NCBI GenBank assembly: GCA_963786145.1
Contig: CAWAYB010000002.1
Coordinates: 226,268-290,267 of the forward strand
DNA from: an uncultured Chloroflexia bacterium
GTDB lineage: Bacteria > Chloroflexota > Anaerolineae > Promineifilales > Promineifilaceae
Length of the DNA stretch: 64,000 nucleotides
Direction of reading: 5' to 3'
The translations under genes and the position numbers were made by a program. Below are positions 1 to 64,000 of this stretch, one piece after another. How positions within the stretch are numbered: the stretch's first letter is position 1; each line of letters begins with the position of its first letter. The notes below the pieces were generated by a model. The model saw only the letters and a list, made by a program, of their open reading frames with translations, was not told the origin of the DNA and did no database searches.

Positions 1-499
1 AGCCTTGATCTCCGCTTTGGGCACCGGCGTCGGTGAATCCTTCGACCTCACTAACCTGCGTTATGGGCGCGTCATCATCATGACCGATGCCGACGTAGAC
101 GGCAGTCATATCCGCACCTTGCTGTTGACCTTCTTCTTCCGCTATATGACCGAACTGATCGAAGAAGGGCATCTCTTCATCGCCCAACCTCCCCTGTATG
201 CGGTCAAGGAAGGCAAACAAATCCACTATACATACACGGAAGCGGAGAATGCCGCCTTGCTAAAGTCTCTGCAGGGCAAGAAGTACTCCCTGCAGCGCTA
301 CAAGGGTTTGGGCGAGATGAATGCCCAGCAGCTCTGGGAAACGACCATGGATCCCAGCGTGCGCACCCTTCTGCAAGTTGCAGTGGAGGATGCCGTCAGC
401 GCCGACCGCACCTTTGACATGCTCATGGGCAGTGAAGTACCGCCGCGTCGGCGTTTCATTACCACCCATGCTGGTGAAGTACGGAATCTCGACGTATAG
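1..499 (+). CDS. gyrB: DNA gyrase subunit B, C-terminal ~165 aa (5' end outside the window)
   Basis: The frame of ORF 5..499 is open to the window edge. The translation has GyrB Toprim/C-terminal signatures ([34 protein letters not shown]). Confidence 0.9.
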
Positions 500-553
500 C
501 GTGAAGGATCCTATTTCAAGACTGGCCGCCTTGTAGGGTGGCCAGTTTCTCTC

Positions 554-1429
554 ATGAAAATCGCCGTGCTATCCGATATCCATGGCAACTTGCCCGCTTT
601 GGAAGCCGTGTCCGCCGATATTGCCCTCTGGTCACCCGACAAAGTGATCGTCAATGGAGATACAGTGAACCGTGGGCCGCTCTCTGGGGCTTGCCTGCGC
701 TATGTCCTCCAGCGGCGCGACAGCGTGGGTTGGGTGCTCCTGCGCGGCAACCATGAGGAGTACCTGCTGGAGTGTGCGCGGCCGGACTTCCCTACCTCCG
801 GACCGGATTTTGAGCTGAATCGTTTCGCCTACTGGGCCTACCAGCGGCTAAACGGTCAGGTCGGACAGCTGGCACATCTACCAACCAGGTTCACCTGGGT
901 AGCCCCCGACGGCCGTGAAATCCGTGTCGTCCATGCTGCCATGAACAGCAATCGCACGGGTCTCTACGAAGAACTAACCGACGATGAATTGATCGAGCGG
1001 ATAATCCCGGCGCCCGCAGTGTTTGTAACCGCCCATACGCATCAGGCGTTTGTGCGCCAGGTGCAAGGTACCTTGGTGGTGAATACGGGTTCGGTTGGAT
1101 CGCCGTTTGACCGGGATTGGCGTCCAAGCTACGGCCGATTCACCTGGGATGCCATTTCCGGCTGGCACGCAACGGTCGAACGGGTACTCTATGATCGCTC
1201 CGCCATCGAAGAGGACTACGTATCATCTGGCTTTCTCGCCGAAGGCGGACCGCTGGCGCAGCTCATGCTGGTGGAACTGCGCCGCTCAGGTGGTCTAATC
1301 TTTCGCTGGGCCTCGCGCTACCAAGAGGCCGTCCTTGACGGTTCCATCAGTCTCGAAGAAAGTGTGCATCGTATCTTGCTGGATGAAGATGTTCGGCCGT
1401 TTGTCGGCGCACCAGGCTGGGACATATAA
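554..1429 (+). CDS. Metallophosphoesterase (calcineurin-like phosphoesterase family)
   Basis: 291-aa ORF. N-terminus is MKIAVLSDIHGN..., followed by GDTVNRGP and GNHE motifs typical of the metallophosphoesterase fold. Confidence 0.75.
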   Translation: MKIAVLSDIHGNLPALEAVSADIALWSPDKVIVNGDTVNRGPLSGACLRYVLQRRDSVGWVLLRGNHEEYLLECARPDFPTSGPDFELNRFAYWAYQRLNGQVGQLAHLPTRFTWVAPDGREIRVVHAAMNSNRTGLYEELTDDELIERIIPAPAVFVTAHTHQAFVRQVQGTLVVNTGSVGSPFDRDWRPSYGRFTWDAISGWHATVERVLYDRSAIEEDYVSSGFLAEGGPLAQLMLVELRRSGGLIFRWASRYQEAVLDGSISLEESVHRILLDEDVRPFVGAPGWDI

Positions 1430-1568
1430 GGCCACTTCACAAGCATAGCCTTTGCTCTTCTTCCATTGCTGGAATCCGCCAACTATGATAAAAATTCACC
1501 AGGGATAAACACCTGGCCATCACTTTGCGCTTTCGTACGGAACGCAAGCCTCTCCGGGAGAAACAAGG

Positions 1569-3353
1569 ATGACAACCGATAGCATCGCAGTACGGCTGCA
1601 AGAACAGGCCCGCATTAGACCAAACGCCCCTGCGTACTTTGAAAAGGTCGGCGAAGCCTGGGTGCCTACCACCTGGCGCGAATACGGGCAGCAGGTGCAG
1701 GAAGCCGCGCGTTCTCTCGTCGCCCTTGGCGTAGAGCCAGGTGGAGTAGTGAGCATTCTCGGCTTCAATCGCCCGGAATGGGGCATCATGCTGCTTGCAG
1801 CAATGTCTATCAACGGTGCCGGAGCCGGCATCTATACCACAAACTCGCCACCTGAAGTTCAGTACATCATTAATCACGCCGAAAGCCGGGTCGTCCTCCT
1901 GGAAAACGAGGAGCAGTGGCAAAAAGTAAATCAAATTCGCGGCGAGCTGCCGCTACTGCGCCATGTGGTCATGATGCGCGGCACAAAAATTGACGATCCG
2001 CTAGTGTTGACCTGGGAAGAATTTCTGGCCCAGGGTGCTACCATCGATCAAGCTCAGTTCGATGAGCGCTTCGCCGCAATTGAGCCCGAAGACCTGGCCA
2101 GCCTAATCTACACCTCAGGCACAACCGGCCCGCCTAAAGCCGTCATGTTATCCCACGACACTCTGGCCTTTACCGGCTACGAAGCGCCTAAGCTTTTTGA
2201 TTTGACCCCCAACGATCGGCTGGTCTCCTATCTTCCCCTATCGCACATCGCCGAGCAGATGTTCACCATTCACGGTAGCGTCACGGTCGGTTATGCTGTC
2301 TATTATGCCGAAGCCCTGGAGAAGCTGCTGGACAACCTGAAAGAAGTCCAGCCCACGATCATATTTGGCGTGCCGCGCATCTGGGAGCGATTCCAGAGTG
2401 GCGTGCAGCGCCAGTTGGATGAAACGACCGGCGCAAAAGCACGTATCGCTTCCTGGGCCATGGGCGTGGGGCGCCAGGTCTCTGATCTGCGCAATCGCGG
2501 CCAGGAACCTCATGGTTTGCTGGCCACACAGTATAAACTCGCCGATCGCCTCTTCTACAGCAAAGTCAAAACGGCGCTCGGTCTGAACAATGTCACCACG
2601 GCCGCCGTCGGCGCAGCTCCCGTGAATAAGCAAATTCTGGAGTTCTTCAGCGGCCTGGACCTGATTATCTATGAAGTTTATGGGCAATCGGAAGGCTGCG
2701 GGCCGACCACTTGGAACCATCCCGGAGCCACCAAATTTGGCGCTACCGGCCCCGCCTTCCCTCATACAGAAGTGAAGCTTGCCGAAGATGGTGAAATCTT
2801 GCTACGTGGGCGTAACGTCTTTTCCGGGTATTACAAGGAGCCGGCCGCCACGGCCGATACTCTGATCGACGGCTGGTTGCATTCCGGTGACCTGGGCCAG
2901 TTCGATGACGACGGCTTTCTGACTATCGTGGGCCGCAAGAAAGAAATCATCATCACCTCCGGCGGCAAGAATATCGCCCCGAAAAACATCGAAGCCGCAC
3001 TCAAGAATCTGGATCTTGTCGCTGACGCCGTCGTCATTGGCGAGGCCCGCAAATTCTTATCCGCCCTGGTCACCCTGGACCCGGAAGCAGCGGAGCGTTT
3101 TGCTCTCCAACACGGGTTGGAGGGACAGGTGCTGCACGAGCATCCGCTGGTGATTGGCGAAGTTCAGCGGGGCATCGACGAAGAGGTCAACCCCCAATTT
3201 GCGCGTGTCGAAAACATTCGCAAATTCACCATCCTGCCGCGCAGTTTCACCGTTCAGGACGGTGAGCTAACCCCCAGCCTGAAGATCAAGCGCAGGATTG
3301 TCTACGATCACTTTGCCGACGAGATCGAGGCCATGTACGCCGGTCTCGACTAG
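1569..3353 (+). CDS. AMP-dependent acyl-CoA synthetase (long-chain-fatty-acid--CoA ligase family)
   Basis: 594-aa ORF with the AMP-binding motif YTSGTTGPPKAV, plus GWLHSGDLG and a C-terminal ...LKIKRR motif. Confidence 0.85.
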   Translation: MTTDSIAVRLQEQARIRPNAPAYFEKVGEAWVPTTWREYGQQVQEAARSLVALGVEPGGVVSILGFNRPEWGIMLLAAMSINGAGAGIYTTNSPPEVQYIINHAESRVVLLENEEQWQKVNQIRGELPLLRHVVMMRGTKIDDPLVLTWEEFLAQGATIDQAQFDERFAAIEPEDLASLIYTSGTTGPPKAVMLSHDTLAFTGYEAPKLFDLTPNDRLVSYLPLSHIAEQMFTIHGSVTVGYAVYYAEALEKLLDNLKEVQPTIIFGVPRIWERFQSGVQRQLDETTGAKARIASWAMGVGRQVSDLRNRGQEPHGLLATQYKLADRLFYSKVKTALGLNNVTTAAVGAAPVNKQILEFFSGLDLIIYEVYGQSEGCGPTTWNHPGATKFGATGPAFPHTEVKLAEDGEILLRGRNVFSGYYKEPAATADTLIDGWLHSGDLGQFDDDGFLTIVGRKKEIIITSGGKNIAPKNIEAALKNLDLVADAVVIGEARKFLSALVTLDPEAAERFALQHGLEGQVLHEHPLVIGEVQRGIDEEVNPQFARVENIRKFTILPRSFTVQDGELTPSLKIKRRIVYDHFADEIEAMYAGLD

Positions 3354-3374
3354 CGCAGGGCACTGTACTCCCCA

Positions 3375-4475
3375 ATGTACCAGCGAATCGTGGTCAAGAT
3401 CGGCACGAGCGTGCTTACGGGCGGGACCCCCTATCTCGATCGCCCGCGTATGGTCGAATTGGCCCGCCAGTGCGCCGAGCTGCACGGCCGTGGCAAAGAA
3501 ATCATCCTCTGCTCCTCCGGTGCCATCGCCGTCGGTCGCGAACGGCTTGGCTTCCCGGAATTAGCCCCGACCATCAGCAACAAACAGATGCTGGCCGCGG
3601 TCGGCCAGAGCCGCCTGATGCAGATGTGGGAACGGTACTTTGAAATCTATGGCCTCCATGTGGGCCAAATCCTGCTCACCCGCGGCGACGTGGAACATCG
3701 CGGCCGTTTTCTGAATGCTCGCGACGCTCTGCAAGCCTTGCTCGACCAGCGCATCGTGCCTGTCGTCAATGAGAACGACGCCATCACCACCGAAGAAATC
3801 AAAGTGGGAGACAACGACAATCTTTCTGCGCTGGTGTCGATCTTGACCGATGCTGACCTCCTCCTATTGCTTACAGATCAGCCGGGTCTATTCACGGCCG
3901 ATCCGCGCACCGACCCCGGAGCTCAACTAATCACCGAGGTAGTCAAGATCGACGAAACATTGCGCAAACTGGCCGGAACCAGCGTAAGCGGCTTGGGAGT
4001 CGGGGGTATGGCCACCAAGCTCCAGGCCGCCGATGTGGCTCGCCGTGCCGGCACCGACGTAATCATCGCCTCCGGCCACGCTCCCGACGTCATCATCGAA
4101 GCCGTGGCCGGAGACAGACGAGGTACCCATTTCCCGGCCCTCGAAAACCCATTGGAAAGCCGCAAACGCTGGATCTATGCCGGACCCAAAACATCTGGCT
4201 ACCTTGTGATCGACACGGGCGCCCAGACGGCCCTATGCGAACACGGCCGTTCACTCCTGCCTGCTGGCATCCTAAGCGTTCACGGCGACTTCCAGCGCGG
4301 TGATACCATCATGATTAAGAGCCATTCCGGTGAAATCCTTGCTCGTGGCATCACCCGCTATTCCAGCACCGATATGAAGCAGATCAGCGGCTGCCAATCG
4401 GATGAAATCGAGGGCCGACTTGGCTACGCCTATGGGCCGGTAGCCATCCATCGCAACGACTTGATCCTGGTATAA
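3375..4475 (+). CDS. proB: Glutamate 5-kinase with C-terminal PUA domain
   Basis: 366-aa ORF. It starts [12 protein letters not shown], has the amino-acid-kinase core ([22 protein letters not shown]), and lies directly upstream of proA. Confidence 0.9.
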
Positions 4476-4515
4476 AGCAGTTACAATCTCACAAACTGCA
4501 AGGAGCATAGATAAA

Positions 4516-5781
4516 ATGACTGACCTGACCGCCATGGGCAAGGCAGCCAAGGTTGCCAGCAGAGACCTGGCTACACGTACAACGCTTGCCAAGAACGCCG
4601 CCCTCGCTGCCATCGCCGACGAACTGCAGGCACAGTACACGACCATCTTGACCCAGAACGCTCTGGACATCGTCGATGCGCGCGCCCACGGCCTCAGCGA
4701 GGCACTCGTTGACCGCCTGCTCCTAACTCCGGAGCGCTTGGCCGCTCTTGCCGCTGACGTGCGCCGGGTTATCGACCTGCCCGACCCTGTGGGCGATGAA
4801 ATTGAAGGACGTGTTCTGGAAAACGGGATGCGCCTGAGCCGCCGCCGCATCCCCATCGGCGTTCTGGGCGTCATCTATGAAGCGCGGCCCAACGTCACCA
4901 TAGACATTGCAGCCCTGAGCCTCAAAACGGGAAACGCTGCCATTCTGCGCGGCGGCAGCGAAACCCTGCGCAGCAACCTCGCCCTGGTGCAGGTAATTCA
5001 GGCCGCCCTGGAAAGCGCTGGCTTTCCAACCATGGCCGTGCAATATATTGCCGATCCCGACCGCGCCCTCGTAACAGAAATGCTGCGCCTGGACGAATAC
5101 ATCGACATGATTATCCCGCGCGGTGGGCAGAGTCTGCATCGCCTCTGCCGCGAACAAAGTACCATCCCCGTCATTACCGGCGGCATTGGCATTTGCCATA
5201 TCTACGTGGACGAGAGTGCAGACCTCAACCGTGCCGTAGACATCGTCGAAAACGCCAAGGTTCAGCGTCCCAGTGTATGCAATTCTCTGGATACGCTACT
5301 GGTTCATCCCGCTGTCGCCGCCGACTTCTTGCCCTTGGTAGCGCGGCGCCTGGCGCAGAGTGCGGTGGAGCTGCGTGCCGCGGGCACCGCCCTGGAAATC
5401 TTGCAAGCAGACGGGCACGATGCCACCGTTGTTCCCGCTGGTCCGGATGATTTCGACCAGGAGTGGTTGTCCCTCATCCTGGGCGTCAGGGTTGTGGACG
5501 GCCTGGAAGAAGCGATCGAGCATATCCAGCAGCATAGCACGGAGCACAGCGAAAGCATCCTGACCAACGATCTGCGCAGCGCGGAGCGCTTCGTCAATGC
5601 CATCAACTCTTCGGCCGTTTTCGTCAATGCCAGCACGCGCTTCAACGACGGCGGGCAGTTTGGCCTTGGCGCAGAGGTTGCGGTCAGCACCCAGAAGTTG
5701 CACGCGCGCGGCCCGATGGGTCTGCAGGAATTAACCACCTATAAGTGGGTCGGCATCGGCGATGGGCACATACGGTTGTAA
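4516..5781 (+). CDS. proA: Gamma-glutamyl phosphate reductase
   Basis: 421-aa ORF of aldehyde-dehydrogenase type ([34 protein letters not shown]). Adjacent to proB. Confidence 0.9.
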
Positions 5782-5795
5782 AGGAGGCACACACT

Positions 5796-6221
5796 ATGAA
5801 TCAACTCGAAGATGCAATCCGCTTGGCCCTGGAGGCGCATGCGGGGCAACTGGACCGCGCCGGGCAGCCCTATATCCTCCACCCCCTTCACGTAATGCTG
5901 CAGGTGGAGGGCCAGGATGCACAAATCACGGCCGTGCTCCACGACGTCATTGAAGACTCCTCCCTGGAACTGGCAGACCTGGCCGAGAAGGGCTTTAGCC
6001 CGCGTGTGTTGGAAGCAATAGACCTGATGACCCACCGGGAAGGCGTCAGCTACGACAATTATGTCCGCGGCTTGAATAAAAATGCGATAGCCCGGCAGGT
6101 GAAATTGGCCGACCTGGCCCATAACATGGATATGCGCCGTATGGCCAGCCCTCTGACCGACAGAGACCTCGATCGGCTGGCCAGATACCGCCGCGCCTGG
6201 GCAATTCTGAAGGGGGCGTGA
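5796..6221 (+). CDS. HD-domain hydrolase, RelA/SpoT-type (small alarmone hydrolase-like)
   Basis: ATG at 5796 is preceded by AAGGAGG (5781-5787). HD signature HPLHV...VLHDVIEDS is present. About 141 aa; start trimmed from ORF 5745..6221. Confidence 0.6.
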   Translation: MNQLEDAIRLALEAHAGQLDRAGQPYILHPLHVMLQVEGQDAQITAVLHDVIEDSSLELADLAEKGFSPRVLEAIDLMTHREGVSYDNYVRGLNKNAIARQVKLADLAHNMDMRRMASPLTDRDLDRLARYRRAWAILKGA

Positions 6222-6223
6222 AG

Positions 6224-8779
6224 CTACTCCTCTCGCGCCGCGTACAATTCGCGGTAGATGTCGAACCCGGCATAGATGCGCTCGATATACAGTTCAGTTT
6301 CTGCGAAGTCAATCGTATCCACAAATAGATCGAGGTCGCTCCCGGCTGTTTCATACCAGCGCGCCGCGTTGCCCGGACCAGCATTATAAGCAGCTAGCGC
6401 TGCATGCACATCCCCATTGAAGTAGGCCAGCTGTTGGGCCAGATAATAAGCGCCAAAGTTCAGCCCAACCCACGGCTTGAATAGATCGTCATTCTCATAG
6501 TTGGGCCAGGCCAACCTTTCCGCAATCCAGACACCCGTATCGGGAATAACCTGACTCAGCCCTTGCGCTGCCGCGCCGGACCGTGCAATGCTGTCAAACA
6601 AACTTTCCTGCCGCACCAATGAAAACTGCAGGCGGGGATCAAACTCGTACTGCTCGGCCAAAGGCAAGATGAAATCGGCGTAGTAAATTGGGTAAGACAG
6701 ACGGCCGATTGCTGGCGGTGCCTCCAGTTCATGCTGCCCGGCCAGGGTGAGCAGAGATACTCCAGCAGCAATAGATGACCGGTACAATCCCAAATCGCGC
6801 AAAAACAGGGCCAGCTGGTACGTTTCCAACGGCTCCCCGGCATATTCCTGGCGCAGGTCCTCCAATTCCTGCTGCGCTTCTGCCAGGAGCCCTAACTCCC
6901 ACAGCCGCTTCCCCACTAGCAAACGCTCGTCGCCTGCCAATTCAGGACTGAGAGCGCCAGCCACATCCGTTGCCTCCAGCTCAAACTGCTCTACCAGCCA
7001 AGCTTCCGCTTCCGCCGCGTCGCGCTCATCTCCGACGGGAATCACAAACGCGGGCTGCGGCGCAAACGGCAGAACGTCCTGCACAATATCCCTGGCGCGC
7101 AGCGCCTGATAGGCAATCGTACCCGGCTCGGCGGCCAGTTCCTCAATCTCTGCCCGGATTTCAGCCTCTTCCGACGGCACAAAACGCACCAGTTGTAGAA
7201 GGGCGGCGCTGCCGTATTGGCTCCTCGGATATTCGCGTGCCGCCCGCAGCCACAACTCCACGGCCGTGTCCTCGTCTTCGTTTTCCCACGCTAGGCTTCC
7301 TGCTTCATGGAGGGCCTCCGGTGCATCCACATGATCCGGATATGTCTCCGCCAGCCGCACGAAGCGCTCTATAGCCGCCTCGACCTCCCCCTGTTGCACG
7401 GTGAGCGCCGCGCTCCACCACGAAGCGAAAGGCGCTTGCTCACCTTCAGGATACTCGCTAGCATATTGCTCATAGAGGTCTACAGCCGTGGCCGCATCCC
7501 CCACCCTCGCCTGTAGCTTCGCTAGTTCCAGCAGGCCATTCTCCGGCTCCAGCTCCGCATACAATTCCATCTGTTCCAACGCTTGTTCCCTATTGCCGAG
7601 TGCCTCCTGCGACAATGCCAGATAGAGGTGCGTTTCCGGTTGGTAATCAACCGGATTTGCCGCCAAATAAGTGTTGAACGCTTCAATTCCCGGTGCATAG
7701 GCGGCCGCGTTGAAATCTACCAGACCGCGCTGAAAATCGTCTACAGGGACGTCGGCCTTCACCAGTTCCACCAGCCCCAGATAACTCTCGTATGCCCCCG
7801 GATACTCCTGAATGGCTGTTTGGAAGCGCTCATAGGCTGCCTCGATATTCCCGTTCGCCAGTTCCGCCGCCCCGGCCAGATAGATCATTTGCCCACGAGT
7901 TGCTTCCGTTTCTGCCAGATCGTGAATCGTGTCAAACTGGGCCACAGCCTGCGCCGTCTGGCCGTCGGCAAGATAAGCATCTGCCAGCAAACGGCGAGTA
8001 TTGATCTCCTTGAGTCGGTGCGCCGGGCTTTCCAGAGCCGACTCATAGGCCGTGATCGCAGCGCCGGTGCCACCAGATGCGCTGTGGGCCTGTGCAATTA
8101 GCGGGTACACGTACCCTCCCAGTTCCGGCGCCTGGGTTAGGAATTCACTGTAGGCTTCGATCGCTCGCTGGAAATCCTCCTGCGCCAAATACGATTGACC
8201 CAGGAAGAATTGGGTATCCCCAGGCGCGGAATCCGTAAACGCCAGTAGCTGATTGAAAATCGTGGCAGCATCCACCCACTGTTCTTCGGCCAGATAAGAA
8301 CGGCCAAGCTTATATAGCAGCTCCGCCTGCTCCTCCTCAGTCAGACTCGAGTCCTCGCGTAGCAGCTGGCTGAACTGCTCCACGACCGTCAGGTAATCAA
8401 GCGCAGCGAACGCCTCGTCGCCGATTTCCAGGCGCTTCGCGGGCACAGGCGTTTCTGAGGGCACGACCGTAGGCCCCGCCGGCGTGGCCGTAGCTATCGG
8501 TGCACTTGTGCCCGCCTGTTCCGTCACAAATGGTGTGGGCAGTGACCGCGTGGGCGCGGCGGGGTTCAGCGTCGGGGTCGGCAGTGCTGCGGCCTGTTCC
8601 AGTGCCGGCGCCAGAGTCGGCAGAGGCGTGGGCACGGCCGTGTTTAGCACTCCTTGTTCTCCCCCGCACGCTGCCAGCAAGAACACCAGCAAGATCACGG
8701 CTGCGAGAAACCTGCACCAACGTCGGGCGCTACCCTGGAAACAAATCATTCTCTTCGTGTCAGCTTGTTTCTGGCCCAA
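6224..8779 (-). CDS. Lytic murein transglycosylase with long TPR-like N-terminal region (lipoprotein)
   Basis: 851-aa ORF. Lipobox LLAAC near the N-terminus, and a C-terminal SLT domain (VRQESLFDS...GLSQVIP...AYNAGPGNAARW). Confidence 0.75.
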   Translation of the reverse strand: MGQKQADTKRMICFQGSARRWCRFLAAVILLVFLLAACGGEQGVLNTAVPTPLPTLAPALEQAAALPTPTLNPAAPTRSLPTPFVTEQAGTSAPIATATPAGPTVVPSETPVPAKRLEIGDEAFAALDYLTVVEQFSQLLREDSSLTEEEQAELLYKLGRSYLAEEQWVDAATIFNQLLAFTDSAPGDTQFFLGQSYLAQEDFQRAIEAYSEFLTQAPELGGYVYPLIAQAHSASGGTGAAITAYESALESPAHRLKEINTRRLLADAYLADGQTAQAVAQFDTIHDLAETEATRGQMIYLAGAAELANGNIEAAYERFQTAIQEYPGAYESYLGLVELVKADVPVDDFQRGLVDFNAAAYAPGIEAFNTYLAANPVDYQPETHLYLALSQEALGNREQALEQMELYAELEPENGLLELAKLQARVGDAATAVDLYEQYASEYPEGEQAPFASWWSAALTVQQGEVEAAIERFVRLAETYPDHVDAPEALHEAGSLAWENEDEDTAVELWLRAAREYPRSQYGSAALLQLVRFVPSEEAEIRAEIEELAAEPGTIAYQALRARDIVQDVLPFAPQPAFVIPVGDERDAAEAEAWLVEQFELEATDVAGALSPELAGDERLLVGKRLWELGLLAEAQQELEDLRQEYAGEPLETYQLALFLRDLGLYRSSIAAGVSLLTLAGQHELEAPPAIGRLSYPIYYADFILPLAEQYEFDPRLQFSLVRQESLFDSIARSGAAAQGLSQVIPDTGVWIAERLAWPNYENDDLFKPWVGLNFGAYYLAQQLAYFNGDVHAALAAYNAGPGNAARWYETAGSDLDLFVDTIDFAETELYIERIYAGFDIYRELYAAREE

Positions 8780-8782
8780 AGG

Positions 8783-9778
8783 CTACGCATCCGCATCGTC
8801 GTTTTCGTGGTCGAAGGCAGGGTCGGCCTCTGCCGCGGCAACTAGCGCAGCCGCTTTTGCAGCCTTCTCGTCAGCCAGATCTTCCGCGCGTTCTTCCAGG
8901 TCTTCCTCCACTTCTTTGATGATCGCCTCTGTGTCGCGCTTACCGGTCATCAACTCCCAGCCCACATAGAGCGGCGCCAGCTGCGTCAATGCCAGGGCCA
9001 GAGGCAAGATGGTACCGACCAGCTTGATCATCGACAGATTCGCTGCCACCTGGCCCTGAACCTGCCCCAGACTAGCACTAACTTGGTCGATAATGGCCAG
9101 ATAGTCATCTAGCAACGGGATGAAGGCTGCGATGTCCTCATTGATGGCCTCAAGATCGCCGGAAGCATTCTGCAAGTCGCCCCCGACCACCCCCAGGTTT
9201 GCTGTCGTTACCTCCAGATCAGAACGCAGTGAGCGCAGCTGCTCCGGCAAACCGTCCAGGCTGGTGCCGATCGCCGCAAGCGATTCATCGAACGGCTCAA
9301 CCGGCTGGTAGTCAATCCCTAAATCAAAATCCAGCGTGATCGGGTTGAAAGGAATCGGGATTGTCTGGCTAACGCCAAAATCACTCAGTGCGGTCAGCGC
9401 ATCATCGACCACGCCCCCGACTGCGGCGATATTAGGAATAGCCGCCTGTACGGCCTCGATATTCTGCGGGGCCTGCTGGGCGATTACGTTCGTAATCCCC
9501 TCCATCAGCGGCTGCGTGTCGTAGATCGTTTGTGCCAGGCTGTCCGTAGTTTGCGTCGCTGTGCTCATGGTTGCATTGACTGATACCAGCGTCGCCTGCG
9601 TCTGCTCCAGAGTAGACGAAACCGTGGCCAACGTTTCATCCGTTAGGGCCAGGGCATTGTCCAGACCAATCGCTACTGAGTCAACCACCGGTCCTATGGC
9701 AAACGCAGTAACTAGAAGCAGGATCAACACGATCAGCGAAGCTATCAATATGACAACACCCAAAATTCGTTTAAACAT
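8783..9778 (-). CDS. Hypothetical membrane protein (N-terminal TM, Ala/Thr/Gln-rich helical region, C-terminal TM, acidic tail)
   Basis: Start chosen at MFKRIL (ATG at 9778) behind GGAGGA. I recognise no family. Confidence 0.45.
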   Translation of the reverse strand: MFKRILGVVILIASLIVLILLLVTAFAIGPVVDSVAIGLDNALALTDETLATVSSTLEQTQATLVSVNATMSTATQTTDSLAQTIYDTQPLMEGITNVIAQQAPQNIEAVQAAIPNIAAVGGVVDDALTALSDFGVSQTIPIPFNPITLDFDLGIDYQPVEPFDESLAAIGTSLDGLPEQLRSLRSDLEVTTANLGVVGGDLQNASGDLEAINEDIAAFIPLLDDYLAIIDQVSASLGQVQGQVAANLSMIKLVGTILPLALALTQLAPLYVGWELMTGKRDTEAIIKEVEEDLEERAEDLADEKAAKAAALVAAAEADPAFDHENDDADA

Positions 9779-9988
9779 CTTGTCCTCCGGTTGATTTATG
9801 CCCGGCCCCCTTAGCGGCACCGTACAACCTTAGTTATACAATGATCGCCGCAGTTTGTGCAGGTCTGAACGCAAACATGGACCACTTGTGCGCCCTGTTA
9901 CCCTACTACAGCCGATGCCCGCCTGAATCCTGCCATCTCCTTCGAATCGCAGCCGCGGCACGAAGTCATTCAGCATACACTACTGCCC

Positions 9989-10624
9989 TTATTCCGGACC
10001 CGTCTCAACTGCATATACAGAACTGCGATCAATGATTCCTGTTTGCTGCTTTGCTTCCGCAAGGATTTTCCATAAGCGCTGGAATGCATCATAAGCAGCT
10101 CCCGCATAAGGGCCAGGGGTTTCATCAAATGGAGTCACGGCCGTATACGCTTCCACAAACTCGTCCGTCAGATTTGCCGGATCAGCAGCCCCATATGGCT
10201 CTTCTCCTCCGACCAGGTAGGCTAAACCACTCTGGTCATAGCGGCGCCCGGCTACGGCCGTTGTCTCCGGCAGCCAATTCCCCACCACGGCCACAACCTC
10301 CGGATCGACCAGCAGTGAATTAGCCGTGGCTGCCGCAAACTCCGGGCTTCCGCCGTCATCCAGCGCTACCAGGGCCACCCGTGTGCCGTCGATCCCCCCT
10401 GCCGCATTGATCTCGCGTACGGCTAGGCGCGCACTGTAAAGCACATCATAGCCAATATCGCGATGGCGCCCCTCAAACGGTGCCACCAGCCCAACCTTCA
10501 CCACCGGCACCACACTGCTGCACGCCGCCACGATCAGCAGCGAAACCACGCCCAGTCCCAGAACCACCCGGCGTGTCAACTCTGCCTGTCGCGTTCCGAA
10601 ATACTCAGCGGCAGCGCGCCACAT
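9989..10624 (-). CDS. Shortened Leu/Ile/Val-binding-protein-like (type 1 periplasmic binding fold) lipoprotein
   Basis: Lipobox IVAAC. The N-lobe motif (KVGLVAPFEG...REINAAGGIDG) and a C-terminal PBP-like segment (AAYDAF) are present. Only ~211 aa, so the middle lobe appears missing. Confidence 0.4.
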   Translation of the reverse strand: MWRAAAEYFGTRQAELTRRVVLGLGVVSLLIVAACSSVVPVVKVGLVAPFEGRHRDIGYDVLYSARLAVREINAAGGIDGTRVALVALDDGGSPEFAAATANSLLVDPEVVAVVGNWLPETTAVAGRRYDQSGLAYLVGGEEPYGAADPANLTDEFVEAYTAVTPFDETPGPYAGAAYDAFQRLWKILAEAKQQTGIIDRSSVYAVETGPE

Positions 10625-11798
10625 TTTCCAGGTGTTCCTCGTAGGTGCGGCCAAATTTGTGGCGTCCCGGCGGCTCAGACTGGCAATCCAGCACGAAAAA
10701 CAGGTAATCCGTCTGCTCCGGTTGTGCCGCGGCCTGCAGCGATGCGATTCCCGGACTGGCAATCGGCCCTGGCGGCAGGGCGGGAATCATATAGGTGTTG
10801 TAAGGATGGTCAATTCGCAGATCATTCAGCGACAGAGGCGCCTTCCACCAGATGTCTCGATCCGCTTGATATCCGATAGCATACTGCACCGTGGGGTCCG
10901 CCTGCAGCGGTATGCCCGCCTGGACGCGGTTAACATACACGCTGGCGATCCGCGGCCGTTCCTCATCGGTGAATGTCTCGCGCTGCACAACCGAGGCAAT
11001 AGTGACGGCTTCATGCAGCGAAAGGCCAAGCGCGCCATATGCTTGCCGCATGGCCGGCGTTACCTGCCGATCGAAGTTTTGCAGCATCTGATCCAGCAGT
11101 TCCGCAGCGGTTTCATTCGCCGCAATCGTATACGTATCCGGAAACAGATACCCCTCCAACGATACTCCATCAGGCAGCGAATTCAGAAATGGATAGCGGC
11201 TTAAATCAAACGGCCGTTGACGGCGTGTCAGGGCTAGAAACTCATCCGCATCGATACGCCCCGGCTGGACTGCCTGCAAATAGGCTGCGACTTCCTCCAG
11301 GCGCATACCCTCCAGGAAACGCAGGGCCACATCTTGCGCCGAACCTTCAGTGATCGTGTCAGCCAGGATGGGGACCGTCATGCTTCCGTCCAGTGTGAAC
11401 CGCCCGGCCTGCAGCCGCGAATCAAGTCCATGGTAGCGCAGATAATTGACGAACAACTCCTTGTTCTGCAGTAGCCCTGCCGCCTCCAGCTCGCCCACCG
11501 TTTGGTTGGCCGTGGCTCCAGGCGCAATCTCAAAGGCCACCTCGCCCGCCGCGCCGATCGGCTGCTGTAACTCCGCGCGATGCGCGATGAGATAGTTCTG
11601 CAATAGCAGCCGTCTCACCGGATTCAAGTCGGGGTTCGCCGCCCCAAGGTCGATGCCGCTCTGCTCAATCGATGCCTGCCACCGGCCCCCCAGGACTGCC
11701 AGCGCCCCGAACAACACGCCTACCAGTAGCAGCAGGAATAGCATCGTGCGCCAACAGCCCCGCCCTCCGCGCCCGGATGACCTACTCATCGAACTCAT
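10605..11798 (-). CDS. mltG: Endolytic murein transglycosylase MltG (YceG-like)
   Basis: N-terminal TM followed by YceG signatures (ASVVQRET, LQADPTVQYA, YNTYMIPALPPGPIASPG). Start position uncertain (M23/M26 of ORF 10605..11864). Confidence 0.85.
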   Translation of the reverse strand: MSSMSRSSGRGGRGCWRTMLFLLLLVGVLFGALAVLGGRWQASIEQSGIDLGAANPDLNPVRRLLLQNYLIAHRAELQQPIGAAGEVAFEIAPGATANQTVGELEAAGLLQNKELFVNYLRYHGLDSRLQAGRFTLDGSMTVPILADTITEGSAQDVALRFLEGMRLEEVAAYLQAVQPGRIDADEFLALTRRQRPFDLSRYPFLNSLPDGVSLEGYLFPDTYTIAANETAAELLDQMLQNFDRQVTPAMRQAYGALGLSLHEAVTIASVVQRETFTDEERPRIASVYVNRVQAGIPLQADPTVQYAIGYQADRDIWWKAPLSLNDLRIDHPYNTYMIPALPPGPIASPGIASLQAAAQPEQTDYLFFVLDCQSEPPGRHKFGRTYEEHLENVARCR

Positions 11799-12234
11799 CC
11801 CCCTGTTCAATGGCGCGCTGCATATCCAGAAACTCCTGCAAAAACACGGCCGCGGCAACCGCATCTACTTGGTCGCGCATGCGCCTCCCCTGTCGCCCCC
11901 GCTCGAATAGGCTGGCTTCCGCCTGCTTCGTGGAAAAGCTCTCATCCCAGAAGACTATGGGGATGGAGATATGTTCCTGCAATTCGGCCGTATAATCTCG
12001 CACCCACGCTGCACGTTCGCCCTCAATGCCATGCAGCGGAATCGGCAGCCCCATCACCAACAGGGTAATATCCTGTTCTTCGATCAGACGCCCGTATCGC
12101 TCGTAATCCTCGCGGCGCGACTTGCGCTGCATCACGGAATGGGCGGCGGCGATCAGCCGCGTCGTATCGCTGATAGCCAAACCGATGCGCTTCTCGCCCA
12201 GATCAATCGCCAGGACCTTCCCCTTTGTTTCCAT
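11782..12234 (-). CDS. ruvX: Putative pre-16S rRNA nuclease / Holliday-junction-resolvase-like YqgF
   Basis: N-terminus METKGKVLAIDLGEKRIGLAISD and C-terminal DQVDAVAAAVFLQEFLD are typical of the YqgF/RuvX family. Confidence 0.85.
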   Translation of the reverse strand: METKGKVLAIDLGEKRIGLAISDTTRLIAAAHSVMQRKSRREDYERYGRLIEEQDITLLVMGLPIPLHGIEGERAAWVRDYTAELQEHISIPIVFWDESFSTKQAEASLFERGRQGRRMRDQVDAVAAAVFLQEFLDMQRAIEQGDEFDE

Positions 12235-12321
12235 AACGTCGATAGGATAGCAAAAAAGGGTCATTTTGACCCTTCATTTGCCACACGATCCCTGTGCCCT
12301 CAGGTGCACCTAAGCTGCGCT

Positions 12322-15024
12322 TCAGGCTTTCTCCTGCATCACCGCCGCTTCAATCAGACCGGGTACGCTTCCCAGTGCCTGCGGCAGCTTTTCCGCATCC
12401 CGACCGCCCGCCTGGGCCAGGTTCGGCCGTCCCCCACCGCCGCCGCCGACAACACGCGCCACCTCGCGCACGAGATCGCCTGCCTTAACGCCTAGACTGA
12501 TCGCATCATCCGTCACCGCGGCAATGATTAACGGCTTGCCCTCGCTCACTGTCGCCAGCACCACTGCGCCCGAAGATACCTTGTCGCGGAACCAATCCGC
12601 CATCTCGCGCAGGATATCCACTCCGGCAACATCAACCTGCGCCACCAGCAGGTTAACGCCCGCGACTTGCTGTACCTGATCTAGCAACGTACCGAACTGG
12701 ATACGTGCCAGCTTGCGCTGCAGGTGCGCCTGTTCCTTCAACAGCGCTTTCTGCTCGCTCAGCAGCCCCTCCAGGCGCGCGACAGCCTCCCCGGCCGGAG
12801 AGTTCAGCATGTGCAGCAGCTCATCCAGCAGTTCCAGCCGCTGGCTCACAAGCGCCTGCGCCGCCGCTCCCGTAACCGCTTCGATCCGCCGCGTTCCTGC
12901 CGCCACCGCGCCTTCGCTGACCAACACAAATTGGCCGATATCATTGGTCTCCGAAACGTGCAGCCCGCCGCATAGTTCATAACTATATGCCTGTGGTCCG
13001 CTTTCTTCACCCACGCTGACCGTGCGCACGATCTCACCGTACTTCTCACCAAACAGGGCCATCGCCCCCTGGCTGATTGCTTCCTTCTGGCCCATGAAAT
13101 TGATCTTCACCGGCAAGTTCTGGGTGATTACATGGTTGATATCTGCCTCAATCGCCGCCAGGGTTGTGTCGTCCACAGCTTCGCCATGCAGAAAGTCAAA
13201 TCGCAAGCGATCCGGCGCCACCAGCGATCCCGCCTGCTGGACATGCGGACCGAGGTGCGCACGCAGCTCCTTATGCAGCAGGTGCGTTGCCGTGTGGTTG
13301 CGCCGAATGTTCCCCCGCCGCACATCATCAACCTCCAACACAACCTCATCTCCCAACGTCAAGCTGCCGGACAACATCTCGCCTCGATGTACTACTATGC
13401 CAGGCACAGGTTTGTGGGCGTCTAAGACTTGGAACACGGCCGTACCATCCGCCAGCAAGATCTGCCCCGTATCGCTCACCTCGCCACCCGCCTCCACATA
13501 AAATGGCGTCGCCGCCGTGATCAGTTCACCTTGTTCCCCGGGCCCAAGCTGCGAAACCAGCTCCCCTTCCTGCACCAAGCCCACCACCTCTGCGACCAGG
13601 CTCGCTCCTGTATAAGGATCGTACTCCACTCCGTCACCCAGCTGTCCGCTGGAGACTAATTCGCTCAGCAGCCCCGCGTACACCGAATCCTCGGTATCAT
13701 ACTTGCCAAAAGCGCCGGAGCCGCTCGCCAGCGCGTGCGCAGCCCGTGCTTCGTTATATCCCTGCACATCGATCGTCAACCCACGGCCATGGATCAGATC
13801 GCGCGTGATCTCCAACGGTAGCCCGTACGTCGCATAGAGCGAAAATGCCGTCTCCCCCGAGATCTCGGTTTCGCCACGCTCGCGCAAATCTTCATACACT
13901 TCCAGCAGCTGCACAATTGCCCTGTCCAGCGTGCGCGCAAAACGTGTCTCTTCCTGGGTCAAGGTGCGCAGGATATGCTCTCGGCGTTGGCGCAGTTCAG
14001 GGTAGACCTCACCCATCTCGTCGATATACACCTCCGCTATTTCGGCCAGGAATGGCTTCTGGAAGCCGATTTGGCGGCCGAAGCGGGCCGCGCGGCGGAT
14101 CAACATGCGCAAGACATAGCCCGCGCCAGTGCTGCCGGGCCGTACGCCGTCACCCAACAGAAAAGTAGCTGCACGGCCGTGATCCGCAATCACGCGGTAG
14201 CCGACATAATTCTCTTCTCGCTCCTCGTCCGTGTCCCCCAGCAGTTCCTGCACTCGATCTAGCGCGGGCAAGAATAGGTCCGTTTCATAGTTGGTTTCCA
14301 CGCCCTGCATGATCCGCGCCAATCGTTCGAAACCCATGCCCGTGTCCACCGATGGCTTGGGTAGCGGGGTCAGGCTGCCGTCCGCTTCGCGATTGAATTG
14401 CATGAACACTAGGTTCCAAAACTCGAGGAACTCCTCATCGTCATCCGCATTCAGACGTGCCGGGTCGCAGCTCTGCATGTCGCCAATATAATAGAAAATC
14501 TCTGAATTCGGGCCGCACGGTCCCGTCTCGCCCATTTCCCAGAAATTGTCCTTCTTGCCAAAGCGCAAGACCTTCTCCGCCGGCAAATACTTCTGCCACA
14601 GTTCGAACGAGTCATCATCATCCGTATAAATGGTGGCCCACAAACGGTCCGGTTCCAGCTCCAATACGCCGGTCACGAACTGCCAGGCGAGGTCAATGGC
14701 GCCTTCTTTAAAATAGTCGCCAAAGGAAAAATTACCCAGCATTTCAAAAAACGTGTGGTGGCGCGGCGACGGCCCTACGTTTTCCAGGTCATTATGTTTG
14801 CCGGTCACACGCATACATTTCTGCGACGTCGTCGCGCGAGAATACGGCCGTTTCTCTTTCCCCAGGAACACATCCGCAAACTGGTTCATACCCGCGTTGG
14901 TAAAGAGCAGTGTAGGGTTGTCGTGCAGCGGCAGCGGCGCGCTGTCCACAATCTCATGCCTATGCTCCTCAAAGAACTCCAGAAACGCCCGCCGCAGTTC
15001 ACTACTTGTCGTTGGTTTCATCAT
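12322..15024 (-). CDS. alaS: Alanine--tRNA ligase
   Basis: 900-aa ORF with a class II AlaRS N-terminus (FLEFFEEHRHEIV...FTNAGMNQF), the editing-domain HxxxH motif (HTATHLLH) and a C-terminal DHHA1-like GGGGGRPNLAQAGG. Confidence 0.95.
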   Translation of the reverse strand: MMKPTTSSELRRAFLEFFEEHRHEIVDSAPLPLHDNPTLLFTNAGMNQFADVFLGKEKRPYSRATTSQKCMRVTGKHNDLENVGPSPRHHTFFEMLGNFSFGDYFKEGAIDLAWQFVTGVLELEPDRLWATIYTDDDDSFELWQKYLPAEKVLRFGKKDNFWEMGETGPCGPNSEIFYYIGDMQSCDPARLNADDDEEFLEFWNLVFMQFNREADGSLTPLPKPSVDTGMGFERLARIMQGVETNYETDLFLPALDRVQELLGDTDEEREENYVGYRVIADHGRAATFLLGDGVRPGSTGAGYVLRMLIRRAARFGRQIGFQKPFLAEIAEVYIDEMGEVYPELRQRREHILRTLTQEETRFARTLDRAIVQLLEVYEDLRERGETEISGETAFSLYATYGLPLEITRDLIHGRGLTIDVQGYNEARAAHALASGSGAFGKYDTEDSVYAGLLSELVSSGQLGDGVEYDPYTGASLVAEVVGLVQEGELVSQLGPGEQGELITAATPFYVEAGGEVSDTGQILLADGTAVFQVLDAHKPVPGIVVHRGEMLSGSLTLGDEVVLEVDDVRRGNIRRNHTATHLLHKELRAHLGPHVQQAGSLVAPDRLRFDFLHGEAVDDTTLAAIEADINHVITQNLPVKINFMGQKEAISQGAMALFGEKYGEIVRTVSVGEESGPQAYSYELCGGLHVSETNDIGQFVLVSEGAVAAGTRRIEAVTGAAAQALVSQRLELLDELLHMLNSPAGEAVARLEGLLSEQKALLKEQAHLQRKLARIQFGTLLDQVQQVAGVNLLVAQVDVAGVDILREMADWFRDKVSSGAVVLATVSEGKPLIIAAVTDDAISLGVKAGDLVREVARVVGGGGGGRPNLAQAGGRDAEKLPQALGSVPGLIEAAVMQEKA

Positions 15025-15256
15025 TTCACTCCACGATAGATCCGTACGATTCTATCCTAGCAACCAAAAACCGCCAGACTGGTTCCCCTGTCTGGCGGTC
15101 GTTCAAGCCTCTTGCTTTTCGGTGCAAATCAGGCAGCGCAACACTCCAGACCATAGGTCCGGGCTGCAGCGGCGGCAGCGAACATGCCCTTCATAATACT
15201 CGTGACTTGCCTCATCATCGCGCACAAATGGTAACAAACACGGTGCTGGGTGTCAA
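15025..15256 (-). promoter_or_regulatory. alaS 5' leader: candidate promoter plus ~200-nt leader ending in an intrinsic terminator (attenuator, possibly T-box-like)
   Basis: On the minus strand: TTGACA (15256-15251), a 17-nt spacer, then TACCAT (15233-15228). The leader contains GATGATGAGG and GAGTA elements and ends in the terminator at 15098-15066. Confidence 0.35.
15066..15098 (-). terminator. Intrinsic terminator-like hairpin 42-74 nt upstream of the alaS start
   Basis: Perfect 9-bp stem CCGCCAGAC/GTCTGGCGG (15071-15079 / 15090-15098) with a 10-nt loop. It is followed on the minus strand by TTTTT (15070-15066). Confidence 0.55.
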
Positions 15257-15266
15257 CCTGCCGCGC

Positions 15267-16536
15267 ATTGCCGCAATAAAAATGTTACCGAAGACAAAGT
15301 GGTTGTCTCAAAATAGATGTTACCTTCGTCGCCATGATGAAGGAACCGAAAATGAGTCAACAAAGCAAACGGGAATTGGTCGAACGCATACGGCACCGCT
15401 ACCTGCAGGGGAGCCGGGCGGAGAAGACAAGGATTTTGGATGAATTCGTTGCTGTTACCGGGCTACATCGCAAATCAGCCCTACGTACGCTGCGCCAAGG
15501 ATATCAGCGAGGGCGGGAGCAACGGGGTCGTCCGCGAACCTACACGGGTGCCAGCGTTGGCGCCCTAAAAACGGTCTGGCAGATCTGTGGTTGCATCTGT
15601 GGCAAGCGCCTGCAACCCTTCTTGCCAGAAGTAGTACCCATCTTGGAGCGGCATGGCGAACTACAATTGGATGCGGAGACCAAGGCGTTGTTACTACGAA
15701 TGAGCGCGGCCACGATTGACCGCAAGCTGCGACCGCATAAGGAACGCCAAGGGCGTGGCCTAAGCACAACCAAACCTGGAACATTGCTTAAGCACTCCAT
15801 TCCCATACGGACCTTCACGGAGTGGGATGATGTCAAACCTGGTTTTGTGGAGATAGACCTGGTTGCCCACTGCGGAGACACTACGGAAGGGCAGTACTTG
15901 AACACACTGACGGCGACAGATATCGCCACGGGCTGGACCGAGTGTCTTCTGCTGCGCCAACGCAGCCAATTGGCGGTTGAGGCGGCGATGGGCAGCCTGC
16001 AACAACGTCTGCCCTTTCCCCTCTTGGGTATCGATTCTGACAACGATAGTGTCTTCATCAACGGCACGCTGAACCGTTACTGTGTCACGAATCACATCAC
16101 GTTTACCCGTTCGCGGCCTTGGAAGAAGAATGACCAGGCTTGGGTGGAACAGAAAAACGGCGTTGTCGTGCGCGGCACCATCGGGTATCGGCGTTACACT
16201 TCGCCGGCTGCGGCGGCCCTGTTGCAAGGTATCCATCTCGACCTGCACGCCTATGTGAACTTCTTTCAGCCCGTTCAGAAACTGGAGGAGAAACGGCGTG
16301 ATGGCGCGAAAATCTACAAGCGTTATGATCCAGCGAAGACGCCCTACCAACGGACGATGGCCGACGACACTGTGAGTGGCCTGGGCAAGGTGCGTTTGCA
16401 ACAGCTCTACCGGCCACTCAACCCAGCTCAACTAAGGCGTCAGATTGATGACAACTTGCGGCGATTATGGCAGCTGCCAGAGTAACACTATTTATGAGGC
16501 AACGATTACCACTTGGGTAACGTTTTGTTGGCAATA
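15267..16536 (+). mobile_element. Insertion sequence (single rve/DDE transposase gene); boundaries approximate
   Basis: The transposase ORF is flanked by imperfect inverted termini. Left: ATTGCCGCAATAAAAATGTTACC...AAGTGGT (15267-). Right, reverse complement: ATTGCCAACAAAACGTTACCCAAGTGGT (-16536). No target-site duplication identified. Confidence 0.45.
15334..16485 (+). CDS. Transposase, integrase-core (rve, DDE) type with N-terminal HTH
   Basis: 383-aa ORF. It has an HTH-like N-terminus and a catalytic core resembling retroviral-integrase-fold transposases (FVEIDLVAHCG..., LGIDSDNDSVFIN..., WVEQKNG). Confidence 0.8.
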   Translation: MMKEPKMSQQSKRELVERIRHRYLQGSRAEKTRILDEFVAVTGLHRKSALRTLRQGYQRGREQRGRPRTYTGASVGALKTVWQICGCICGKRLQPFLPEVVPILERHGELQLDAETKALLLRMSAATIDRKLRPHKERQGRGLSTTKPGTLLKHSIPIRTFTEWDDVKPGFVEIDLVAHCGDTTEGQYLNTLTATDIATGWTECLLLRQRSQLAVEAAMGSLQQRLPFPLLGIDSDNDSVFINGTLNRYCVTNHITFTRSRPWKKNDQAWVEQKNGVVVRGTIGYRRYTSPAAAALLQGIHLDLHAYVNFFQPVQKLEEKRRDGAKIYKRYDPAKTPYQRTMADDTVSGLGKVRLQQLYRPLNPAQLRRQIDDNLRRLWQLPE

Positions 16537-16660
16537 CGACTGCCCTAAACTGAGTTCCGTCGCGGCAATCCTCACAGCCATCCATACTTTATGTCAACGT
16601 GAATAGATTGAATCTCCAAAAATGGATTCAATCTGTTCATCTGGCGACCTCTCCGCCTCA

Positions 16661-17614
16661 TCATTCGTCTTGAGGGTGTTGCCGGTACCAGTTTACCGTT
16701 GCCGCAATAGCTTCCGGCAGTGGAGTCGGCCTCAACCCAAACGTACCCTCAAAGTCCGAACTGTCAACGACATACGGCTTCTCAAAGGAATATGCCATTT
16801 CGACGGACTCCCTCGCCTCTGGAATGAACAAGCCTGCCAGACGCAGCATCGTCTTGCTGAGGCTGCTCACTTTCGGCGCAGTGCCCAATTCCCTGAAGAC
16901 CAGCTCCGCAAACGCACGCTTGGTAATGTCAGGCTGATCATTAGGCACATGCCAGGCGCGTCCAAAGCCCCGCTCATCCCCACCAAGGATGACCATAGCC
17001 CGGCCAAAGTCGCCGATGAAGGTGTTGGTATGCGGCAGGTCTGCATCTCCCATCACTTGCGCGGATTTACCGGCCAGCGCCGGATAGAAGAGGCGCTCGC
17101 CTACGGCCGAATCAAGCGCCCAGGGTCCAAAGAAGTCCGATCCTCGGGCGATAGTCACTGGCAGCTTGCCCGCTTGATGGGCCGCAAGGGCTTCTTCCGC
17201 CATCTGGGCGCGCACCCGCCCCTTGCGCGTCTGCGCCGCATACGGCAGGTCTTCGGAAATACGGCCGTTGACCGGACCATACATGTACAGGTTATCACCT
17301 ATCACCAGCCGCGCTCCACTGGCCGCCGTACCATTCAAGATCGCAGCCTGCATTGGCGGGAACTTCTCCGCCCACTCCGTATAACCCGGCTGGGCGCACT
17401 GGTAGACCACAGCCGCATCACTCGTCAACTCAACCACATTTGCTTCGTCGTAGGCATCACCGGCCACGATCTGGACCACGTCGGATGCCTCCGCCATATA
17501 CCCGCTCCGATTGACCATCCGCACCGCTTCCCCGCGCACCATCAACTCTTCCATGACCGATCGACCAAGCGGTCCCGTACCAAAAACAACATGAACCTTT
17601 TTCTCAATTGCCAT
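16661..17614 (-). CDS. NAD(P)-dependent epimerase/dehydratase-family (extended SDR) protein
   Basis: Rossmann motif VHVVFGTGPLGRSV near the N-terminus; ~317 aa. Start taken at MAIEKK (alternative at 17632). Confidence 0.75.
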   Translation of the reverse strand: MAIEKKVHVVFGTGPLGRSVMEELMVRGEAVRMVNRSGYMAEASDVVQIVAGDAYDEANVVELTSDAAVVYQCAQPGYTEWAEKFPPMQAAILNGTAASGARLVIGDNLYMYGPVNGRISEDLPYAAQTRKGRVRAQMAEEALAAHQAGKLPVTIARGSDFFGPWALDSAVGERLFYPALAGKSAQVMGDADLPHTNTFIGDFGRAMVILGGDERGFGRAWHVPNDQPDITKRAFAELVFRELGTAPKVSSLSKTMLRLAGLFIPEARESVEMAYSFEKPYVVDSSDFEGTFGLRPTPLPEAIAATVNWYRQHPQDE

Positions 17615-17774
17615 CACTTTTCCTTCTGCCATTCAGGCGCCACCACACCGCGACACCCAACATCGTCATCTGTCTGTCGCCTTCACAACGGCCAACACCA
17701 GCAACAATACACCCTGACACAGTGTCAGAGTCAAGCCCGAATGATTTTGCAGCTTCAAGATTGTGCGAAAGGAA

Positions 17775-18653
17775 TTAGCTTCTGTGAGTGCGTTGATAGG
17801 GTGCGTTGCTTTCGACCGGCACCAGAATTTCAAATACAACGGGGGTGCGAACATCGTCAGCGCATACTTCCATCTCACGCCCAAAAAGATGAATCTCGCG
17901 ATAAGGCCCGTTGCTCGCGAATCCATTGACGCCCAGCCAAAGAAATAGTTCACTCACTACTTCGGGGATATCCAGTATTGACCCATTGTGAACAATGCTG
18001 GCCACCTGAGAGGCCGCCGGCAGTTCCAGCTTCTCGAAGGGAGGCAGCAGGACCGTTTCCCGATATTCACCTTCGGGCAGCACAACTGCCACTGACATAT
18101 CAATATGGCGCTCATCGTAGCCCTGCAAATGATAAGCGACGACCTCCTGACCGGGGGAAAGACGCTCTATCTCGATGAGTCTATACAGTTGCTGCAGCAT
18201 CTCGCTTCGGTAAGATGGCATTTGTTCCAACGTCGGTACCACGCGCCGGACGGTAAGCAGATCCTGGCGCGGCACCTTCTTCAGGACAACATCGTAGGCA
18301 GGTGCCGGCTCAGGTCGCGCTAAACGGCGCAGATGCGCATCAATCCGCTGCAGGCGTGTCCCTTCCTCGCGCAGAGCTGCCTCGACTTCGCGCTGTTTCT
18401 TCCGCAGCATCTCCTGCAGCTGCGCCTGCGGCAGAGCCTCTTCCGTCAGCAGCGTGTTAATCTGACCCAGCGAAAGGCCGAGATCACGCAGTGCTAGAAT
18501 GCGATGCAGACGCGACAATTGCTCGATCTCATAGTAACGATAGCCACTCCACTCGTCCACATGGCCGGGCTTCAGCAGGCCAAGCTTGTCGTAGTGGCGC
18601 AGCATGCGCACAGATATCTGACCTATTTGCGAGAAATCGCCAATCTTCAACAT
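17775..18653 (-). CDS. MerR-family transcriptional regulator with C-terminal GyrI-like effector-binding domain
   Basis: Start at MLKIGDFSQIGQISVRMLRHYDKLGLL (ATG at 18653), a classic MerR HTH. Followed by a coiled coil and a ~150-aa GyrI-like C-terminal half. Confidence 0.8.
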   Translation of the reverse strand: MLKIGDFSQIGQISVRMLRHYDKLGLLKPGHVDEWSGYRYYEIEQLSRLHRILALRDLGLSLGQINTLLTEEALPQAQLQEMLRKKQREVEAALREEGTRLQRIDAHLRRLARPEPAPAYDVVLKKVPRQDLLTVRRVVPTLEQMPSYRSEMLQQLYRLIEIERLSPGQEVVAYHLQGYDERHIDMSVAVVLPEGEYRETVLLPPFEKLELPAASQVASIVHNGSILDIPEVVSELFLWLGVNGFASNGPYREIHLFGREMEVCADDVRTPVVFEILVPVESNAPYQRTHRS

Positions 18654-18702
18654 CTGGACATTGTAGCAAACAACCGAACGGCCGTGCCATGGTCGCGCGT
18701 GC

Positions 18703-21700
18703 CTACCGCTCGATTTTCTCCTGCAGCGGCACGCGGTCCTCGGCGAACCGCACGCCGCTGGCGCCGTCAACGGCCGTCAGCCGCGAGTATGCCGCCCCAT
18801 TTGGTCTATAGAATCCCACCCCGACTTCAAAATCCCCTGGCCCGACCCCAGCCAAGTCCAGAGTGACTGTGTCCGCCACGACCTCGCCGGGCAGCCACTG
18901 GCTTGGGGGATAGCTGTTATTCCGCGGCATACCATCTACTTGCGCGGCGATTTGCTCGGTCTCCGGATCGAAGATGTGTACGAAGCGGGTGACGTCCTCG
19001 GTGACGGGCGCAGGCGCCTCCCAGTACAACGTCACCTCCAGCGTGTCCCCATCTTGTCTCCAGGTATACCCGTGCAGACGGATGTTTCCTTCAAACACGG
19101 CCGTTTGTCGGCTTATCGATTGCGGCAGGTCAAAGAGCGGCTGGTTCTCCTGCCACACGGACGTTTCATCCTGGATAGTCACCTCACCCAGGCGGCGCGT
19201 TAGCATTACATCGCCGCTCTCCACTTCATATAAGCGCGCCACAAGTGCCAAGGGCACGCCCTCGGGTGTATTTGCCGGTAGCTGCAGCGTCAGCCAATCG
19301 TGAATCCATTCTCCTGGCGTCCATTCACTGCTGGGTAAGAATCCATATCCAGGCTGTGTATCCAGTTGCGCCAGCCAGCTGCCATCTTCATCCAGTAGCA
19401 GCAGTGATGCATTATAGTTCTGGCTGAGCGAAAGCGCGGTAGACCATGCCAGCCGCACGTCCAGCGCCTCAGGATCGCGAAAGGCAACCCGTGTAGCCTG
19501 GACATTCAGTGCTGCGTCTCGCGCCTCTGGCACCGCTACTTGGGGAGTCACCCTCAGCGGCCGCAGGAACAAGTCACCGCGAGTCTGTCCGGAAGGCATC
19601 AGAGGACGCCCCACGGCGAAAGTCAGGCGCGGGATCATCAAACCTGCCGGACTATCCTCCGGCACAACCAAGTCGAAAGAAAGCATTTCCCGATCGAGTG
19701 TCTGCGTCTCTGTGGCTATAGGTTCGGGCAGCGGAGTAATATCCGGCCTTGCCAGCGCCGGTGAACCTAGCGCCAGGGTCAGCACATCCTCATTTGCGCC
19801 TAAGAATACCACAGTGATCCGCACAGTCTCGCCCACTTGTACCGTATCCCGATCATATTCGTAGCCCTGCAAGCGCACCCCGTTATTGAAGAGCACTCCA
19901 TCTTGATCATGGTGCAGATAGGCCATCTGTCCGAAATCCCAGGTCAGGTTATCGGTGGTCAAGGGCTGCACCGGCCAGGCGCGTAAGATCAGGGCTAGAC
20001 CCACCAGCAGTGCCGCGAAACCTACTGCATAGCGTGCAAGCGACAAATCACCACGTGCCTTGTAGAGTATGAACAGAACCGACAACAAGCCGGCCAGGGA
20101 TAGCATTTCAGCGCCAAGGCGCACGGCCGTCCGCTCCAGCTTCAGGGTAACAGTATGTACCCCGGCTGGAAGATCCAGTGCGATCAGACCACTACCCGGC
20201 GATGGGCGCAGCTCACTGGTCTGGCCGTCCACCTCCGCCACCCATCCCGCCCACGCCATAGTTGGGAAGACGGCCGTTGCACCGTCCCTACCTACGTCCA
20301 CTTCCCACACCTGGCGTTGTGTCTGGCGCTCCCGCAATCGCACGGCCAGCAGCTGGCCCGATAGCGACCGGACCACATCACGCGTTTCCGCATTGAGCCA
20401 GGCGCTGGTGTAAAACCGTGGCTGCATCGTGGGCGGGAGGTACTCCGCGCTCACAGTGCTGCCGATATTGCCGCCAAACCACTCGTATTGGGCCAGCCTT
20501 TCTGCCGTGACATCACTGTCATCTAGCAGTAGCTCGTCCGTTTGCAGACCGGACATGCCGCTGATGACCAGCAGTACAACCGCGGTGATCGACACGACCC
20601 GGCAGAACGGCAGTAGCGCCAGCGCCCCAATTGCTAACGCCGCAGCAAACGCCTGCACCGACAAAAATCGCCAGGGAAACTGCGTGAACGACAGCAACGG
20701 CAGATGATCCCACAGCCATTCAGACCAGGACGTGATCATGAACGTCGCTACGACCAAGGTCAAAAGAATAAACAATGCGGGGACCATACCAACCGCTTTT
20801 TGCCGCCATGCGGCCCAGGTCAAAGTAACCGCACCAATCACCGCAGCCAATCCCTGAACCAACCCCATACTGAACGCCCCACCACCGGCAACACCATACT
20901 CAAAGACGAAGCCTCTTTGCACCAGGTCCGGGCCGCGAAAATGATTGCTGTAATGGAAATAGCCAGCGGTCACCGGACCCAGCTGCGCAAGTCCCCGCTC
21001 AGCCAGCGCCGGGATGACAAACCAGGCAGACAGGGCCAAAGCAAGCAATCCAGCCAACAAAGGCGGTCCCAACAACCTTACCTGCGCTGCCAAGGAAGCA
21101 TCTTCGCCAGCCAGCCGAGCCTCATACAACCAACCTAACCAGCGCAACGTCAGGAACAACAGCAGGAAAGGGGTAAAGATGAGCGCGGAAATGTTATGGC
21201 TGAGCAGGAGCGCCGCGTATGCTAGGGTAAAGGCTAGAAAACGGCTGTACGGAAAGCCCCCTTCCCGCAATTCAAACAAGCGGTCTGCCGTAAGAATGAC
21301 CCACGGATAAAGCGCCATAGCCCAGAACTCCGCTAAGGAATCCCCGCGTACATACACGTTGACCATGTGAAACGGAGCGACCGTGTAGGCGACGGAAGCC
21401 AGCAGAGCGGCCCAGCGGTGACGATACCAGCGCTCAGCCAGAAGGTAAACTCCCCAGACTGCAGCTATAAAACCAGCCACCTGCGTCAGTTCTATGGCGT
21501 GTACAAAGCTTGACCCCAGAAAGCGGAATATAACAGCGATATAAATGGAGAGGGGAGCATAGAAGTTGTAGAAGGGATAGCCAAAGCCATAATTAGCATC
21601 TGGCATCCAGCGCGCGGGGAAATGGCCGTCACGCAGGGCAATCTCGAGCTGCTGCACGCGTTGCAGTAGGAAGGGACTGTCGCCGCCACCGCGCGTGTTG

Positions 21701-21864
21701 AGCAATCCCGGCTCGCCGATAAGCGGCCAGGCCGCGGCAAGAGCCAGCGCCACGGCACCCAGGGCAAACCACGGGATGCGGTGAAGAATCTGTCTTACGA
21801 GTGGGGGGCTGGCTGGTACGGATGTTGACATGACCGCTGCGCCAATGGGGTCAGGCAGGAACAC
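18703..21864 (-). CDS. Large polytopic membrane protein, probable GT-C-fold glycosyltransferase with big extracytoplasmic C-terminal domain
   Basis: 1053-aa ORF. About 12 or more predicted TM helices in the first ~600 aa, then a beta-rich soluble region. Family assignment is by architecture only. Confidence 0.5.
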   Translation of the reverse strand: MFLPDPIGAAVMSTSVPASPPLVRQILHRIPWFALGAVALALAAAWPLIGEPGLLNTRGGGDSPFLLQRVQQLEIALRDGHFPARWMPDANYGFGYPFYNFYAPLSIYIAVIFRFLGSSFVHAIELTQVAGFIAAVWGVYLLAERWYRHRWAALLASVAYTVAPFHMVNVYVRGDSLAEFWAMALYPWVILTADRLFELREGGFPYSRFLAFTLAYAALLLSHNISALIFTPFLLLFLTLRWLGWLYEARLAGEDASLAAQVRLLGPPLLAGLLALALSAWFVIPALAERGLAQLGPVTAGYFHYSNHFRGPDLVQRGFVFEYGVAGGGAFSMGLVQGLAAVIGAVTLTWAAWRQKAVGMVPALFILLTLVVATFMITSWSEWLWDHLPLLSFTQFPWRFLSVQAFAAALAIGALALLPFCRVVSITAVVLLVISGMSGLQTDELLLDDSDVTAERLAQYEWFGGNIGSTVSAEYLPPTMQPRFYTSAWLNAETRDVVRSLSGQLLAVRLRERQTQRQVWEVDVGRDGATAVFPTMAWAGWVAEVDGQTSELRPSPGSGLIALDLPAGVHTVTLKLERTAVRLGAEMLSLAGLLSVLFILYKARGDLSLARYAVGFAALLVGLALILRAWPVQPLTTDNLTWDFGQMAYLHHDQDGVLFNNGVRLQGYEYDRDTVQVGETVRITVVFLGANEDVLTLALGSPALARPDITPLPEPIATETQTLDREMLSFDLVVPEDSPAGLMIPRLTFAVGRPLMPSGQTRGDLFLRPLRVTPQVAVPEARDAALNVQATRVAFRDPEALDVRLAWSTALSLSQNYNASLLLLDEDGSWLAQLDTQPGYGFLPSSEWTPGEWIHDWLTLQLPANTPEGVPLALVARLYEVESGDVMLTRRLGEVTIQDETSVWQENQPLFDLPQSISRQTAVFEGNIRLHGYTWRQDGDTLEVTLYWEAPAPVTEDVTRFVHIFDPETEQIAAQVDGMPRNNSYPPSQWLPGEVVADTVTLDLAGVGPGDFEVGVGFYRPNGAAYSRLTAVDGASGVRFAEDRVPLQEKIER

Positions 21865-21930
21865 CTGCGACGAACGGCCGTTTGCAGGACCACTCGCTCA
21901 TCTTTTCCGTTCTGTCATGCAGTTTCCTGC

Positions 21931-23271
21931 TTACTGACCGCGCAGCAAGAAAAACAAAAGCGCACCCAGCAGCACCACACCGACCAGGATCACCACCAAG
22001 CCACTCACAGCCAGGAGGTCAAACCCCCCTGTCTCAGAGGGCGCTTGAGCAGCTTCGGCAACCGTAGCCACCACCTCAGCCGCACCTGCTTCAGGCGCGG
22101 TCACAGGTTCCTCCTGACGCAAGCGGCTGCCAAACTCCAGGCCCGTCGTCATATTATCGGCCACAGAGACAACCGCATTAGCCGCCGTGGTAATTTCCAG
22201 GCGCCCTGGAACCTCTTGCGCTACTTGATAGGCACCGGGGGCGAGCCCATGAAAACAGGTCGGAAGATCGGTGCCATCCGAAATTGCCTGGCCCACTATT
22301 GCCGACTGGCTGGCAACAGAAAAGGTGACCCCGGCCATAAATCCCTCACTAGCATCGTGCAGCCCGTTTGCATCCTCATCATAGAAAGCATTAACGCAAA
22401 TTGTGCCGCCCGTCATGCCCGCAGGTTCAGCAACCTCAGACGGCTGTTCAGGTTCCGGTTCGGTGTCCTGCTGAGGTTCCTCTGGGGCATCGGCCACGGC
22501 CACGGTCGTGGGTTCAACGACCGGTGCGGTTGGTTCCAGCTCCGCCACCGCAGCGGGTGTTTCCGTGGCCGCAGGTGCTGGGGCTCGCGTCGGCGCCGGC
22601 GCGGCGCTGACCGCTACCAATTCCGCCTGGTCGTACCAGGTATCCATAAATTGGCGACATTGGTTCACGTTGGGCACGCCGAAGTTGGCCGACGTAAATA
22701 CCGTGATCCTCTCCCCGGTAGCGGTAGTCTCCACACTCACCTGTTGCCAAGCATCGTGCGGGGAAGTAGAGGCGCCCCACACTACATCAGCATCATTCCA
22801 CTGCCCACTGCCATTGGGGTCAATCCCCGCGCGCACATTCATATTGACGCCAGTATCCGACGGCTCTGGCGACCCCTCATTGCTGGCTCGACCTTTCGCC
22901 GCAAATGTAAAGCGATAAGTTACGCCCGGCGCAACATCCACCGTCTGAGAGACTCCTCCTGACCAGGTGTCCCAGTTGTTACCCACGTATTGCGAAGTCA
23001 CTCCCCCGTTTACAAAACTGCCCCCGGTTTCCACATTCCACTTGGGTTTATACTGGTACCCAGAGAGGCACTCTTCATCCTGCTTCTCTTTCTGTAAGAA
23101 CCAACTCGTCCAGCCTTCTGCCGCACCATTGACAAACGGCTGTTCAAATCCACCGTTTGTCAACAAATTACCTTCCTGTGCAAGCGGCGCAGCAGCAACC
23201 TTTGGTAAATCATTAACCCAGATCGTCAAAGCCAGGATCAGACTGGAAACTATCAAAATGCTCTTCTTCAT
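21931..23271 (-). CDS. Secreted, C-terminally anchored surface protein (CBM-like beta-sandwich, P/E/A-rich linker, SdrD-B/Cna-B-like domain)
   Basis: Signal peptide MKKSILIVSSLILALTIW. The linker PAPTRAPAPAATETPAAVAELEPTAP... is followed by ICVNAFYDEDANGLHDASEG... and a final TM helix. Confidence 0.45.
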   Translation of the reverse strand: MKKSILIVSSLILALTIWVNDLPKVAAAPLAQEGNLLTNGGFEQPFVNGAAEGWTSWFLQKEKQDEECLSGYQYKPKWNVETGGSFVNGGVTSQYVGNNWDTWSGGVSQTVDVAPGVTYRFTFAAKGRASNEGSPEPSDTGVNMNVRAGIDPNGSGQWNDADVVWGASTSPHDAWQQVSVETTATGERITVFTSANFGVPNVNQCRQFMDTWYDQAELVAVSAAPAPTRAPAPAATETPAAVAELEPTAPVVEPTTVAVADAPEEPQQDTEPEPEQPSEVAEPAGMTGGTICVNAFYDEDANGLHDASEGFMAGVTFSVASQSAIVGQAISDGTDLPTCFHGLAPGAYQVAQEVPGRLEITTAANAVVSVADNMTTGLEFGSRLRQEEPVTAPEAGAAEVVATVAEAAQAPSETGGFDLLAVSGLVVILVGVVLLGALLFFLLRGQ

Positions 23272-23292
23272 CTCTTACCCTTCGCAGCAACA

Positions 23293-24219
23293 TCAACCTT
23301 GTGCGTTTCGTCTTGAAGCAAAAAACAAGGTTAACACAGCGAGGCTTAACAACAAAACAAAACTAGCAATGGCTAAGAGAAGCCAGCGAGACGAAGAATC
23401 TGCGAATCCCGTCTCAGATGCTGTCAACGTTGGCGTGACTGGTGGTTCGACGGCGATCCGAGTCTGTAATTGCTGCTCCTGATCGGGTGTTGGCTCGCTG
23501 CTTGCGACTTGATAACTACCAAACGCCAGATTGAGCACGCTGCCGGCCGCCAGGTTCAACGCCCAATCCCCTTCGGTGGTCAAAATTTCATCGCGCAGTA
23601 ACGAGCGCGTCACATGATACACTCCCGGAATAAGACCTTTCAGGCAATAGGGTTCGGAGCGGCCATCAGTGACATAGTTGGCGACCACAGTCTCTTCGTT
23701 AAAGACTGTGAAGGCTACGGCGGCAAGCAGCGGTTCTGCCGAATCCAGCGTGCCGTCCCGGTTCTGATCATCAAAGGCAAGGATACACACGGCCGTTCGC
23801 GGCTTCTCCGCCGTGGCCGTCACCGTGGGTGGCGGTTTGGTAGCTGTGGGAACATCCGACGTCGATGTAGCCGGCGGGGTCACTCGACCTACGATCAACA
23901 GGTCTCCTGGCCGAAGCACCACATCCTCGGTCAAATCATTGAGTGCGAGCAACTCCGGTATCGTCAGCCCTGCCCGCGCCGCTAGGCTCCAAAGCGAGTC
24001 ATCGGGCTGCACCTCCACTACAATCTTGCCCTCCGCATCAGGTGTGCTTGTTGGCGCATCCTGGGCCGCGGTGGAATTGGCCCAGCTCATCAGCAAGATA
24101 ATCCACAGTGCGAGACATGCACTGAGTAAAACACCACGTAGAAGTATCTGCTCAAGATCGTTCTGTTTGCGAAACACCTTTGCTATTCTCCGTTCATTCC
24201 GGAAGGACAACCCAGACAT
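23293..24219 (-). CDS. LysM-domain surface protein with SdrD-B-like domain and C-terminal TM anchor
   Basis: LysM motif (DSLWSLAARAGLTIPELLALNDL...PGDLLIVG). The segment CILAFDDQNRDGTLDSAEP is paralogous to the neighbouring protein. C-terminal TM helix present. Confidence 0.55.
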   Translation of the reverse strand: MSGLSFRNERRIAKVFRKQNDLEQILLRGVLLSACLALWIILLMSWANSTAAQDAPTSTPDAEGKIVVEVQPDDSLWSLAARAGLTIPELLALNDLTEDVVLRPGDLLIVGRVTPPATSTSDVPTATKPPPTVTATAEKPRTAVCILAFDDQNRDGTLDSAEPLLAAVAFTVFNEETVVANYVTDGRSEPYCLKGLIPGVYHVTRSLLRDEILTTEGDWALNLAAGSVLNLAFGSYQVASSEPTPDQEQQLQTRIAVEPPVTPTLTASETGFADSSSRWLLLAIASFVLLLSLAVLTLFFASRRNAQG

Positions 24220-26155
24220 CGCCCAATGGTTCCCCGCTCTCCACCCCGCTTACAGGTAGCCGCTGTCCCGTCTCCGCGTCATAAAGGCCGATTGTAAGCT
24301 CATGAAGAGCCGGATCGTAGGTTTCATGTAAAGTAAGCACATGACGATCACGAAGCATCAGCCCTGGCCGCCACCAATTGGCGGACCACCGCCCGCCGCC
24401 AGGCGGGGCGTCATGCTGTCCGATAAGTTCGTCGGCGCCCGTCACATGGACAAAGGCGATCAGATTATCGGCCACCGCCCCCCCAGCTTCCCAGTATATA
24501 TCAACCTGGATCTGGGTTGGGTTAAGCACGGTCACATCCGTCTGGCGCAAGAAAAGCTGGTTGCCGAAGGCCACCCGCCGTGCTGCTGTCACGGCCGTAC
24601 TGTCCTCCACACCATAACGCACATACAAAGGGTATGCTATCTCCTCCTGATCGCCACGGGCCCGGCTCCCGTCCTCCACAGTGATCAGCGCGACTGGGGG
24701 CAGCATACGAGCCACTGCATCCAAGTTGTCGTAAGGCCAGGCATAAATTGCGCCGGGTACAGCGGTCTGCAAACGAGACGCGGACACAGCGTCGAAACGG
24801 ACCAAGTTCCGCGTCTCCGTTACAAGATAGGAAATGGAAGGCCAACTGGACCAGAAGCGTTCATCCAGGCGCACATCACTGTCCGGCGCTTCGCGGTTGA
24901 TCTGCGCCGCCAGGTCTATGGCCGCCTTCTCAAAGGCAAACTCAACCTCCGGATCGCTGCCGTAAGCTGTGTAATCGCTTATGGTCAACAGCAGGCTTAA
25001 TCCCACAAGTCCGGCCACCAGCGCTGACTGCCCAGCAGCGGGAACGGGCAGTCGCCGTCCAAACCAGAACAAGCCGAGGGCCGGAAGATAGAGAACGCCC
25101 GGCAAAACCCCCATAGCGCGCAGAAAATGCGGCGCATCAGCCGCTAGGATCGTGGGGCCGAGCATAATCGTGGACCAAAGCAGAACCGTACTGGCCGGCG
25201 GTCGCCGCCACCTCCTGACACACCAACCTACGCCAATTAGAAACGGTATGGCCATCACCGTATCAAAAACCGGCCGTCCCGGCGGATTGTGCCGCAGGAT
25301 ATCATCACCCTGCCAGAAATACATCCCTAATGCGGCGCCCATCTGTCGCCATAAAGTGGATATGACCGAGCCACCGCTCACATCTGGATTAAGGATGGAC
25401 ACCTGGCCCGTCCGGCCCAGCAACAGTACGGGTTCGCGCCAATACGTAACCAACAAGGGCAGCACAACAATCACGATGCCCAGCACAAACCACAGAATGC
25501 CCGGCCAAAGGCGCCTTCCGCGATCAGTCAGGAGCAAATAAACCGCCAATGCCAGCAAAAGCAGCGGCGTGAAACGCGCCACTAGGTAAGTGTAGAAAGT
25601 AAGGCCGGTCAACACCCCGCTCGCAAACCATAGCCAGGCGCGCTGCCTCCTGTAGGCCAACGTGCCCAGCCAGAAAGCCAGCGCAATTAGGGGCACAAAT
25701 AGGATCGGGCGCAGACCGACACGGCTGAGATGTATCGGCCACAGAGTAATCGCCCATAACCAGGCCGCAATGAGACCCACCCTCGTGTCGAACCACGATT
25801 TGCCCAACAAAAACACAGGTATTGTCGTCAGGCCACCAATTACAGCTGCAGCCACGCGCACGGCAAAGGTCGTCTGGCCAAAGAGAAAGACCGCAACGGC
25901 CGTTAAATAGATGTAGAGCGGTTCACGGCCGTTATTTGCGGTGAAGATAATTGACCGATTCCCTTCCAGCACGCGCAGTGCATCCAGCCCATTATAAGCC
26001 TCGTCACGATAGAGACCAGGTGGCAACTGATCCAGGTTCCAGAGCCTCAACAGCAGGGCCGCTGCAACCGCCAATAGCAACAAAGCCCACTCCAAATTGG
26101 AGGGGCTCAGGAGCGAATTTGAAACTGATTGTAGGCGCTTGTGCATTGTTGTCAA
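24194..26155 (-). CDS. GT-C glycosyltransferase (family 39 / ArnT-PMT-like)
   Basis: 653-aa ORF. N-terminal LYRDEAYNGLDALRV motif, many TM helices, and a C-terminal soluble domain. Confidence 0.6.
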   Translation of the reverse strand: MTTMHKRLQSVSNSLLSPSNLEWALLLLAVAAALLLRLWNLDQLPPGLYRDEAYNGLDALRVLEGNRSIIFTANNGREPLYIYLTAVAVFLFGQTTFAVRVAAAVIGGLTTIPVFLLGKSWFDTRVGLIAAWLWAITLWPIHLSRVGLRPILFVPLIALAFWLGTLAYRRQRAWLWFASGVLTGLTFYTYLVARFTPLLLLALAVYLLLTDRGRRLWPGILWFVLGIVIVVLPLLVTYWREPVLLLGRTGQVSILNPDVSGGSVISTLWRQMGAALGMYFWQGDDILRHNPPGRPVFDTVMAIPFLIGVGWCVRRWRRPPASTVLLWSTIMLGPTILAADAPHFLRAMGVLPGVLYLPALGLFWFGRRLPVPAAGQSALVAGLVGLSLLLTISDYTAYGSDPEVEFAFEKAAIDLAAQINREAPDSDVRLDERFWSSWPSISYLVTETRNLVRFDAVSASRLQTAVPGAIYAWPYDNLDAVARMLPPVALITVEDGSRARGDQEEIAYPLYVRYGVEDSTAVTAARRVAFGNQLFLRQTDVTVLNPTQIQVDIYWEAGGAVADNLIAFVHVTGADELIGQHDAPPGGGRWSANWWRPGLMLRDRHVLTLHETYDPALHELTIGLYDAETGQRLPVSGVESGEPLGDVWVVLPE

Positions 26156-26277
26156 AGCGGGGCAAGTATAGCAAAATAGCCTTTCGAGTCAATATGCGAC
26201 GCGTTAGCGTTCGCCCGGGAGGCTCCGTACTTGTTACTCTGTGCCGGCTCAACACCTTGAATCTAGCGGCTAATTGT

Positions 26278-27384
26278 ATGCGTGTACTCATGCTTTCCAA
26301 GGCTTGCCTGGTGGGATCCTATCAGACAAAGCTTGAGGAAATCGCGCGATTTGATGATATCGAGCTGCGCGTCATCGTCCCTCCCAGTTGGAATGATCCG
26401 GCAGGAGCGGTTCATCTGGAACGTAGCCACACGCAGGGTTACGATCTCTTGGTCGATCCAGTCCGCTTCAACGGGGATTTTCATCTCCATCATTACCCAA
26501 AGTTTAAGGAACGCCTGCGTGAATTTCAGCCTCATGTCGTTCATCTAGATGAGGAGCCGTACAATCTGGCAACCTGGATGGCCTGGCGGCAGGCAAATGC
26601 GCAAGGAGCGAAAACGCTCTTCTTCAGTTGGCAAAACCTGTATCGCCGCTACCCCCTGCCGTTTCGCACGCTTGAGCAGCAAGTGCTGCAAGGCGTTGAT
26701 TACGCGCTCCTGGGCAACCAGGATGCGCTTCAGGTCTGCCGTAAGAAAGGCTATCATGGCCCAGCGCGCGTTATTCCCCAGTTTGGAGTGGATCCGCAGA
26801 TCTTTCACCCGCCCGGCACCAAAGATCACGGCCGTGCGCTGATCATTGGCTCCGCTAACAGGCGCCTGGTTCCGGAAAAAGGCGTAGACCTACTTCTGCA
26901 AGCCCTCGCCGACCTGCCGGGTATCTGGCGCCTACACATCGCCGGAGACGGGCCCGAGAAAGCGGCGCTGATGAAGTTGGCTCAACAGCTAGGCGTTGCT
27001 GAGCGAGTTTCCTTTGACGGCGCGATTTCATCCGTGCAAATGCCTGCCTACCTTAGAGAGCTGGACATTCTGGTGTTGCCTTCGCGATCCCTGCCCAATT
27101 GGAAGGAACAGTTTGGGCGCGTCCTGGTGGAAGCAATGGCCACGGCCGTGCCTGTCATTGGCTCCGACAGTGGTGAGATTCCAAATGTCATTGGCGATGC
27201 CGGCCTCATCTTTGCCGAAGGAGATGTCGGCGCGCTGCGCGCGCATTTGTTAGAATTGATGCAAGCGGAAGAAGTGCGGCACGCGCTAGGACAGCGTGGC
27301 CGCCAGCGCGTGCTGGATTATTACACCCAGGCACAGATTGCTCAGCAAACCGCTGACGTTTACCGCGAGATGTTGACCACGTAG
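26278..27384 (+). CDS. Glycosyltransferase family 4 (GT-B fold)
   Basis: Start at MRVLMLSK (ATG at 26278, inside ORF 25951..27384). The C-terminal half has the GT1/GT4 EQFGRVLVEAMATAVPVIGSDSGEIPNVI motif. Confidence 0.8.
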   Translation: MRVLMLSKACLVGSYQTKLEEIARFDDIELRVIVPPSWNDPAGAVHLERSHTQGYDLLVDPVRFNGDFHLHHYPKFKERLREFQPHVVHLDEEPYNLATWMAWRQANAQGAKTLFFSWQNLYRRYPLPFRTLEQQVLQGVDYALLGNQDALQVCRKKGYHGPARVIPQFGVDPQIFHPPGTKDHGRALIIGSANRRLVPEKGVDLLLQALADLPGIWRLHIAGDGPEKAALMKLAQQLGVAERVSFDGAISSVQMPAYLRELDILVLPSRSLPNWKEQFGRVLVEAMATAVPVIGSDSGEIPNVIGDAGLIFAEGDVGALRAHLLELMQAEEVRHALGQRGRQRVLDYYTQAQIAQQTADVYREMLTT

Positions 27385-27440
27385 GACGATTCCTTCCTGT
27401 GCAGCTTGGTCCTGGTGCTCATCGGCACCTTGCTCAAACA

Positions 27441-28463
27441 ATGAACGAACAACTTCCCGATCTTCCACCAGGAGCAGAACCGCGATCAGGCTGGCCACTG
27501 ACTCGGATTGCCGGCCTTGGCCTACTGCTATTGGTCATAGTTGCCGCCATCTATATCGCCGTCGGCTATTTCGCCTGGCAGAGCGGGCAGATCTTGCGCG
27601 ACGAACGCCTCAGTCAGCAGAAGACGGAACAATTGACCCGCCAGGTGGGGCTTGCACAAGAGGATATTGCCGCAGGTAGTTACAATCTGGCCATCCATCG
27701 GCTGGACTGGGTTCTCGAACGCGACCCTGCTAGCAGCGAGGCCGAGGCATTGCGCCGCCAGGCTCAGGCCGCCCTGAAAACCGCGCTCACTCCCGCTGCG
27801 CCTCCCTCCCCCACACCCCTTCCAGAACCAACGCTGGCGCCCGGCGATGTTATCGACCCTGCTGTTGAGCTGCAGCGCCTTCAGCGGCTGGACGATCGCC
27901 AGCAATGGGAGCAGTTGCTCGCCGGGACGCTTGTCCTGCAGCGCCAATTTCCTGACTTCGAGCGCTTCGAGACAGATCGGCTCCTATACGATGCCTACTT
28001 GAACCTGGGACTTCAGAATATTCAAGGCTCTCAAATCGAAACCGGCATTTATCACTTATCGCAGGCCGAGAAGCTTGGCGACCTTCCGCAGGAAGCGCTC
28101 GATTACTGGCTGTGGGCTGAACTCTATCTAGAAGGAATTGCCTACGTCGGCGTGAACTGGGGGGTTGCTTCCAGCGTCTTTCGGGAACTCTGTCTCGCCG
28201 CTCCGTTCTATCAGAACGCGTGCGACCGGCTTTTCGCTGCCCTTCTCGCGGAAGGAGATCGGTACCGCCTGAGCGGTGAGTACTGCCCTGCCGTTGACTT
28301 GTATCGTGAAGCGCGTCAGCACGGCAGCGGAGCTGCCCTGAACCAGAATCTGTCAGATTCACAGGAGGGCTGTGCCCTGGCTACCCCCACGCCTATGCCC
28401 ATCTCAGATACACTGCCCATCACAGGTACCGTGCCTCTTCCCCTGCCAGCGCCAAATGAATAG
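27441..28463 (+). CDS. Hypothetical single-pass membrane protein with TPR-like extracytoplasmic region
   Basis: Start at MNEQLPDL; TM helix IAGLGLLLLVIVAAIYIAVGYFAW. Helical repeat-like remainder; no family recognised. Confidence 0.4.
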   Translation: MNEQLPDLPPGAEPRSGWPLTRIAGLGLLLLVIVAAIYIAVGYFAWQSGQILRDERLSQQKTEQLTRQVGLAQEDIAAGSYNLAIHRLDWVLERDPASSEAEALRRQAQAALKTALTPAAPPSPTPLPEPTLAPGDVIDPAVELQRLQRLDDRQQWEQLLAGTLVLQRQFPDFERFETDRLLYDAYLNLGLQNIQGSQIETGIYHLSQAEKLGDLPQEALDYWLWAELYLEGIAYVGVNWGVASSVFRELCLAAPFYQNACDRLFAALLAEGDRYRLSGEYCPAVDLYREARQHGSGAALNQNLSDSQEGCALATPTPMPISDTLPITGTVPLPLPAPNE

Positions 28464-28502
28464 CTTTCGTACAATCAAGAACGCGTCGTTATAATCAAAC
28501 TG

Positions 28503-29894
28503 ATGGCTGAACCTGGGGAACCCTTAAGCGAGAGAGAGCTTGATGTCCTGCGCTGCGTTTCCCGCGGTGCGTCCAACAAAGAAATCGCTTCCGATCTTTC
28601 AATCAGCGAGAACACGGTCAAAGTACACCTTCGCAACATTTTCGCCAAACTTGAGGTCTCTTCGCGCACCGAAGCGACCACGGCCGCCATCCACCAGCGC
28701 TACATCACTGTGCCGGGGCAGGAGGGCACGGCCGATTTTGAAGACCCAGAACTCGCTTCTCCAACAGAGGTGCCGCCAGGGACATCTGGGCCCGCAGCCG
28801 ACCCACTGCTTCAAACCGCTGGTCCTCAAAGTGACAATGCTTCCTCCGGTTCAATGTGGCGCAATCTGGTCGTTTCAGCCTTGCTGCTCACGTTTATCGC
28901 CATCGCCGCCTTGGTAGGTTGGCAGATGCTGCAGCAAAACCAAGTCTCTGCAACACCCGAGCTTTTCGCCGAATCGCCCATTGAGAATACACGCTGGCTG
29001 CGAAGCAGGCCCATGCGCGAGGGACGTGCGGATATGGCGGTGGCTTCGGTAGGCCTGGATGTCTACCAGATTGGCGGGGAGACCGCCAACGGCGTGGATG
29101 GCGTCGTGCGTGCTTTCAACAGCCGCGACCTAACCTGGCGAGATATGGCTGGCAAACCTACCCCCGTGGCCGGTGCCAGCGCTGCTGAACTATACGGCGA
29201 GATTTATGTGCCTGGTGGACGACTGGCTACTGGCGAGCTTTCAGCCGCGGTTGAAGCATACAGCCCCGCCCAAAACGCCTGGCGCCCAATCGCCGCCTTG
29301 CCAAGTCCCTTGACAGACAGCCTCACGCTGAGCGATGGATCGTTCTTGTACGTCCTTGGGGGCTATGATGGAGACACGTTTCTAGACACGGGGTATGTAT
29401 ATGATCCCGCCGCTGACAGTTGGCGTCCTTTGCCACCGCTGCCCACTGCTCGCGCTTTTGCCTCGGGCGGTACACTGACTGGGCAGCTTTACGTGGTAGG
29501 TGGTCAAAATGAAAACGGTGCCTTGGCCGACTGCCAGCGTTATGATCCAGCCGCTGAGGCTTGGAGCGACTGTCCTCCGTTGCTGGCTGCCCGATCCTCC
29601 GCAGGATCGGCTGTTCTGCTCAATCGCCTCTATATTATCGGGGGTAGTGCAGAAGGAGACGGCGTGACCTTCAGTGAAATGTATGATCCCACCACCGCTA
29701 CCTGGCAAGTGATTAACACCCCTTCGCTCGCTGAAGCAGCGGGCTGGCCCGACCTCGGGGTTGGGCAGGTGGAAACGCGCATCTATGCCCTCGGTGGGCG
29801 ACAGGACGAAGTTCTTTTGGATACCACTTTCGTCTTTGCGCCCCTGGTCTATCAGACCTATATTCCCGCTGCTTCTTCGGCCGACAACGAATAA
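28503..29894 (+). CDS. Membrane-spanning one-component regulator: N-terminal LuxR-type HTH, one TM helix, extracytoplasmic Kelch-repeat beta-propeller
   Basis: HTH: LSERELDVLRCVSRGASNKEIASDLSISENTVKVHLRNIFAKLEV. TM helix: WRNLVVSALLLTFIAIAALVGW. Then ~6 Kelch-like repeats (LYVxGG / IYxxGG with W-R/W-Q pairs). Confidence 0.7.
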   Translation: MAEPGEPLSERELDVLRCVSRGASNKEIASDLSISENTVKVHLRNIFAKLEVSSRTEATTAAIHQRYITVPGQEGTADFEDPELASPTEVPPGTSGPAADPLLQTAGPQSDNASSGSMWRNLVVSALLLTFIAIAALVGWQMLQQNQVSATPELFAESPIENTRWLRSRPMREGRADMAVASVGLDVYQIGGETANGVDGVVRAFNSRDLTWRDMAGKPTPVAGASAAELYGEIYVPGGRLATGELSAAVEAYSPAQNAWRPIAALPSPLTDSLTLSDGSFLYVLGGYDGDTFLDTGYVYDPAADSWRPLPPLPTARAFASGGTLTGQLYVVGGQNENGALADCQRYDPAAEAWSDCPPLLAARSSAGSAVLLNRLYIIGGSAEGDGVTFSEMYDPTTATWQVINTPSLAEAAGWPDLGVGQVETRIYALGGRQDEVLLDTTFVFAPLVYQTYIPAASSADNE

Positions 29895-29933
29895 AGCAGA
29901 TCCGCCAGCTTAGAACCTGGCTAACCGATAACC

Positions 29934-30284
29934 CTAGATCGGGCCCAAATCGACAGGAGTGCCGCGTTTCTCCACTACCTCATCAAATGAATCTGCATAG
30001 TACCAGGTCAAAAGCTTGGCATCTGACCAGGGCTTTAGCGCCGCCATGAGCTTCATGCCTACTGCGGAAGTGATCGACAATTGAAAACTTCGCTCCGTGG
30101 CAAAGTAGAGCGAAAAAGCCATATGGAAACGTGAATCACCACCCGGCTTACCTTTGATCCGACTGACTTCTCGTCTCACCAATCCCGGCAGCTGCTCCGC
30201 CAAGGGCAAATGAACAGTAGAAAAAAAGTTCTCTAGCGCTTCTTCGTCATCAACCCGGTAGTAGATGGTAGTAAATTCAAACAC
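29934..30284 (-). CDS. EthD-family protein
   Basis: 116-aa ORF. The pattern TTIYYRVDDEEALENFFSTVHLPLAEQLPGLVRREVSRI matches the EthD/TIGR02118-type alpha+beta barrel family from memory. Confidence 0.6.
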   Translation of the reverse strand: MFEFTTIYYRVDDEEALENFFSTVHLPLAEQLPGLVRREVSRIKGKPGGDSRFHMAFSLYFATERSFQLSITSAVGMKLMAALKPWSDAKLLTWYYADSFDEVVEKRGTPVDLGPI

Positions 30285-30302
30285 GATCGAATTCCAGCTT
30301 TG

Positions 30303-32162
30303 CTACTCCTGGACAGCAGAAGCCGGCCAGAGCAGCACCAGTTTTTCAATCAGTGCCGTGCGGCTCGCCTGGTACGTATCTTCATCCAGTCTGCCCGCTT
30401 CATAGGCATCGTCCAGCTCAGCAACCGCAACCAGCAGTTCGTTGATTTCGCTCGGGGATTTCTCGACTTCCTCTTCTCGCCAGCTGCGCAGTGTATAGGC
30501 CGCGCCGCCCACCGCAAGCAAGAAGATCGCTCCGCCAAACAAGAGCGCGGCCGTATCATTCATACCGCCTACTGCCCCACTACCGCCCACCGTCGCCGCT
30601 GCCGGTGCCGCAGGGCGGCCGCTCAGCTCAAATCGTATCGTATCTCCCGCCGTCAATCCCGGCCGCGCATAGCTTGTCACCGTTCCCGCGTTGCCCATCT
30701 GCTGTGTGCCTTGGCTGGTCCAACCTTCCCCTTGCAGTTCTACACCCGTATCCGGCATCACTACCGTGGCATTGGCCGTCTCGTAGAAGACCGGGTGCTC
30801 CAGGACCATCCCGTCCTCATATGGCAGATCATACGTCACCAGCAAATTCATCGCCCCATCCCCAGGCCGGATCGGCACTGTGTCTGCATATCCTTCTCCT
30901 ACAGGAATCACTTCCGTCGCGGGCAAAAAGCTCTCGAAGGATCGAAAAGAGCGCTGGAACTCGACATTTTCCGCGCCCGAGGGTAAACGGATTTCCAGGG
31001 TGCCTTCATCCGACACCCCGGATTTGCCAATAAAGACGGCCGGGTCCCGGTTGCTAAGCACATAAATCTCACTGACCAGGACACGTTCGCCGGCAAAATC
31101 CAGCAGCATATGCACCTGGTCAATATTCACCGCAGTGGGATCGCTCGTCGTCTCATAAACCGTGATCGGCATGTCAAGTTCAGGATCACGCCTCTCCAGA
31201 CGATCGGGATTGCTGCTGAAGTTCAGGTCGTTGAACTCCGTACTTGCCAGATAAACCCAGTCCGGCGAAACGCCCGTCAGGTCAAAGCTGAAACGGCCAT
31301 CCGGACCAATTTCCGCCGTCATCGTATCCGCTTGCTGTAAATCCGATGTGAAGGCACGCAAAAGCACTGTTCCCGCTGTAAGCGCCTCACCGGTCGAACC
31401 ATTGACGACCAGCCCCCCGATACGTGCGGCCTCAATCGGCGCGGCCGCCGCCTGCGGGTCGACATAAAAATAGCTGAACGTGCGCGCATAATCGGTTACA
31501 TCCCACAGGGCATCTTCATCTAGATCATAATCATGATCTACAACCGCCGGGTCTTGCATTCCCGCGAACACCATTTCATTGCTGCGATTAGACCAGTAGC
31601 GCAGGTCAGAAAGATCAGTAGGCGGCGCCGAGGAGGACGCTGCCTCCGGACCATCTCCCGCTCCCATCTGGCCGTGACAGCTAAGGCAGTTTTCTTCATA
31701 TACGGCCGTTCCGCGAGCCAACGCCTCCGGTGCCGTTCCCAGACTGTACACCGCCGCTACCAGATCCCACTGATCGGCCGGAGCAATAGGATTGCTGCTC
31801 GCCGGTCCAAACGGCGGCATCCCCGCGTCCAGGCGACCCTCGTTGATCGTCTGGAACATCGTCGCCGGAAGTGCGGCCCGTAAATACGCTGGATCCGTGA
31901 AATTGCGTGGTGGCTTGGGTAAATTGGCTGTCAATTCGCCATCACCCTGGCCGGCGGGCCCATGGCAATTCGCGCAGCGGTCGGCAAAGAGAGGCAGTCC
32001 ATTCTCGGCATCAGGCTTGGCCGGCGGTTCCAATGGTTCCTGAGCTGCAGCGCGGCCGTTTATCGCCAGCGCCAAGGCAAAAGATACACATAATAGGGCG
32101 AGCAGAAGGAAGGTGCGCTGCGAAGTAGTGCGCCGCGCTTCGTTGATCTCGTTATTCATCAT
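30303..32162 (-). CDS. Membrane-anchored dihaem cytochrome c fused to a large beta-rich extracytoplasmic domain
   Basis: Signal peptide, two class-I-like haem sites (CANCHGPAGQGDG, CLSCHGQMGAGDG with distal MPPF), ~350 aa of beta-rich sequence, a TM helix and a short cytoplasmic helix. Last gene of the ccm operon. Confidence 0.7.
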   Translation of the reverse strand: MMNNEINEARRTTSQRTFLLLALLCVSFALALAINGRAAAQEPLEPPAKPDAENGLPLFADRCANCHGPAGQGDGELTANLPKPPRNFTDPAYLRAALPATMFQTINEGRLDAGMPPFGPASSNPIAPADQWDLVAAVYSLGTAPEALARGTAVYEENCLSCHGQMGAGDGPEAASSSAPPTDLSDLRYWSNRSNEMVFAGMQDPAVVDHDYDLDEDALWDVTDYARTFSYFYVDPQAAAAPIEAARIGGLVVNGSTGEALTAGTVLLRAFTSDLQQADTMTAEIGPDGRFSFDLTGVSPDWVYLASTEFNDLNFSSNPDRLERRDPELDMPITVYETTSDPTAVNIDQVHMLLDFAGERVLVSEIYVLSNRDPAVFIGKSGVSDEGTLEIRLPSGAENVEFQRSFRSFESFLPATEVIPVGEGYADTVPIRPGDGAMNLLVTYDLPYEDGMVLEHPVFYETANATVVMPDTGVELQGEGWTSQGTQQMGNAGTVTSYARPGLTAGDTIRFELSGRPAAPAAATVGGSGAVGGMNDTAALLFGGAIFLLAVGGAAYTLRSWREEEVEKSPSEINELLVAVAELDDAYEAGRLDEDTYQASRTALIEKLVLLWPASAVQE

Positions 32163-32171
32163 AGGTTGGCG

Positions 32172-32711
32172 CTACGTGGTCGGTTGGGGAAGAGGGACAG
32201 GATGGCCGCAGCGCGCGCAGAAGCGATCTCCCTGATCAAGCTCCTGGCCACAGGTTGTGCAATAGCCACCACGGCCGTTGCTGCCCGCCGGCACGACCCC
32301 CGGGCTGGGCGCCGGACGGCTCCGCAAAGCGACAATCGCTTCATTGATCTGCGCGATAACGTCGGCTCCTGCAGTAGCTTCCGGTAGCTCATCCAGCTTC
32401 TTGAGCGTGTCCGCGGCCTGTTCCATCAGGAAAACTCGCTGCAATTCATAGACTTCCTGCGGAATCTTGTTCGTTTCATAATCAAAATCGAGAGCCCGAA
32501 TCTGATCCAGGATCGCCGCTTTCTGATCAAGCAGCTGTTCTCGCGGCGTGAGCGGCCTGGCTTCAGCCGGCGCGGGCCGCAATAACGGCCGTGCAACTAC
32601 CATAATAACGATGACCAGCAGCGCCAGTCCAACTAAAAGAGAAGCGACCGTTAAGAGAGACATAAAGATACCAGCTAGCGGCTCCAAGCCCGAAGGCAGG
32701 GGCTCACCCAA
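32172..32711 (-). CDS. Membrane protein with cytoplasmic helical segment and C-terminal zinc ribbon (possible CcmI-like accessory protein)
   Basis: N-terminal TM, then LLDQKAAILDQIRALDFDYETNKIPQEVYELQRVFL, and a C-terminal CTTCGQELDQGDRFCARCG ribbon. Sits inside the ccm operon. Confidence 0.45.
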   Translation of the reverse strand: MGEPLPSGLEPLAGIFMSLLTVASLLVGLALLVIVIMVVARPLLRPAPAEARPLTPREQLLDQKAAILDQIRALDFDYETNKIPQEVYELQRVFLMEQAADTLKKLDELPEATAGADVIAQINEAIVALRSRPAPSPGVVPAGSNGRGGYCTTCGQELDQGDRFCARCGHPVPLPQPTT

Positions 32712-32726
32712 CTATCTATGGGGAGG

Positions 32727-33317
32727 CTACCCACCTTCCTGCAAGAGGCGCTGGATAACACCATTCAACATTGTTTCATTCAGCGGCCCGATCTGTACAT
32801 GCCCGATAACGCCATCTTTGCCGATGAAGAATGTCTCCGGCACGCCCGTGATTTCGTAACTATCAGAAATGTCTGTGCCCAGGTCAGGCCCATTGGGGTA
32901 ACTGATGCCAAACTCCTTCATATAGGCAATCGAGTTCGGCTCCACATCTGCGTAGGCGACGCCGAGAAAGATCACATCATCATTCTGATACTGCCGCCAC
33001 GCATTCTCAATCAATTCAGCTTCCAGGCGGCATTCTACACACCACGCCGCCCAGAAATTCAAGACCACGACATTGCCACGCATATCCGAGAGGTTTGCAG
33101 CAGGCATATCTTGCCAGGTATAGCCATCAAAGAATTCGATGTCGAAGTCCGGCGCGGGCTGACCCGCCTCAGGGCGTGTTGCATTTGTCCGAATCAGCGC
33201 CCAGCCCAGGAGTGCCAGCAAGGTCAACAGAGACGCCCAGAGTAACACAGTCCCCCAACGAATTCCACCTGCTTTGCCTGTCTCAGCAGGCACCGGCGTT
33301 TGGGTCATTTCACTCAT
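32727..33317 (-). CDS. ccmG: TlpA/ResA/CcmG-type thiol:disulfide oxidoreductase (cytochrome c maturation thioredoxin)
   Basis: TM anchor plus a thioredoxin fold with VVVLNFWAAWCVECRLE (WCxxC). The start MSEMTQ overlaps the ccmH stop (ATGAGTGA). Confidence 0.8.
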   Translation of the reverse strand: MSEMTQTPVPAETGKAGGIRWGTVLLWASLLTLLALLGWALIRTNATRPEAGQPAPDFDIEFFDGYTWQDMPAANLSDMRGNVVVLNFWAAWCVECRLEAELIENAWRQYQNDDVIFLGVAYADVEPNSIAYMKEFGISYPNGPDLGTDISDSYEITGVPETFFIGKDGVIGHVQIGPLNETMLNGVIQRLLQEGG

Positions 33318-33831
33318 CTTTTTTACCGAGTTCATCCTCAATTCGCGCCAGATAGTCATCTGCGGCCAAAGGGGTATTTTGCTTCGTCTGCACGGCCGGC
33401 GCATCTGTGAACACGGCCGTTCCCTCCGCGCTCGCCGGTACCGCGCTCAGCCTGCGCATGGCCACGCTAAACAATAGCGCCCCTAACAGAATGACAACTA
33501 CCGGCAGGATCCACAACATTACCAGACTGATCCCGCGTCGCGGCGGATTCGCCAGCACACCGTCCCCATATTGGCGGCCGAAATAATCAAAGATTTCTTG
33601 TTTGCTCTGACCTTCCGCCAGCTTTGTACGAATCAATTCGCGCCAATCTGCGCAGGCCTGCGTCTGGCACACATCCAGGGGCGTGCTCTCGCAAACGGGG
33701 CAGTACACATCTCGCGCGATCTCGTTGACCTCATCATCGGTCACATTGTTATCCTGGGCCAACGCCGGCAGGGCAACCGCGGTTGTCAAGAGCATTGCCA
33801 GGAGAAGTATGCGCAGTAGTCTGGACATCAT
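33310..33831 (-). CDS. ccmH: Cytochrome c-type biogenesis protein CcmH/NrfF-like
   Basis: Signal peptide; CxxC motif in VYCPVCESTPLDVC; then IRTKLAEGQSKQEIFDYFGRQYGDGVLANPP and a TM helix. Confidence 0.8.
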   Translation of the reverse strand: MMSRLLRILLLAMLLTTAVALPALAQDNNVTDDEVNEIARDVYCPVCESTPLDVCQTQACADWRELIRTKLAEGQSKQEIFDYFGRQYGDGVLANPPRRGISLVMLWILPVVVILLGALLFSVAMRRLSAVPASAEGTAVFTDAPAVQTKQNTPLAADDYLARIEDELGKKDE

Positions 33832-33913
33832 CCTATCACTTCAGAAGCAGCAAAGACAACGCCATGCCCCGCACAGCGCTGCCTTCCTGCAAGCACTCTT
33901 CGTCCTACCGGGA

Positions 33914-35912
33914 TCAATCCGCCGCACCCAGCGCGGTACGGCGGGGATCCAGTACCAGCACCTTCTCCTCGCGTCGATCAGGCCAGGCAGCAATTAACGT
34001 GCCAATGACAAAGACGACGCCGCCCGCCCAGATCCAGTTAATCAACGGATTCAGATAAGCGCGGAACGTAGCTTGATTCGGTGTCAAAGGCTCCCAGTCA
34101 ACGAGCAGGACATAGAAGTCCTCCGTCACTGTCGAAACCGAGTCAGGAATCGTCATCGGCTGCATCGTGCGCGTATACAATTCCGAGCGTGGGCGCAGGG
34201 TCTCCACCAGACGGCCGTCTTTGTACACTTCGGCCGTTGCTTCGGTAATCATCAGATCGTCAAGGCCCGCGAAGCGGTCCACGGTATTGAACACCATCTG
34301 ATACTCACCCAGGGTGAGCGACTCACCGCTCTGCAAACGGATCTGGGTCTCTTGCTGGAACAGCTCCGTGCCAATGATCCCAAAGGCCATGATCAGCACG
34401 CCGATATGAATCCAGTAACCGCCATAGCGCTGCCGATTACGGGCCAGCAAGTTCATGTACGCTTCCCAGGGCCCCTCTCCACGGCGCATACGTGCTCGCG
34501 TACCTTTCCAGAACTCCAGCAGTGTCAGAATGGCTGAGAAGCCCACGATCCAGAAACCCAGTAACGCCCCCCAACTGCGCATGCCGAAGGCAAAGAGCAC
34601 AGCCACGAACAACGTTGCAACCAGCGCCGGCCATCGTACTCCCATCTCAATACGCTTCGCGCTGGAGCGATACCACATAGTCAAAGGCGCAACGCCCATC
34701 AACAAGAGCAGGAGCGCAAATAACGGCGCCAGCGCACGCTCATAGACGGGCGGTCCCACGAACCCTTTTTCCCCGGTAAACAGCTCGGAGATAATTGGGT
34801 AGTAAGTGAAAATAAAGACCACAGCCAGAATAGCAATGATCAGGAAGTTGTTGTACAAAAAGGCTGCTTCGCGGGAAGCCATCGACTCGATATGATTCTC
34901 AGAAGCGAGGTCCGCACGCCGCTTGCTCATCCAGTAGGCCGACAGCACAAACATGAACGCGATAAAGCCAAAGAACAAGGGACCGATCGCTGATTGTGCA
35001 AACGAGTGCACAGAAGAGATCACACCACTGCGCACCACAAACGTGCCCAGAATAACCAGACTATAGGTCAGGATAATCAGGAACATATTCCAGGTCTTGA
35101 ACATGTCTCGCTTTTCCTGAATCATCACCGAATGCAGGAAAGCGGTACCGGCGAGCCACGGCATTAGCGAAGCGTTCTCCACTGGGTCCCAGCCCCAATA
35201 ACCACCCCAGCCCAGGACATCATAGGCCCAACGTCCCCCAAGGATCAAACCCAAGCTCAAGAATAACCAGGCAACCAGCGTCCAGCGGCGGGTCGTCAAG
35301 ATCCAGCTATCATCGAGTCTGTTGGCCATTAGCGCGGCCATGGCAAAGGCATAGGGAATCGTGAACCCGACAAAGCCCAGATAAAGCATGGGCGGATGAA
35401 TGATCATCCCTGGATGGCGAAGCAGAGGGTTGAGGCCGTTGCCATCGGGTGGGACCACATCCAGCCGAGCAAAGGGAGTCTCGATGAAAACGACCAAGAA
35501 GAGGAAGAAGATTTGCGTCAGGCTGGCAACCATCAACGCGTAGGGCATCAACTCACGCTGTTCATCCCATTTGCGGGCCATGGCCGCGGCCGTAAAAGCC
35601 GCAAGCAGCAAGTTCCAGAACAGCAGTGAACCCGCTTGCCCACCCCACAAGCGCAGTTACTTTGAGATAGGCCGGCATATCAATACTACTGACACGCCAT
35701 ACATATTCAATGGAGAAGTCACTCCGCAGCAGCGAGATTACCAGCAGGAGACAGGCTGTGAAAACAAGCGGGAAGACAACAATCGTCGCATTCCGTGCGC
35801 TTTCCACCCAGGCGACCTGACCGGTCCGCTGTCCGTACCATGCTGCCACCACTGAAAAGATGGCACACAGGAAGGCCAGGACTAAGGCAAAATTGCCGAT
35901 ATCAGCCAGCAT
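33914..35912 (-). pseudogene. ccmF: Cytochrome c haem lyase CcmF, reading frame broken by an apparent single-nucleotide frameshift near 35643-35651 (pseudogene or sequence error)
   Basis: ORF 35562..35912 gives the CcmF N-terminus up to ...PAYLKVTAL. ORF 33914..35650 continues in another frame with WGGQAGSLLFW... and the rest of CcmF. The junction sequence on the coding strand is GCGCTTGTGGGGTGGG. Confidence 0.8.
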
Positions 35913-36409
35913 TATACTTCCGGCTCCATCTCCTCATAACGAGTCGGGCACTTCAGCATAAGACCGCCAGGGATAGAGGTAAACACGCCGTTTTCATCTC
36001 CACGTCCTTCAACCAGCGCCTGAGCCTGATGCTGTAGCAGATCAGGTTTCGGCTCATTGAGGACGACGACATGCAGCTTCTGTTCCGGCCGGGCATAGTC
36101 GTCGACAATATCAAACTCAAGCCGCGAATTCATCGCATCAATCTGGGTATACTGGATGGAGTCGCCCAGGACCCAGCCCGCCACACGCAAGTCGCGTCCA
36201 GCTAGGCGCGATTTATCGGCGTAGAACTCATCGACTGTCTTATACAACTGCGTGCTGCCGCTCATGGCATTCACAACCAGGAACGCAATGGCTGCAATCA
36301 GAACAGCACCGCCGATGATAAACTTCAACCGGCTGTTTTTGCTCGTTTGCGTTACGTCACTTTTTTGCGTCTTTGTCCACGATGCCTGTGTCATAACGTT
36401 CTCCTTCAC
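35912..36409 (-). CDS. ccmE: Cytochrome c maturation haem chaperone CcmE, CxxxY variant
   Basis: N-terminal TM anchor and an OB-fold core (LRVAGWV...VVLNEPKPDLL...EGRGDENGVF). The haem-binding position reads LKCPTRY instead of the usual H-x-x-x-Y. Confidence 0.8.
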   Translation of the reverse strand: MKENVMTQASWTKTQKSDVTQTSKNSRLKFIIGGAVLIAAIAFLVVNAMSGSTQLYKTVDEFYADKSRLAGRDLRVAGWVLGDSIQYTQIDAMNSRLEFDIVDDYARPEQKLHVVVLNEPKPDLLQHQAQALVEGRGDENGVFTSIPGGLMLKCPTRYEEMEPEV

Positions 36410-36924
36410 TCTGGGTTTCAGATTACCGGGACCGGGTGAGTACGCGCAGGATGATAAGATTCACAAGTGATTTCCATCGCCACCTTCTCTACGAGCCAAT
36501 GAAACCGGCCGTGTACGAGCAGGTTGCGGGAAAAGCCTGGTGGTAGTCAGGATTAAACTAACTACCTGTCCATACAGAGTCACCCAGCAACCGGAGCGGT
36601 TTACTGAAGGCATGCTCTGCAGGGCACACCTCGTGCGGATTATAGCGATTTCCAGCGATTGTCAATTCGCGTCTCATGCTGTTTTCAACAGCGGTCCATC
36701 CGTAACGCTTCCGATTATAGACCACATCTGCATGATTGCCAGCGTCATTCTACACCCTTTTGGCATGACTTTCATCACCAAGCCACGCCACGACGTCGAG
36801 AAGCTGTGGATAAAGAGAACGCAAGGATCCTCCACTCTCAAAGCCCTGACCCTGACCTAAGGAAGGACAGGCCCAGGGCGGCAAGAGGGTGGGGTGGCGG
36901 TGCTGAATTGGGCCGAGCGAGGGT

Positions 36925-36965
36925 GTGATCGAATTGTTTCGTTTTTGGAGAAACAATTCGATCAC
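36925..36965. repeat. Perfect 16-bp inverted repeat (hairpin/palindrome) in a long non-coding gap
   Basis: GTGATCGAATTGTTTC (36925-36940), a 9-nt spacer GTTTTTGGA, then GAAACAATTCGATCAC (36950-36965). No adjacent U-tract. Confidence 0.9.
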
Positions 36966-37294
36966 CTTGACATAATGTTTTTGATGGCCGGTTTTGAGTG
37001 GCCAATGGGCAAGGGAAAACCCACAACGATGGCGCTGCGTGCTGCGGGCCAGCGCGAAGACTTCGGAGGCGTCCAGGTTTAAGGACGATCAGGCCACAAG
37101 GCTTTTCCATTCTCAGAATCTCTTTTGGCTATACACCACAGAAAGCATACTTCGCGCGGCAGTATAACACTACTTTTCAGCAGCCTGCCGCTGCTCGTCC
37201 ATTCCCCACGATCCAAACATGCTATACTTACTGGCACTATTTCATGCGCAGAGGAGGCGGTCGCACGGAGCGTGTTCACCGCTGAGGAAACGGG

Positions 37295-37867
37295 ATGACT
37301 ATGTCTGAAATGGATGCACTACTCGACGCTCTGGACGACAGTCGTGAGCGGCTGCTGGTTGCCATCGAACCATTACCGGATCTGGCCCTGCTCGAGAAAG
37401 GCGCGGTAGGGGAATGGTCTATCATCGATATTCTGGTCAACCTGACGGCGTGGGAAGCGGAGTTGGTCACTGGGCTGATGCGCCTTGACCAGAATAAACC
37501 GCCGACCCGTTTGCTGGCGGCTTTAACCGATCCGGAGGCCTATGACCGTGAGCGATATGCCGAAAACCAGGATCGTGACCTGGACCAGATCTTCGATGAC
37601 TTTCAGTTGGTCCGCCTGAAGACTGAAGATTGGCTGGCTGGAATAACGGAGCGTGCGCTCACCGAAAAGCGGAAATACCTGGACGGCAGAACCCTGGCAG
37701 AGGTTGTTGCGGCTACCACCTTTGGCCGCGAGCGTCGAATCTTGGCGCAGATAGAGGCTTTTGCACAGCAGTGGTTAGATGAAGAAGAGCGGTTTGAGGA
37801 GAGCATCATTCCGCTCACGGCCGTAGATCTCACGATCATGGAAGACAACAATGACGACACAGATTGA
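37295..37867 (+). CDS. DinB/ClbS-like four-helix-bundle protein
   Basis: 190-aa ORF. The N-terminal pattern LLDALDDSRERLLVAIEPLPD...WSIIDILVNLTAWEAELV resembles DinB_2/ClbS-type proteins. Confidence 0.5.
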   Translation: MTMSEMDALLDALDDSRERLLVAIEPLPDLALLEKGAVGEWSIIDILVNLTAWEAELVTGLMRLDQNKPPTRLLAALTDPEAYDRERYAENQDRDLDQIFDDFQLVRLKTEDWLAGITERALTEKRKYLDGRTLAEVVAATTFGRERRILAQIEAFAQQWLDEEERFEESIIPLTAVDLTIMEDNNDDTD

Positions 37868-38831
37868 TCCCCTGGTTTTAGAAGCAGCCCAGCACACGGC
37901 CGTCATCACCGACCGCAGCGATCTTGGTATGCTGAAAATAACCGGCGCCACTCGCCTGGACCTCATTCACCGCATGTCTACGCAGACTGTGAAGAACCTG
38001 GAGTCCGGGGAAGGTACCGCAACGATCTTGACAACCGACATCGGGCGCATGATCGATCGCTTGATTCTCTATGCCGGCAGCGACACAGTCTATGCCCTGA
38101 CAGGTGAGAACAACAGTGACGCCATCGCGCGCTACTTGCTGCGCTTCGTATTCTTCAACGATGATTTCCACTTGCAGGACATCAGTGCGCGCACGGCCGT
38201 TTTCGGAATCTATGGACCGCTGGCGATGCAGATCCTGGGTGAAGAAGCCGGTTACCCCGAAGTAGATATCCCCCTTCACCATTGGCGCGAAGCCGAAATC
38301 GCCGGCGTCGACACCTATTTGCACCGTACCGATCCGATCCATGGCGGCGGCTACTTCGTCATGTGCGAAATGTCTCAGCGCGACGCCATCTGGCGCTATC
38401 TGACGGCCGTTGGCCTCGTCGAAGCGGACGCCCCCGCCTTCGATTACCTGCGCATAACCGCCGCCCTGCCCCGCTTTGGAACCGAAATTACCCAGGAATA
38501 CATCCCCCTGGAAGCCGGTCTTTGGGCCGACGTATCCTTCTCCAAGGGCTGCTACACTGGGCAGGAGATCATTGCGCGCATGGAAAGCAGGGGGCGCCTG
38601 GCAAAACGATTGCTGCCGCTGCGCGCCTCCGCACCACTTTCTGCGGGAACTGAAATCACAGCCAGGGGAAAGAACGTGGGCACGATCACCTCTGCCGCCG
38701 AGGGCCCCGCGGACATTGTCGCCCTGGGGTACATCAAAACCGGGGCGTTGGAGCCAGACGTTGATTTCGAAGCAGCGGGACAACCGCTGCAGATTGCGGA
38801 TGATCAAGCGCTTGCCAGCGCCGCCTCCTGA
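37851..38831 (+). CDS. ygfZ: Folate-binding YgfZ/CAF17-family protein (GcvT-like fold)
   Basis: 326-aa ORF with the family signature KGCYTGQEIIARM and a GcvT-like N-terminal half. Confidence 0.7.
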   Translation: MTTQIDPLVLEAAQHTAVITDRSDLGMLKITGATRLDLIHRMSTQTVKNLESGEGTATILTTDIGRMIDRLILYAGSDTVYALTGENNSDAIARYLLRFVFFNDDFHLQDISARTAVFGIYGPLAMQILGEEAGYPEVDIPLHHWREAEIAGVDTYLHRTDPIHGGGYFVMCEMSQRDAIWRYLTAVGLVEADAPAFDYLRITAALPRFGTEITQEYIPLEAGLWADVSFSKGCYTGQEIIARMESRGRLAKRLLPLRASAPLSAGTEITARGKNVGTITSAAEGPADIVALGYIKTGALEPDVDFEAAGQPLQIADDQALASAAS

Positions 38832-38924
38832 GGATCATTGGATGCACAATACGAGGAATCCGGCTTGGGTCAACTCCGAGAGGGGCTATTGCCGTTCAGT
38901 AACCTTACCCGACTTCGCTGAGCC

Positions 38925-40997
38925 ATGGACTTCCTGACGCCATTATTGCAGCAGAATCTCGTCGTCATCTATTTTTTCTATGGTCTGGCATTCTTCACGA
39001 TGGGCGTTGCCATCGCCATCGAATCCGGCCGATCTTCCGATTTCCCGTTTGCCCTGGCCATGGCCCCACTTGCCGCCTTTGCGATCTTGCACGGTTTGCA
39101 CGAATGGTTGGAAATGTTCCAACTGCTTAACAGTACAGGAGTTACCAGTGTTCCCGCCTGGACTCTCAACGACAACCTGCGCATTGCCCATCTAGCTTTC
39201 TCGTTTGCCTTTCTGATCATATTTGGGGTGCAGCTTATCTACGCCAACCACCGGCCGCAGGAAAACGGTCGTCTGGTAGCCTATACCGCGGCAGCAATCA
39301 TGCTGGCGATATGGCTCATCAGCGTATTGGCCACACGGGCACTCTATGGACTGGATCACCAGAGCACCATCGTCATCTCTGATGTCCTGGCCCGCTATAT
39401 GCTCGCCATACCCGGCGCGCTTTTTGCGGCCTGGGCCATCCTTCTGGAACAGCGCACCTTTCGCACCCGCGGAATGCCCGATTTTGGCCGCGCTTTGCTG
39501 GGCGCAGCCATAGCGCTGAGCCTCTATGGTATCGCCGGACAGCTGTTTCCGAAGCCCAGCGTTTTGTTCCCCTCCAATGTGCTGAACTCCCAGGTATTCC
39601 TGGAGATCACTGGTATTCCGGTGCAGCTGTTTCGCACCTTCTGCGCCATCCTCATGACGTTGTTTATCGTCCGTGCCTTGCGCGCCTTCGATTTGGAAAC
39701 ACAGCTCAAGCTGACCGCGGCGCAGCAAGCCCAGGAGCTGGCCCAGGACGAGTTGGGTGAGGCCATGCGCAATCTTTCGTCACTGTATTCCCTTTCCCGA
39801 GGCCTGGCAAAGACAATCAATGAAGAAGACGTACTAGCCGTGGCCCTCAACGAATTTGTCAACGCGGAGCCCCATATCGACGCAGGTATGATCTTCTGGT
39901 GTGTTGATGAGGATCATGAATCTGAGCCCGCGGTCATGACGCAGTGCCCTGCGGATCCTACTATTAAGGCCAATATGTACGCCCAGGCGGTAGCGGTTGG
40001 AAAGTTCGTCATGCAGAACGGTCAGGCGGCCTGGTGGGACGGAGAAAAGGCCGCCATCCTGGAAAATGAGTCGCAACTGGACCGCAACTTCTATGCCGAG
40101 CGGCCGGCAGGTTCTACAGCAGGCCATACCGTGGGTGTTGTCCTGGCCAGCAGCGGGAATCTGGACGGCAGCCTCGTCATGTGCACACGGCCGTCACAGG
40201 CTCCGTTTTCCTCCCGCGAGTATTCGCTGATCAATACCGCAGCGGAACAGATCAGTATTGCCGCCCAAAACGCGCGCCTGTACCGGGAGTTGCAGGATCG
40301 CGAAGAACTGCGCGGCGAGCTGCTTCATCAAGTTGTAACGGCCCAGGAAATGGAACGCCAGCGTATTGCCCGTGAACTTCATGACGGACCCGCCCAAACG
40401 CTAACCGCGCTCGGGCTCGGCCTCGCCGCTGCGCAGAGTCGTTTGCCGAATGCAGATGACAAAGTGGCTCAGCAGGTCGCGGACCTGCGTGAACTGTGCG
40501 GCACAGCGCTCACAGAACTGCGCGATGTACTGGCCGACCTACGGCCGTCTGTTCTGGACGACCTGGGCCTTGTACCTGCCCTGCGCGGCCAGGTACAATC
40601 CTTTGAAACGCGGAGCGGAGTCGAATCCAGCCTGCACATCAGCGAACCTGTTCTGCGTTTGCCCCCTGAAATCGAGACTGTCATCTTCCGTATCGTTCAG
40701 GAGTCGCTTAGCAACATCCAGAAGCATGCTTCGGCCCATGCTGCGCAGGTAGAGCTGACTTTTCAATCTGATCACGTGCATCTACTGATCAGCGATGATG
40801 GCCGCGGTTTTGACGTGCAAAATATGTTGCAGCGCAAGCCGCACCGGCGCCAGGCATGGGGCCTGTTGGGCTTGCAGGAGCGGGTTGCACTGGCCGGAGG
40901 CTCATGTACCATTACTTCAACACCCGGGCTAGGTACCATTATTGACATCGAAATCCCGGTGCAAAGCAGCGAAGGAAGGACCGTTGGAGAAAATTAG
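38925..40997 (+). CDS. Sensor histidine kinase (multi-TM input, GAF-like middle domain, HisKA_3 + HATPase_c)
   Basis: 690-aa ORF with ~6-7 N-terminal TM helices. H-box ERQRIARELHDGPAQTLTAL; G-boxes DDGRGF and GLLGLQERVALAGG. Confidence 0.85.
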   Translation: MDFLTPLLQQNLVVIYFFYGLAFFTMGVAIAIESGRSSDFPFALAMAPLAAFAILHGLHEWLEMFQLLNSTGVTSVPAWTLNDNLRIAHLAFSFAFLIIFGVQLIYANHRPQENGRLVAYTAAAIMLAIWLISVLATRALYGLDHQSTIVISDVLARYMLAIPGALFAAWAILLEQRTFRTRGMPDFGRALLGAAIALSLYGIAGQLFPKPSVLFPSNVLNSQVFLEITGIPVQLFRTFCAILMTLFIVRALRAFDLETQLKLTAAQQAQELAQDELGEAMRNLSSLYSLSRGLAKTINEEDVLAVALNEFVNAEPHIDAGMIFWCVDEDHESEPAVMTQCPADPTIKANMYAQAVAVGKFVMQNGQAAWWDGEKAAILENESQLDRNFYAERPAGSTAGHTVGVVLASSGNLDGSLVMCTRPSQAPFSSREYSLINTAAEQISIAAQNARLYRELQDREELRGELLHQVVTAQEMERQRIARELHDGPAQTLTALGLGLAAAQSRLPNADDKVAQQVADLRELCGTALTELRDVLADLRPSVLDDLGLVPALRGQVQSFETRSGVESSLHISEPVLRLPPEIETVIFRIVQESLSNIQKHASAHAAQVELTFQSDHVHLLISDDGRGFDVQNMLQRKPHRRQAWGLLGLQERVALAGGSCTITSTPGLGTIIDIEIPVQSSEGRTVGEN

Positions 40998-41640
40998 CCT
41001 GCTTCTGGTAGACGATCACGCCGTGGTGCGCTCGGGATTGCGGTTGCTTCTGGACGCCCAGGAAGACATGCACATAGTCGGCGAGGCAGAAACGGGGCAA
41101 GAGGCGCTGCGGTTGGTGGCTACTTTGCAGCCTGATATCGTCCTGATGGACATCAAGATGCCGGACATGAATGGGATCGAGGCAACGGCGGTTATCAAGG
41201 AACGTCATCCCAACACGGCCGTGCTGGCTCTCAGCATGTATGAAGACGACCAGTACTTTTTCGAAATGCTCAAAGCCGGCGCTTCCGGCTATATTCCCAA
41301 ACGTGCCGCCCCCGACGACCTGGTTCACGCCATCCGTACCGTCAGTAAGGGAGACGTCTTTCTATACCCGACCCTTGCCAAACGGCTCGTGCAGGATTAC
41401 CTCCGGCGCGTCGAGGCGGGGGAAGAGCTGTTCCATGACGACCTGACACCGCGGGAAAGAGAGGTTCTGGCTCTCATCGCCGAAGGCTATTCCAACAACG
41501 AGATCGCCGAAACTCTCGTGATCAGTTCCAAGACCGTGGAACGCCACCGCGAAAACATCATGCGTAAACTGGATTTGCACAGCGGCATCGCACTGGTCAA
41601 ATATGCGATCAAGATAGGTCTGATCGACCTCGACGACTAA
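40984..41640 (+). CDS. Response regulator, NarL/FixJ (LuxR-type HTH) family
   Basis: TTG at 40984 follows GAAGGAAGGA. Receiver domain (ISLLLVDDHAVVR...IVLMDIKMPDMNG) plus a C-terminal LTPREREVLALIAEGYSNNEIAETLVISSKTVERH. Overlaps the kinase stop. Confidence 0.85.
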   Translation: MEKISLLLVDDHAVVRSGLRLLLDAQEDMHIVGEAETGQEALRLVATLQPDIVLMDIKMPDMNGIEATAVIKERHPNTAVLALSMYEDDQYFFEMLKAGASGYIPKRAAPDDLVHAIRTVSKGDVFLYPTLAKRLVQDYLRRVEAGEELFHDDLTPREREVLALIAEGYSNNEIAETLVISSKTVERHRENIMRKLDLHSGIALVKYAIKIGLIDLDD

Positions 41641-41794
41641 CCTTTCCCGCCACAAGCACATCGATCCCCACAACATCAATGGGGCAAACTCCCCACACAT
41701 TAATGGCCCGATTCCCCGATGCGGAGGGCGGCTTGAACGTGTATCCTGGTAATAGTGGCAGGCATTTACAGAAGTCCTGTCACGGGAGTCAGCA

Positions 41795-42154
41795 ATGGGC
41801 GAAGCACAAGCAGCGGGCATCATGGTTCTGCTATTTGCCTTGCGTTGTATCGTGCCCCTGGTTCTGATCTCAGGCATCGGCTATTTCACCAACAGGTTGG
41901 TTGACCATTGGGAAGCCGAGGCTGCTGAGGGCAAGAGTTCCTCTAAACAACGGCCGCCCGCAGTAGCTGCGCAAAGTAGCTTATCCTTGCCCTGTTGGCT
42001 GGTACGCAACTGCGATCCGGCCACACGCAGCAGTTGTGCGGCAGCGCGCGAAACTTCTAAACCGTGCTGGGTCGCCCGCACCGCGCAGGAAGGGGCTTTA
42101 CCAACAGGCTGCAGCGCTTGTCCCATTTACAATGGGCAGCAGCTCGCCATTTAG
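41795..42154 (+). CDS. Small membrane-anchored protein with 6-Cys C-terminal domain (two PCW motifs, terminal CxxCP)
   Basis: GGGAG lies 7 nt before the ATG. TM helix GIMVLLFALRCIVPLVLISGIGYF, then NRLVDHWEAEAAEG. C-terminus: PCWLVRNCDPATRSSCAAARETSKPCWVARTAQEGALPTGCSACPIY. The N-terminus is paralogous to 45954..46136. Confidence 0.5.
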   Translation: MGEAQAAGIMVLLFALRCIVPLVLISGIGYFTNRLVDHWEAEAAEGKSSSKQRPPAVAAQSSLSLPCWLVRNCDPATRSSCAAARETSKPCWVARTAQEGALPTGCSACPIYNGQQLAI

Positions 42155-42271
42155 TTCAGGTTTGCACAGCGAGTGAAAGGTCCATCCAACCACAACTAGC
42201 TCGCTGTTGGTTCCAGTCGCAATTGGACCTTACTCCGGGGCCACCCGCAGCGGTCCAATCTGAGCCACGTT

Positions 42272-42316
42272 GACCAGGCATCCCGTGTCCTCTGGGTGCC
42301 TGGTCCTTCCTTTTGG
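42272..42316 (+). terminator. Intrinsic terminator-like hairpin after the small Cys-rich gene
   Basis: 9-bp stem GACCAGGCA/TGCCTGGTC (42272-42280 / 42297-42305) followed by CTTCCTTTTGG. Confidence 0.5.
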
Positions 42317-42450
42317 TTTAGCCGGGTTATTGAAAAGAAAATGTCCCGCTGCATATTCCTTCAGCAGGACACCAATTGTCCGTACGGGTGTGGTCCTCGA
42401 GTCAGTCTGATTGCCACGCGGACCGGTTTTCGCGCTGGAGCATTTGGACT

Positions 42451-42489
42451 GCGCTCTGCTCTTTCGACAGCCTGACCAGAGCAGAGCGC
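42451..42489 (-). terminator. Strong hairpin 10 nt downstream of the nrfD-like stop (no clear U-tract)
   Basis: Perfect 12-bp stem GCGCTCTGCTCT/AGAGCAGAGCGC (42451-42462 / 42478-42489). Confidence 0.4.
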
Positions 42490-42498
42490 GCCCTTTCT

Positions 42499-43767
42499 CT
42501 AGTCGCCGCTCGCAGCGTACCTAGGCTGCGGCAGGGCGATTTGTTCAGACTCTTCGGCCTCGGAGGCGGGAAAGCCATGGTCCACTACTTTAAGGTAGCG
42601 TACACCCAGGGTAAACATCAACAGGCCGTAGGCAACGACCCCTGCTCCGGCAGCCATCTCAATTCGCGAGGGAGAATAACTCGTATAGGCGGGGATGGTT
42701 CCCTGCATCAGATTATTGAGGACCACCAGTTGGCCGACAAGGTTCGTATTCCAGCGATAGGCAACAACCCCACCTACCACCAGGAACAGCGCGAGAACTT
42801 GGAGGCGGTCATGGCGGCGCAAACGGCCGCTGAGCAAGATCACCATCGGCACTACAATACCCAGCAAGATCTCACCACCCCAGAAGTGAAAAGCAAAGGC
42901 GCCGTGCGTCAACATCTCGAGCGCCTCGCTGCGTCCCGGGAGATAGGTGTATTCTGTGGCCAGGAAGTCCCAAACCCGTAGATAGAGATAAATGACCAAC
43001 GCCCAACCAAGGTAGTGCGCCACGGTATCGAGCAGCGAGGGGTTGACATTCGCTCTTTTGCTGGCGCGACCGGCCACTCTGGAGGCAAACACTGTCAGTG
43101 CCAGGCCACCCACGATGGCTGAAGCCATGAACAGGATCGCCAGACTTGGCTTGAACCAGAACGGCCGTGCCTTCAAAATTCCGTACGTGGCGCCCAGCGA
43201 TGACTGGTGCAGCATTGAGAACGTGAGGCCTGCCAAAGCCAGGAAAGGAGCCAATTTGTGCAGGCCGCCAAGCCTATGTCCCAATTTCGGCCAGCGCCCC
43301 TGGATCAGCGAAGACTCCCCTACAATCGGCGTCACTTCCAGGATCAGGACCGTGAAGTATAGGGCAACGCACATTGTGACTTCCCACAGAGGCGAGTGAA
43401 TGTTCCAGTAGACCATGCCGTGCCAGAAGCGATCCGGACGGCCGATATCGAGCAGCAAGGTCATGACCGCCATGCTGTAGCCAATCAGGCCGATGAACAC
43501 GGCCGTGCGCGCCACCGGCTGCAGCCTCTTCAGCCCCAGCAGATATACCGCCGCCGACAGTAGAAAAGCCCCGGCGCTGAGCGCGATACTGGACAGATCA
43601 ATCGAGATCCAAAGTCCCCACGGCACCAAATCGGTGAGATTCGTCACCACAAGACCCTGCGTGAAAACAGTGTATGCAGCGCCCAACCCAAGGACAATCA
43701 CAACCGAAAGGCCCAGCACCCACCAGAAAAAGGAATGCCGCAAAAACTCTAAACGGCCGCTGTTCAT
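42499..43767 (-). CDS. NrfD/PsrC-family polytopic membrane quinol-interacting subunit (module 1)
   Basis: About 422 aa and ~10 TM helices. Family-typical N-terminus (LVVTNLTDLVPWGLWISIDLSSIALSAGAF...DIGRPDRFWH). The ATG overlaps the upstream stop (ATGA). Confidence 0.85.
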   Translation of the reverse strand: MNSGRLEFLRHSFFWWVLGLSVVIVLGLGAAYTVFTQGLVVTNLTDLVPWGLWISIDLSSIALSAGAFLLSAAVYLLGLKRLQPVARTAVFIGLIGYSMAVMTLLLDIGRPDRFWHGMVYWNIHSPLWEVTMCVALYFTVLILEVTPIVGESSLIQGRWPKLGHRLGGLHKLAPFLALAGLTFSMLHQSSLGATYGILKARPFWFKPSLAILFMASAIVGGLALTVFASRVAGRASKRANVNPSLLDTVAHYLGWALVIYLYLRVWDFLATEYTYLPGRSEALEMLTHGAFAFHFWGGEILLGIVVPMVILLSGRLRRHDRLQVLALFLVVGGVVAYRWNTNLVGQLVVLNNLMQGTIPAYTSYSPSRIEMAAGAGVVAYGLLMFTLGVRYLKVVDHGFPASEAEESEQIALPQPRYAASGD

Positions 43768-44558
43768 GCGCAACCCTCCTCGCCGACATGTTGTGCCGGC
43801 AGATAGTAGATACGTGGTTCTGTGCCCAGGTCTTCCCGCAGGCGGAAAGATGGGTTCGCCGCCAGCAGCTGACTGACCTCAGAGTTAGGATTATTAAGGT
43901 CACCAAAAACGCGAGCTTTCTTGGTGCAGGCCACCACACAAGCCGGCGTTGCGGCCTGGTCAACACCGGGCGACAGCCCAAACGAAAGGCCGCGGTCGAT
44001 ACGCTGTACACAGAAGGTGCATTTTTCCACAACGCCTCTTGGCCGGCGCGGAACTTCCGGCTGACCCCAGGCGGGAACTGCAGGATTTTGGCCTTCAAAC
44101 GCCTGCCAGTTAAAAGAGCGCGCGCCATAAGGGCAGGCAATCTCGCAGTAACGGCAGCCGATGCAGCGCTCATAATCCATCGTCACGATACCGTCGCTGC
44201 GCTGGGCACTTGCGCCAACAGGGCAGACATGCACACACGGAGCATCGGCACAGTGCATACATTGCACCGGTAGATAGATCTCCTGACCGTTAATGGGCTG
44301 CGCTTTTTGTACCCGCGTCCAGGCGATGTCTGGCGAAACATCATTGTTTGCCTGGCATGCCAGCGTACATTGTTCACATCCGATACATTTCGACTGGTCG
44401 ATGACCATTGCCCAGCGATGGGTGCTTCGTGCTTCTTCAAGTGGGTCCGCTTCCACAGGCGTATCTTTTTGCGTCCAGGCCACACCTACCGTGGCGCTGG
44501 CCAAGCCTACGGCGCTAAGCTTCAGAAAGGAGCGGCGATCCAGAGTGCTGCTGTTCAT
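43764..44558 (-). CDS. Tat-exported 4x[4Fe-4S] ferredoxin subunit, NrfC/PsrB/DmsB family (module 1)
   Basis: Twin-arginine signal DRRSFLKLSAVGLA. Cys clusters CIGCEQCTLAC, CMHCADAPCVHVCP, CIGCRYCEIACP and CTFCVQR...CVVAC. Confidence 0.9.
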   Translation of the reverse strand: MNSSTLDRRSFLKLSAVGLASATVGVAWTQKDTPVEADPLEEARSTHRWAMVIDQSKCIGCEQCTLACQANNDVSPDIAWTRVQKAQPINGQEIYLPVQCMHCADAPCVHVCPVGASAQRSDGIVTMDYERCIGCRYCEIACPYGARSFNWQAFEGQNPAVPAWGQPEVPRRPRGVVEKCTFCVQRIDRGLSFGLSPGVDQAATPACVVACTKKARVFGDLNNPNSEVSQLLAANPSFRLREDLGTEPRIYYLPAQHVGEEGCA

Positions 44559-45480
44559 TTACTTGTCCTCCCTGCGGCGGCGGTACAGGTTCTCCGCAAA
44601 CGGCGCGATCACCACACCAAACATCAGGCCGATTGCGGCCGGCAGGAAATAGACCAGGGGATTGGCCTGCTGAGGCTCTGCCTCAATAGGCTGCTCCGGA
44701 GCCACCGTGGCCCGTACCATGTCGGTCCGGTAGCAGGCGACATCCTTGCTGGGCGCGAGACCTGCCTCCTGTTCCAGCGCCGCATGCATGTCGCCTTCGT
44801 GACACTGGTTACATGTTTGGAGGTCCACCTTGAAGCTGTGGCTGCGCGAGCCATGACCTTCACCGAGCGCGCCATCCTCCACGGTCAGGTGACAGTCAGT
44901 GCAAAGCAAGCCCCTCCTTGGCGTGTCCCGTAAAGGAGAAGAAGTGGGATTGATCCTGGTGGCACTGCTGGCAAAGGGCCTGCGCACTTTCGACACGCAG
45001 GTCGGCCGTATGCGGGTTGTGGCATTGGCTGCAGGCCATATCCTCGGAAGCGTGATGGCTGTCCTGCCACTCGCTGAATGTCTCCGTATGGCAGCTTCCG
45101 CACAGCCGCGAGGAAACATCTGTGGGCATATAGTTGTCCGGATGGTCATCCATCACGGGATAGTGACAGGCCACACAATCTACGCCTTCGGCGAGATACT
45201 CTCCTGTCGCTGCGTCATAACCGCTGGTGTGGCATGCCAGGCACTCAGCAGGTTGACCCTGCTCTTGCCAAGCAGCCTGAAACACCGGATCGGACAGTGC
45301 CTGGGAGTGCGCGCCATGCTCCCAATAATCGCGCAGCCCTTCGTGGCACCCAATGCATTCGTCTGAATCGCCCTCGGTAGGAGCATCCTGACGCGGCGGT
45401 GCCGCTTGCGCCACCGCCACTATGCTGACTAGCAGAAACGAACATATGAACCCTGCCAGGACTCGTTTCGCTATCTCCAT
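44559..45480 (-). pseudogene. Octahaem cytochrome c with C-terminal TM anchor (module 1), frame broken by an apparent 1-nt insertion in a G4 run (44911-44914)
   Basis: ATG at 45480 follows GAGGAGG. Six CxxCH lie in ORF 44896..45546 up to ...GHAKEG. Two more (CTDCH, CNQCH) and the TM helix lie in ORF 44559..45149. Deleting one G restores AKEGLLCTDCH, which aligns with the paralog 54837..55913. Confidence 0.8.
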
Positions 45481-45530
45481 TTGTACCTCCTCTTTGGTGA
45501 AGGTTATACCAATTACCTTCTGGACCAATT

Positions 45531-45545
45531 CCTGGTGAGCACCCA
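45531..45545. repeat. Copy A of an exact 15-nt direct repeat CCTGGTGAGCACCCA
   Basis: Identical 15-mer at 45909-45923, in the same intergenic region between divergent genes. Confidence 0.9.
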
Positions 45546-45908
45546 TCTCACAAGAATGAGGAAGCAGAACAGATATAGTGTAGCAAGACGGTCGTGTGGG
45601 GTAAATCAGGGATTGAGCCTATCCGTGGCTGGGGTCATGGCCCCTTCTTGGGCCACGTTTTGGGTAGCGCAGGCTGCAACCAGCCCAAAATTTGCCGGCC
45701 GGCCGTTCGCCTACCCACGCCCCCTGGGCGATATACCCCACTTCGTGGCCGAAAATCGACTTCTAGAGCTCGAATCATAGGCGCCGGTGGCTCGCGCCTT
45801 TCCGGCGATACCCCATAGAAGAATGGTTTCTTTACCCGATAGACCGGGGCAGACGGCCGTATTATGCTTTACTCAAGCAAATAAGTTTGAGGAAACGCAA
45901 TTGTTTGC

Positions 45909-45923
45909 CCTGGTGAGCACCCA
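45909..45923. repeat. Copy B of the exact 15-nt direct repeat CCTGGTGAGCACCCA
   Basis: Identical to 45531-45545. Lies 31-45 nt upstream of the ATG at 45954. Confidence 0.9.
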
Positions 45924-45953
45924 ACCAGCAGCTAGTGAAACGATAGGGGATAA

Positions 45954-46136
45954 ATGATGAGCATTTCAGCGGCAGCGGCAGTAGTAATATTTCTTTTTAT
46001 CTTGCGCTTTGCGATGCCTCTGGGAGTCGTGGGTGGCCTGTGTTACCTGCTTAATCGCACCTGTGACCGGTGGGACGCTGAGGCTGAAGAGGCCAGGCGC
46101 GCCCAACAGGCGCAGCAAAGTACTCTTCAGACGTAA
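45954..46136 (+). CDS. Small single-TM membrane protein, N-terminal paralog of 41795..42154 (lacks the Cys-rich tail)
   Basis: AGGGGA precedes the ATG. The sequence ...AAVVIFLFILRFAMPLGVVGGLCYLLNRTCDRWDAEAEEA aligns with ...GIMVLLFALRCIVPLVLISGIGYFTNRLVDHWEAEAAEG. Confidence 0.45.
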   Translation: MMSISAAAAVVIFLFILRFAMPLGVVGGLCYLLNRTCDRWDAEAEEARRAQQAQQSTLQT

Positions 46137-46174
46137 CGGACCACAGGAACCAGCCTGCGATTGCACAGCAGGAT

Positions 46175-46210
46175 CAAAAAAGGCCAAGTCTTGATGACCT
46201 GGCCTTTTTC
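46175..46210. terminator. Bidirectional intrinsic terminator between convergent genes
   Basis: AAAAAAGGCCA (46175-46186), a 13-nt loop, then TGGCCTTTTT (46200-46209). A/T tracts on both sides. Confidence 0.6.
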
Positions 46211-46235
46211 GTTACCTTCAAGAAGTCAATACTGG

Positions 46236-48473
46236 CTAGCTTTCCGGCGCAGCAATCTCAGCCCGTGTCATACCCGCTGTGCTGCCACCAATGTTGGCCA
46301 GCGAGTCGTACAGTAGTTGTAACACGTAGTCTGCGTTATGCGCAAAAGCGCCAGGGTCCTTGGCTGTGTACTGGTAGTTGTAGGCGGCACGAAGCAATTT
46401 GGGCGTCCAGGTATTGAAACCATTTTCGCGATTGACCTCATCCGCGTCTGCAACACCGTCACCGTTCAGGTCTGTGAAGAAGTACGGGTAAGCCGACGGC
46501 GACCAGATGATGCCGCTACCAACCGTGTTAACGGCATAGGCCTGCATCGCCGCGTACAATGCTTCACGCATCGTATCCACTTCGCCGGCAATACCTTCTT
46601 CTACATCACCGTCACCGTCATAGTCGACCTCGCTCACACGAATGCTCGTCAGGTCATCCTTGACTTCGACACCCTCATGGCAATCACCGCATTCTTCAAC
46701 TACAACTTCCAACTCGTGAACGCTGTGACATTCGGTGCAGGTGTCAAACCCAGGCACGTGCTCGTTGCGACCGCTGTATTCCTGCCCGTCATACTGGTAT
46801 CCACCCTGCGCCTCGCTCCCGAAGAGCGTCGCGCCGGCGGCAAAGTAGTGGACATTCAGGAAACGCAGCGCATCTGATTGCTCATCGTCCGTCAACTCGC
46901 CAATCAAGCGATTCACGCTGACGGTAGATTCACGTCCTTGATGGCAGTTGATGCAAAGATTGCTGCCCGGATCGTCAAGCGAAAGCATAGCGCCGCTGGG
47001 GAACTGTACCTGCTCAAACTCGTAGATGGAGTAATCTTCCAAGTTGCTGTGACAGGTGGCACAGTTCAAACCGTTGGCCGGATGCTGTGAGATGGCTACG
47101 CCTTCCGTTGCATACAACGGCAGGCCGGCAGCGGAGTGGCACTTGCTGCAAGAGCCGGGCACCATTCCATCCTCATCCCAATGACGGAACGCCTCTTCTG
47201 AACCGGCGAAATGACCATGATCGATGCGTCTGGCATTGGTCAGATCAATCGGTTCAGCAATCGCTCCATTCAGATCCTCAATGGAGTCATAGAGCAGCTG
47301 GATGATATACTTTCCGCCATGCGCGAACCGGCCCGGATCCTTCAGCGATACCTGGAAGTTGTAAGCCGCTTTTGTCAGGCGCGGTGACCAGGCATTGTAC
47401 GCATTATCGAAGACAGCCTCATCCTCACCGGCTTCACCGTCCCCATTCCCGTCAATGAAGAAATAGGGATAGCTGGCCGCGTTATAGGCGATCGGCGTTC
47501 CGGTCACTTCTGTGGCATAGGCCTGCATTGCTGCATACAGCATGTCACGCATGCCTTCTATCTCGTAGTAGATACCTTCTTCGATGTCCCCGTCACCGTC
47601 ATAGTCAACGAGGGAGCCATTCATGCGCACGTCCACGAAATCGTCGACGGTTTCTACGCCTTCATGGCAGGATTGGCAATCTGCTACTTGGACTTCCAGC
47701 GTGTGCGGATCGTGGCAGGAATTACAGGTGTTGAACCCTTCCACATGGTCAAAACGGGCATCGTAGGACTTGCCGTCATATTCGAAGCCACCTTTGGCCA
47801 ACGTTCCATATTGCGTCGCTGCCGCAGCATAGTAGTGGATATTGGAGAATCCAAGATCCTCACTTACGGCATCAGGCGAATCGACCATGCCGGCCTCTTC
47901 GATTTTGGCGTTGACGCTGACCGTCGATTCCCGGCCCTGATGGCACTGCATGCAGCGGGCCTCAGCCCCAAGACCGGTGAGTTCAATACCGGAGGGCATG
48001 ACCACGCTGGTCATATTGAAGGTGCCTTCGTTATGGCAGGCTTCGCAGGTAACCGTGGTGCCGATGGGGGCGGGATTATCTACAACACCCGCTTCTGTGC
48101 CGTCAGCACCTACATAGTCCAGATATCCAGGCGTGCTGTGGCACTTGGCACAGGACGTGGGAACTTCTGCAGGATCGTCTTCGTTCCAATGGACAAATGC
48201 TTCCGCTTCGGCGTCATTGTGCGGGGATGCTGCCCATTGTTCCTCGAACGGGACCACATCCACGGCCGTTTCCGGCTCCATCATCACTTCTACGACACGC
48301 GTCACCTCAACCTGCACCTCCGGCCCAGGTACTTGAACCTCGGCGCCCGGTATTTCTACGACACGCGTCACTTCGACGGTCTGCGGTTCTTGGCTGCATG
48401 CCACTACCACAAGACTTAATAGTAGCAGCGTGCCCAAGAGCAGGAAATACCGTCTCTTCGGACAACACTTCAT
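46236..48473 (-). CDS. Decahaem cytochrome c lipoprotein with internal duplication (2 x pentahaem unit)
   Basis: AGGAGG RBS; lipobox LVVVAC. Ten CxxCH motifs: CAKCH, CEACH, CMQCH, CNSCH, CQSCH / CSKCH, CATCH, CINCH, CTECH, CGDCH. Each half also carries DYDGDGD(I/V)EEGI and QLLYDS motifs. Confidence 0.85.
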   Translation of the reverse strand: MKCCPKRRYFLLLGTLLLLSLVVVACSQEPQTVEVTRVVEIPGAEVQVPGPEVQVEVTRVVEVMMEPETAVDVVPFEEQWAASPHNDAEAEAFVHWNEDDPAEVPTSCAKCHSTPGYLDYVGADGTEAGVVDNPAPIGTTVTCEACHNEGTFNMTSVVMPSGIELTGLGAEARCMQCHQGRESTVSVNAKIEEAGMVDSPDAVSEDLGFSNIHYYAAAATQYGTLAKGGFEYDGKSYDARFDHVEGFNTCNSCHDPHTLEVQVADCQSCHEGVETVDDFVDVRMNGSLVDYDGDGDIEEGIYYEIEGMRDMLYAAMQAYATEVTGTPIAYNAASYPYFFIDGNGDGEAGEDEAVFDNAYNAWSPRLTKAAYNFQVSLKDPGRFAHGGKYIIQLLYDSIEDLNGAIAEPIDLTNARRIDHGHFAGSEEAFRHWDEDGMVPGSCSKCHSAAGLPLYATEGVAISQHPANGLNCATCHSNLEDYSIYEFEQVQFPSGAMLSLDDPGSNLCINCHQGRESTVSVNRLIGELTDDEQSDALRFLNVHYFAAGATLFGSEAQGGYQYDGQEYSGRNEHVPGFDTCTECHSVHELEVVVEECGDCHEGVEVKDDLTSIRVSEVDYDGDGDVEEGIAGEVDTMREALYAAMQAYAVNTVGSGIIWSPSAYPYFFTDLNGDGVADADEVNRENGFNTWTPKLLRAAYNYQYTAKDPGAFAHNADYVLQLLYDSLANIGGSTAGMTRAEIAAPES

Positions 48474-48566
48474 AGGTTTACCTCCTTTCCTTAATTGCGC
48501 GACAAGAGATTCTTGCCAGGTCTCGTCGCATTCTCCATTAAAAAGTCTGGCCCTGTGGGCCTCGTT

Positions 48567-49433
48567 CTACGGTAACGGTGTTCGTGTCACCGGTACGAAA
48601 ACTTCTCGGGTAACAGCAGGCAGTGTAGTAATGGCCGTCTCCTCAAACGTGAAAAGGTAGACCAGCACCGCAAAAATCACCGTGCCCAGCACCGCGCTCA
48701 CGATCAAGAAGTTGCGTTGTCTGTGCCCGGGCGCATCCAAAGCTGCCCCAGGAAACGGATCGCCGCCAGCCTCCAGCCGTTCCAACTCCAAGGCGTGTTC
48801 CTCTTCCATCTGGTCACGCGGCAGCGAACCAGTCCACATGCTGGGGTTGAAATTCTTAATTAATACATTGTACAGGTGCCAAATAACAATGGACACGGCC
48901 GCCAGGATCGCCTCGCCGCCATGTGCCGCCTTCGCTGCCGGGATAAACTGCCCGGGCAAGAAATTGGTCACAGCGATCGGGTTCCAAAGCATGAACCCGG
49001 TCACGATCATCACGCCGGTGCCCCACACCACCGCCCAATACTCGAACTTCTCGCCGAAATTGAACTTGGGCATCCTGGGGTGGTGCGCCACCAGGCCCAA
49101 ATTATACCCCACCCAATTCTTTAGATCGATAGCATCCTGCCACGTGGGCAATACACGCATCCGCTCCCGCTTGACGTACAGACGATAGGCGGAGGTAAAC
49201 AGATGATACACCGTACCCAATACCAGGAAAAACGCGGAATAACGGTGTACGATGCGGACCGTTTCAATACCGCCCATGGCATTGATCATGCTCTGTGAAA
49301 TATCCGCAGCCGCATATTTCTGGGGGATGCCCGTGATACACAGCAGGGTAAAACTCAGCAGCAGGATGATATGCTCGATCCGCGCCATGAGGCGGAAGCG
49401 CGGGAATTGTTGTTGCTCTTCAACGGAGTTCAC
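48567..49433 (-). CDS. Membrane di-haem cytochrome b, FdnI/HydC (Ni/Fe-hydrogenase b-type cytochrome) family
   Basis: 288-aa ORF. Family-typical ARIEHIILLLSFTLLCITG...RIVHRYSAFF...KFNFGEKFEYWAVVWG...HGGEAILAAVSIVIWHLY, with 4-5 TM helices. Confidence 0.8.
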   Translation of the reverse strand: MNSVEEQQQFPRFRLMARIEHIILLLSFTLLCITGIPQKYAAADISQSMINAMGGIETVRIVHRYSAFFLVLGTVYHLFTSAYRLYVKRERMRVLPTWQDAIDLKNWVGYNLGLVAHHPRMPKFNFGEKFEYWAVVWGTGVMIVTGFMLWNPIAVTNFLPGQFIPAAKAAHGGEAILAAVSIVIWHLYNVLIKNFNPSMWTGSLPRDQMEEEHALELERLEAGGDPFPGAALDAPGHRQRNFLIVSAVLGTVIFAVLVYLFTFEETAITTLPAVTREVFVPVTRTPLP

Positions 49434-49435
49434 AA

Positions 49436-51109
49436 TTATTCGCTCCTTGAGGAAGACCCCAACCGCGTGCGCACACGCCGGTATACATCGGTCATCACGA
49501 GAAATGCCAAGCCGCCGGCCGTCAGCGGGATGATGATTTGATAGAACAGATTCACCAGGTAGACCAGTGTGTTATGCTCCAGCGAAGGCTCGAAATGGCT
49601 GGTCCAGGCGTTCGGGAAGTTCGCGGTGGCATCCGGATGGCACTGCTGGCAGGTCACCAACAGGTTCTCTTTAATTCCTGCGTCGGGATCGTCCGGGCTC
49701 TTGATGTTGTGCACACCGTGGCAGTCATAGCACACGGCCGAATTCGGGTGCGCGTTTGGATCTTCAGGGTCAAACAACATCGTTGTCGTACCGTGGAAAT
49801 CGGCCACGTAGGTGTTGAAGACCTCAGTGGAGATGTCGTACTTGTCCATCAACTCCTGATCCGCATGGCACTCGGCGCAGAGCAAAGGCGAACGCACGCG
49901 GAAGAGCGTCGTGGTTGGATCGGCGATGTCATGAACGCCGTGGCAATCGATGCATGTCGGCACATCTTCATTGTCATCCAACAGCAGCGCCTCACCGTGC
50001 ACGCTTTCGGCGTACTCCTGGTAGATCTCGCTGTGGCACTGCTCACAAATCTGGGAAACGCGTGCGCGCGGTTCGTCCGGCACAGGCGTATCGTGCGCGC
50101 CGTGACAATCTGTGCAAACGGCCGCGTCCAAATTTCCCTCCATTAGGGCATCGCCGTGTACACTGTCCAGGCTCTTCTCGAAGTTACGCTCATGGCAACT
50201 GCGGCAAGTTTGGTTGCGCAAAATGGTATATTCACGCGCGCTGTCTACTTCGACCGGCTCATGCGGGAAGCGGTAATCCGTGTGGCAATCGGCGCATATC
50301 AAGGCATCCCACTCGTTACTGGCGCCGTGCACCGAGTCATGCAGTGCCTGGGCATCCACCGTTAGCGACACAACCTCACCGTCTGGAAACTCCATCGTCA
50401 GGCCCGGTTGGCCATGACAAGCCAGGCAGTAGTCACTGTTGACCTGCTGCTGTGCAAACAGCCCACTGTTGATCAGTGCCGTAAGCGCGGCAGCATCCAC
50501 CTGTTCAATGCCTGATTCGGTATGGCAGGTAACGCAGGCTTCGGTACCTTCACCGGCGCGCATTTGCTCTTTAGTCAACACCTCATGCGATCCATGACAG
50601 TCTGTGCACGCCACCGGGTTCTCTGAATCAGGTCCAGGATGACTGGTTACATGGGGTTCCTGGTGGCAGGTCTCGCAAGCAGTGGACTGCGCAAGCTCAA
50701 ATTCACGCAAGTCAGCCGCCTCTTGCGGCGGGTGCGGGAACTGGTATTCTGCCGGTTGGTGGCAGCTCGTACAGGCCAGGGGGTTCTCGGCCTGGTCACC
50801 GTGGGCAGAAGCAGCCAGCGCGTCCATATCCACAACTGCGGGCACGCTTTCTCCTGACGGGAAGGTGACAACCGCTTCTGTGTCTACGTGACAGCTGCGA
50901 CAGGCAAGATCGCTGGCCGGGTGATCCTGCGGCAGTGGCCGATCCTGGGCCACGAGCAAACCCTGCCGGGTGAAGGAGGGTGATTCCGTACCAGGATCTG
51001 CCTGGACCGCGTTCGGAGGGAAGACAAAAAACGCCGCCACCGCACAGAAAACGATGGTGCTGGCGATTAGCCCAAAAGCAAGAGCCTTTTTCTGCGATGT
51101 AGGGTGCAA
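49436..51109 (-). CDS. 14-haem cytochrome c with N-terminal signal/anchor and C-terminal TM helix
   Basis: TTG start follows AAGGAG. Fourteen CxxCH motifs counted by eye. C-terminal helix LVYLVNLFYQIIIPLTAGGLAFLV. Stop lies 3 nt from the cytochrome b start. Confidence 0.85.
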   Translation of the reverse strand: MHPTSQKKALAFGLIASTIVFCAVAAFFVFPPNAVQADPGTESPSFTRQGLLVAQDRPLPQDHPASDLACRSCHVDTEAVVTFPSGESVPAVVDMDALAASAHGDQAENPLACTSCHQPAEYQFPHPPQEAADLREFELAQSTACETCHQEPHVTSHPGPDSENPVACTDCHGSHEVLTKEQMRAGEGTEACVTCHTESGIEQVDAAALTALINSGLFAQQQVNSDYCLACHGQPGLTMEFPDGEVVSLTVDAQALHDSVHGASNEWDALICADCHTDYRFPHEPVEVDSAREYTILRNQTCRSCHERNFEKSLDSVHGDALMEGNLDAAVCTDCHGAHDTPVPDEPRARVSQICEQCHSEIYQEYAESVHGEALLLDDNEDVPTCIDCHGVHDIADPTTTLFRVRSPLLCAECHADQELMDKYDISTEVFNTYVADFHGTTTMLFDPEDPNAHPNSAVCYDCHGVHNIKSPDDPDAGIKENLLVTCQQCHPDATANFPNAWTSHFEPSLEHNTLVYLVNLFYQIIIPLTAGGLAFLVMTDVYRRVRTRLGSSSRSE

Positions 51110-51221
51110 GCAATAACTCCTTGCTGAACTATCTCACGACCAATCCTGCGCCCCAGACGAATAACAGTCAGAAGCGCAGGGTTTGTTCTTGGACTATGCA
51201 GCCGCGGCCGTGGAGCGAAGC

Positions 51222-52514
51222 CTAATTCGCGCCAGCCGCCTCGCCTTCCACCGGCGCCACTTCTTCCACAGGCGGAACATGGTAGCCACGGGCCACAGCC
51301 TGCAGCTCTTCGTCCGTTACCTCCGGCCCAAAACCGTCTGGATTGTGACAACTGCGGCAAGCAAAGCTGAGCGAAATCTGCGGCACGGAAACGAGTCCAT
51401 CGCTCGTTTCGACAAACTGTTCGATCTGTTCCGGATCAATAGCCACCGCATGAGTACGGAGATCGCCAGTGAACTGTTCCGGGGCGCCGACAGCGCTCTG
51501 GATCAAATGCGGCATATGGCAGCCAAGGCAATCCACTGCAATCCGATCGTGCACCCCACCATCATCATTGGCAGCCTCAGCAAAGTGGCAGTTCTCACAT
51601 CCCACGCGCGTCGTCGCTACGCCGGCAGCCGCTAATTGCACAACGCCAGTATGTGGATCATGGCAGGAAACACAGTCCAAAACAGCGTGCTTGCCGGGGA
51701 ATAGATCCTGGTACTCGTCCTGATGCTGAATGAAACCTTCCGACGCGCTGACCGGACCGATGTCCCCGCGGGTATGGCAAGAAGTACAGGCTTCCGCATC
51801 ACGATCAATGATTGGCCGGATGGAAGCTGGGTTGTTGACGTGTAGACTGCCAGGGCCATGGCACCCTTCACACTGCACCCCGGGAAAAGCGAATGTACCT
51901 ACCATGCCAGGCATTCCATCCTGATTGCCTTCCGGACTGTATCCCGTAGTGTGGCAGGAACCACAATCATAGGCTTGTTCTTGTCCCGGATGGTAGGCGA
52001 CCCAGTCGTCGCCCAGATCCAGATCTGGATTTTCAAGATTGTATTGTGTGGTTGCCTCTTCACCGCCCGTGATGAGATAGCCCTCGTTATCAACAAAGCG
52101 TGCTTTCCAGTTATATCCACCAACGACATAGCTGATCTCATCCCATGTGAACCCTTCCGGTGGACCATCAAGTTCGCTAAAGGGATATTCTGGAGCTTGT
52201 CCGTCAACAACAGGGGTCAGTTGGTGCGGGTGGCCGCTGCCCATGAAGACATCAACCGTCTCCTGGTGGCATTCGGCGCAGGCTTCGCTGCCGACATATT
52301 GGGGGGGCTGGAAACTGACTCCGTCGGCGCCAGCAGGTCCAGCGGGACCCGCTGCACCGTCGCGTCCGGCAGGGCCAGGCAAACCTTGAGGGCCTTCCGG
52401 ACCAACTGGGCCGGCGGAGCCTTCAGCACCTGCACAACCGGCAATGACAAATGCCATCACCAATAGCAAAATAACTAGGCGTCTGCGATCCACAACACCC
52501 TCCTCAAGGTCCAT
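51222..52514 (-). CDS. Octahaem cytochrome c lipoprotein with N-terminal collagen-like (Gly-X-Y)11 segment
   Basis: Lipobox VIAGC, then GSAGPVGPEGPQGLPGPAGRDGAAGPAGPAGADG (aa 32-65). Eight CxxCH motifs follow: CAECH, CGSCH, CEGCH, CTSCH, CVSCH, CENCH, CLGCH, CRSCH. Confidence 0.85.
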   Translation of the reverse strand: MDLEEGVVDRRRLVILLLVMAFVIAGCAGAEGSAGPVGPEGPQGLPGPAGRDGAAGPAGPAGADGVSFQPPQYVGSEACAECHQETVDVFMGSGHPHQLTPVVDGQAPEYPFSELDGPPEGFTWDEISYVVGGYNWKARFVDNEGYLITGGEEATTQYNLENPDLDLGDDWVAYHPGQEQAYDCGSCHTTGYSPEGNQDGMPGMVGTFAFPGVQCEGCHGPGSLHVNNPASIRPIIDRDAEACTSCHTRGDIGPVSASEGFIQHQDEYQDLFPGKHAVLDCVSCHDPHTGVVQLAAAGVATTRVGCENCHFAEAANDDGGVHDRIAVDCLGCHMPHLIQSAVGAPEQFTGDLRTHAVAIDPEQIEQFVETSDGLVSVPQISLSFACRSCHNPDGFGPEVTDEELQAVARGYHVPPVEEVAPVEGEAAGAN

Positions 52515-52608
52515 CCGATGCGCAAAGACGAAAGTAGCCAGGCAACCAAAACCACCGATTACCCGTTTCTGTCGATTGTTCTTCCTAATGATACACGCTC
52601 AGTAATAG

Positions 52609-52631
52609 ATGACAATAGTGATCATTGTCAT
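52609..52631. promoter_or_regulatory. Operator-like inverted repeat upstream of the collagen-octahaem operon
   Basis: ATGACAAT, 7 nt, ATTGTCAT (52609-52616 / 52624-52631), plus a third half-site ATGACAAG at 52641-52648. It overlaps a candidate minus-strand -35 (TTGTCA), with TATCAT 16 nt downstream. Confidence 0.4.
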
Positions 52632-52715
52632 GCACAAAACATGACAAGGGGTGCTTGCCCGTCAGAAAGCTACGCATAAGCATGCATCGAAGAGGGATTG
52701 GATGGAGAAACGAAT

Positions 52716-52746
52716 GCAAAAACGGCTGTCGAAACAGACGGCCGTT
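52716..52746 (-). terminator. Intrinsic terminator after NrfD-like gene of module 2
   Basis: The minus strand reads AACGGCCGTC-TGTTTC-GACAGCCGTT followed by TTTTTG (one mismatch in the 10-bp stem). Located 46 nt past the stop at 52792. Confidence 0.55.
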
Positions 52747-52791
52747 ATTGCATGAGTTGATGGCGGCAGCTTTACGCTTTGTTACTCGCGC

Positions 52792-54024
52792 TTAATGCTC
52801 TTTGGTGCCAGTCGCATAGGGGAACAATGGCAGGTGCCGTACTCCGAGGGTAAAGGCCAGCAGTGCATATCCCGCAATACCCACACTCACCGCTACCTCT
52901 ACCAGTGAAGGAGAATAGCTGAGTACAATGATGTTCCCGAGGATGCCCGGTGACCAGCTTGGTGGCACAACCAGGCCAGAAAGGGTCACATTCCAGCGAT
53001 TCACGACCAGGCCAACTACGGCCAATCCCAGACCAAGAATTAGCGCCCGGTCATTGCGGCGCAGCGGCGGGTACAGAAAGATGAACGCCGGGATAATTGC
53101 GCCCAGAAATACCTCTACGAACCAGAAAGTGCGAGTATAAGGCGTCGTCAACTGCAGGCGTAGAAATGCATCGGCCGTGCCCGGCGTGTGGCTATAATAG
53201 GAAGTTGCCGCCCAATCCCACAGTTTTAAGTAGAGGTAAGCGAGCATCGCATAGCCGGAGAACCGGGCGATGCGCCACTTCAGCTCGTCACTAATCAGAT
53301 CTTTGTGGGTGAACTTTCCCGCCACAAGGGTGAGGAACAACGTCAGCGCAGTCCCCGCCGCAACGGCCGACATGATAAACATCACCGGCATGGAGGGTTT
53401 GTACCAGATCTCGCGCCCCGTCAACACCCCGTAGGTCGCCCCCAGAGATGATTGGTGCAGTAGGGACAGGGATAAGCCGACAACCGCGAAAGCCGGCGTC
53501 AGCCTGTGCAGGTAGTCACCAACAACCCGCAGCTGCGGCCAGCGATCAAAATACTTGCTGTCCAAGAGGATGGGTAAGAACTCCAGGAACAAGATCGTGG
53601 AATACAGGATGACACACCATGTGATCTCCCACAACACCGAATGGACGTTCCAATAGACCAGTGGATGCCAGAAGCGATCCGGCCGCCCAATGTCCATCGC
53701 CAGAGCAATCATTGCCGAGGTATAGCCAATGAAACCTACGAATACGGCCGCACGCGCGATCTCACGAAATTGGGTGAACTTGAACAGATAAGCAATGGCG
53801 GAAAAGGTAAACGCCCCGGCTCCCAGGCCGATGGCTGAAAGATCATGCGTAATCCACAGCCCCCAGGGAACCTGGTCGGTGAGGTTCGTAACCTGCAAGC
53901 CGTGCAGCAGGGTCTGGATTGCCCCCCAGATGCCAATCGCAATGAGGATAGCTAGCAGACCGTACCACATGGTGATCGGCGCAATGATTCTCCGTTCTTC
54001 GGCCGTTATTTGTCCAGCAGACAT
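52792..54024 (-). CDS. NrfD/PsrC-family polytopic membrane subunit (module 2)
   Basis: Start at MSAGQI (ATG at 54024, behind GGAGGAAG, 1 nt after the upstream stop). LQVTNLTDQVPWGLWITHDLSAIGLGAGAF...DIGRPDRFWH is paralogous to module 1. Confidence 0.85.
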   Translation of the reverse strand: MSAGQITAEERRIIAPITMWYGLLAILIAIGIWGAIQTLLHGLQVTNLTDQVPWGLWITHDLSAIGLGAGAFTFSAIAYLFKFTQFREIARAAVFVGFIGYTSAMIALAMDIGRPDRFWHPLVYWNVHSVLWEITWCVILYSTILFLEFLPILLDSKYFDRWPQLRVVGDYLHRLTPAFAVVGLSLSLLHQSSLGATYGVLTGREIWYKPSMPVMFIMSAVAAGTALTLFLTLVAGKFTHKDLISDELKWRIARFSGYAMLAYLYLKLWDWAATSYYSHTPGTADAFLRLQLTTPYTRTFWFVEVFLGAIIPAFIFLYPPLRRNDRALILGLGLAVVGLVVNRWNVTLSGLVVPPSWSPGILGNIIVLSYSPSLVEVAVSVGIAGYALLAFTLGVRHLPLFPYATGTKEH

Positions 54025-54025
54025 A

Positions 54026-54850
54026 TCAGACTTCCTCCAACGCTGGCCGTACATAATGGACTTTGGGCTGCGTGCCAAAATCCTCGCGCAACACAAAGGT
54101 GTCGTTATCTTCCAGGAAGCGCGAAATCGGGCTTTCCACATCGTTAAAGTCCCCAAAAACGCGCGCGCCGACCGGGCAGATGTTGACGCAAGCCGGTGTT
54201 ACCTGTGGATCGACCCCAGGCTTGAGGCCGTACTCCACAGCCCGGTCAATACGCTGCACGCAAAAGGTACATTTTTCAACCACACCACGCGGCCGCCGTT
54301 CCACTTCGGGCGTGCCCCAGGTCGGAACATATTCGTTTTCTTCTGTGCTTTGCTTCCAGTTAAAACGGCGTACGTCGTATGGGCAGGCAACCTCGCAATA
54401 GCGGCAGCCGATGCAGCGATCATAGTCCATCGCCACCAGCCCGTCTTCGCGCACCCAGGTTGCACCTACGGGGCACACTTTGACACACGGCGCTTCCTGG
54501 CAGTGCAGACACGGCCGTGTCATGAAGAAATCTGTCGCGTTCTCCGTGCGCTCGTCAAACCCGACATTCCAGCGCATATCGTCTTCCGGCACATCATTGA
54601 CAGCCTGGCAAGCCCACAGGCAATATTGGCAGCCGATGCACTTGGACAAATCAATGCCCATATGCCATTGATTGGCCGAACTCGCCTCCGTCTCGCGTGA
54701 CAAACCCTCGATCGCCTCGGCCGACAACGGTCCGCCGGAGAAAAGCTGTGAGACAACCACGGCCGCGCCGGTCACCCCGGCGATCTTCAGAACATCGCGA
54801 CGGCTCAGAAGCGCGGTGCCATCCTTTTTCTCCCCATCACCTTTCGTCAT
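54026..54850 (-). CDS. Tat-exported 4x[4Fe-4S] ferredoxin subunit, NrfC/PsrB family (module 2)
   Basis: Twin-arginine signal LLSRRDVLKIAGVTGAAVV. Cys clusters CIGCQYCLWAC, CLHCQEAPCVKVCP, CIGCRYCEVACP and CTFCVQR...CVNICP. Confidence 0.9.
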   Translation of the reverse strand: MTKGDGEKKDGTALLSRRDVLKIAGVTGAAVVVSQLFSGGPLSAEAIEGLSRETEASSANQWHMGIDLSKCIGCQYCLWACQAVNDVPEDDMRWNVGFDERTENATDFFMTRPCLHCQEAPCVKVCPVGATWVREDGLVAMDYDRCIGCRYCEVACPYDVRRFNWKQSTEENEYVPTWGTPEVERRPRGVVEKCTFCVQRIDRAVEYGLKPGVDPQVTPACVNICPVGARVFGDFNDVESPISRFLEDNDTFVLREDFGTQPKVHYVRPALEEV

Positions 54851-55913
54851 CGTGCTCTTCCTCTTCTGCCGCGACCGCTTCGGCATCCGCTTCCTGGCGG
54901 CGGCTCCGGCTGTTGTTGGCTACAATCCAGGCGGTCGATCCTCCCAGGACGAGACCAATGAGGCCTCCCTGGAACAGCAGTGTGGCGTTCTGGCTGGCTA
55001 GCGCGGATTCCAGGGCTTGAATCTGCTGTTGAGGTGACAGGCCGGTTTCTTTTTCAATCTGTTCCACAACAGGCATGTCTTCACTCGCTGCAGCGCTTTC
55101 GTTGCTTACGCTTTGTACGGTGCTGGCCCCACCCTCGTATCCGGGCAAGGAAAAGCCGGCATGCAAGGCATCGGTATGGCAAGCCACACATGTCTTCGGC
55201 GTAATCGTAAAAGCATGCCCCGTGGGTACGATTCCATCCGCCGGGGGAGTCTCGGGTGGGATCACCAGCGCATGGCAATCAACACAGCCAATATCCTTCG
55301 TGTGATGCGTATCTTCCAGGTACGCATCCATGGATTCGCCATGACAATTAATACACATGTCATCCGGATTCTCGAACAGAGCCTGTTGGCTGTGCGGATC
55401 ATGGCAGGCCGAGCAGCCGATGGTTTCCGTGGCGTGCCCGGTAAGCCGCCATTCCCCCAGAGTCGTGGTGTGGCACGTGCCGCAGTACTCGGTATCGGCC
55501 AGGATCGGCACCGGCGCCGACGGGTGGTCCGTCGCTACCTGGCCGTGGCAACCCTCACAGCTGATGCCTTCGGCGTCATATTCACCGGTGGACTGCACGT
55601 AGTTCGTGGTGTGGCAGGCCAGGCACTCTCCTGGCTCGCCCATACCCAGCCAACGCTCCTGAAACACCGGATCGCTGTACGCATTGGCGTGAGGGCTTGG
55701 CTCCCAATGACTGGAAACATCGAGGTGACAGTCCTGACACTCCTGCGTCGTATAGTACTCAACCTCGACAGCACCTTCGGGAACGGGTTCATCGTCCTGT
55801 CGTGAGTCCGCAGCGGCGGCAATCTGTACCGTTAACATCAGACTCACCAGCCCAACTGCAAGTCCTGCAAGAATGGCTCGTATGTAGGGCTGTAAGCGCG
55901 TTTTGTTACTCAT
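54837..55913 (-). CDS. Octahaem cytochrome c with C-terminal TM anchor (module 2, intact paralog)
   Basis: Start at MSNKTRL. Eight CxxCH motifs: CQDCH, CLACH, CEGCH, CGTCH, CSACH, CINCH, CVDCH, CVACH. C-terminal helix LLFQGGLIGLVLGGSTAWIVA and an acidic tail. Confidence 0.85.
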   Translation of the reverse strand: MSNKTRLQPYIRAILAGLAVGLVSLMLTVQIAAAADSRQDDEPVPEGAVEVEYYTTQECQDCHLDVSSHWEPSPHANAYSDPVFQERWLGMGEPGECLACHTTNYVQSTGEYDAEGISCEGCHGQVATDHPSAPVPILADTEYCGTCHTTTLGEWRLTGHATETIGCSACHDPHSQQALFENPDDMCINCHGESMDAYLEDTHHTKDIGCVDCHALVIPPETPPADGIVPTGHAFTITPKTCVACHTDALHAGFSLPGYEGGASTVQSVSNESAAASEDMPVVEQIEKETGLSPQQQIQALESALASQNATLLFQGGLIGLVLGGSTAWIVANNSRSRRQEADAEAVAAEEEEHDDER

Positions 55914-55988
55914 AACTCTCTCGCAGTGAGATACCTCTTGTGACACGCACCGGTATATCCAGGCGCCCGTCTCCTTGCCAAACTTTGC

Positions 55989-56933
55989 TCATGGTGAAGG
56001 AAGCGCATTCCGTTTCAGGGCCGCATTTGCTTCCTGCTGTGCAATCTCTCGGGCAATAAACTCCCAGAACGCTTCCTGAGCACCCGTTGCCGGCTTGCGC
56101 TTCTGGTAGCCGATGTGAATGTCGCGATAGATGTCGAGGCCACGGACGTTCACATGAGCTACACGGCCGTCGACCAACCTGGACACCACAATTTGAGAGA
56201 CGAAGCCAACCCCCAAACCCTCCTTCACAGAGAGTGCAATTGCCTCCGAACTTCCCAGAATGAGCATGGTGTCTAGATCTTCGATGTCCAGGCCAACGCT
56301 GGTCAGCCCCCTGCGCACCGCTGATTCAGTTCCCGAGCCTTCTTCTCTGAAAATGAATTCAGCCTCCAACAGTTCCGCTGGCTCAATTTCACCCCGGTCT
56401 GCCCACGGGTGATCTGCCGGAGCAATGAGAATTACCGGGTCAATCGTGAACCGGCGCGTCTCAACCGAGTTGCAGATCATGAACGGCTCACTGACCATCG
56501 CGATATGAACCTCGCCATCACACAGCATTTCAAATGCTTGCCCCTGCGAAGTCACGTTACACGATACACGCACCAACGGGAATTGACGGTGAAAACTGGC
56601 CAACAGCTGTGGCAAGATATATTTGCCTGGTGTCGTACTGCACCCCACTAACAAATGCCCGTGCACTTCGCCTTCCAGAGATTTCATCGTTTCCACAATT
56701 TGCACCGATCGCTCCACCATATCGCGCGCCAGGGGTAGCAGTGCCATTCCTGCTTCGGTCAGTTCCATATGCCGGCCCGAACGGTTAAACAGAGTCTGCC
56801 CGAGATTGAGCTCGAGAGACTGGATGTGCTGGCTTACGCTGGGCTGACTCATATGGAGCAGGCGCGCTGCCTGCGTGAAATTCAAGGTTTCCGCGGCGAC
56901 AAGAAACACATTAAGCTGGTGGGTATCTAACAT
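55989..56933 (-). CDS. LysR-family transcriptional regulator
   Basis: Start at MLDTHQLNVFLVAAETLNFTQAARLLHMSQPSVSQHIQSLE (classic LysR HTH), followed by a substrate-binding domain. Confidence 0.85.
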   Translation of the reverse strand: MLDTHQLNVFLVAAETLNFTQAARLLHMSQPSVSQHIQSLELNLGQTLFNRSGRHMELTEAGMALLPLARDMVERSVQIVETMKSLEGEVHGHLLVGCSTTPGKYILPQLLASFHRQFPLVRVSCNVTSQGQAFEMLCDGEVHIAMVSEPFMICNSVETRRFTIDPVILIAPADHPWADRGEIEPAELLEAEFIFREEGSGTESAVRRGLTSVGLDIEDLDTMLILGSSEAIALSVKEGLGVGFVSQIVVSRLVDGRVAHVNVRGLDIYRDIHIGYQKRKPATGAQEAFWEFIAREIAQQEANAALKRNALPSP

Positions 56934-57062
56934 GGTCGACCTCTTGTTTGTGAATATTGTAACAAAATCTATTATCAACTCAATAGTCTAGGTATCAAGT
57001 TTAATTGCTTTTCCTTATGGAGACCAAGAAGCAAAAGCTATAAGTAAAACCTTGTTTTGTAA

Positions 57063-57109
57063 TTGATTTGACTATTGATTTGGTTATACTTTTAGTGAAA
57101 TATTTCACT
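57063..57109 (+). promoter_or_regulatory. Candidate promoter and operator of the dodecahaem/rhodanese operon
   Basis: TTGATT (57063-57068), a 16-nt spacer, then TATACT (57085-57090). A perfect 16-bp palindrome AGTGAAATATTTCACT follows at 57094-57109. A tandem ATTGATTTG-ACT-ATTGATTTG overlaps the -35. Confidence 0.35.
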
Positions 57110-57169
57110 GGCGGTGCAGAATTTTGTGGTGGTCGCCCCGCTAGTCTCGATGGAAGTAAGGAGAGCACA

Positions 57170-58735
57170 TTGAAGCGAATATCTAGAAATCAGGGGGGGC
57201 TCTCTCGCTTGGCCCTCTGCTGCGGGGTGTTTGCCCTGGCGTGGCTGGCAGCTGGCTGCAGGGGCACAGGATCTGCGCCGGACACAGCCGTCGCCGGCGC
57301 CCCTCTGCTCGAACCAACGGCCGCCGGCGCCACGGCCACCAGGGAAGCAACGCCGGAACCAAAACCCACGGCCATGATTGCCGCCGCAGGCCCAGATACC
57401 TGCACTGACTGCCACACCGACAAGGACCTTCTGATTGATACTGCTGATCCGGTGGAGGAGGTAGTGAGCGAAAACGAAGGCGAAGGTTGAGGTGGTGAGG
57501 TGGCTCCGTTGGAGCCATGGGAAAAAGTACTCGTAGACGGCGAACTCTATCCGCCAACCGTTCATGGCCAGATCCCCTGCGCCGACTGCCATGCCGGCGA
57601 CCAAACAGCGACAGACAAGGCCGTTGCCCACGAAGGGTTAGTCGACAACCCCAGCAACGACCCCGACGCAACCTGTGGCGAGTGTCACCCTAACGTCGTG
57701 GCGATGAATGAATACAGCCTGCATACGAGCCTGCAGGGCTATTGGACCGTGCTCGATCAACGGGTCATACCTGAAGATCACGAGCAAGTCGAAACGATGT
57801 TCGGCAACCACTGCAACTCCTGCCATTCCAGTTGTGGCGAATGCCATGTCAGCCAACCCAATCTTGTCGGCGGTGGCCTGATCGAAGGACACCTCTTCAA
57901 TGAAACGCCTTCCATGACCCGTAACTGCACTGCCTGCCACGGCAGCCGCGTGGGCAACGAATACCTTGGCAAGCACGAAGATCTGCGCCCGGACGTTCAT
58001 TTCCGCCAGGGGCGCATGAGCTGCGTTGACTGCCACTCCGGCCATGAAATGCACGGTCAACCTGCCAATTGCGAGGAATGCCATACAGGTCCGGAAGCGC
58101 AAAGCGTGCCCCCCGCCGATCACCGTTACAGCGGCGTTCAGTCGCCACGCTGTGAAACATGCCATGTTCAGGTTGCTCTTGGTGACGATGGCATCGAGAT
58201 GCACGAGCAGCACTCCGGTGATTTATCTTGCCAGGTGTGCCATTCCATCGCCTATACCAGCTGTGACGGCTGCCACGTAGCCATCAGCGAGACCACTGGC
58301 AATGCGTTCTACGCCACGGACGGTTCCTACTTAGACTTCAAGATCGGCAAGAACCCGCTGCGCAGTTTTGACCGGCCGTATGAATATGTCACACTGCGCC
58401 ACGTCCCGGTTTCCACGGATGCCTTCGACTTCTACGGTGAAGCGCTGCAGAAGAATTTCGACGCGCTGCCGACGTGGACCTACACCACTCCGCATAACAT
58501 TCAACTCGAGACACCGCAGACGGAAAGCTGCGAAGCGTGCCACGAGAATCCTGATCTGTTCCTCACGGCCGATAAAGTGGCCGAGAACGAGCTGCAGGCC
58601 AACCTGCCCGTCATCGTCGAAAGGATCCCACCGCAAACTTTGCCAGAGGTCAGCATCGAACAATTGCTGGCCGATCCGACCACAGATATCCCTCCCGCCG
58701 AGGGTGATAGTGCTCCCGCGGAGAGTTCAAATTAG
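57170..58735 (+). CDS. Dodecahaem cytochrome c lipoprotein containing one in-frame TGA (57488-57490): selenocysteine recoding candidate, or a nonsense mutation
   Basis: TTG at 57170 follows AAGGAG; lipobox LAAGC. One CxxCH (CTDCH) lies before the TGA. After it, 11 CxxCH continue in the same frame (ORF 57500..58735), and that part has no signal peptide of its own. Confidence 0.65.
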
Positions 58736-58764
58736 GGTAAGCATACCCATTGAGGAGAAATGCA

Positions 58765-61428
58765 ATGAGAAAGTCTACTTTGTTCACGTTCATTCTGCTG
58801 TTGGGGCTGCTTCTTGCAGCCTGTGGCGGCTCCGCCGCCACAGCGCCGGATGCGGCTGCACCTGCGGCCACGGCCGTTGCGGAAGTTGTCGAAGAAGCTG
58901 TCGCTGAAGCAGAACCCGTCGTAGAAGAACCAGTAGTCGAGGAACCGGCGGCCGAGCCGGAAGCCGAAATGCCCGCCGAGACAGGCGCCGCTGATCTGGA
59001 TACCGCCTATGCAGCCTTCCTGGGCGGGATGGAAGCCTATAACACCATCGGCATTGACGAAGTCAACGAAATGATCGCCGAGGGCAACGCCCCCTTCTTG
59101 CTGGACGTCCGCGAACCCGGCGAACTGACCGAGAACGGCTGGATCGAAGGCGCGGTCAATATCCCGCTGCGTGAAGTCGCTAACAGCATCGCCTATTTGC
59201 CCAGCTTTGACACCCCCATTGTGAGCTATTGCGGCAGCGGTTGGCGCTGCACCATCGCCCTGACCGCGCTCGAAGCTCTGGGTTGGCAGGACGTGAAGGG
59301 TCTCAAAGGCGGCAGCTTCGGTGGCTGGGTGGAAGCCGGCTACCCGATCGCCGAAGGCGAAATCCCCACGCTCGTCGAACTCAACGCCGCCGAACCTGAT
59401 CCGGCTCTCCTAGCTGCTATGCAAGAAATGCTCAGCGAGGTACCGGAGGGCTTCGGCGTCATCACTGACGAACAGCTCGATACAGAGCTGGTAGAAAACC
59501 CTGATCTGATAGTCATCGACGTGCGGACCCCCGCAGAGGTCGAGGAGCAGGGCTATATGGACGCGCCCAATCTGCTGTTCATTCCTCTGGAAGAGTTTGT
59601 CGCCAGCCAGGATATGTGGCCCGCGGAAAAAGACGCGCCCATCGTGGTCTACTGTGGCAGCGGCCACCGTTCCACCATCGCCATGAGCATCCTCTGGTCC
59701 TATGGCTATACCGACGTACGCAGCCTCAAAGGTGGCTTTAGCGAATGGGCCGCCGCCGGCTACCCGTCCGTGGACGTTCCCGAAACGGCCGTGGGTGAAG
59801 GCAGCCCGCTGAATCCAGGTTTTGTCACATTCCTTGCGGGCATGGAAGCCTACAACACAATTGGTCTGGAAGACGTGAGCCTGGCACTTGCCGAAGACCC
59901 ACCCCCCTTCCTGCTTGACGTTCGTGAACCGGGCGAAATCGAAGAAAACGGTTATATCGAAGGCGCGGTCAACATTCCCCTGCGTCAGGTTGCCGACAAC
60001 ATCGCCTACCTGCCCAGCTTTGACACCCCCATTGTCAGCTACTGCGGCAGCGGTTGGCGCTGCACTATTGCCCTTACCATTCTTGAAGGCATGGGCTGGG
60101 AGAATGTGACCGGCCTTAAGGGCGGCAGCTTCGGTGGCTGGGTTGACGAAGGATACCCGGTGGCCGAAGGCCTGCCCCTGGAGCCAATGGAATTGAACGC
60201 GGCCGATCCCGATCCGGTACTCGTCGCCGCTGCCCAGGAAACGCTGAGCAACGTGCCCGACGGCTTCGGCGTCATTACCGTCGATGATCTCAACACTGCC
60301 ATTGTGGAAAACCCGGACTTGATCCTGATCGATGTGCGCACCCAGGAAGAAGTAGAGAAGAATGGCTATATCGATGCGCCAAATGTTCTCTTCATCCCTC
60401 TGGAGGAGTTCATTGCCGACCAGGACATGTGGCCCGCCGACAAAGACGCGCCGATCGTGACCTACTGTGGCAGCGGCCATCGCTCCACGATTGCCATGAC
60501 CATCCTCTGGGCCAACGGCTACAGCGACGTACGGAGCATGAAAGGCGGGTTCAACGAATGGACCGCCGCAGGCTATGCCACAGTGGGAGCGCCTGAAGCC
60601 GGGGAGACCGAGACAGCTTCTGCCCCCGTCGATCTGGACGCCGCCTTCGCCACTTTCCTGGCCGATATGGAAGTGTATAACACGATTGGCCTGGAAGATC
60701 TGAACCTGGCCCTGATCGAAGACCCGCCGCCGTTCCTGCTTGATGTGCGCGAGCCAGCGGAACTGGAAGAAAACGGGTACATCGAAGGCGCGGTCAACAT
60801 TCCATTACGTGAGGTTGCCGACAATATCGCTTACTTGCCCAGCTTTGATACGCCCATCGTAAGTTACTGTGGCAGCGGCTGGCGCTGCACCATCGCCCTT
60901 ACAGCCCTCGAAGCGATGGGTTGGCAGGATGTTAAGGGTCTGAAGGGCGGCAGCTTCGGCGGCTGGGTCGAAGAAGGGTACCCCTTCGTGGAAGGCCTGC
61001 CGTTGGAGCCGGTTGAACTGAATGCGGCCGATCCTGACCCGGCCCTTGTAGCCGCCATGCGGGAAATGCTGCAAAACGTTCCTGACGGTTTTGGTGGAAT
61101 TTCCGCCGATGATCTGAATCTGGCCATCATCGAAAACCCTGACTTGATCGTAATCGATGTGCGCACCGATGAGGAAGTGGCCGAAGACGGCATCATCGAA
61201 GCCGAAAACTGGATTCACATTCCTTTGGAATCCTTCATCGAGGAGATGGACCAATGGCCGGCTGACAAAGATGCTTCTATCGTCATCTATTGTGGCAGCG
61301 GACATCGTTCCACGATCGCCATGAGTATCCTATGGTCCTACGGCTACACGGATGTGAGCAGCCTGAAGGGTGGTTTCAGCGCCTGGGAAGCCGCCAGCTA
61401 CCCCGTTGCTGAATTCGCAGCTCCGTAA
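58765..61428 (+). CDS. Lipoprotein with six rhodanese domains (three tandem two-domain units)
   Basis: ATG at 58765 follows GAGGAG; lipobox LLAAC. Active-site loops CGSGWRC (x3) alternate with CGSGHRS (x3). Confidence 0.85.
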   Translation: MRKSTLFTFILLLGLLLAACGGSAATAPDAAAPAATAVAEVVEEAVAEAEPVVEEPVVEEPAAEPEAEMPAETGAADLDTAYAAFLGGMEAYNTIGIDEVNEMIAEGNAPFLLDVREPGELTENGWIEGAVNIPLREVANSIAYLPSFDTPIVSYCGSGWRCTIALTALEALGWQDVKGLKGGSFGGWVEAGYPIAEGEIPTLVELNAAEPDPALLAAMQEMLSEVPEGFGVITDEQLDTELVENPDLIVIDVRTPAEVEEQGYMDAPNLLFIPLEEFVASQDMWPAEKDAPIVVYCGSGHRSTIAMSILWSYGYTDVRSLKGGFSEWAAAGYPSVDVPETAVGEGSPLNPGFVTFLAGMEAYNTIGLEDVSLALAEDPPPFLLDVREPGEIEENGYIEGAVNIPLRQVADNIAYLPSFDTPIVSYCGSGWRCTIALTILEGMGWENVTGLKGGSFGGWVDEGYPVAEGLPLEPMELNAADPDPVLVAAAQETLSNVPDGFGVITVDDLNTAIVENPDLILIDVRTQEEVEKNGYIDAPNVLFIPLEEFIADQDMWPADKDAPIVTYCGSGHRSTIAMTILWANGYSDVRSMKGGFNEWTAAGYATVGAPEAGETETASAPVDLDAAFATFLADMEVYNTIGLEDLNLALIEDPPPFLLDVREPAELEENGYIEGAVNIPLREVADNIAYLPSFDTPIVSYCGSGWRCTIALTALEAMGWQDVKGLKGGSFGGWVEEGYPFVEGLPLEPVELNAADPDPALVAAMREMLQNVPDGFGGISADDLNLAIIENPDLIVIDVRTDEEVAEDGIIEAENWIHIPLESFIEEMDQWPADKDASIVIYCGSGHRSTIAMSILWSYGYTDVSSLKGGFSAWEAASYPVAEFAAP
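58990..61428 (+). repeat. Tandem triplication (~815-bp unit) inside the rhodanese gene
   Basis: Units start near 58990, 59810 and 60628. The protein repeats align almost residue for residue (AYNTIG...FLLDVREPGE...NIPLR(E/Q)VA(N/D)(S/N)IAYLPSFDTPIVSYCGSGWRCTIALT...). Confidence 0.85.
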
Positions 61429-61459
61429 GCACATTCTAGGGATAAGTCGCCTTGAAAAT

Positions 61460-61495
61460 GGGGGTTCCCTTCACTGGAAGGGGCCCCCTATTTTG
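61460..61495 (+). terminator. Intrinsic terminator after the rhodanese gene
   Basis: GGGGG..CCCTTC-ACTG-GAAGGG..CCCCC hairpin (61460-61488) followed by TATTTT. Confidence 0.55.
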
Positions 61496-61554
61496 ATCTC
61501 CCGTTGCCTCGCTCAGTCCCTGTTCATAAACTCGCTGGACCCCGGCGCTTAGGG

Positions 61555-61560
61555 TATAAT
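61555..61560 (+). promoter_or_regulatory. Consensus -10 hexamer (TATAAT) upstream of gyrA; no convincing -35
   Basis: TATAAT at 61555-61560, about 155 nt upstream of the proposed gyrA start. Confidence 0.25.
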
Positions 61561-61714
61561 TGGGGACAATGTAACAGCTATTTTCACCATGAAAATTCGC
61601 CCATCCTGATGGTGAGATCCCGCACCAAGTTTGTCAGAAACACAAGGATAGGAAAACACCCGTCACGGCCGACAGCCCCACAAATAGCGGCTGGCAAGTG
61701 GCAGGGAGGTTGGC

Positions 61715-64000
61715 TTGGAAATCGGTACGGTAAACAACATCGATATTGACGAGGAAATGCGCACATCGTACCTCGATTACGCCATGAGCGTCATCGTCGC
61801 GCGCGCGCTGCCCGATGCCCGCGATGGGCTTAAGCCGGTACACCGGCGCATTCTCTATGCCATGTACGACATGGGCATCCGTCACAATACTCCCCACCGC
61901 AAAAGCGCCCGTATTGTTGGTGAAGTGCTGGGCAAGTACCACCCCCATGGGGATACATCCGTCTATGACGCTATGGTGCGCATGGCCCAGGATTTCTCCA
62001 TGCGCTACATGCTGGTTGACGGTCAGGGAAACTTCGGCAGTATTGACGGCGACAGCGCCGCCGCTATGCGTTACACCGAAGCGCGGCTGGCCCGCATTTC
62101 CAATGAGCTGCTTGAAGACATAGACAAAGACACCGTCGATTGGGGAGCTAACTTCGATGACAGTCTGCAAGAGCCTGACCTGCTGCCTGCGCGCCTGCCC
62201 AATCTCCTGCTCAACGGCTCTTCGGGCATCGCCGTGGGTATGGCGACAAACATCCCGCCCCACAACCTTGCCGAAATCAGTGATGCCCTGATCTATCTAA
62301 TCGATCGGCAGGACGACGCTGACGAAGTTACTCTGGACGAGTTGATGGAGTTTGTCAAAGGCCCGGACTTTCCTACCGGCGGCATCGTGGTTGGCACCGA
62401 GGGGATTCGTAACGCCTTTGCCACCGGACGCGGCCGTATTATCATTCGCGCCGTAGCCACCATTGAAGAAAACCCGCGCCATCCCGGTCGCCAGCAGATC
62501 AACGTCACTGAGCTGCCCTTCCAGGTCAACAAGTCGCTGCTCATTGAACGCATCGCCGAACTGGTGAACAAGGGCGTCCTTTCCGATATATCGGACCTGC
62601 GCGACGCCTCCGACAGGCGTGGCATTTCCATCGTCATCGAGCTGAAACGCGGCACCCAACCCATGAAAGTGCTCAACCAGCTCTACAAACACACCAGCCT
62701 GCAAACCACCTTCGGCGTGCAGATGTTGGCCCTGGTTGACCGCCAACCGCGCCTGCTTTCCCTGAAACGCGCGCTGCAAATCCATATCGACCACCGCATA
62801 GAGGTTATTACCCGGCGCACTCGTTTCGAAATGGACAAAGCGCTGGCCAGACAACACATCCTGGAGGGCCTGCTCATCGCCCTGGATAATCTGGACGAAG
62901 TGATCAGGACCATTCGTGAATCCGAAAGTGTTGATGATGCGCGCGCCAGCCTGATGGCCGATTTCAACCTCAGTGAACTGCAAGCAAACGCCATCCTCGA
63001 TACCCAGTTGCGCCGCCTTGCCGCCATGGAACGGCAGAAGATCGTAGATGAACATCGGGAGATTTCCGAGCATATTGTCTATCTCCGCAGCCTCCTTGCC
63101 GATCAAAAGCTGATTCTTGGCCTCATCAAAGAAGACTTGGCAGCGCTGAAAGATAGTTATGGCGATGCGCGCCGAACCGAAATCGCCGTTGGCATGGATG
63201 CAGACTTCAATATGGAAGACCTCATCCGTGACGAAGATGTGTTTATTTCTATTACCAGACGCGGCTATGTGAAACGCACTCCCGTCGCCGCCTATCGCAA
63301 ACAGGCACGGGGTGGGAAAGGTCTGATTGGCATGAGCACGCGCGGCGAGGATGAACTGGAGCACCTCTTCTCGGCGGGAACGCTGAACAGCATTCTCTTC
63401 TTCTCCGACTACGGTAAGGTCTATTCGATCAAGGCCTACGAAATTCCGGAAATGGACCGTACCGCCAAGGGCAACTCGCTCATGAACATCCTGCCCCTGA
63501 TGCCGGAGGAGAAGATCACGGCCGCGCTGCCCGTCCACAGCTTTGAAGACGCTCAGTATCTGACCATGATTACACGCAAAGGCAGGATCAAGCGCGTCGG
63601 CATCGAAGCATTCGAGAAAGTGCGCCCAAGCGGTCTGATAGCTCTTTCCCTGGATGATGATGACCGACTAGGTTGGGTAAAGTTGACCCATGGCGAACAG
63701 GATCTGATCATCGTCAGCGAACAGGGCAAAGGCATCCGCTTCAGCGAAGAAGATGTGCGCGAAATGGGGCGTGGAGCGGCCGGTGTGAACGCTATGCGCC
63801 TGGACACCTGGGATAATATCGCCGGGGCTGATGTGGTTGAGCCTGGTGACGACCTCTTCGTCATTACAGAAAAAGGCTATGGCAAGCGCACTGACCTTGA
63901 CGAATACCGCCAGCAAAATCGCTATGGCCAGGGTGTTCGCGCGATGATCCTTGATCCCCAGCGCACGGGCAAAATCGTCGGCGCGCGGGTTGTAGCCAGC
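61715..64000 (+). CDS. gyrA: DNA gyrase subunit A, N-terminal 762 codons (3' end outside the window)
   Basis: Not in the ORF track because there is no stop inside the window. My hand translation from TTG at 61715 (AGGGAGG lies 5 nt upstream) gives ...[36 protein letters not shown]...[26 protein letters not shown]. The frame stays open to 64000. Confidence 0.9.

Follow-up and report, generated by a model that had tools for sequence, protein, structure and literature searches.

Recurrence of one palindrome in the window

The window analysed here, a 64-kb stretch of DNA from an uncultured Promineifilaceae-like Chloroflexota lineage, raises the question of why one 8-bp palindrome, ACGGCCGT, recurs in it so often, and whether it belongs with HIP1, the highly iterated palindrome of cyanobacteria. 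The preliminary description had tallied about 46 copies by eye, and exact search returned 46; its hand-listed coordinates were exact in 45 of 46 cases, the exception (14854) being a typing error for 14844. By comparison, 100 dinucleotide-preserving shuffles of the window gave 1.20 ± 1.10 copies (maximum 5), and Markov models of orders 0 to 4 predicted 1.6, 1.2, 1.8, 3.3 and 5.5. The expectations of 17 and 40 at orders 5 and 6 are high because those models contain the motif's own sub-words. The runner-up palindromic octamer reached 10 copies. ACGGCCGT stands about 40-fold above chance in the source genome.

Position of the copies relative to genes

The copies of ACGGCCGT are listed by coordinates and location, with gene strand where noted, codon phase, encoded residues, and the relatives that have the same site.

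909..916, metallophosphoesterase gene, phase 1 (DGRE)
3484..3491, proB, phase 1 (HGRG)
4243..4250, proB, phase 1 (HGRS); kept in L161, L163
5928..5935, HD-domain gene, phase 0 (TAV); kept in L161, L163
7260..7267, TPR/SLT transglycosylase gene (-), phase 0 (TAV); common to L162, L163, L001, L168
8634..8641, TPR/SLT gene (-), phase 0 (TAV); kept in L161
10137..10144, Peripla_BP_6 gene (-), phase 0 (TAV); kept in L161, L162
10254..10261, Peripla_BP_6 gene (-), phase 0 (TAV); common to L161, L163, L001, L165
11210..11217, mltG (-), phase 2 (QRPF); kept in L161
13436..13443, alaS (-), phase 0 (TAV)
14173..14180, alaS (-), phase 1 (HGRA); common to L161, L162, L163, L290
14844..14851, alaS (-), phase 2 (KRPY); common to 8 of 10 motif-rich genomes compared
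17261..17268, no convincing gene; within an insertion adjoining an rve integrase-like gene
18678..18685, non-coding
18770..18777, PTPS_related membrane-protein gene (-), phase 0 (TAV)
19097..19104, PTPS_related gene (-), phase 0 (TAV)
20123..20130, PTPS_related gene (-), phase 0 (TAV)
20270..20277, PTPS_related gene (-), phase 0 (TAV)
21874..21881, non-coding
23789..23796, LysM gene (-), phase 0 (TAV); kept in L161, L162
24591..24598, PMT_2 glycosyltransferase gene (-), phase 0 (TAV)
25896..25903, PMT_2 gene (-), phase 0 (TAV)
25925..25932, PMT_2 gene (-), phase 1 (NGRE); kept in L161, L162
26828..26835, GT4 glycosyltransferase gene (+), phase 1 (HGRA)
27142..27149, GT4 glycosyltransferase gene (+), phase 0 (TAV); kept in L161
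31702..31709, cytochrome c gene (-), phase 0 (TAV)
32271..32278, 179-aa zinc-ribbon gene (-), phase 1 (NGRG)
32585..32592, 179-aa zinc-ribbon gene (-), phase 2 (ARPL)
33413..33420, non-coding
34211..34218, ccmF/nrfE (-), phase 1 (DGRL)
37817..37824, DinB_2 gene (+), phase 0 (TAV)
37896..37903, GCV_T folate-binding gene (+), phase 0 (TAV)
38193..38200, GCV_T gene (+), phase 0 (TAV)
38403..38410, GCV_T gene (+), phase 0 (TAV)
40187..40194, sensor histidine kinase gene (+), phase 2 (TRPS)
40541..40548, sensor histidine kinase gene (+), phase 2 (LRPS)
41215..41222, LuxR-type response regulator gene (+), phase 0 (TAV)
43161..43168, NrfD gene (-), phase 2 (ARPF)
43499..43506, NrfD gene (-), phase 0 (TAV)
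45853..45860, non-coding
48262..48269, 745-aa multihaem cytochrome gene (-), phase 0 (TAV)
52738..52745, non-coding
54511..54518, outside confidently called genes
56163..56170, LysR regulator gene (-), phase 1 (DGRV)
58870..58877, six-rhodanese-domain gene (+), phase 0 (TAV)
59785..59792, six-rhodanese-domain gene (+), phase 0 (TAV)

Genes were called with a simple ORF caller of our own. Copies occupy both strands, non-coding DNA and all three codon phases, where the preliminary description had claimed at least two; with corrected gene calls, 24 copies lie in phase 0 (TAV), 9 in phase 1 (xGRx) and 6 in phase 2 (xRPx), and 7 of 46 lie outside confident genes. The examples it had named, HGR in proB and TAV in the HD gene (one copy), were both found. 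In the pooled relatives, 1.32 copies per kb were counted in coding and 1.06 per kb in non-coding DNA, with a flat profile along genes.

Whether the motif could arise as a side effect of codon usage, of codon-pair or peptide preference, or from a dispersed mobile repeat (MITE/REP), was examined with codon-aware nulls covering the 40 window copies within called genes. The preference for phase 0 (24 of 39 coding copies under the corrected calls) would suit such an origin, but a within-gene synonymous-codon shuffle (1000 runs) yielded only 5.25 ± 2.11 copies (maximum 13) and a codon-order shuffle only 1.84 ± 1.38, against the 40 observed; the synonymous shuffle repeated in a relative, L001, gave 5.0 expected against 49 observed. 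These results, the occupation of every phase, both strands and non-coding DNA, flanks that are unrelated beyond ±2 nt, and alignments free of insertions at the sites refute this origin, to which we assign a negligible probability, and they agree with the earlier view that this is not a peptide motif. The palindrome leaves its mark on the proteins: Thr-Ala-Val is over-used 3.3-fold in the window (29 against 8.9 expected), with 23 of the 29 cases spelled ACGGCCGTN, so that the palindrome distorts protein sequence.

The recognised unit

The many 7/8 variants reported earlier are real, with ACGGCCGA, ACGGCCGC, TCGGCCGT and GCGGCCGT occurring 11, 12, 8 and 7 times in the window. Enrichment is confined to the complete octamer and to variants with a single change at an outer position (1 or 8): CGGCCG flanked by A and T was observed 298 times against 3.6 expected, one correct flank gave an observed/expected ratio (O/E) of 4–11, and interior one-offs gave 0.5–2.5. 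Since CGGCCG lacking any correct flank occurs at background frequency (O/E ~1), the selected unit is the whole octamer rather than the hexamer or GGCC. The EagI/HaeIII-type core (CGGCCG/GGCC) proposed in the preliminary description as the target is therefore unsupported in that form, and a hexamer-specific EagI-type methylase alone is insufficient as an explanation. The flank extension to (A/C)...(G/T) described there was borne out: of the symmetrised flanks of the window copies, 46% have C and 29% have A directly before the motif, and the extended form CACGGCCGTG occurs 10 times. This base varies by lineage: the window group has C or A, the Leptofilum group has A in 58–67% of copies, and L289 has A in 96%. 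The palindromic extensions are thus lineage-specific, and in some lineages the motif is read as a 10-mer.

Distribution among relatives and mobile elements

Relatives were sampled at about 22 kb each. Among palindromic octamers, ACGGCCGT ranks first in each of the 11 relatives whose AlaS identity is 65% or more, and it holds this rank in L161, L162, L163, L001, L002, L165, L166, L168, L289 and L290. The excess recurs in the motif-rich relatives at densities of 529–2334 per Mb and order-1 O/E of 34–140. It is not shared by the outgroups or by a high-GC Promineofilum-like group nested within the clade, and the motif is absent or weak in L167, L291, L081, L083, L003 and L004. ACGGCCGT belongs to a Promineifilaceae-like Chloroflexota clade and not to the window alone, and the phenomenon is almost certainly real and clade-wide.

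Contigs from IMG/VR with FtsK-like, ParA, Ant, RadC and IstB-like genes carry 3–3.7 copies per kb, a density biased upward because these loci were chosen for holding two nearby copies. With that bias on the mobile-element figure, coding DNA, non-coding stretches and mobile elements of the clade all carry the motif at equal density, and the flank signature of one mobile-element locus (L169) matches Leptofilum-group chromosomes. Host Chi sites benefit the mobile elements that carry them, and ACGGCCGT might likewise attenuate a RecBCD/AddAB-type nuclease, its palindromy giving orientation-independence; motif-rich elements would gain, and a regular spread of sites would shield DNA ends wherever they arise. 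Known Chi sites, however, are asymmetric, leading-strand skewed and enriched only a few-fold, against an O/E of 34–140 here, and we consider a Chi-like signal highly improbable.

Conservation, origin and spacing of the sites

Orthologous positions were compared, as the preliminary description had proposed: between the window and L161, 15 of 20 sites were conserved against 9.7% of all 8-mers, and 15 of 15 against 19% of controls where the amino acids are identical. Further genome pairs behaved similarly, and three alaS sites are common to the window and L290, the deepest motif-rich branch. Once present, copies are retained at orthologous positions; this holds for synonymous sites too, and even where it costs amino-acid changes. 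In codon alignments the motif faces ungapped, point-diverged 8-mers in relatives; sites and non-sites differ by point changes, in unrelated contexts, and never by insertion. The copies are also spaced more evenly than chance, with a normalised spacing CV of 0.778 against 0.968 ± 0.055 at random, a value reached in 0 of 2000 simulations. The motif is very probably maintained by selection or by a persistent drive acting on the DNA itself, although a repair bias that is strong and persistent, with no selected function, could likewise raise conservation above background.

Candidate mechanisms and the search for a reader

No DNA methyltransferase, nuclease (Vsr-type or other) or competence gene was tied to the motif, and the window encodes none. 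When ~470 kb of motif-dense related DNA were scanned for signatures, no nuclease gene, no homologue of Vsr or Dcm and no C5 methyltransferase turned up, and the one weak N6/N4 methyltransferase candidate lacks Pfam support.

In enterobacteria, Dcm/Vsr very-short-patch repair pairs a methyltransferase with a site-specific mismatch endonuclease and in this way skews CCWGG frequencies, a known route of this kind for a short palindrome; its effect on CCWGG is below about two-fold, against 34–140 fold for ACGGCCGT, and the scan above gave no homologue of either protein. A neutral ratchet, proposed by Elhai for HIP1 (Elhai 2015, PMC4390886), would combine a cytosine methyltransferase with very-short-patch-like or methyl-directed mismatch repair, converting near-cognates to ACGGCCGT and restoring decayed sites, so that copies accumulate with no function of their own. 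Point substitutions between sites and non-sites, the 4–11 fold enrichment of outer-position one-offs expected of intermediates, and the like treatment of chromosomes and resident mobile elements, including the L169 flanks, all fit. Action wherever near-sites fall does not predict under-dispersed spacing, however; among interior one-offs, transitions show neither depletion nor strong enrichment, the scan returned no methyltransferase or Vsr gene, and conservation of HIP1 has been argued to exceed neutral replenishment (Xu et al. 2018, PMC5861425). We regard the ratchet as unlikely.

Even spacing, and a palindrome with lineage-specific palindromic extensions, would also suit an abundant nucleoid-associated or chromosome-organising protein needing regularly spaced sites, a chromosome-structure role being favoured for HIP1 (Xu et al. 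2018, PMC5861425). Against this, nucleoid proteins rarely require an exact 8-mer, the interior one-offs are not enriched, dense sites on mobile elements would not be needed, and EMSA in cyanobacteria gave no HIP1-binding protein (bioRxiv 10.64898/2026.06.24.733823). Such a binding site is a very unlikely explanation.

Neisseria DUS and Pasteurellaceae USS occur at ~1 per kb, in coding DNA with frame preferences, and are clade-specific and conserved among relatives. ACGGCCGT resembles them in each of these respects, its 0.5–2.3 copies per kb falling in their range, and might serve in DNA uptake or kin recognition: a receptor at the cell surface or in the periplasm, belonging to a competence or transfer machine, would prefer DNA bearing it, and uptake bias with homologous recombination would spread the sites, as for Neisseria DUS and Haemophilus USS, with methylation unnecessary. 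Use of all frames with one preferred, conserved orthologous positions, even spacing and very motif-rich mobile elements agree with this, and recent HIP1 work points to transformation (bioRxiv 10.64898/2026.06.24.733823). Known uptake sequences, in contrast, are asymmetric 9–12-mers with a known receptor, and the perfect palindrome of ACGGCCGT suggests a dimeric enzyme or regulator instead; terminator-like inverted pairs are not enriched in non-coding over coding DNA. An uptake sequence is accordingly a rather remote prospect.

Comparison with HIP1

The best explanation of the whole, at a probability of roughly 0.5, is that ACGGCCGT is a HIP1-type highly iterated palindrome with a symmetric DNA protein as its putative reader. 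The properties of HIP1 are documented (Elhai 2015, PMC4390886; Xu et al. 2018, PMC5861425; bioRxiv 10.64898/2026.06.24.733823), and the parallel drawn in the preliminary description proved sound. HIP1 (GCGATCGC) and ACGGCCGT are both exact GC-rich palindromic octamers at hundreds to thousands per Mb (HIP1 300–2700 per Mb and O/E 55–228, Elhai 2015, PMC4390886; ACGGCCGT 529–2334 per Mb and O/E 34–140), both are spread lineage-wide, in all codon phases and non-coding DNA, by substitution and not insertion, and both are lost in some sub-lineages. Orthologous sites are conserved above control octamers, one-off variants are concentrated at positions 1 and 8, extensions are palindromic and lineage-specific, and spacing is non-random in both; the 10–90 kb periodicity reported for HIP1 compares with pieces of only 22–64 kb here. 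ACGGCCGT matches every testable HIP1 property in another phylum (Chloroflexota, not Cyanobacteria) and with another sequence.

The core, CGATCG in HIP1, is CGGCCG in ACGGCCGT, which contains no GATC, so that no Dam-type m6A component is possible. HIP1 has known cognate methyltransferases (DmtA, DmtC), whereas no counterpart was found in the window or the ~470 kb. The phenomenon is not bound to one sequence, since the alternate cyanobacterial palindromes GGGATCCC, TCGATCGA, CAGGCCTG, GGCGCC, GCsGC and rCCGGy (Elhai 2015, PMC4390886; Xu 2018, PMC5861425) each replace HIP1 in a sub-lineage, reportedly with a matching methyltransferase (PMC4390886; bioRxiv 10.64898/2026.06.24.733823). All have been described within cyanobacteria, mostly at moderate abundance, and ACGGCCGT does not belong to the set. 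We found no literature on ACGGCCGT as an iterated palindrome, a full-text search across about 8 million papers giving only primers and constructs among the matches listed.

The function of HIP1 is itself unsettled, and the analogy therefore yields no mechanism for ACGGCCGT. The octamer would be read by a resident DNA protein, symmetric (dimeric) and sequence-specific, and most likely, by analogy with HIP1, an orphan DNA methyltransferase coupled to a repair or recombination activity; that the reader is a methyltransferase we hold tentatively, at somewhat less than even odds, and a role in recombination or DNA acceptance is possible though doubtful. DNA with a (methylated) site every 0.5–1.5 kb would be treated as own in repair, recombination and the acceptance of incoming DNA, and for that reason selection, possibly aided by biased repair, would create and keep sites. 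Given the same gene positions across the family and the equal density on mobile elements, ACGGCCGT appears to be an independent second example of the HIP1 phenomenon of cyanobacteria, itself unexplained.

Abundance and coding context of the palindrome

An exact search of the 64,000-base window (57.2% G+C) recovered 46 copies of the 8-bp palindrome ACGGCCGT (hereafter the motif), precisely the number that the preliminary description had estimated by eye; 45 of its 46 coordinates were exact, and the remaining one, 14854, was a typing error for 14844. This count corresponds to 719 copies per Mb and an observed/expected ratio (O/E) of 38, against 10 copies for the second-ranked palindromic octamer, and the last copy ends at 59792, with none beyond. 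Dinucleotide-preserving shuffles (n = 100) gave 1.20 +/- 1.10 copies with a maximum of 5, while Markov models of order 0, 1, 2, 3 and 4 predicted 1.6, 1.2, 1.8, 3.3 and 5.5 copies, respectively. The expectations of 17 and 40 copies at orders 5 and 6 come near the observed count because these models contain the motif's own 6- and 7-mers, and they are hence uninformative. A restriction-modification target under avoidance was considered and rejected, over-representation being the opposite of what such a target displays.

The relation of the motif to protein coding was investigated with gene calls of our own, made by a simple longest-ORF rule and then corrected by synteny and Pfam. On the corrected calls, 39-40 of the 46 copies are coding, in genes of either strand, and 7 lie outside confident genes. 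Shuffling synonymous codons gene by gene, which preserves both protein sequence and codon usage, yielded 5.25 +/- 2.11 copies (maximum 13 in 1000 shuffles), and shuffling codon order yielded 1.84 +/- 1.38, as compared with 40 coding copies observed. A codon-aware null had been named beforehand as the test of the excess, and since both expectations fall far below the observation, that test does not refute it. The copies occupy all three codon phases (24 in phase 0, Thr-Ala-Val; 9 in phase 1, x-Gly-Arg-x; 6 in phase 2, x-Arg-Pro-x), which, together with the use of both strands, the non-coding copies and the two shuffles, upholds the earlier view that this is not a peptide motif. Rather, the motif distorts protein sequence: the Thr-Ala-Val tripeptide occurs 29 times in window genes against 8.9 expected from amino-acid frequencies, and 23 of these 29 are spelled ACGGCCGTN, yet ACG and GCC each make up only 37% of the codons for their own amino acid.

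The whole octamer is the unit

The bases flanking the CGGCCG core were tabulated across 235 kb of pooled motif-rich chromosomal DNA.

Table. Flanking bases of CGGCCG (xCGGCCGy), observed and expected counts.
A..T; observed 298; expected 3.6
A..A; observed 50; expected 4.4
T..T; observed 25; expected 4.0
A..C; observed 39; expected 6.8
G..T; observed 19; expected 6.6
Neither flank correct; about background; O/E about 1

These observations were further strengthened by the 7/8 variants of the motif ("one-offs"). One-offs at the outer positions (1 or 8) reach an O/E of 1.7-8.5 on chromosomes and 3.6-10.3 on mobile-element loci, whereas interior one-offs stay at 0.5-2.5; HIP1, the highly iterated palindrome of cyanobacteria, likewise has its one-offs concentrated at the first and last positions (Elhai 2015, PMC4390886). 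Because the flanked forms are enriched and the bare core and interior one-offs are not, the whole octamer is the unit under pressure, and the suggestion that an EagI/HaeIII-type core is the target is not supported, CGGCCG without correct flanks having a background-level O/E. Interior transition one-offs, sought as a signature of m5C deamination, ranged from 1.3 to 2.5 in O/E with no position prominent.

The flanks prolong the palindrome, differently by lineage. Position -1 in the window and its closest relative (L161) is occupied by C in 46-47% of copies and by A in 29-31% (M-ACGGCCGT-K). The Leptofilum group has A there in 58-67% of copies, along with an excess of G at -3 and -4. In one further relative (L289), A occupies -1 in 96% of copies, so that the element there is effectively the 10-mer AACGGCCGTT. 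Palindromic extensions are also described for HIP1 (Elhai 2015, PMC4390886). A dispersed mobile repeat of the MITE or REP kind was rejected as an explanation: conservation extends only 1-4 nt to either side, flanks are variable between copies, and 39 of the 46 copies lie in genes, in frame with their orthologues.

Distribution across the clade

Alanyl-tRNA synthetase (AlaS) of the window has its nearest relatives at 84% identity, followed by groups at 76-77% and 64-75%; a metagenome scan with the same protein returned only two short close relatives. The named relatives are Candidatus Promineifilaceae, Candidatus Leptofilum, Ardenticatenaceae, and Anaerolineae or Chloroflexota MAGs, placed by NCBI taxonomy in Chloroflexota, Ardenticatenia, Promineifilales. 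Gene order around alaS is kept with these relatives (proB-proA-HD-TPR/SLT-...-mltG-ruvX-alaS-PTPS_related-...-PMT_2-GT4), and each relative was represented in the comparison by a single syntenic stretch of about 22 kb.

Table. Motif copies in syntenic alaS regions of relatives, with AlaS identity to the window.
L161; 84%; 36 copies; motif-rich
L162; 76%; 12 copies; motif-rich
L163; 76%; 16 copies; motif-rich
L001; 69%; 50 copies; motif-rich
L168; 69%; 45 copies; motif-rich
L165 (Ca. Leptofilum); 68%; 39 copies; motif-rich
L166; 67%; 45 copies; motif-rich
L002 (43% G+C); 67%; 9 copies in 12 kb; motif-rich
L289; 66%; 35 copies; motif-rich
L290; 65%; 53 copies; motif-rich
L167 (Ca. Promineofilum sp., 70% G+C); 2 copies; not enriched
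L291 (67% G+C); 5 copies; not enriched
L081; 1 copy; not enriched
L083, L003, L004; 0-1 copies; not enriched

In 10 related loci, as in the window, ACGGCCGT is by far the commonest palindromic octamer, at 529-2334 copies per Mb and an order-1 O/E of 34-140 in the motif-rich relatives. The low-G+C relative (L002, JBCCFD010000085.1) still carries this GC-rich octamer at 0.75 per kb, an O/E of about 110, so that its persistence runs counter to the drift in base composition of the genome itself. Neighbour joining of AlaS sequences groups the motif-rich genomes into one clade, from within which the high-GC motif-poor group branches; this suggests, tentatively and on a single-gene tree, one gain and one loss of the motif.

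A different palindrome, GGGCCC, is scarce in the same DNA, with 9 copies in the window against 18-30 expected, 19 pooled over 10 loci against 83 (order 3) or 139 (order 1), and, for most of the relatives (the set L161-L168, L289 and L290), no more than one copy per 22 kb. Such avoidance is a classic signature of an ApaI-type restriction system, and it occurs while another GGCC-containing palindrome, ACGGCCGT, is enriched 34-140 fold in these genomes.

Other features of the window and its relatives

Several features of the region were noted in their own right.

15025-18702, insertion of about 3.7 kb between alaS and the PTPS_related gene, absent in the syntenic L161 and L162; an rve integrase-like gene (15334-16485) is followed by a stretch without a convincing gene
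42499-58735, large respiratory or extracellular-electron-transfer-type gene cluster: six multihaem c-type cytochromes (MtrC/MtrF-like, c7 and paired-CXXCH domains), two NrfD membrane subunits, a 4Fe-4S protein and a cytochrome b561-like protein, with a LysR regulator mid-cluster
58750-61428, protein of 892 aa whose six rhodanese domains lie in tandem modules that are nearly identical
61634-64000, minus strand, long ORFs of odd composition, which resemble spurious antisense readings of a plus-strand gene leaving the window end; to judge by the antisense peptide, this gene may be dnaK

Directly downstream of alaS, relatives of the Leptofilum group and those labelled Ardenticatenaceae carry a gene with a Baseplate_J domain, a phage-baseplate-like family; it is absent from this position in the window, L161, L162 and L163.

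Table. Baseplate_J genes downstream of alaS.
L001; 12747-14306
L165; 12750-14327
L166; 15480-17096
L168; 12712-14310
L290; 13168-14724

Site conservation and spacing

Codon alignments of 15 syntenic genes from up to 9 genomes revealed a mix of common and lineage-specific motif sites, one alaS site being common to 8 of 10 motif-rich genomes and three alaS sites being present also in the deepest motif-rich branch. Where an orthologue does not have the motif, its counterpart is an ungapped 8-mer with point changes, often the one-off ACGGTCGT, ACGGCCGC or GCGGCCGT; sites are therefore gained and lost by substitution, not insertion. The motif is a palindromic signal at the DNA level, made by substitution and acting as a whole octamer.

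Between the window and L161, 15 of 20 sites are identical (75%), as compared with 9.7% of all aligned 8-mers; when only positions with identical encoded amino acids are considered, all 15 of 15 sites are kept, against 19% of control 8-mers. Pairs within the Leptofilum group conserve 57-89% of sites over a background of 13-15%, and toward the motif-poor L167 the conserved sites number 0 of 5 and 0 of 10. The motif is thus kept at orthologous sites, synonymous positions included, despite its cost in protein sequence. On pieces of 22-64 kb, the pooled coefficient of variation of nearest-neighbour spacing was 0.778, against 0.968 +/- 0.055 for random placement (0 of 2000 random placements were that low), with very short and very long gaps both under-represented. 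Even spacing and conservation at synonymous sites speak more for selection that maintains coverage than for a ratchet that is purely neutral, although a strong and persistent repair bias may also lie behind both the site conservation and the spacing.

Mobile elements of the clade

A scan of IMG/VR for two motif copies 10-40 nt apart listed 120 stretches. The densest loci included L186 (IMGVR_UViG_3300033417_000002; 49 copies in 13.2 kb), L235 (IMGVR_UViG_3300048592_001391; 47 copies in 13.2 kb, from a metagenome shared with L161) and L169 (IMGVR_UViG_3300037515_000543; 44 copies in 14.7 kb), and three more (L183, L260 and L287) were dense in the motif too. The contigs of the first three are 40-100 kb long, carry 3-3.7 copies per kb and include genes typical of plasmids, conjugative elements or phages (FtsK-like, ParA, Ant, RadC, IstB-like). 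L186 encodes an FtsK/SpoIIIE-like ATPase, a lytic transglycosylase, an Ant anti-repressor, ParA and RadC, while L169 encodes an IstB/DnaC-like ATPase and a MUG113 (T5orf172) protein and has the flank signature of Leptofilum-group chromosomes. Because these loci were picked for paired copies, the claim is limited to the clade's mobile elements being at least as motif-rich as its chromosomes. Within a clade of family rank, the motif thus occurs on chromosomes and on mobile elements alike, and it could help assign such elements to Promineifilaceae-like hosts. Insertion sequences, considered as a possible acquisition clock, held 0, 1 and 0 copies against 0.8, 1.4 and 2.1 expected, all small counts.

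Search for a cognate protein

NCBIfam and Pfam searches of the window genes found no DNA methyltransferase or nuclease gene, and no uptake receptor or competence gene lies within the 64 kb. A signature scan of 470 kb of motif-dense DNA gave no match to a C5 methyltransferase and a single weak match to an N6/N4 methyltransferase, a 1784-aa protein of one locus (L263) without a Pfam family. Adjoining the alaS locus of L166, a 367-aa protein (L166:3551-4654) combines an EVE domain, a PUA-like reader of modified bases, with a precomputed NmeDI_C nuclease-type domain. This protein was weighed as a reader of the motif and dropped because its family is very widespread and highly conserved (5899 matches, many at about 70% identity, on Anaerolineae-type metagenome contigs), with no specific tie to the motif.

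Comparison with known systems and significance

HIP1 was recognised about 30 years ago, and what it does is still debated; among the proposals are a repair ratchet linked to methylation, a part in chromosome structure and the uptake of DNA. The parallel with HIP1 drawn in the preliminary description extends to each HIP property testable here, the methyltransferase apart: the motif is the top palindrome, exceeds expectation more than 15-fold at hundreds to thousands of copies per Mb, occurs in all frames and in non-coding DNA, originates by substitution, is conserved at its sites and has one-offs biased to the outer positions. It differs from HIP1 in sequence and phylum and in having no GATC. 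A periodicity of 10-90 kb is reported for HIP1; for the motif, nearest-neighbour spacing on the 22-64 kb pieces is under-dispersed. DNA uptake sequences (DUS/USS) are asymmetric and often form inverted pairs in terminators, whereas the motif is a perfect palindrome that is not enriched in chromosomal non-coding over coding DNA (1.06 and 1.32 per kb, respectively, with no slope along genes). Among the matches listed from the full text of about 8 million papers, ACGGCCGT appeared only in primers and constructs, and our literature search found no report on iterated palindromes in Chloroflexota or on the motif through metagenomic CGGCCG methylation.

A symmetric dimeric protein would be expected to recognise the octamer, and by analogy with HIP1 (Elhai 2015, PMC4390886; Xu et al. 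2018, PMC5861425; bioRxiv 10.64898/2026.06.24.733823), whose own function is unsettled, it may be an orphan methyltransferase acting with repair, recombination or DNA acceptance. Our fuller reading, to which we assign roughly one chance in four, is of an independent Chloroflexota HIP-type signal, read by an undescribed octamer-specific methylase or reader, as a kin tag common to the clade's chromosomes, plasmids and phages that governs DNA acceptance, repair and recombination. If true, HIPs would represent a strategy on which bacteria in general converge rather than a peculiarity of cyanobacteria. There would also be a second lineage, in which the Promineofilum-like group has naturally lost the signal, where phylogenetic profiling could be used to find the machinery.

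Another palindrome of such abundance, different in sequence and from a phylum unrelated to cyanobacteria, would indicate that the phenomenon is convergent and not bound to GATC/CGATCG methylases. Genes common to HIP-rich cyanobacteria and motif-rich Promineifilaceae that the motif-poor Promineofilum-like sub-lineage does not have would be immediate candidates for this machinery. In practical terms, the octamer is a strong marker of composition, of use in binning these Chloroflexota from wastewater and the environment and in attributing plasmids and phages to them.

Follow-up and report, generated by a model that had tools for sequence, protein, structure and literature searches.

The 64-kb window (the whole stretch of DNA analysed here) contains a multihaem cytochrome island of 20 kb, which is real and conserved (Table 1). 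The genes listed in the first-pass annotation were all found at their coordinates by open reading frame (ORF) and Pfam checks, and the collagen-stalk octahaem, 14-haem and decahaem cytochromes, cytochrome b, six-rhodanese lipoprotein, LysR regulator and two-component system are all present. About 3,000 island residues carry 60 CxxCH motifs versus 2 in the 12,714 residues elsewhere in the window, the contributions being 8 + 10 + 14 + 8 + 8 + 12 in the order of the table. The total agrees with the earlier count, while its assignment to six proteins holds only if a frameshift in octahaem A and an in-frame TGA in the dodecahaem gene are read through; neither gene is a single intact ORF, and both interruptions had been passed over silently. 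The proposed System I ccm operon at 5 kb corresponds to CcmF/CcmE, located by Pfam about 5.4 kb from the island, and Pfam likewise bore out the absence of molybdopterin, sirohaem, NrfA and beta-barrel proteins from the entire window. The two-component system and the two small membrane proteins, paralogues that share 36% of their residues across an alignment of 63 (tblastn, E = 8.6e-9), are present as described, while the LysR gene, placed by the annotation at the edge, sits inside the island. For the suggested terminator-bounded operon (52514..46236) both hairpins are present, while the consensus scan overall stays at the shuffled level (19 sites versus 18.7 in shuffled sequence).

Table 1. 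Coordinates of the island features in the window.
Feature	Position	Strand	Remarks
Sensor histidine kinase	38925..40997	+	HisKA_3/HATPase_c (Pfam); about 7 hydrophobic segments
NarL/GerE-type response regulator	40942..41640	+	Response_reg + GerE (Pfam)
Small membrane protein	41795..42154	+	One N-terminal hydrophobic segment, Cys-rich tail; between module A and two-component system
Module A NrfD-type quinone-interacting membrane subunit	42499..43773	-	PF03916, E = 4.5e-33
Module A Tat-exported NrfC/DsrO-type poly-[4Fe-4S] subunit	43764..44558	-	Fer4_11, TAT_signal
Module A octahaem cytochrome c	44559..45546	-	6 + 2 CxxCH; likely start 45480; frameshifted
Second small membrane protein	45957..46130	+	Paralogue of 41795..42154, without Cys-rich tail
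Bidirectional terminator-like hairpin	46176..46209	.	Between small ORF and decahaem gene; listed by terminator scan
Decahaem lipoprotein	46236..48473	-	10 CxxCH; lipobox
FdnI/HydC-type cytochrome b (Ni_hydr_CYTB)	48567..49433	-	PF01292, E = 1.2e-12
14-haem cytochrome c	49436..51109	-	14 CxxCH; hydrophobic segments at N- and C-terminus
Collagen-stalk octahaem lipoprotein	51222..52514	-	8 CxxCH; Pfam Collagen 27.3 bits (cutoff 27.2 bits)
Terminator-like hairpin	52720..52746		Sequence
Module C NrfD-type membrane subunit	52792..54024	-	PF03916, E = 2e-33; likely ATG 54024, mechanical ORF to 54156
Module C Tat-exported NrfC/DsrO-type Fe-S subunit	54026..54886	-	Pfam; DsrO 206 bits (cutoff 200 bits)
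Module C octahaem cytochrome c, C-terminal anchor	54837..55946	-	8 CxxCH; likely start 55913
LysR regulator	55989..56978	-	Pfam; divergent from Sec-dodecahaem operon
Dodecahaem lipoprotein, predicted selenoprotein	57170..58735	+	12 CxxCH; TTG start, AAGGAG ribosome-binding site, LAAGC lipobox
In-frame UGA, predicted selenocysteine codon	57488..57490	+	Motif G-U-G-G; same codon TGA in relatives
SECIS-like hairpin GUGGCUCC-GUU-GGAGCCAU	57500..57518	+	Begins 9 nt 3' of UGA
Six-rhodanese lipoprotein	58750..61428	+	PF00581 x6, E = 7e-96; likely ATG 58765

As judged from gene order, the island is not the one system that had been assumed, but two independently conserved units which are adjacent only sometimes. 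Unit 1 (52792–61428) comprises the NrfD-NrfC-octahaem module C, LysR, the selenocysteine (Sec)-dodecahaem and the multi-rhodanese gene, and this order recurs in six other loci and in one Cys-type locus; the module C octahaem always adjoins the dodecahaem operon, in these seven loci and in L081, a 6.36-Mb contig of Candidatus Leptofilum sp. (P0142) that carries unit 1 without unit 2. Unit 2 (38925–52514) comprises the collagen octahaem, the 14-haem protein, cytochrome b, the OcwA-like decahaem, module A and the NarL-type two-component system, with its order kept in six loci. Together with the response regulator, whose orthologues in syntenic loci are 70–78% identical, the histidine kinase flanks unit 2, and it adjoins module A in four of these six loci as well. 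The small membrane protein with the Cys-rich tail belongs to no Pfam or NCBIfam family; its orthologues (38–53% identical) occur in the same six loci and in one more. The closest loci belong to Chloroflexota (Candidatus Promineifilaceae, Ardenticatenaceae) and some to Actinomycetota; the host of the island itself is assigned to Anaerolineae within Chloroflexota and is probably Promineifilaceae-like.

Both paralogous octahaem-NrfC-NrfD modules of the first reading were recovered, each with a PF03916 NrfD and a Tat-exported NrfC protein, and modules A and C are 36% (octahaem), 51% (NrfC), and 45% (NrfD) identical. The best NCBIfam match of both NrfD subunits is QrcD, below the 570-bit cutoff in module A (227 bits) as well as in module C (264 bits), while the NrfC subunit of module A, like that of module C, exceeds the DsrO cutoff (232 bits). 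Octahaem A is distributed over two overlapping ORFs (44896–45546 and 44559–45149) split by one extra base in the GGGG run 44911–44914, and deletion of one G gives an unbroken alignment to the orthologues (GHAxEGLLCTDCH).

In unit 2 the cytochrome b, which is formate dehydrogenase gamma-like in NCBIfam with a score under the cutoff, is the presumed quinol site, and the neighbouring 14-haem protein has weak PDB sequence matches to 6r2q_A and 6i5b_A (OcwA). The decahaem lipoprotein consists of a pentahaem OcwA/NrfA-like module that has been duplicated internally, with halves 48% identical; it has more than 4,900 homologues, some of them fused to Big_2-type domains, and the top Foldseek match of its AF2 model (pLDDT 78.8) is OcwA (6i5b; prob 1.00, E = 0.013, with a weak TM of 0.33 and 14% identity). 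The collagen-like GXY stalk of the octahaem lipoprotein starts right after the lipobox Cys and is present as runs of 6–13 triplets in all 12 complete orthologues. The stalk may bring about trimerisation, and the unit 2 lipoproteins would be located at the surface. The chain proposed earlier, which leads from quinol to the surface through membrane- and lipid-anchored cytochromes and has no porin, fits both the similarity to OcwA, the “outer cell wall cytochrome,” and the taxon: the relatives are Chloroflexota and some Actinomycetota, and the Chloroflexi isolate A. maritima is reported to be monoderm, so the absence of a porin is to be expected.

The divergent operon of unit 1 encodes, as had been read, the dodecahaem and the six-rhodanese lipoproteins, the former interrupted by the TGA with 1 CxxCH on its 5' side and 11 on its 3' side. 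Gene callers and the NCBI annotation make a hypothetical protein of its own out of the downstream part, and the window holds another lesion in octahaem A, both of which would suit a true stop or a pseudogene lesion leaving only a monohaem lipoprotein of ~14 kDa beside a separate or dead ORF. This explanation is very improbable and fails the conservation test, since the TGA recurs at this codon in 13 loci besides the window (protein identity 43–99%). In favour of recoding, TGA is also the ordinary stop of 11 of the 30 window genes. Furthermore, Cys stands at this site in P0207, P0232, and P0235, there are Cys orthologues with the same synteny, and the 411-residue downstream part, having neither a hydrophobic segment nor a signal peptide, could not be exported alone, as haem attachment requires. 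Of the 120 nearest homologues in the database, 106 begin immediately 3' of the UGA codon and are thus truncated gene calls; among the 50%-identity representatives 47 start directly after the codon and 14 distant ones have Cys in C-G-G. In some full-length relatives the residue is R, L, W, I, M, H, or S instead, and these include at least one paralogue adjoining a Sec copy.

The hairpin directly downstream of the TGA covaries: 96.6% of its cells are paired, two pairs show compensatory double changes (GC<->CG and GC->AU), and its covariation score was reached by none of 500 shuffles, with slid controls about 0. Third-position identity is 1.0 at codons +4 to +8 versus about 0.2–0.5 elsewhere, that is, the synonymous sites of the hairpin are invariant. 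Because of the conserved TGA, the covarying hairpin, the Cys orthologues, and the signal-less downstream part, it is very likely that the dodecahaem protein is a selenoprotein, with U/C-G-G as its motif and a previously unannotated selenocysteine. The selA, selB, selC, and selD genes were found neither in the 64-kb window nor in 1.27 Mb of related loci. The protein matches no NCBIfam family, selenoprotein models included, and has no PDB relative by sequence; its AF2 model, which is of low quality (pLDDT 63), yielded no fold match. The family has no conserved free Cys and 12 conserved non-motif His, so that all 12 haems could be bis-His-ligated. No recognisable catalytic subunit had been noted in the island; the dodecahaem with its conserved Sec/Cys-Gly-Gly site is probably that subunit.

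A multi-rhodanese gene lies 3' of the Sec or Cys dodecahaem gene in every sufficiently long locus. In the window its product has six domains, which are three copies of a two-domain unit (72% identical), and in all six the active-site loop CGSG[W/H]R is intact and the catalytic Cys is kept. The best NCBIfam match of the divergent LysR regulator is NF040786, the “selenium metabolism-associated LysR” family, with a score of 226.7 bits that falls a little short of the 250-bit cutoff.

With its 60 haem motifs, its lipoprotein cytochromes and OcwA-like decahaem, its three quinone modules, and its lack of a classical catalytic domain, the island might also be taken for one extracellular electron-transfer system directed to electrodes or to Fe(III)/Mn(IV) oxides, where the dodecahaem is a wire and the rhodanese accessory or unrelated; multihaem cytochromes of Anaerolineae are generally assumed to serve this purpose, and the decahaem adjoins unit 1 in the window and in three of the six loci with the unit 1 order. 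Such a unified system is nevertheless distinctly unlikely, since costly Sec is kept, or swapped for Cys, at one fixed site, which points to a reactive residue and not to a wire, the rhodanese gene accompanies the dodecahaem in every locus of sufficient length, and L081 does without unit 2.

The predicted Sec of the dodecahaem and the adjoining six-rhodanese sulfur carrier suggest sulfur or selenium respiration, an alternative already named in the first-pass annotation and now directly supported by this codon together with its rhodanese partner. By analogy with Geobacter MccSep and ExtH, unit 1 is proposed, with slightly better than even confidence, to be a menaquinol-linked polysulfide/sulfane-sulfur (or selenite) reductase situated beside an extracellular electron-transfer chain. 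We infer what it acts on, which way the electrons run, and what Sec does as follows. Both respiratory units would lie on the outer face of the cytoplasmic membrane, where the octahaem-NrfC-NrfD complex of unit 1 would exchange electrons with the menaquinone pool and pass them to the lipid-anchored dodecahaem. UGA 57488 would be decoded as selenocysteine with the aid of the hairpin 57500–57518, placing Sec in a glycine-flanked loop directly after haem 1, where it may act as a nucleophile or haem ligand attacking the sulfane sulfur of polysulfide or of a persulfide borne on the six active-site Cys of the rhodanese lipoprotein, with selenite as another possible substrate; the 12 haems would supply the electrons and sulfide would be released. 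The operon is presumably controlled by the divergent LysR. In unit 2 a split CbcL-like quinol oxidase (cytochrome b and 14-haem protein) and the second octahaem-NrfCD module would feed the collagen-stalk octahaem and the OcwA-like decahaem, from which electrons would cross the wall and reach acceptors outside the cell, probably under the control of the NarL-type two-component system.

Since the NrfD subunits are most like QrcD, a menaquinone reductase subunit, and the NrfC proteins pass the DsrO cutoff, electron flow could also be inward, with oxidation of sulfur compounds or Fe(II). Unit 1 would then oxidise thiosulfate, sulfide, or sulfane sulfur by the rhodanese and Sec-dodecahaem in the manner of TsdA/SoxAX, and the Qrc-like octahaem-NrfCD module would reduce menaquinone. 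CbcL/MtoC-type modules are thought to be bidirectional, and, as the MccSep authors remark, the mechanism of their enzyme possibly runs TsdA/SoxAX chemistry backwards (PMC13510729). The oxidative direction is still considered unlikely, as the sole characterised Sec multihaem enzyme is a reductase (PMC13510729) and Pfam finds no Sox, Dsr, or FCC genes in the window. The sequence by itself is compatible with either direction.

With respect to known systems, no homologous characterised pathway was found for the gene set, while the reductive reading of unit 1 has a functional analogue in Geobacter ExtH and MccSep. For unit 2 the nearest likeness is OcwA of Thermincola potens, a cell-surface cytochrome in a Gram-positive multihaem relay that is membrane- and wall-associated and has no outer-membrane porin. 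The decahaem has its best fold match and the 14-haem protein a weak sequence match there; however, the fold match is weak and of low identity, the decahaem is a lipid-anchored tandem duplication with 10 haems, and we know of no counterpart described in Thermincola for the collagen-stalk octahaem and the NrfCD modules. The build of these modules (periplasmic multihaem cytochrome, Tat-exported 4x[4Fe-4S] NrfC-like protein, NrfD-like membrane protein) is shared by Qrc, Hmc, and DsrMKJOP, and NrfCD-type quinone modules with a multihaem subunit are likewise found in Ohc and Nhc. The island NrfD proteins match QrcD and HmcC best, but QrcD, HmcC, and DsrP scores are far under the cutoffs, QrcB and DsrMK are missing, and the cytochrome of the island modules is an octahaem protein that carries a C-terminal anchor of its own.

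The pairing of a multihaem c domain with a HydC/FdnI-type dihaem cytochrome b resembles the quinol oxidases or quinone reductases CbcL, MtoC, and MtrH, except that in the island each part is encoded by a gene of its own and the c protein carries 14 haems; a 2018 survey reported no CbcL homologue in Chloroflexi. The polysulfide reductase PsrABC of Wolinella succinogenes likewise combines a quinol-linked NrfD/NrfC-type module with an exported rhodanese-like sulfur carrier. This carrier, Sud, delivers polysulfide sulfur to PsrABC, whose catalytic subunit is a molybdopterin protein, whereas that of the island, with no molybdopterin domain in the window, would be a Sec multihaem cytochrome.

MccSep (ExtKL) is a Sec multihaem polysulfide reductase that also reduces selenite, and its gene neighbours that of ExtH, a rhodanese lipoprotein (PMC13510729, PMC6148476). 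Membership of the dodecahaem in this family was rejected, as model NF040886 gives no match, and no sequence relationship is detectable by this model or PDB searches. The dodecahaem has 12 haems versus 5 and its Sec near the N-terminus (G-U-G-G) versus a C-terminal Ig-like domain (D-G-U-P), while MccSep possesses a conserved haem-ligating Cys, so that its mechanism is not simply transferable to a family without a conserved free Cys. The island also lacks the porin ExtI of the Geobacter cluster and has a dedicated octahaem-NrfCD quinone module, and its host is a member of Chloroflexota, whereas most reports of MccSep concern Desulfobacterota and Nitrospirota. Nevertheless, the G. sulfurreducens protein (GSU2937-2936, ExtHIJKL cluster) and the dodecahaem are alike as exported multihaem cytochromes c with one UGA-encoded Sec (predicted in the dodecahaem), a downstream SECIS-like hairpin, Cys-type relatives, a rhodanese-family lipoprotein gene alongside, and an annotation that splits each of them into two ORFs.

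The 60 CxxCH motifs that the first-pass annotation had counted in the multihaem cytochrome island were confirmed in the translated ORFs, where they fall within about 3,038 residues, as compared with 2 per 12,714 residues in all other plausible window proteins. The gene set was reproduced by the ORF list and by independent translation, and Pfam agrees with it: NrfD and a Tat-signal NrfC-type Fe-S protein each occur twice, rhodanese domains occur six times, and a cytochrome b of the FdnI/HydC type, a collagen repeat, a LysR regulator, and a HisKA_3 kinase together with a GerE-type regulator were recognised as well, with CcmF upstream; NCBIfam places CcmE in the window, and in the remaining large window ORFs Pfam found only housekeeping genes and gyrA. 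The absences claimed at that stage were borne out, as Pfam found no molybdopterin, sirohaem, or NrfA family in the island and the remaining large ORFs, and neither an outer-membrane beta-barrel nor a porin family anywhere in the window, the island included. This essentially correct observation had overlooked two interruptions, one in octahaem A and one in the dodecahaem.

Features of the cytochrome island and its surroundings (window positions; strand in brackets)
Feature	Position	CxxCH motifs	Remark
Cytochrome island	41795-61428	60	
Unit 1	52792-61428		
Unit 2	38925-52514		
Octahaem A		6 + 2	two ORF pieces
GGGG run in octahaem A	44911-44914 (-)		one extra base
Decahaem	46236-48473	10	
Cytochrome b	48567-49433		
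14-haem protein	49436-51109	14	
Collagen-octahaem		8	
Octahaem C		8	
Dodecahaem	57170-58735	1 + 11	split by in-frame TGA
In-frame TGA of dodecahaem	57488-57490		
Six-rhodanese lipoprotein	58750-61428		
Small single-pass membrane proteins	41795-42154; 45957-46130		no family matched
Two-domain class-I cytochrome c protein	30303-32162 (-)		619 residues
GerE/LuxR-Kelch protein	28503-29894 (+)		unusual regulator architecture
Two large ORFs	18703-23271 (-)		1,053 and 446 residues

Outside the island the only CxxCH motifs belong to the protein with two class-I cytochrome c domains, whose long C-terminal part has no family match and whose gene lies just downstream of the ccm genes. In another window protein a GerE/LuxR helix-turn-helix is fused to a Kelch beta-propeller. 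The two large ORFs, which have no Pfam match at E <= 1e-5, have a LysM protein and a PMT_2 glycosyltransferase as neighbours, and their products may belong to the envelope.

The interruption of octahaem A is produced by the single extra base, and after removal of one G the protein gives an unbroken alignment to its orthologues. Fragmented hits were also seen in eight homologous loci from long-contig MAGs (L030, L031, L035, L040, L047, L061, L062, and L068), which together with this insertion suggests long-read homopolymer errors and not true pseudogenes. The extra G is more likely an assembly error than a very recent lesion.

The interruption of the dodecahaem gene is an in-frame TGA, found at the identical codon in the window and in 13 other homologous loci (L008, L026, L069-L074, and L081-L085). 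The orthologues in L026 and L008 have the stop at exactly the matching position, EGEG*GGEVAPLEPWEK, and in L074 the TGA is kept and followed by a 1-nt indel. Among the 120 closest database proteins 106 begin right after the TGA codon, which indicates truncated gene calls, and the 14 full-length homologues have Cys (3), Arg (4), Leu (2), or, in the rest, Trp, Ile, Met, His, or Ser at the site, which reads GCGG in the homologues P0207, P0232, and P0235. A search of 1.84 billion cluster representatives returned 490 relatives (139 at E <= 1e-30), and among the representatives covering the Sec site 47 begin just after it and 14 carry Cys as C-G-G. The Cys-type locus L086 shares the five-gene synteny of the Sec-type loci. 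In L087 (JGI Ga0597090_0017955, 1767-6250) a Sec-type dodecahaem stands back to back with a paralogue that is full-length and of Arg type, and both copies have a LysR gene of their own, an arrangement that looks like a duplication followed by loss of Sec from one copy. Since the 411-residue part downstream of the TGA is without a hydrophobic segment, its 11 haem sites could be matured only if translation joins this part to the lipoprotein signal at the N-terminus.

At the RNA level, an 8-bp SECIS-like hairpin begins 9 nt past the UGA (GUGGCUCC-GUU-GGAGCCAU, with GU in the loop). In nine sequences codons +4 to +8 agree at 100 % of their third positions, versus about 0.2-0.5 at other equally invariant residues. 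Pairing in the helix amounts to 96.6 % across 11 distinct sequences, and two pairs show compensatory changes: pair 16-28 switches between GC and CG in five sequences, and pair 15-29 is once AU and once GU; pair 19-25 is once UG. The covariation score was reached by none of 500 shuffles, and slid controls scored about 0. The switch between GC and CG alters two amino acids jointly, from Ala-Pro to Pro-Ala or Pro-Val, which is not predicted by protein-level selection. Rfam gave no match at the hairpin. Genome-wide reassignment of TGA was rejected, as this codon is the ordinary stop of 11 of the 30 window genes. In the 64 kb of the genome covered no tRNA gene was found, and ARAGORN detected no tRNA-Sec (selC) in the homologous loci examined; the use of Sec is documented elsewhere in Chloroflexota (Dehalococcoidia). 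On these comparative grounds the in-frame TGA of the dodecahaem is very probably a selenocysteine codon, and the sequences show both the signature of recoding and the partnership of the surrounding genes. The first interpretation was partly right: the porin-less cytochrome chain holds, and sulfur/selenium chemistry is likely. The statement that there is no recognisable catalytic subunit was wrong.

The predicted Sec or Cys follows haem 1 by 25 residues and sits in a loop flanked by Gly. Alignment of 121 sequences shows 12 extra His residues to be conserved and no Cys to be conserved outside CxxCH, leaving Sec (or Cys) as the only candidate chalcogen nucleophile of the protein. MccSep (ExtKL), the multihaem selenoprotein of Geobacter, has a strictly conserved Cys as the distal ligand of its active-site haem, whereas the dodecahaem has no such Cys in these sequences, so that the MccSep arrangement of a His/Cys-haem plus Sec is absent. 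Membership of the ExtKL/MccSep family was rejected with the full-length protein (no NF040886 hit at E <= 0.01), as was ExtM (18.7 bits against a cutoff of 800), and the GSU2204, UshA-like, and OTR selenoprotein models gave no or trivial hits. No NCBIfam model matches the dodecahaem, and in PDB searches, whether by sequence or by profile, it drew only short generic haem-motif matches, the best of which reached E = 8.8e-5 across some 100 residues. An AF2 model of a Cys-type member was of low quality (pLDDT 63, pTM 0.48), and no Foldseek match to it was found. The prokaryotic selenoprotein families tabulated in a 2026 review, among them ExtKL, the GSU2204 family, UshA-like proteins, and the octahaem tetrathionate reductase type, include nothing resembling this family, and the table does not mention Chloroflexi; literature searches for a Sec cytochrome of Chloroflexota found nothing. 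In the sources searched the dodecahaem appears to carry no annotation as a selenoprotein. Several truncated dodecahaem fragments in the database (P0129, P0156, P0157, P0159, and others) bear the JGI name "thiosulfate/3-mercaptopyruvate sulfurtransferase", probably carried over from the adjoining rhodanese gene.

A scan of species-representative genomes returned 68 homologous loci, the closest of which (73-76 % identity) are from Promineifilaceae MAGs; among those farther away are Caldilineaceae, Anaerolineaceae, Acidimicrobiia, and other Actinomycetota. For the decahaem the databases contain over 4,900 relatives, and those that bear a name are Chloroflexota (Candidatus Promineifilaceae, Ardenticatenaceae, Ca. 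Leptofilum, and Anaerolineae). Judged from these searches, the island is widespread in uncultured Chloroflexota and not restricted to the source genome. It is not the cytochrome set studied in Ardenticatena maritima, as the largest cytochrome of that strain has 7 haems; since this Chloroflexi isolate is described as monoderm, the missing porin is expected and no anomaly. When all island proteins were mapped by tblastn onto the homologous loci, the two units proved to be conserved independently of each other. Unit 1 has the order module C NrfD-NrfC-octahaem, LysR, dodecahaem, and multi-rhodanese protein in L026, L070, L073, L074, L082, and L083, and occurs without unit 2 in L081, a 6.36-Mb contig of Ca. 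Leptofilum. Unit 2 has the order collagen-octahaem, 14-haem protein, cytochrome b, decahaem, module A octahaem-NrfC-NrfD, small membrane protein, and response regulator with kinase, and is present in L001, L002, L008, L009, L029, and L044. In L082, a 78 %-identical relative, a NapC/NirT-type tetrahaem protein, a 474-residue cytochrome, and a Crp-family regulator were observed at 2235-4250; the two cytochromes replace the cytochrome b/14-haem pair, which suggests interchangeable quinol modules, and quinol dehydrogenase modules appear to be swapped among relatives.

The rhodanese lipoprotein of unit 1 consists of six PF00581 domains arranged as three two-domain units that are 72 % identical, and the catalytic CGSG[W/H]R loops are intact in all six. 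The best family match of the LysR regulator is "selenium metabolism-associated LysR" (226.7 bits, below the cutoff of 250). Both NrfD subunits match PF03916 over profile positions 2-311 of 313 (E = 4.5e-33 and 2e-33). Assignment of the NrfCD modules to the Qrc complex was rejected, with QrcD at 227 and 264 bits against a cutoff of 570, QrcC at 176 and 163 bits against a cutoff of 400, and the molybdopterin-like QrcB absent. The pentahaem selenoprotein MccSep of Geobacter, which is annotated as two ORFs, was shown to act as a polysulfide reductase that sulfur respiration requires and that also reduces selenite (PMC13510729); its coding sequence lies in extHIJKL next to that of ExtH, a lipoprotein of the rhodanese family (PMC6148476).

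From this precedent, the six-rhodanese partner, and the selenium-family match of LysR, we propose how unit 1 works, inferring its substrate, which way electrons flow in it, and what Sec does. Electrons would pass from menaquinol through NrfD, the Fe-S clusters of NrfC, and the anchored octahaem to the Sec-dodecahaem; Sec would attack sulfane sulfur brought as a rhodanese persulfide or as polysulfide, and the resulting Se-S adduct would be reduced to sulfide by the haems. A serious rival is that unit 1 runs in the oxidative direction, for which it speaks that the NrfD subunits most closely resemble QrcD and that the NrfC subunits pass the DsrO cutoff.

In unit 2 the cytochrome b and the 14-haem cytochrome c are encoded by separate adjacent genes and resemble a split CbcL, while in CbcL, MtoC, and MtrH a multihaem c and a HydC/FdnI cytochrome b are fused; in a 2018 survey Chloroflexi yielded no fused CbcL. 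The two halves of the decahaem are 48 % identical and form a tandem duplication, and the top Foldseek match of its model (pLDDT 78.8) is OcwA (6i5b), the "outer cell wall cytochrome" of Thermincola, a weak match (prob 1.00, E = 0.013, TM 0.33, 14 % identity) followed by NrfA-type enzymes. Additional domains of the Big_2 type occur in some decahaem homologues, in keeping with a surface location. In the linker after the lipobox (residues ~30-65) a near-invariant VEVTRVVEV is duplicated, with very low AF2 confidence, and this segment could be wall-spanning or wall-binding. The collagen-octahaem scores 27.3 bits with Pfam Collagen (cutoff 27.2), and in 12 of 12 complete orthologues 6-13 Gly-X-Y triplets stand right after the lipidated Cys, which suggests a trimeric stalk raising the haem domain off the membrane; a full-text literature search found no paper joining collagen-like repeats with multihaem cytochromes. 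The natural reading of unit 2 is putative extracellular electron transfer, and because the decahaem often adjoins unit 1 (the window, L026, L082, and L083) it may also serve sulfur respiration. Of the two small membrane proteins, the first (41795-42154) has the Cys-rich tail CWLVRNC...C...CW...CSAC; it is conserved in seven loci, where it stands between the two-component system and module A, and it may assist the 7-TM kinase by sensing redox state or metals.

To our knowledge MccSep is the only multihaem selenoenzyme characterised. Sediments, soils, and activated sludge are rich in Chloroflexota, whose anaerobic respiration is poorly understood. If the proposed role is true, the selenium-haem-rhodanese pairing for chalcogen reduction arose more than once and such chemistry extends to Chloroflexota. 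Unit 2 offers a concrete, conserved candidate for crossing a porin-less envelope. As most dodecahaem-family entries are truncated "hypothetical proteins" starting past the UGA, surveys under-count both haem content and the selenoproteome. The most far-reaching reading, which we regard as rather unlikely, is that the U/C-G-G residue is a distal axial haem ligand or the sole chalcogen nucleophile beside a haem, forming a natural His/Sec centre, and that the dodecahaem forms a second class of multihaem selenoenzyme with an evolutionary origin of its own, acting in monoderm Chloroflexota as a lipid-anchored sulfane-sulfur/polysulfide reductase that is fed by six tandem rhodaneses and wired to menaquinol by its own octahaem-NrfCD, with an OcwA-like decahaem enabling respiration of solid sulfur without an outer membrane.

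The Sec-dodecahaem/rhodanese/NrfCD unit is a novel form of a kind of system established only in 2026, when MccSep was published (PMC13510729); MccSep is reported mainly from Desulfobacterota and Nitrospirota. Porin-cytochrome conduits (MtrCAB, PCC, and Ext) include a gene for an outer-membrane beta-barrel, whereas the window cluster does not. As compared with MccSep, the window protein has 12 haems instead of 5, an unrelated sequence, a different Sec site, and no partner Cys, but both are Sec-containing multihaem cytochromes with a rhodanese lipoprotein as partner.

What the first reader, a model, noticed from the sequence alone, without database searches (positions are those of the whole stretch)
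52320..52421. Collagen-like (Gly-X-Y)11 stalk fused between a lipobox cysteine and an octahaem cytochrome c
**What the sequence shows.** Directly after the lipoprotein signal (VIAGC) the protein reads GSA GPV GPE GPQ GLP GPA GRD GAA GPA GPA GAD G. That is 11 uninterrupted Gly-X-Y triplets rich in Pro, which I confirmed at the DNA level on the minus strand.

**Established knowledge.** Uninterrupted GXY runs of this length form trimeric collagen triple helices in bacterial collagen-like proteins such as Scl and BclA. The rise is about 0.29 nm per residue.

**Inference.** The segment could trimerise the octahaem domain. It could also act as a rigid spacer of about 9-10 nm, holding the haem domain away from the membrane and across the wall. 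I do not know of a described collagen-cytochrome fusion.
Basis: partly seen in the sequence, partly recalled or inferred. Interest (0 to 1): 0.8.

Follow-up and report, generated by a model that had tools for sequence, protein, structure and literature searches.

The report
Collagen-stalked lipoprotein octahaem cytochrome
A surface electron-transfer cytochrome of a Chloroflexota bacterium is joined to its lipid anchor by a short, strictly conserved collagen-type segment, most likely a rigid three-stranded stalk of about 10-11 nm, and this design recurs in many uncultured bacteria without, as far as I could find, having been described.

Summary
Gene 51222-52493 (-) encodes a signal peptide with lipobox IAGC. 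After it come 13 uninterrupted Gly-X-Y triplets (52314-52430), an 11-residue connector and an eight-CXXCH cytochrome whose closest solved relative is OcwA, the surface reductase of Thermincola.

It is not a strain-specific expansion:
- 118 of the 120 best homologues (57-70% identity) carry 10-14 triplets straight after the lipobox Cys.
- The Cys-to-first-haem distance is 52 residues in 110 of 118.
- Length changes in a 75-sequence alignment are whole triplets.
- Every Gly column uses 3-4 synonymous codons across genomes.
- There is no DNA tandem repeat.

Among GTDB genomes, 25 of 29 Chloroflexota loci have the stalk and 0 of 51 loci from other phyla do. In those other phyla the signal peptide runs straight, or through a short non-collagen linker, into the haem domain. 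The same lipobox-collagen design also occurs in an unrelated OmcA/MtrC decahaem family.

Best reading: a triple-helical stalk that trimerises the cytochrome and holds it a fixed distance from the membrane. Triple-helix formation and trimer state are inferred, not shown. Ten full-text literature searches found no description of this fusion. I rate it a new variant of known kinds, with moderately high interest.

The parts
51222..52493 (-). Whole gene: a 423-aa lipoprotein precursor plus stop codon. An alternative upstream ATG at 52514 would give 430 aa.
   Evidence: ORF list. 100% identical to public protein P0001, which starts at MDRRRL. Coordinates computed.
52499..52505 (-). Shine-Dalgarno-like GAGGAGG, 5 nt upstream of the GTG start at 52493.
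   Evidence: Read directly from the sequence. The 'LEEG' seen in some longer gene calls (P0003, P0011) is the translation of this element.
52437..52493 (-). Signal peptide, residues 1-19: n-region DRRR followed by a hydrophobic core.
   Evidence: Sequence. The equivalent region is present in all aligned homologues.
52434..52445 (-). Lipobox I-A-G-C, with Cys20 as the presumed lipidated first residue of the mature protein.
   Evidence: Fits the [LVI][ASTVI][GAS]C pattern. Cys20 is invariant in 75 of 75 sequences. Lipidation itself was not tested.
52314..52430 (-). Collagen-like run of 13 uninterrupted Gly-X-Y triplets (residues 22-60): GAEGSAGPVGPEGPQGLPGPAGRDGAAGPAGPAGADGVS. This is the proposed triple-helical stalk, about 11 nm long.
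   Evidence: Pfam PF01391 27.3 bits. Conserved in 118 of 120 homologues. Gly invariance. X/Y composition. Synonymous Gly codons. No DNA tandem repeat.
52281..52313 (-). Connector of 11 residues, FQPPQYVGSEA, between the last triplet and the first haem Cys.
   Evidence: Its length is exactly 11 residues in 118 of 118 orthologues. The (Y/F)VGS motif is where the mature protein begins in many homologues from other phyla that lack the stalk.
51225..52280 (-). Octahaem c-type cytochrome domain. CXXCH motifs lie at 52266-52280, 51951-51965, 51858-51872, 51774-51788, 51660-51674, 51585-51599, 51516-51530 and 51345-51359.
   Evidence: All motif residues invariant. Best PDB relatives are OcwA 6i5b (E 8e-17, and 2e-18 with the profile) and the S-layer undecahaem 6qvm.
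49436..51109 (-). Downstream partner: a 557-aa multihaem cytochrome with a C-terminal transmembrane helix.
   Evidence: Pfam. Sequence. Immediately downstream of the stalked cytochrome in most Chloroflexota loci.
48567..49433 (-). Downstream partner: a membrane b-type cytochrome, like formate dehydrogenase subunit gamma and the Ni/Fe-hydrogenase b-type cytochrome.
   Evidence: PF01292. TIGR01583-like. Syntenic in Chloroflexota loci.
46236..48473 (-). Downstream partner: a 745-aa lipoprotein multihaem cytochrome whose post-lipobox spacer is a different repeat (EVTRVVEV).
   Evidence: Orthologues and their spacers. Synteny.
52792..55946 (-). Upstream module: a 369-aa multihaem cytochrome (54837-55946), a TAT-exported 4Fe-4S protein (54026-54886) and an NrfD/QrcD-like membrane quinone-site subunit (52792-54156).
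   Evidence: Pfam. NCBIfam similarity to DsrO, QrcC and QrcD. Same order in L001 and L011.

Best explanation
The gene encodes a Sec-exported lipoprotein. After lipidation of Cys20, the mature chain begins with a bona fide collagen-like domain: 13 Gly-X-Y triplets, with a family core of 12. Three chains wind these segments into one triple helix. The helix has two effects.

1. It holds three OcwA-like octahaem heads together, 24 haems in all.
2. It acts as a stiff stalk of fixed length, about 10-11 nm at roughly 0.286 nm per residue. The stalk lifts the redox heads off the membrane that carries the lipid anchor and through the surface layer.

The heads then exchange electrons between external acceptors or donors and the membrane-anchored cytochromes and quinone-site modules encoded next to the gene.

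Shown: the sequence architecture, its conservation, the length constraint, the taxonomic pattern and the operon context.

Inferred: lipidation, triple-helix formation, trimer state, stalk function, and the direction and partners of electron flow.
For: Architecture:
- Signal peptide, lipobox, 13 GXY, an 11-aa connector and 8 CXXCH.

Conservation:
- 118 of 120 best homologues at 57-70% identity have 10-14 triplets directly after the lipobox Cys.
- In a 75-sequence alignment, 11 stalk Gly columns are invariant and a 12th is at 90% or more, while X and Y positions vary.
- In that alignment, length changes inside the stalk are whole triplets.
- The Cys-to-haem-1 distance is 52 aa in 110 of 118, 55 in 6, and 51 or 56 in one each. 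The run always ends 11 aa before haem 1.
- Each Gly column uses 3-4 synonymous codons across 16 genomes. Mean DNA identity in the stalk is 59%. There is no DNA tandem repeat. Selection therefore acts on Gly at every third residue, which is the specific requirement of a triple helix.

Composition:
- Pro is 45% of X and 24% of Y positions, which is collagen-like.
- The family profile matches true collagens at E 8e-13.

Distribution:
- 25 of 29 Chloroflexota loci carry 7-22 triplets.
- 0 of 51 loci from other phyla do. There the signal peptide, or a short non-collagen linker, leads straight into (Y/F)VGSxxCxxCH.
- Ardenticatena, in this group, is reported as monoderm with surface multihaem cytochromes (PMC5808234).

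Head domain:
- The nearest solved relatives are the surface reductase OcwA of a Gram-positive bacterium and an S-layer undecahaem cytochrome (PMC6703420).

Operon:
- Syntenic with membrane-anchored multihaem cytochromes, a b-type cytochrome and an NrfCD-type module.
- The second lipoprotein cytochrome of the operon also has a conserved spacer of about 35-50 aa, of a different repeat type.

Recurrence:
- An unrelated OmcA/MtrC decahaem family shows lipobox plus 5-42 GXY triplets in 46 of 75 homologues.
Against: - No physical evidence exists for a triple helix or a trimer.
- Twelve to 14 triplets without hydroxyproline is short. From general knowledge, (Pro-Pro-Gly)10 melts near room or body temperature, so stability may depend on the membrane anchor and on head-head contacts.
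- No trimerisation or nucleation domain is recognisable next to the stalk.
- OcwA is a monomer/dimer mixture, not a trimer.
- The AlphaFold2 monomer model is poor (pLDDT 62) and says nothing about oligomers.
- Four Chloroflexota homologues lack the stalk (L019, L027, L028, L060).
- The design also occurs in diderm phyla, so crossing a monoderm wall cannot be the whole explanation.
- Wall thickness in these organisms is unknown.
- The Pfam hit in the window protein itself only just passes.
Confidence: 0.6

Rival explanations
1. The segment is a monomeric, extended, Pro-rich (polyproline-II-like) tether. It only gives the lipoprotein reach and flexibility, as in many Gram-positive lipoprotein linkers or the Pro-Thr tethers of Geobacter PgcA. 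There is no triple helix and no trimer.
For: - The run is short and cannot contain hydroxyproline.
- No adjacent trimerisation domain was found.
- OcwA is monomer/dimer.
- The neighbouring lipoprotein cytochrome uses a quite different spacer of similar length, which suggests that distance alone may be the selected property.
- PgcA shows that Pro-rich tethers exist in extracellular cytochromes (PMC5732950).
Against: - A simple tether does not need Gly at every third residue. Yet 11 Gly columns are invariant, and a 12th is at 90% or more, in 75 sequences, while X and Y positions and the Gly codons drift.
- In the 75-sequence alignment, stalk length changes are whole triplets. Across 118 orthologues the spacing is 52 aa in 110 and one triplet longer in 6.
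- No interruption of the GXY phase occurs in 118 orthologues.
Confidence: 0.2
2. The collagen-like segment is mainly an interaction or assembly module. It either forms heterotrimers with paralogous stalked cytochromes or with other collagen-like envelope proteins, or it binds a sheath or S-layer. The cytochrome would then be built into a larger surface lattice or filament rather than standing as an isolated stalk.
For: - Several genomes carry 2-3 paralogous stalked copies in tandem or nearby (L003, L007, L012, L016, L018, L023).
- In L014, giant collagen-like ORFs lie 1.2 kb downstream of the orthologue.
- Some homologues add a Cys- and Asp-rich 'CWDLNGDG...' module after the stalk, and the same module punctuates those giant collagens.
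- These organisms are filamentous (Ardenticatena, PMC5808234).
Against: - The 64-kb window has only one GXY run.
- The tightly fixed length and the position directly after the lipid anchor argue for a membrane-proximal stalk.
- No partner protein is conserved in synteny other than cytochromes.
Confidence: 0.1
3. The run is a neutral, strain-specific low-complexity expansion or an annotation or assembly artefact with no function.
For: Low-complexity composition, and only a borderline Pfam score in the window protein.
Against: - Conserved in 118 of 120 homologues and in 25 of 29 Chloroflexota genomes.
- No DNA tandem repeat.
- Diversified codons with Gly retained.
- The reading frame continues into an essential haem domain.
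- An identical protein was found independently in a JGI metagenome contig.
Confidence: 0.01

Closest known systems
OcwA (TherJR_2595) of Thermincola potens, PDB 6I5B; also the S-layer undecahaem cytochrome of Carboxydothermus ferrireducens, PDB 6QVM
   Same: Both are multihaem c-type cytochromes on the cell surface of bacteria without an outer membrane, and are proposed terminal reductases for extracellular electron transfer. OcwA is the best PDB sequence match: E 8e-17 for the single sequence and 2e-18 for the profile, over the first ~180-210 residues of the haem domain, including the beta-sheet insert. 6QVM is the best fold match.
   Different: OcwA has nine haems, two of them penta-coordinate, is a monomer/dimer mixture, and its paper mentions neither a collagen segment nor a lipoprotein anchor. 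The window protein has eight haems. Similarity covers only the N-terminal half. No NCBIfam model reaches its cut-off.
BclA of the Bacillus anthracis exosporium, and Scl1/Scl2 of Streptococcus pyogenes (bacterial collagen-like 'lollipop' proteins)
   Same: The plan is the same: an anchor, a collagen-like triple-helical stalk and a globular head projected away from the surface. From general knowledge, in BclA the anchor is N-terminal, the head is C-terminal and trimeric, and stalk length sets the length of the surface nap.
   Different: There is no homology beyond GXY composition: 1wck at E 0.2, and NF038330 SclA at 21 bits against a cut-off of 400. The anchor here is a lipobox Cys rather than an exosporium-targeting N-terminus or LPXTG. 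The stalk is much shorter and nearly fixed in length. The head is a redox protein, not an adhesin or a C1q-like domain.
OmcA/MtrC decahaem lipoprotein cytochromes (Shewanella type)
   Same: These are lipobox-anchored, surface-exposed multihaem cytochromes for extracellular electron transfer. A Planctomycetota, Myxococcota and Chloroflexota branch of this family carries the same lipobox plus GXY stalk.
   Different: The haem domain is unrelated in sequence (tblastn did not link them). From general knowledge, the characterised Shewanella proteins have no collagen segment. Stalk length in that branch is much more variable, at 4-42 triplets.
PgcA of Geobacter sulfurreducens
   Same: An extracellular multihaem cytochrome in which Pro-rich repeats act as tethers. 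The authors even tested for collagen-like secondary structure by CD (PMC5732950).
   Different: Its repeats are Pro-rich but not described as Gly-X-Y (Pro-Thr type, from general knowledge). They lie between haem domains rather than after a lipid anchor, and no collagen-like CD signal was found.
Eukaryotic membrane and defence collagens with short stalks (class A scavenger receptors and MARCO, ficolins, collectins, C1q)
   Same: A short collagen stalk of about 11-25 triplets joins an N-terminal anchor or bundle to C-terminal globular heads, which it trimerises and spaces. This comparison rests on general knowledge.
   Different: They are unrelated in origin, use hydroxyproline and a coiled-coil neck or a trimeric head for nucleation, and have recognition rather than redox functions.

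Membership tests
Collagen-like triple-helix proteins (Pfam PF01391) | Uninterrupted (Gly-X-Y)n repeat | tested here: met
   13 triplets at 52314-52430. No interruption in 118 orthologues.
Collagen-like triple-helix proteins (Pfam PF01391) | Score at or above the Pfam gathering threshold | tested here: met
   27.3 bits against 27.2, a marginal pass. Most homologues carry a precomputed PF01391 hit. Longer-stalk relatives score 32-72 bits. The family profile hits type I collagen at E 8e-13.
Collagen-like triple-helix proteins (Pfam PF01391) | Evolutionary constraint specific to a triple helix: Gly invariant at every third residue, and indels in multiples of three | tested here: met
   11 invariant Gly columns plus one at 90% or more in 75 sequences. 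Only whole-triplet indels in that alignment. Spacing 52 aa in 110 of 118 orthologues and one triplet longer in 6. 3-4 synonymous Gly codons per column.
Collagen-like triple-helix proteins (Pfam PF01391) | High imino-acid content in X and Y positions | tested here: met
   Pro is 45% of X and 24% of Y positions in 118 orthologues.
Collagen-like triple-helix proteins (Pfam PF01391) | Forms a trimeric triple helix (CD signature, trimer mass, protease resistance) | not testable with these tools
   Only a monomer AlphaFold2 run was possible (pLDDT 62; the stalk is modelled as coil).
Collagen-like triple-helix proteins (Pfam PF01391) | Adjacent trimerisation or nucleation domain | tested here: inconclusive
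   No known trimerisation domain was found by Pfam or NCBIfam. The head's distant relative MccA appears at E 1e-5 and is trimeric from general knowledge. OcwA is monomer/dimer.
Bacterial lipoproteins (Lgt/LspA substrates) | Signal peptide ending in the lipobox [LVI][ASTVI][GAS]C | tested here: met
   DRRR n-region, hydrophobic core, I-A-G-C. The Cys is invariant in 75 of 75 sequences.
Bacterial lipoproteins (Lgt/LspA substrates) | Actual diacylglyceryl modification and signal peptidase II cleavage | not testable with these tools
   Needs mass spectrometry or globomycin experiments.
OcwA / NrfA-MccA-type multihaem cytochromes | Multiple covalent haem sites (CXXCH) | tested here: met
   Eight motifs, all invariant.
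OcwA / NrfA-MccA-type multihaem cytochromes | Significant sequence similarity to OcwA | tested here: met
   6i5b at E 8e-17 (query 64-275) and 2e-18 with the profile. Coverage is only the N-terminal half.
OcwA / NrfA-MccA-type multihaem cytochromes | Nine haems, with two penta-coordinate putative active-site haems (OcwA proper) | tested here: not met
   Eight CXXCH motifs. Ten invariant or nearly invariant non-motif His residues are enough for bis-His ligation of all eight haems. It is therefore a relative of OcwA, not an orthologue.
OcwA / NrfA-MccA-type multihaem cytochromes | Shared fold and haem packing | tested here: inconclusive
   The model is poor. Foldseek's best hit is 6qvm at E 1e-6 but with TM only 0.25; MccA is at E 0.03.
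Scl1/Scl2 LPXTG collagen-like adhesins; Lcl | Family HMM above cut-off, and a C-terminal LPXTG anchor | tested here: not met
   NF038330 scores 21.4 bits against 400, and NF046116 scores 18.2 against 500. There is no LPXTG in the sequence.

The most novel reading that the evidence does not exclude
'Collagen-stalked cytochromes' are a general and so far undescribed class of cell-surface redox machines. A triple-helical ruler, anchored by three lipidated cysteines, presents a trimeric 24- or 30-haem head at a defined height above the membrane. This design arose repeatedly: in OcwA-like octahaem proteins of Chloroflexota, in OmcA/MtrC-like decahaem proteins of Planctomycetota, Myxococcota and Chloroflexota, and in further cytochromes such as L008 12401-12544. 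It would be a way of getting electrons through the wall, S-layer or LPS layer, with stalk length tuned to envelope thickness.
Probability: 0.45. Interest if true: 0.78.

Novelty: new variant of a known kind. Interest (0 to 1): 0.66.

Why it matters
How bacteria without an outer membrane move respiratory electrons from the cytoplasmic membrane across the wall to minerals, electrodes or partner cells is still poorly understood. Only a few Firmicutes proteins, such as OcwA, have been characterised, and none from Chloroflexota, although Ardenticatena shows bidirectional extracellular electron transfer.

A lipid-anchored cytochrome on a rigid stalk of fixed length gives a concrete and testable structural answer. 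It predicts a trimeric 24-haem terminal complex. It would also extend the known uses of prokaryotic collagen from adhesion and spore coats to bioenergetics.

The family is large: 1590 hits in the word-indexed search and 2065 representatives at E 1e-3 or better. A second, unrelated cytochrome family uses the same design, so the point is general rather than a curiosity of one genome.

The short, hydroxyproline-free stalk with a naturally fixed length could also serve as a building block for displaying redox proteins at defined distances from membranes or electrodes.

Tried and rejected
- The AlphaFold2 monomer with a 75-sequence alignment gave a poor model (pLDDT 62, pTM 0.43). As a result, Foldseek against the PDB only weakly supports the OcwA/6QVM/MccA relationship. 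No multimer prediction was available.
- NCBIfam has no model for the haem domain. All hits were far below cut-off.
- The look-up of encoding contigs had no record for P0001. The closest genome hit is a Candidatus Promineifilaceae MAG at 66% identity.
- Tandem Repeats Finder found nothing in the stalk DNA. This rejects a recent slippage expansion.
- A neighbour-joining tree of 144 representative haem domains placed GXY-bearing tips in several clusters, with at least 11 state changes and a root without a stalk. The tree is too crude, and includes fragments and multi-module proteins, to decide between several gains and several losses. I use it only to say that the trait is patchy outside the window's own clade.
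- I considered that A. maritima ARMA_0580 might be an orthologue. It is 430 aa, has 7 CXXCH, is surface-localised and runs anomalously at 74 kDa (PMC5808234). I could not obtain its sequence, so this stays a lead.
- Ten full-text literature searches found no description of a collagen-cytochrome fusion. The combination 'collagen triple helix' plus 'multiheme' returned zero papers. Subscription-only papers were not searched.
- I did not calculate triple-helix melting temperature from host-guest propensities, because I could not source the parameter table here.
Full report
**1. What is in the sequence**

The minus-strand ORF 51222-52514 encodes MDLEEGV-VDRRRLVILLLVMAFVIAGC-A-(GAE GSA GPV GPE GPQ GLP GPA GRD GAA GPA GPA GAD GVS)-FQPPQYVGSEA-CAECH....

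The uninterrupted Gly-X-Y run is 13 triplets, at 52314-52430, or 14 if the lipobox 'GCA' is counted.

The probable start is GTG 52493. It is preceded by GAGGAGG at a 5-nt spacing, and the 100%-identical public protein P0001 begins there. Either start leaves the signal peptide, the lipobox I-A-G-C and the repeat inside the protein. A start downstream of the repeat would delete the export signal and haem 1.

There are eight CXXCH motifs. With a Gly frequency of 0.076 in the six-frame translation, 3.5e-10 runs of this length are expected by chance. The window holds no other run longer than 5 triplets.

**2. Is it a conserved feature or a local expansion?**

A search of 5.8 billion proteins returned 1590 homologues. 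Of the best 120, at 57-70% identity, 118 have 10-14 Gly-X-Y triplets immediately after a lipobox Cys. The two exceptions are 714-716-aa proteins with 16 haems, which are tandem duplications of the octahaem module.

- In a 75-sequence alignment, 11 stalk glycines (G28 to G58) are invariant and a 12th (G25) is at 90% or more. X and Y positions vary, and the only length changes inside the stalk are whole triplets.
- Across 118 orthologues the lipobox Cys lies 52 residues from the first haem Cys in 110 cases, 55 in 6, and 51 or 56 in one each. The run always ends exactly 11 residues before haem 1.
- At the DNA level there is no tandem repeat.
- Across 16 genomes the stalk is only 59% identical in DNA, and every Gly column uses three or four synonymous codons.

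Selection therefore acts on 'Gly at every third residue' and on length. That is the specific requirement of a collagen triple helix and is not needed by a merely flexible linker.

Pro occupies 45% of X and 24% of Y positions. The window protein passes Pfam Collagen only just, at 27.3 against 27.2 bits. A profile of the family matches type I collagen at E 8e-13 over profile positions 18-61.

**3. What the head is**

The haem domain has no curated family; all NCBIfam hits are far below cut-off. Its best solved relative by sequence is OcwA of Thermincola potens: 6i5b, E 8e-17, and 2e-18 with the profile. Next come the S-layer undecahaem cytochrome of Carboxydothermus ferrireducens (6qvm), MccA and the octahaem nitrite reductases.

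The AlphaFold2 monomer model is poor (pLDDT 62), so the Foldseek result is only weak support: 6qvm at E 1e-6 with TM 0.25, then MccA.

OcwA is described as the cell-surface terminal reductase of a Gram-positive iron reducer. It has nine haems and is a monomer/dimer mixture, and its paper does not mention collagen or a lipoprotein anchor (PMC6703420).

The window protein has eight haems. It also has ten invariant or nearly invariant His residues outside the motifs, enough for bis-His ligation throughout. This suggests electron transfer rather than catalysis, but that is an inference. It is a relative of OcwA, not an orthologue.

**4. Where the stalk occurs**

In one genome per GTDB species, the 80 best loci split cleanly.

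- 25 of 29 loci labelled Chloroflexota carry 7-22 triplets after a lipobox. These include Promineifilaceae, Ardenticatenaceae, Caldilineaceae and Anaerolineales. The closest is a Promineifilaceae MAG at 66% identity.
- Four Chloroflexota loci lack the stalk: L019, L027, L028 and L060.
- None of the 51 loci from other phyla has more than three triplets. These include Nitrospirota, Desulfuromonadales, Thermodesulfobacteriota, Planctomycetota, Methanoperedens and Shewanella maritima. In them the signal peptide, or a short non-collagen linker, leads straight into the conserved (Y/F)VGSxxCxxCH.

An exhaustive HMMER search of 1.84 billion cluster representatives with the haem domain alone gave 2065 hits. 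Of the best 149, 26 carry 5-41 triplets, nearly all directly after a lipobox Cys. A rough neighbour-joining tree puts all members of the window's own clade among the stalked ones and suggests a patchy distribution elsewhere. It is too crude to count gains and losses.

Ardenticatena maritima, the cultured member of this group, is reported to be monoderm, to carry surface multihaem cytochromes and to transfer electrons both to and from electrodes (PMC5808234).

**5. The design is not confined to this family**

While scanning the loci I found the same N-terminal plan on other cytochromes:

- L008 12401-12544, with 16 triplets.
- L043 9605-9667, with 7 triplets.
- A 786-aa decahaem protein in a Planctomycetaceae MAG (L055 10848-13205, minus strand, 12 triplets).

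A search with the L055 protein showed that it belongs to the OmcA/MtrC family. 46 of its 75 homologues have 5-42 triplets close after a lipobox, and many of the rest are N-terminally truncated fragments. The named members come from Phycisphaerae, other Planctomycetota, Polyangiaceae, Myxococcales and Chloroflexi.

So lipobox, collagen-like stalk and multihaem cytochrome together form a recurrent architecture in at least two unrelated cytochrome families. It also occurs in phyla with an outer membrane.

Stalk length is far more variable in that second family than in the window's clade.

**6. Genomic context**

The gene sits in a cytochrome island, all on the minus strand. In order it reads:

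- a LysR regulator (55989-56978);
- a 369-aa multihaem cytochrome with a C-terminal membrane helix;
- a TAT-exported 4Fe-4S protein, DsrO/QrcC-like;
- an NrfD/QrcD-like membrane subunit;
- the stalked cytochrome;
- a 557-aa multihaem cytochrome with a C-terminal membrane helix;
- a b-type cytochrome;
- a 745-aa lipoprotein multihaem cytochrome.

The block 'stalked cytochrome, 557-aa cytochrome, cytochrome b, 745-aa cytochrome' is syntenic in most Chloroflexota loci. The upstream NrfCD-type module is in the same place in L001 and L011.

The 745-aa lipoprotein and its orthologues carry a different conserved spacer after their lipobox: two to four EVTRVVEV repeats, about 35-50 residues. Both lipid-anchored cytochromes of the operon are thus held off the membrane by spacers of similar length.

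This context fits a quinone-linked electron conduit ending in lipid-anchored, elevated cytochromes. The direction of electron flow and the external partner are not determined.

**7. Most likely mechanism, and how sure**

I consider it near certain that this is a genuine, selected collagen-like domain in a lipoprotein cytochrome.

I give 0.6 to the fuller mechanism. In it, three chains form a triple helix that trimerises the heads (24 haems) and acts as a rigid stalk. The stalk would be about 10-11 nm long: 36-39 residues at roughly 0.286 nm each, from established knowledge of collagen geometry. It sets the height of the heads above the anchoring membrane.

Against this:
- The stalk is short and free of hydroxyproline.
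- No nucleation domain is recognisable.
- OcwA is not trimeric.
- Nothing physical was tested.

The main rival is a monomeric extended tether (0.2). It explains the length constraint but not the invariant glycines. An assembly or heterotrimer role (0.1) is suggested by paralogues and by the giant collagen-like genes next to the orthologue in L014. A neutral expansion or artefact is refuted.

**8. Comparison with what is known, and novelty**

In function it resembles the 'lollipop' collagen-like surface proteins BclA and Scl1/2, and the short-stalked eukaryotic membrane and defence collagens. That resemblance rests on general knowledge. It is not a member of those families.

Its head is a relative of OcwA. 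Its anchoring is that of OmcA/MtrC-type lipoprotein cytochromes. PgcA of Geobacter is a precedent for Pro-rich tethers in extracellular cytochromes, but not of collagen type (PMC5732950).

One JGI automatic product name already reads 'Collagen triple helix repeat/Cytochrome c554', so databases have seen the co-occurrence. Ten full-text searches found no paper that describes it, and 'collagen triple helix' plus 'multiheme' returned nothing. The library lacks most subscription journals.

I class it as a new variant of known kinds: a new and recurrent combination. Interest is 0.66.

Noticed in passing
window 46236-48473 (-): A 745-aa lipoprotein multihaem cytochrome made of two similar halves, each with a DYDGDGD-type acidic motif. 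After its lipobox (VVAC) it carries 2-4 copies of an 'EVTRVVEV' repeat as a spacer of about 35-50 aa. This spacer is conserved in most orthologues in the Chloroflexota loci, so it is a second, non-collagen spacer type in the same operon.
   Followed up: partly
L055 10848-13205 (-), and homologues P0273-P0347: OmcA/MtrC-family decahaem lipoproteins of Planctomycetota, Myxococcota and Chloroflexota also carry Gly-X-Y runs close after the lipobox. 46 of 75 have 5 or more triplets, up to 42. Length is much more variable than in the window's family.
   Followed up: partly
L008 12401-12544 (+); L043 9605-9667 (+): Two further cytochromes with a lipobox followed by 16 and 7 Gly-X-Y triplets. The L008 gene appears different from the octahaem family, because the (Y/F)VGS motif is absent. 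The L043 gene keeps a YVG motif and may be a distant paralogue. Neither family was identified.
   Followed up: no
L014 10276-13126 (+): Giant collagen-like ORFs with runs of 61, 38, 37, 139 and 20 triplets lie 1.2 kb downstream of the stalked-cytochrome orthologue in a Caldilineaceae MAG. The collagen segments are separated by a Cys- and Asp-rich module, 'CWDMNHNGQADADEDINGDGKVDTWDCE'. A similar 'CWDLNGDG...' module follows the stalk in some cytochrome homologues (P0153, P0155, P0175, P0180, P0216, P0217, P0255). In the two of these I scanned (P0153, P0217), Pfam does not recognise it. It may be a calcium-binding or disulfide knot that nucleates trimers.
   Followed up: partly
P0009, P0014, P0121; L051; L053 4341-7730: The octahaem module also occurs as covalent tandem arrays: 2 modules with 16 haems in P0009, P0014 and L051; 3 modules with 24 haems in a Saprospiraceae MAG (L053); and about 4 in the 1398-aa P0121. 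P0009 and P0014 are lipoproteins with short, non-collagen linkers, and none of these arrays has a collagen stalk at the N-terminus. Multimerising this module seems to be a recurring theme.
   Followed up: no
window 42499-45546 (-): A second small multihaem cytochrome (216 aa), a TAT 4Fe-4S protein (264 aa) and an NrfD-like subunit (424 aa) form a duplicate quinone-interacting module just downstream of the cytochrome operon.
   Followed up: no
window 57500-61428 (+): A 411-aa multihaem cytochrome is followed by an 892-aa protein with six rhodanese domains and a CBM5/12 hit. This hints that sulfur compounds (thiosulfate or polysulfide) may be linked to this cytochrome island.
   Followed up: no
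L007 8055-8200 (+); L018 3540-3700 (+): Two orthologues have an in-frame stop (L007, '...EYVGT*SCAECH') or a frameshift (L018) between the stalk and the first haem motif. These are either pseudogenes or MAG assembly errors.
   Followed up: no
window 33914-35650 (-), 30303-32162 (-), 24194-26155 (-): CcmF (System I cytochrome c maturation), a 619-aa protein with two class-I cytochrome c domains, and a PMT_2-family glycosyltransferase lie in the same window. The organism therefore has the machinery needed for the many c-type cytochromes encoded here.
   Followed up: no
literature lead (PMC5808234), not in the window: Ardenticatena maritima ARMA_0580 is a 430-aa, surface-localised cytochrome with 7 CXXCH and a predicted mass of 48 kDa that runs at 74 kDa on SDS-PAGE. 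Its size and anomalous migration would fit a stalked orthologue, but I could not obtain its sequence to check.
   Followed up: no
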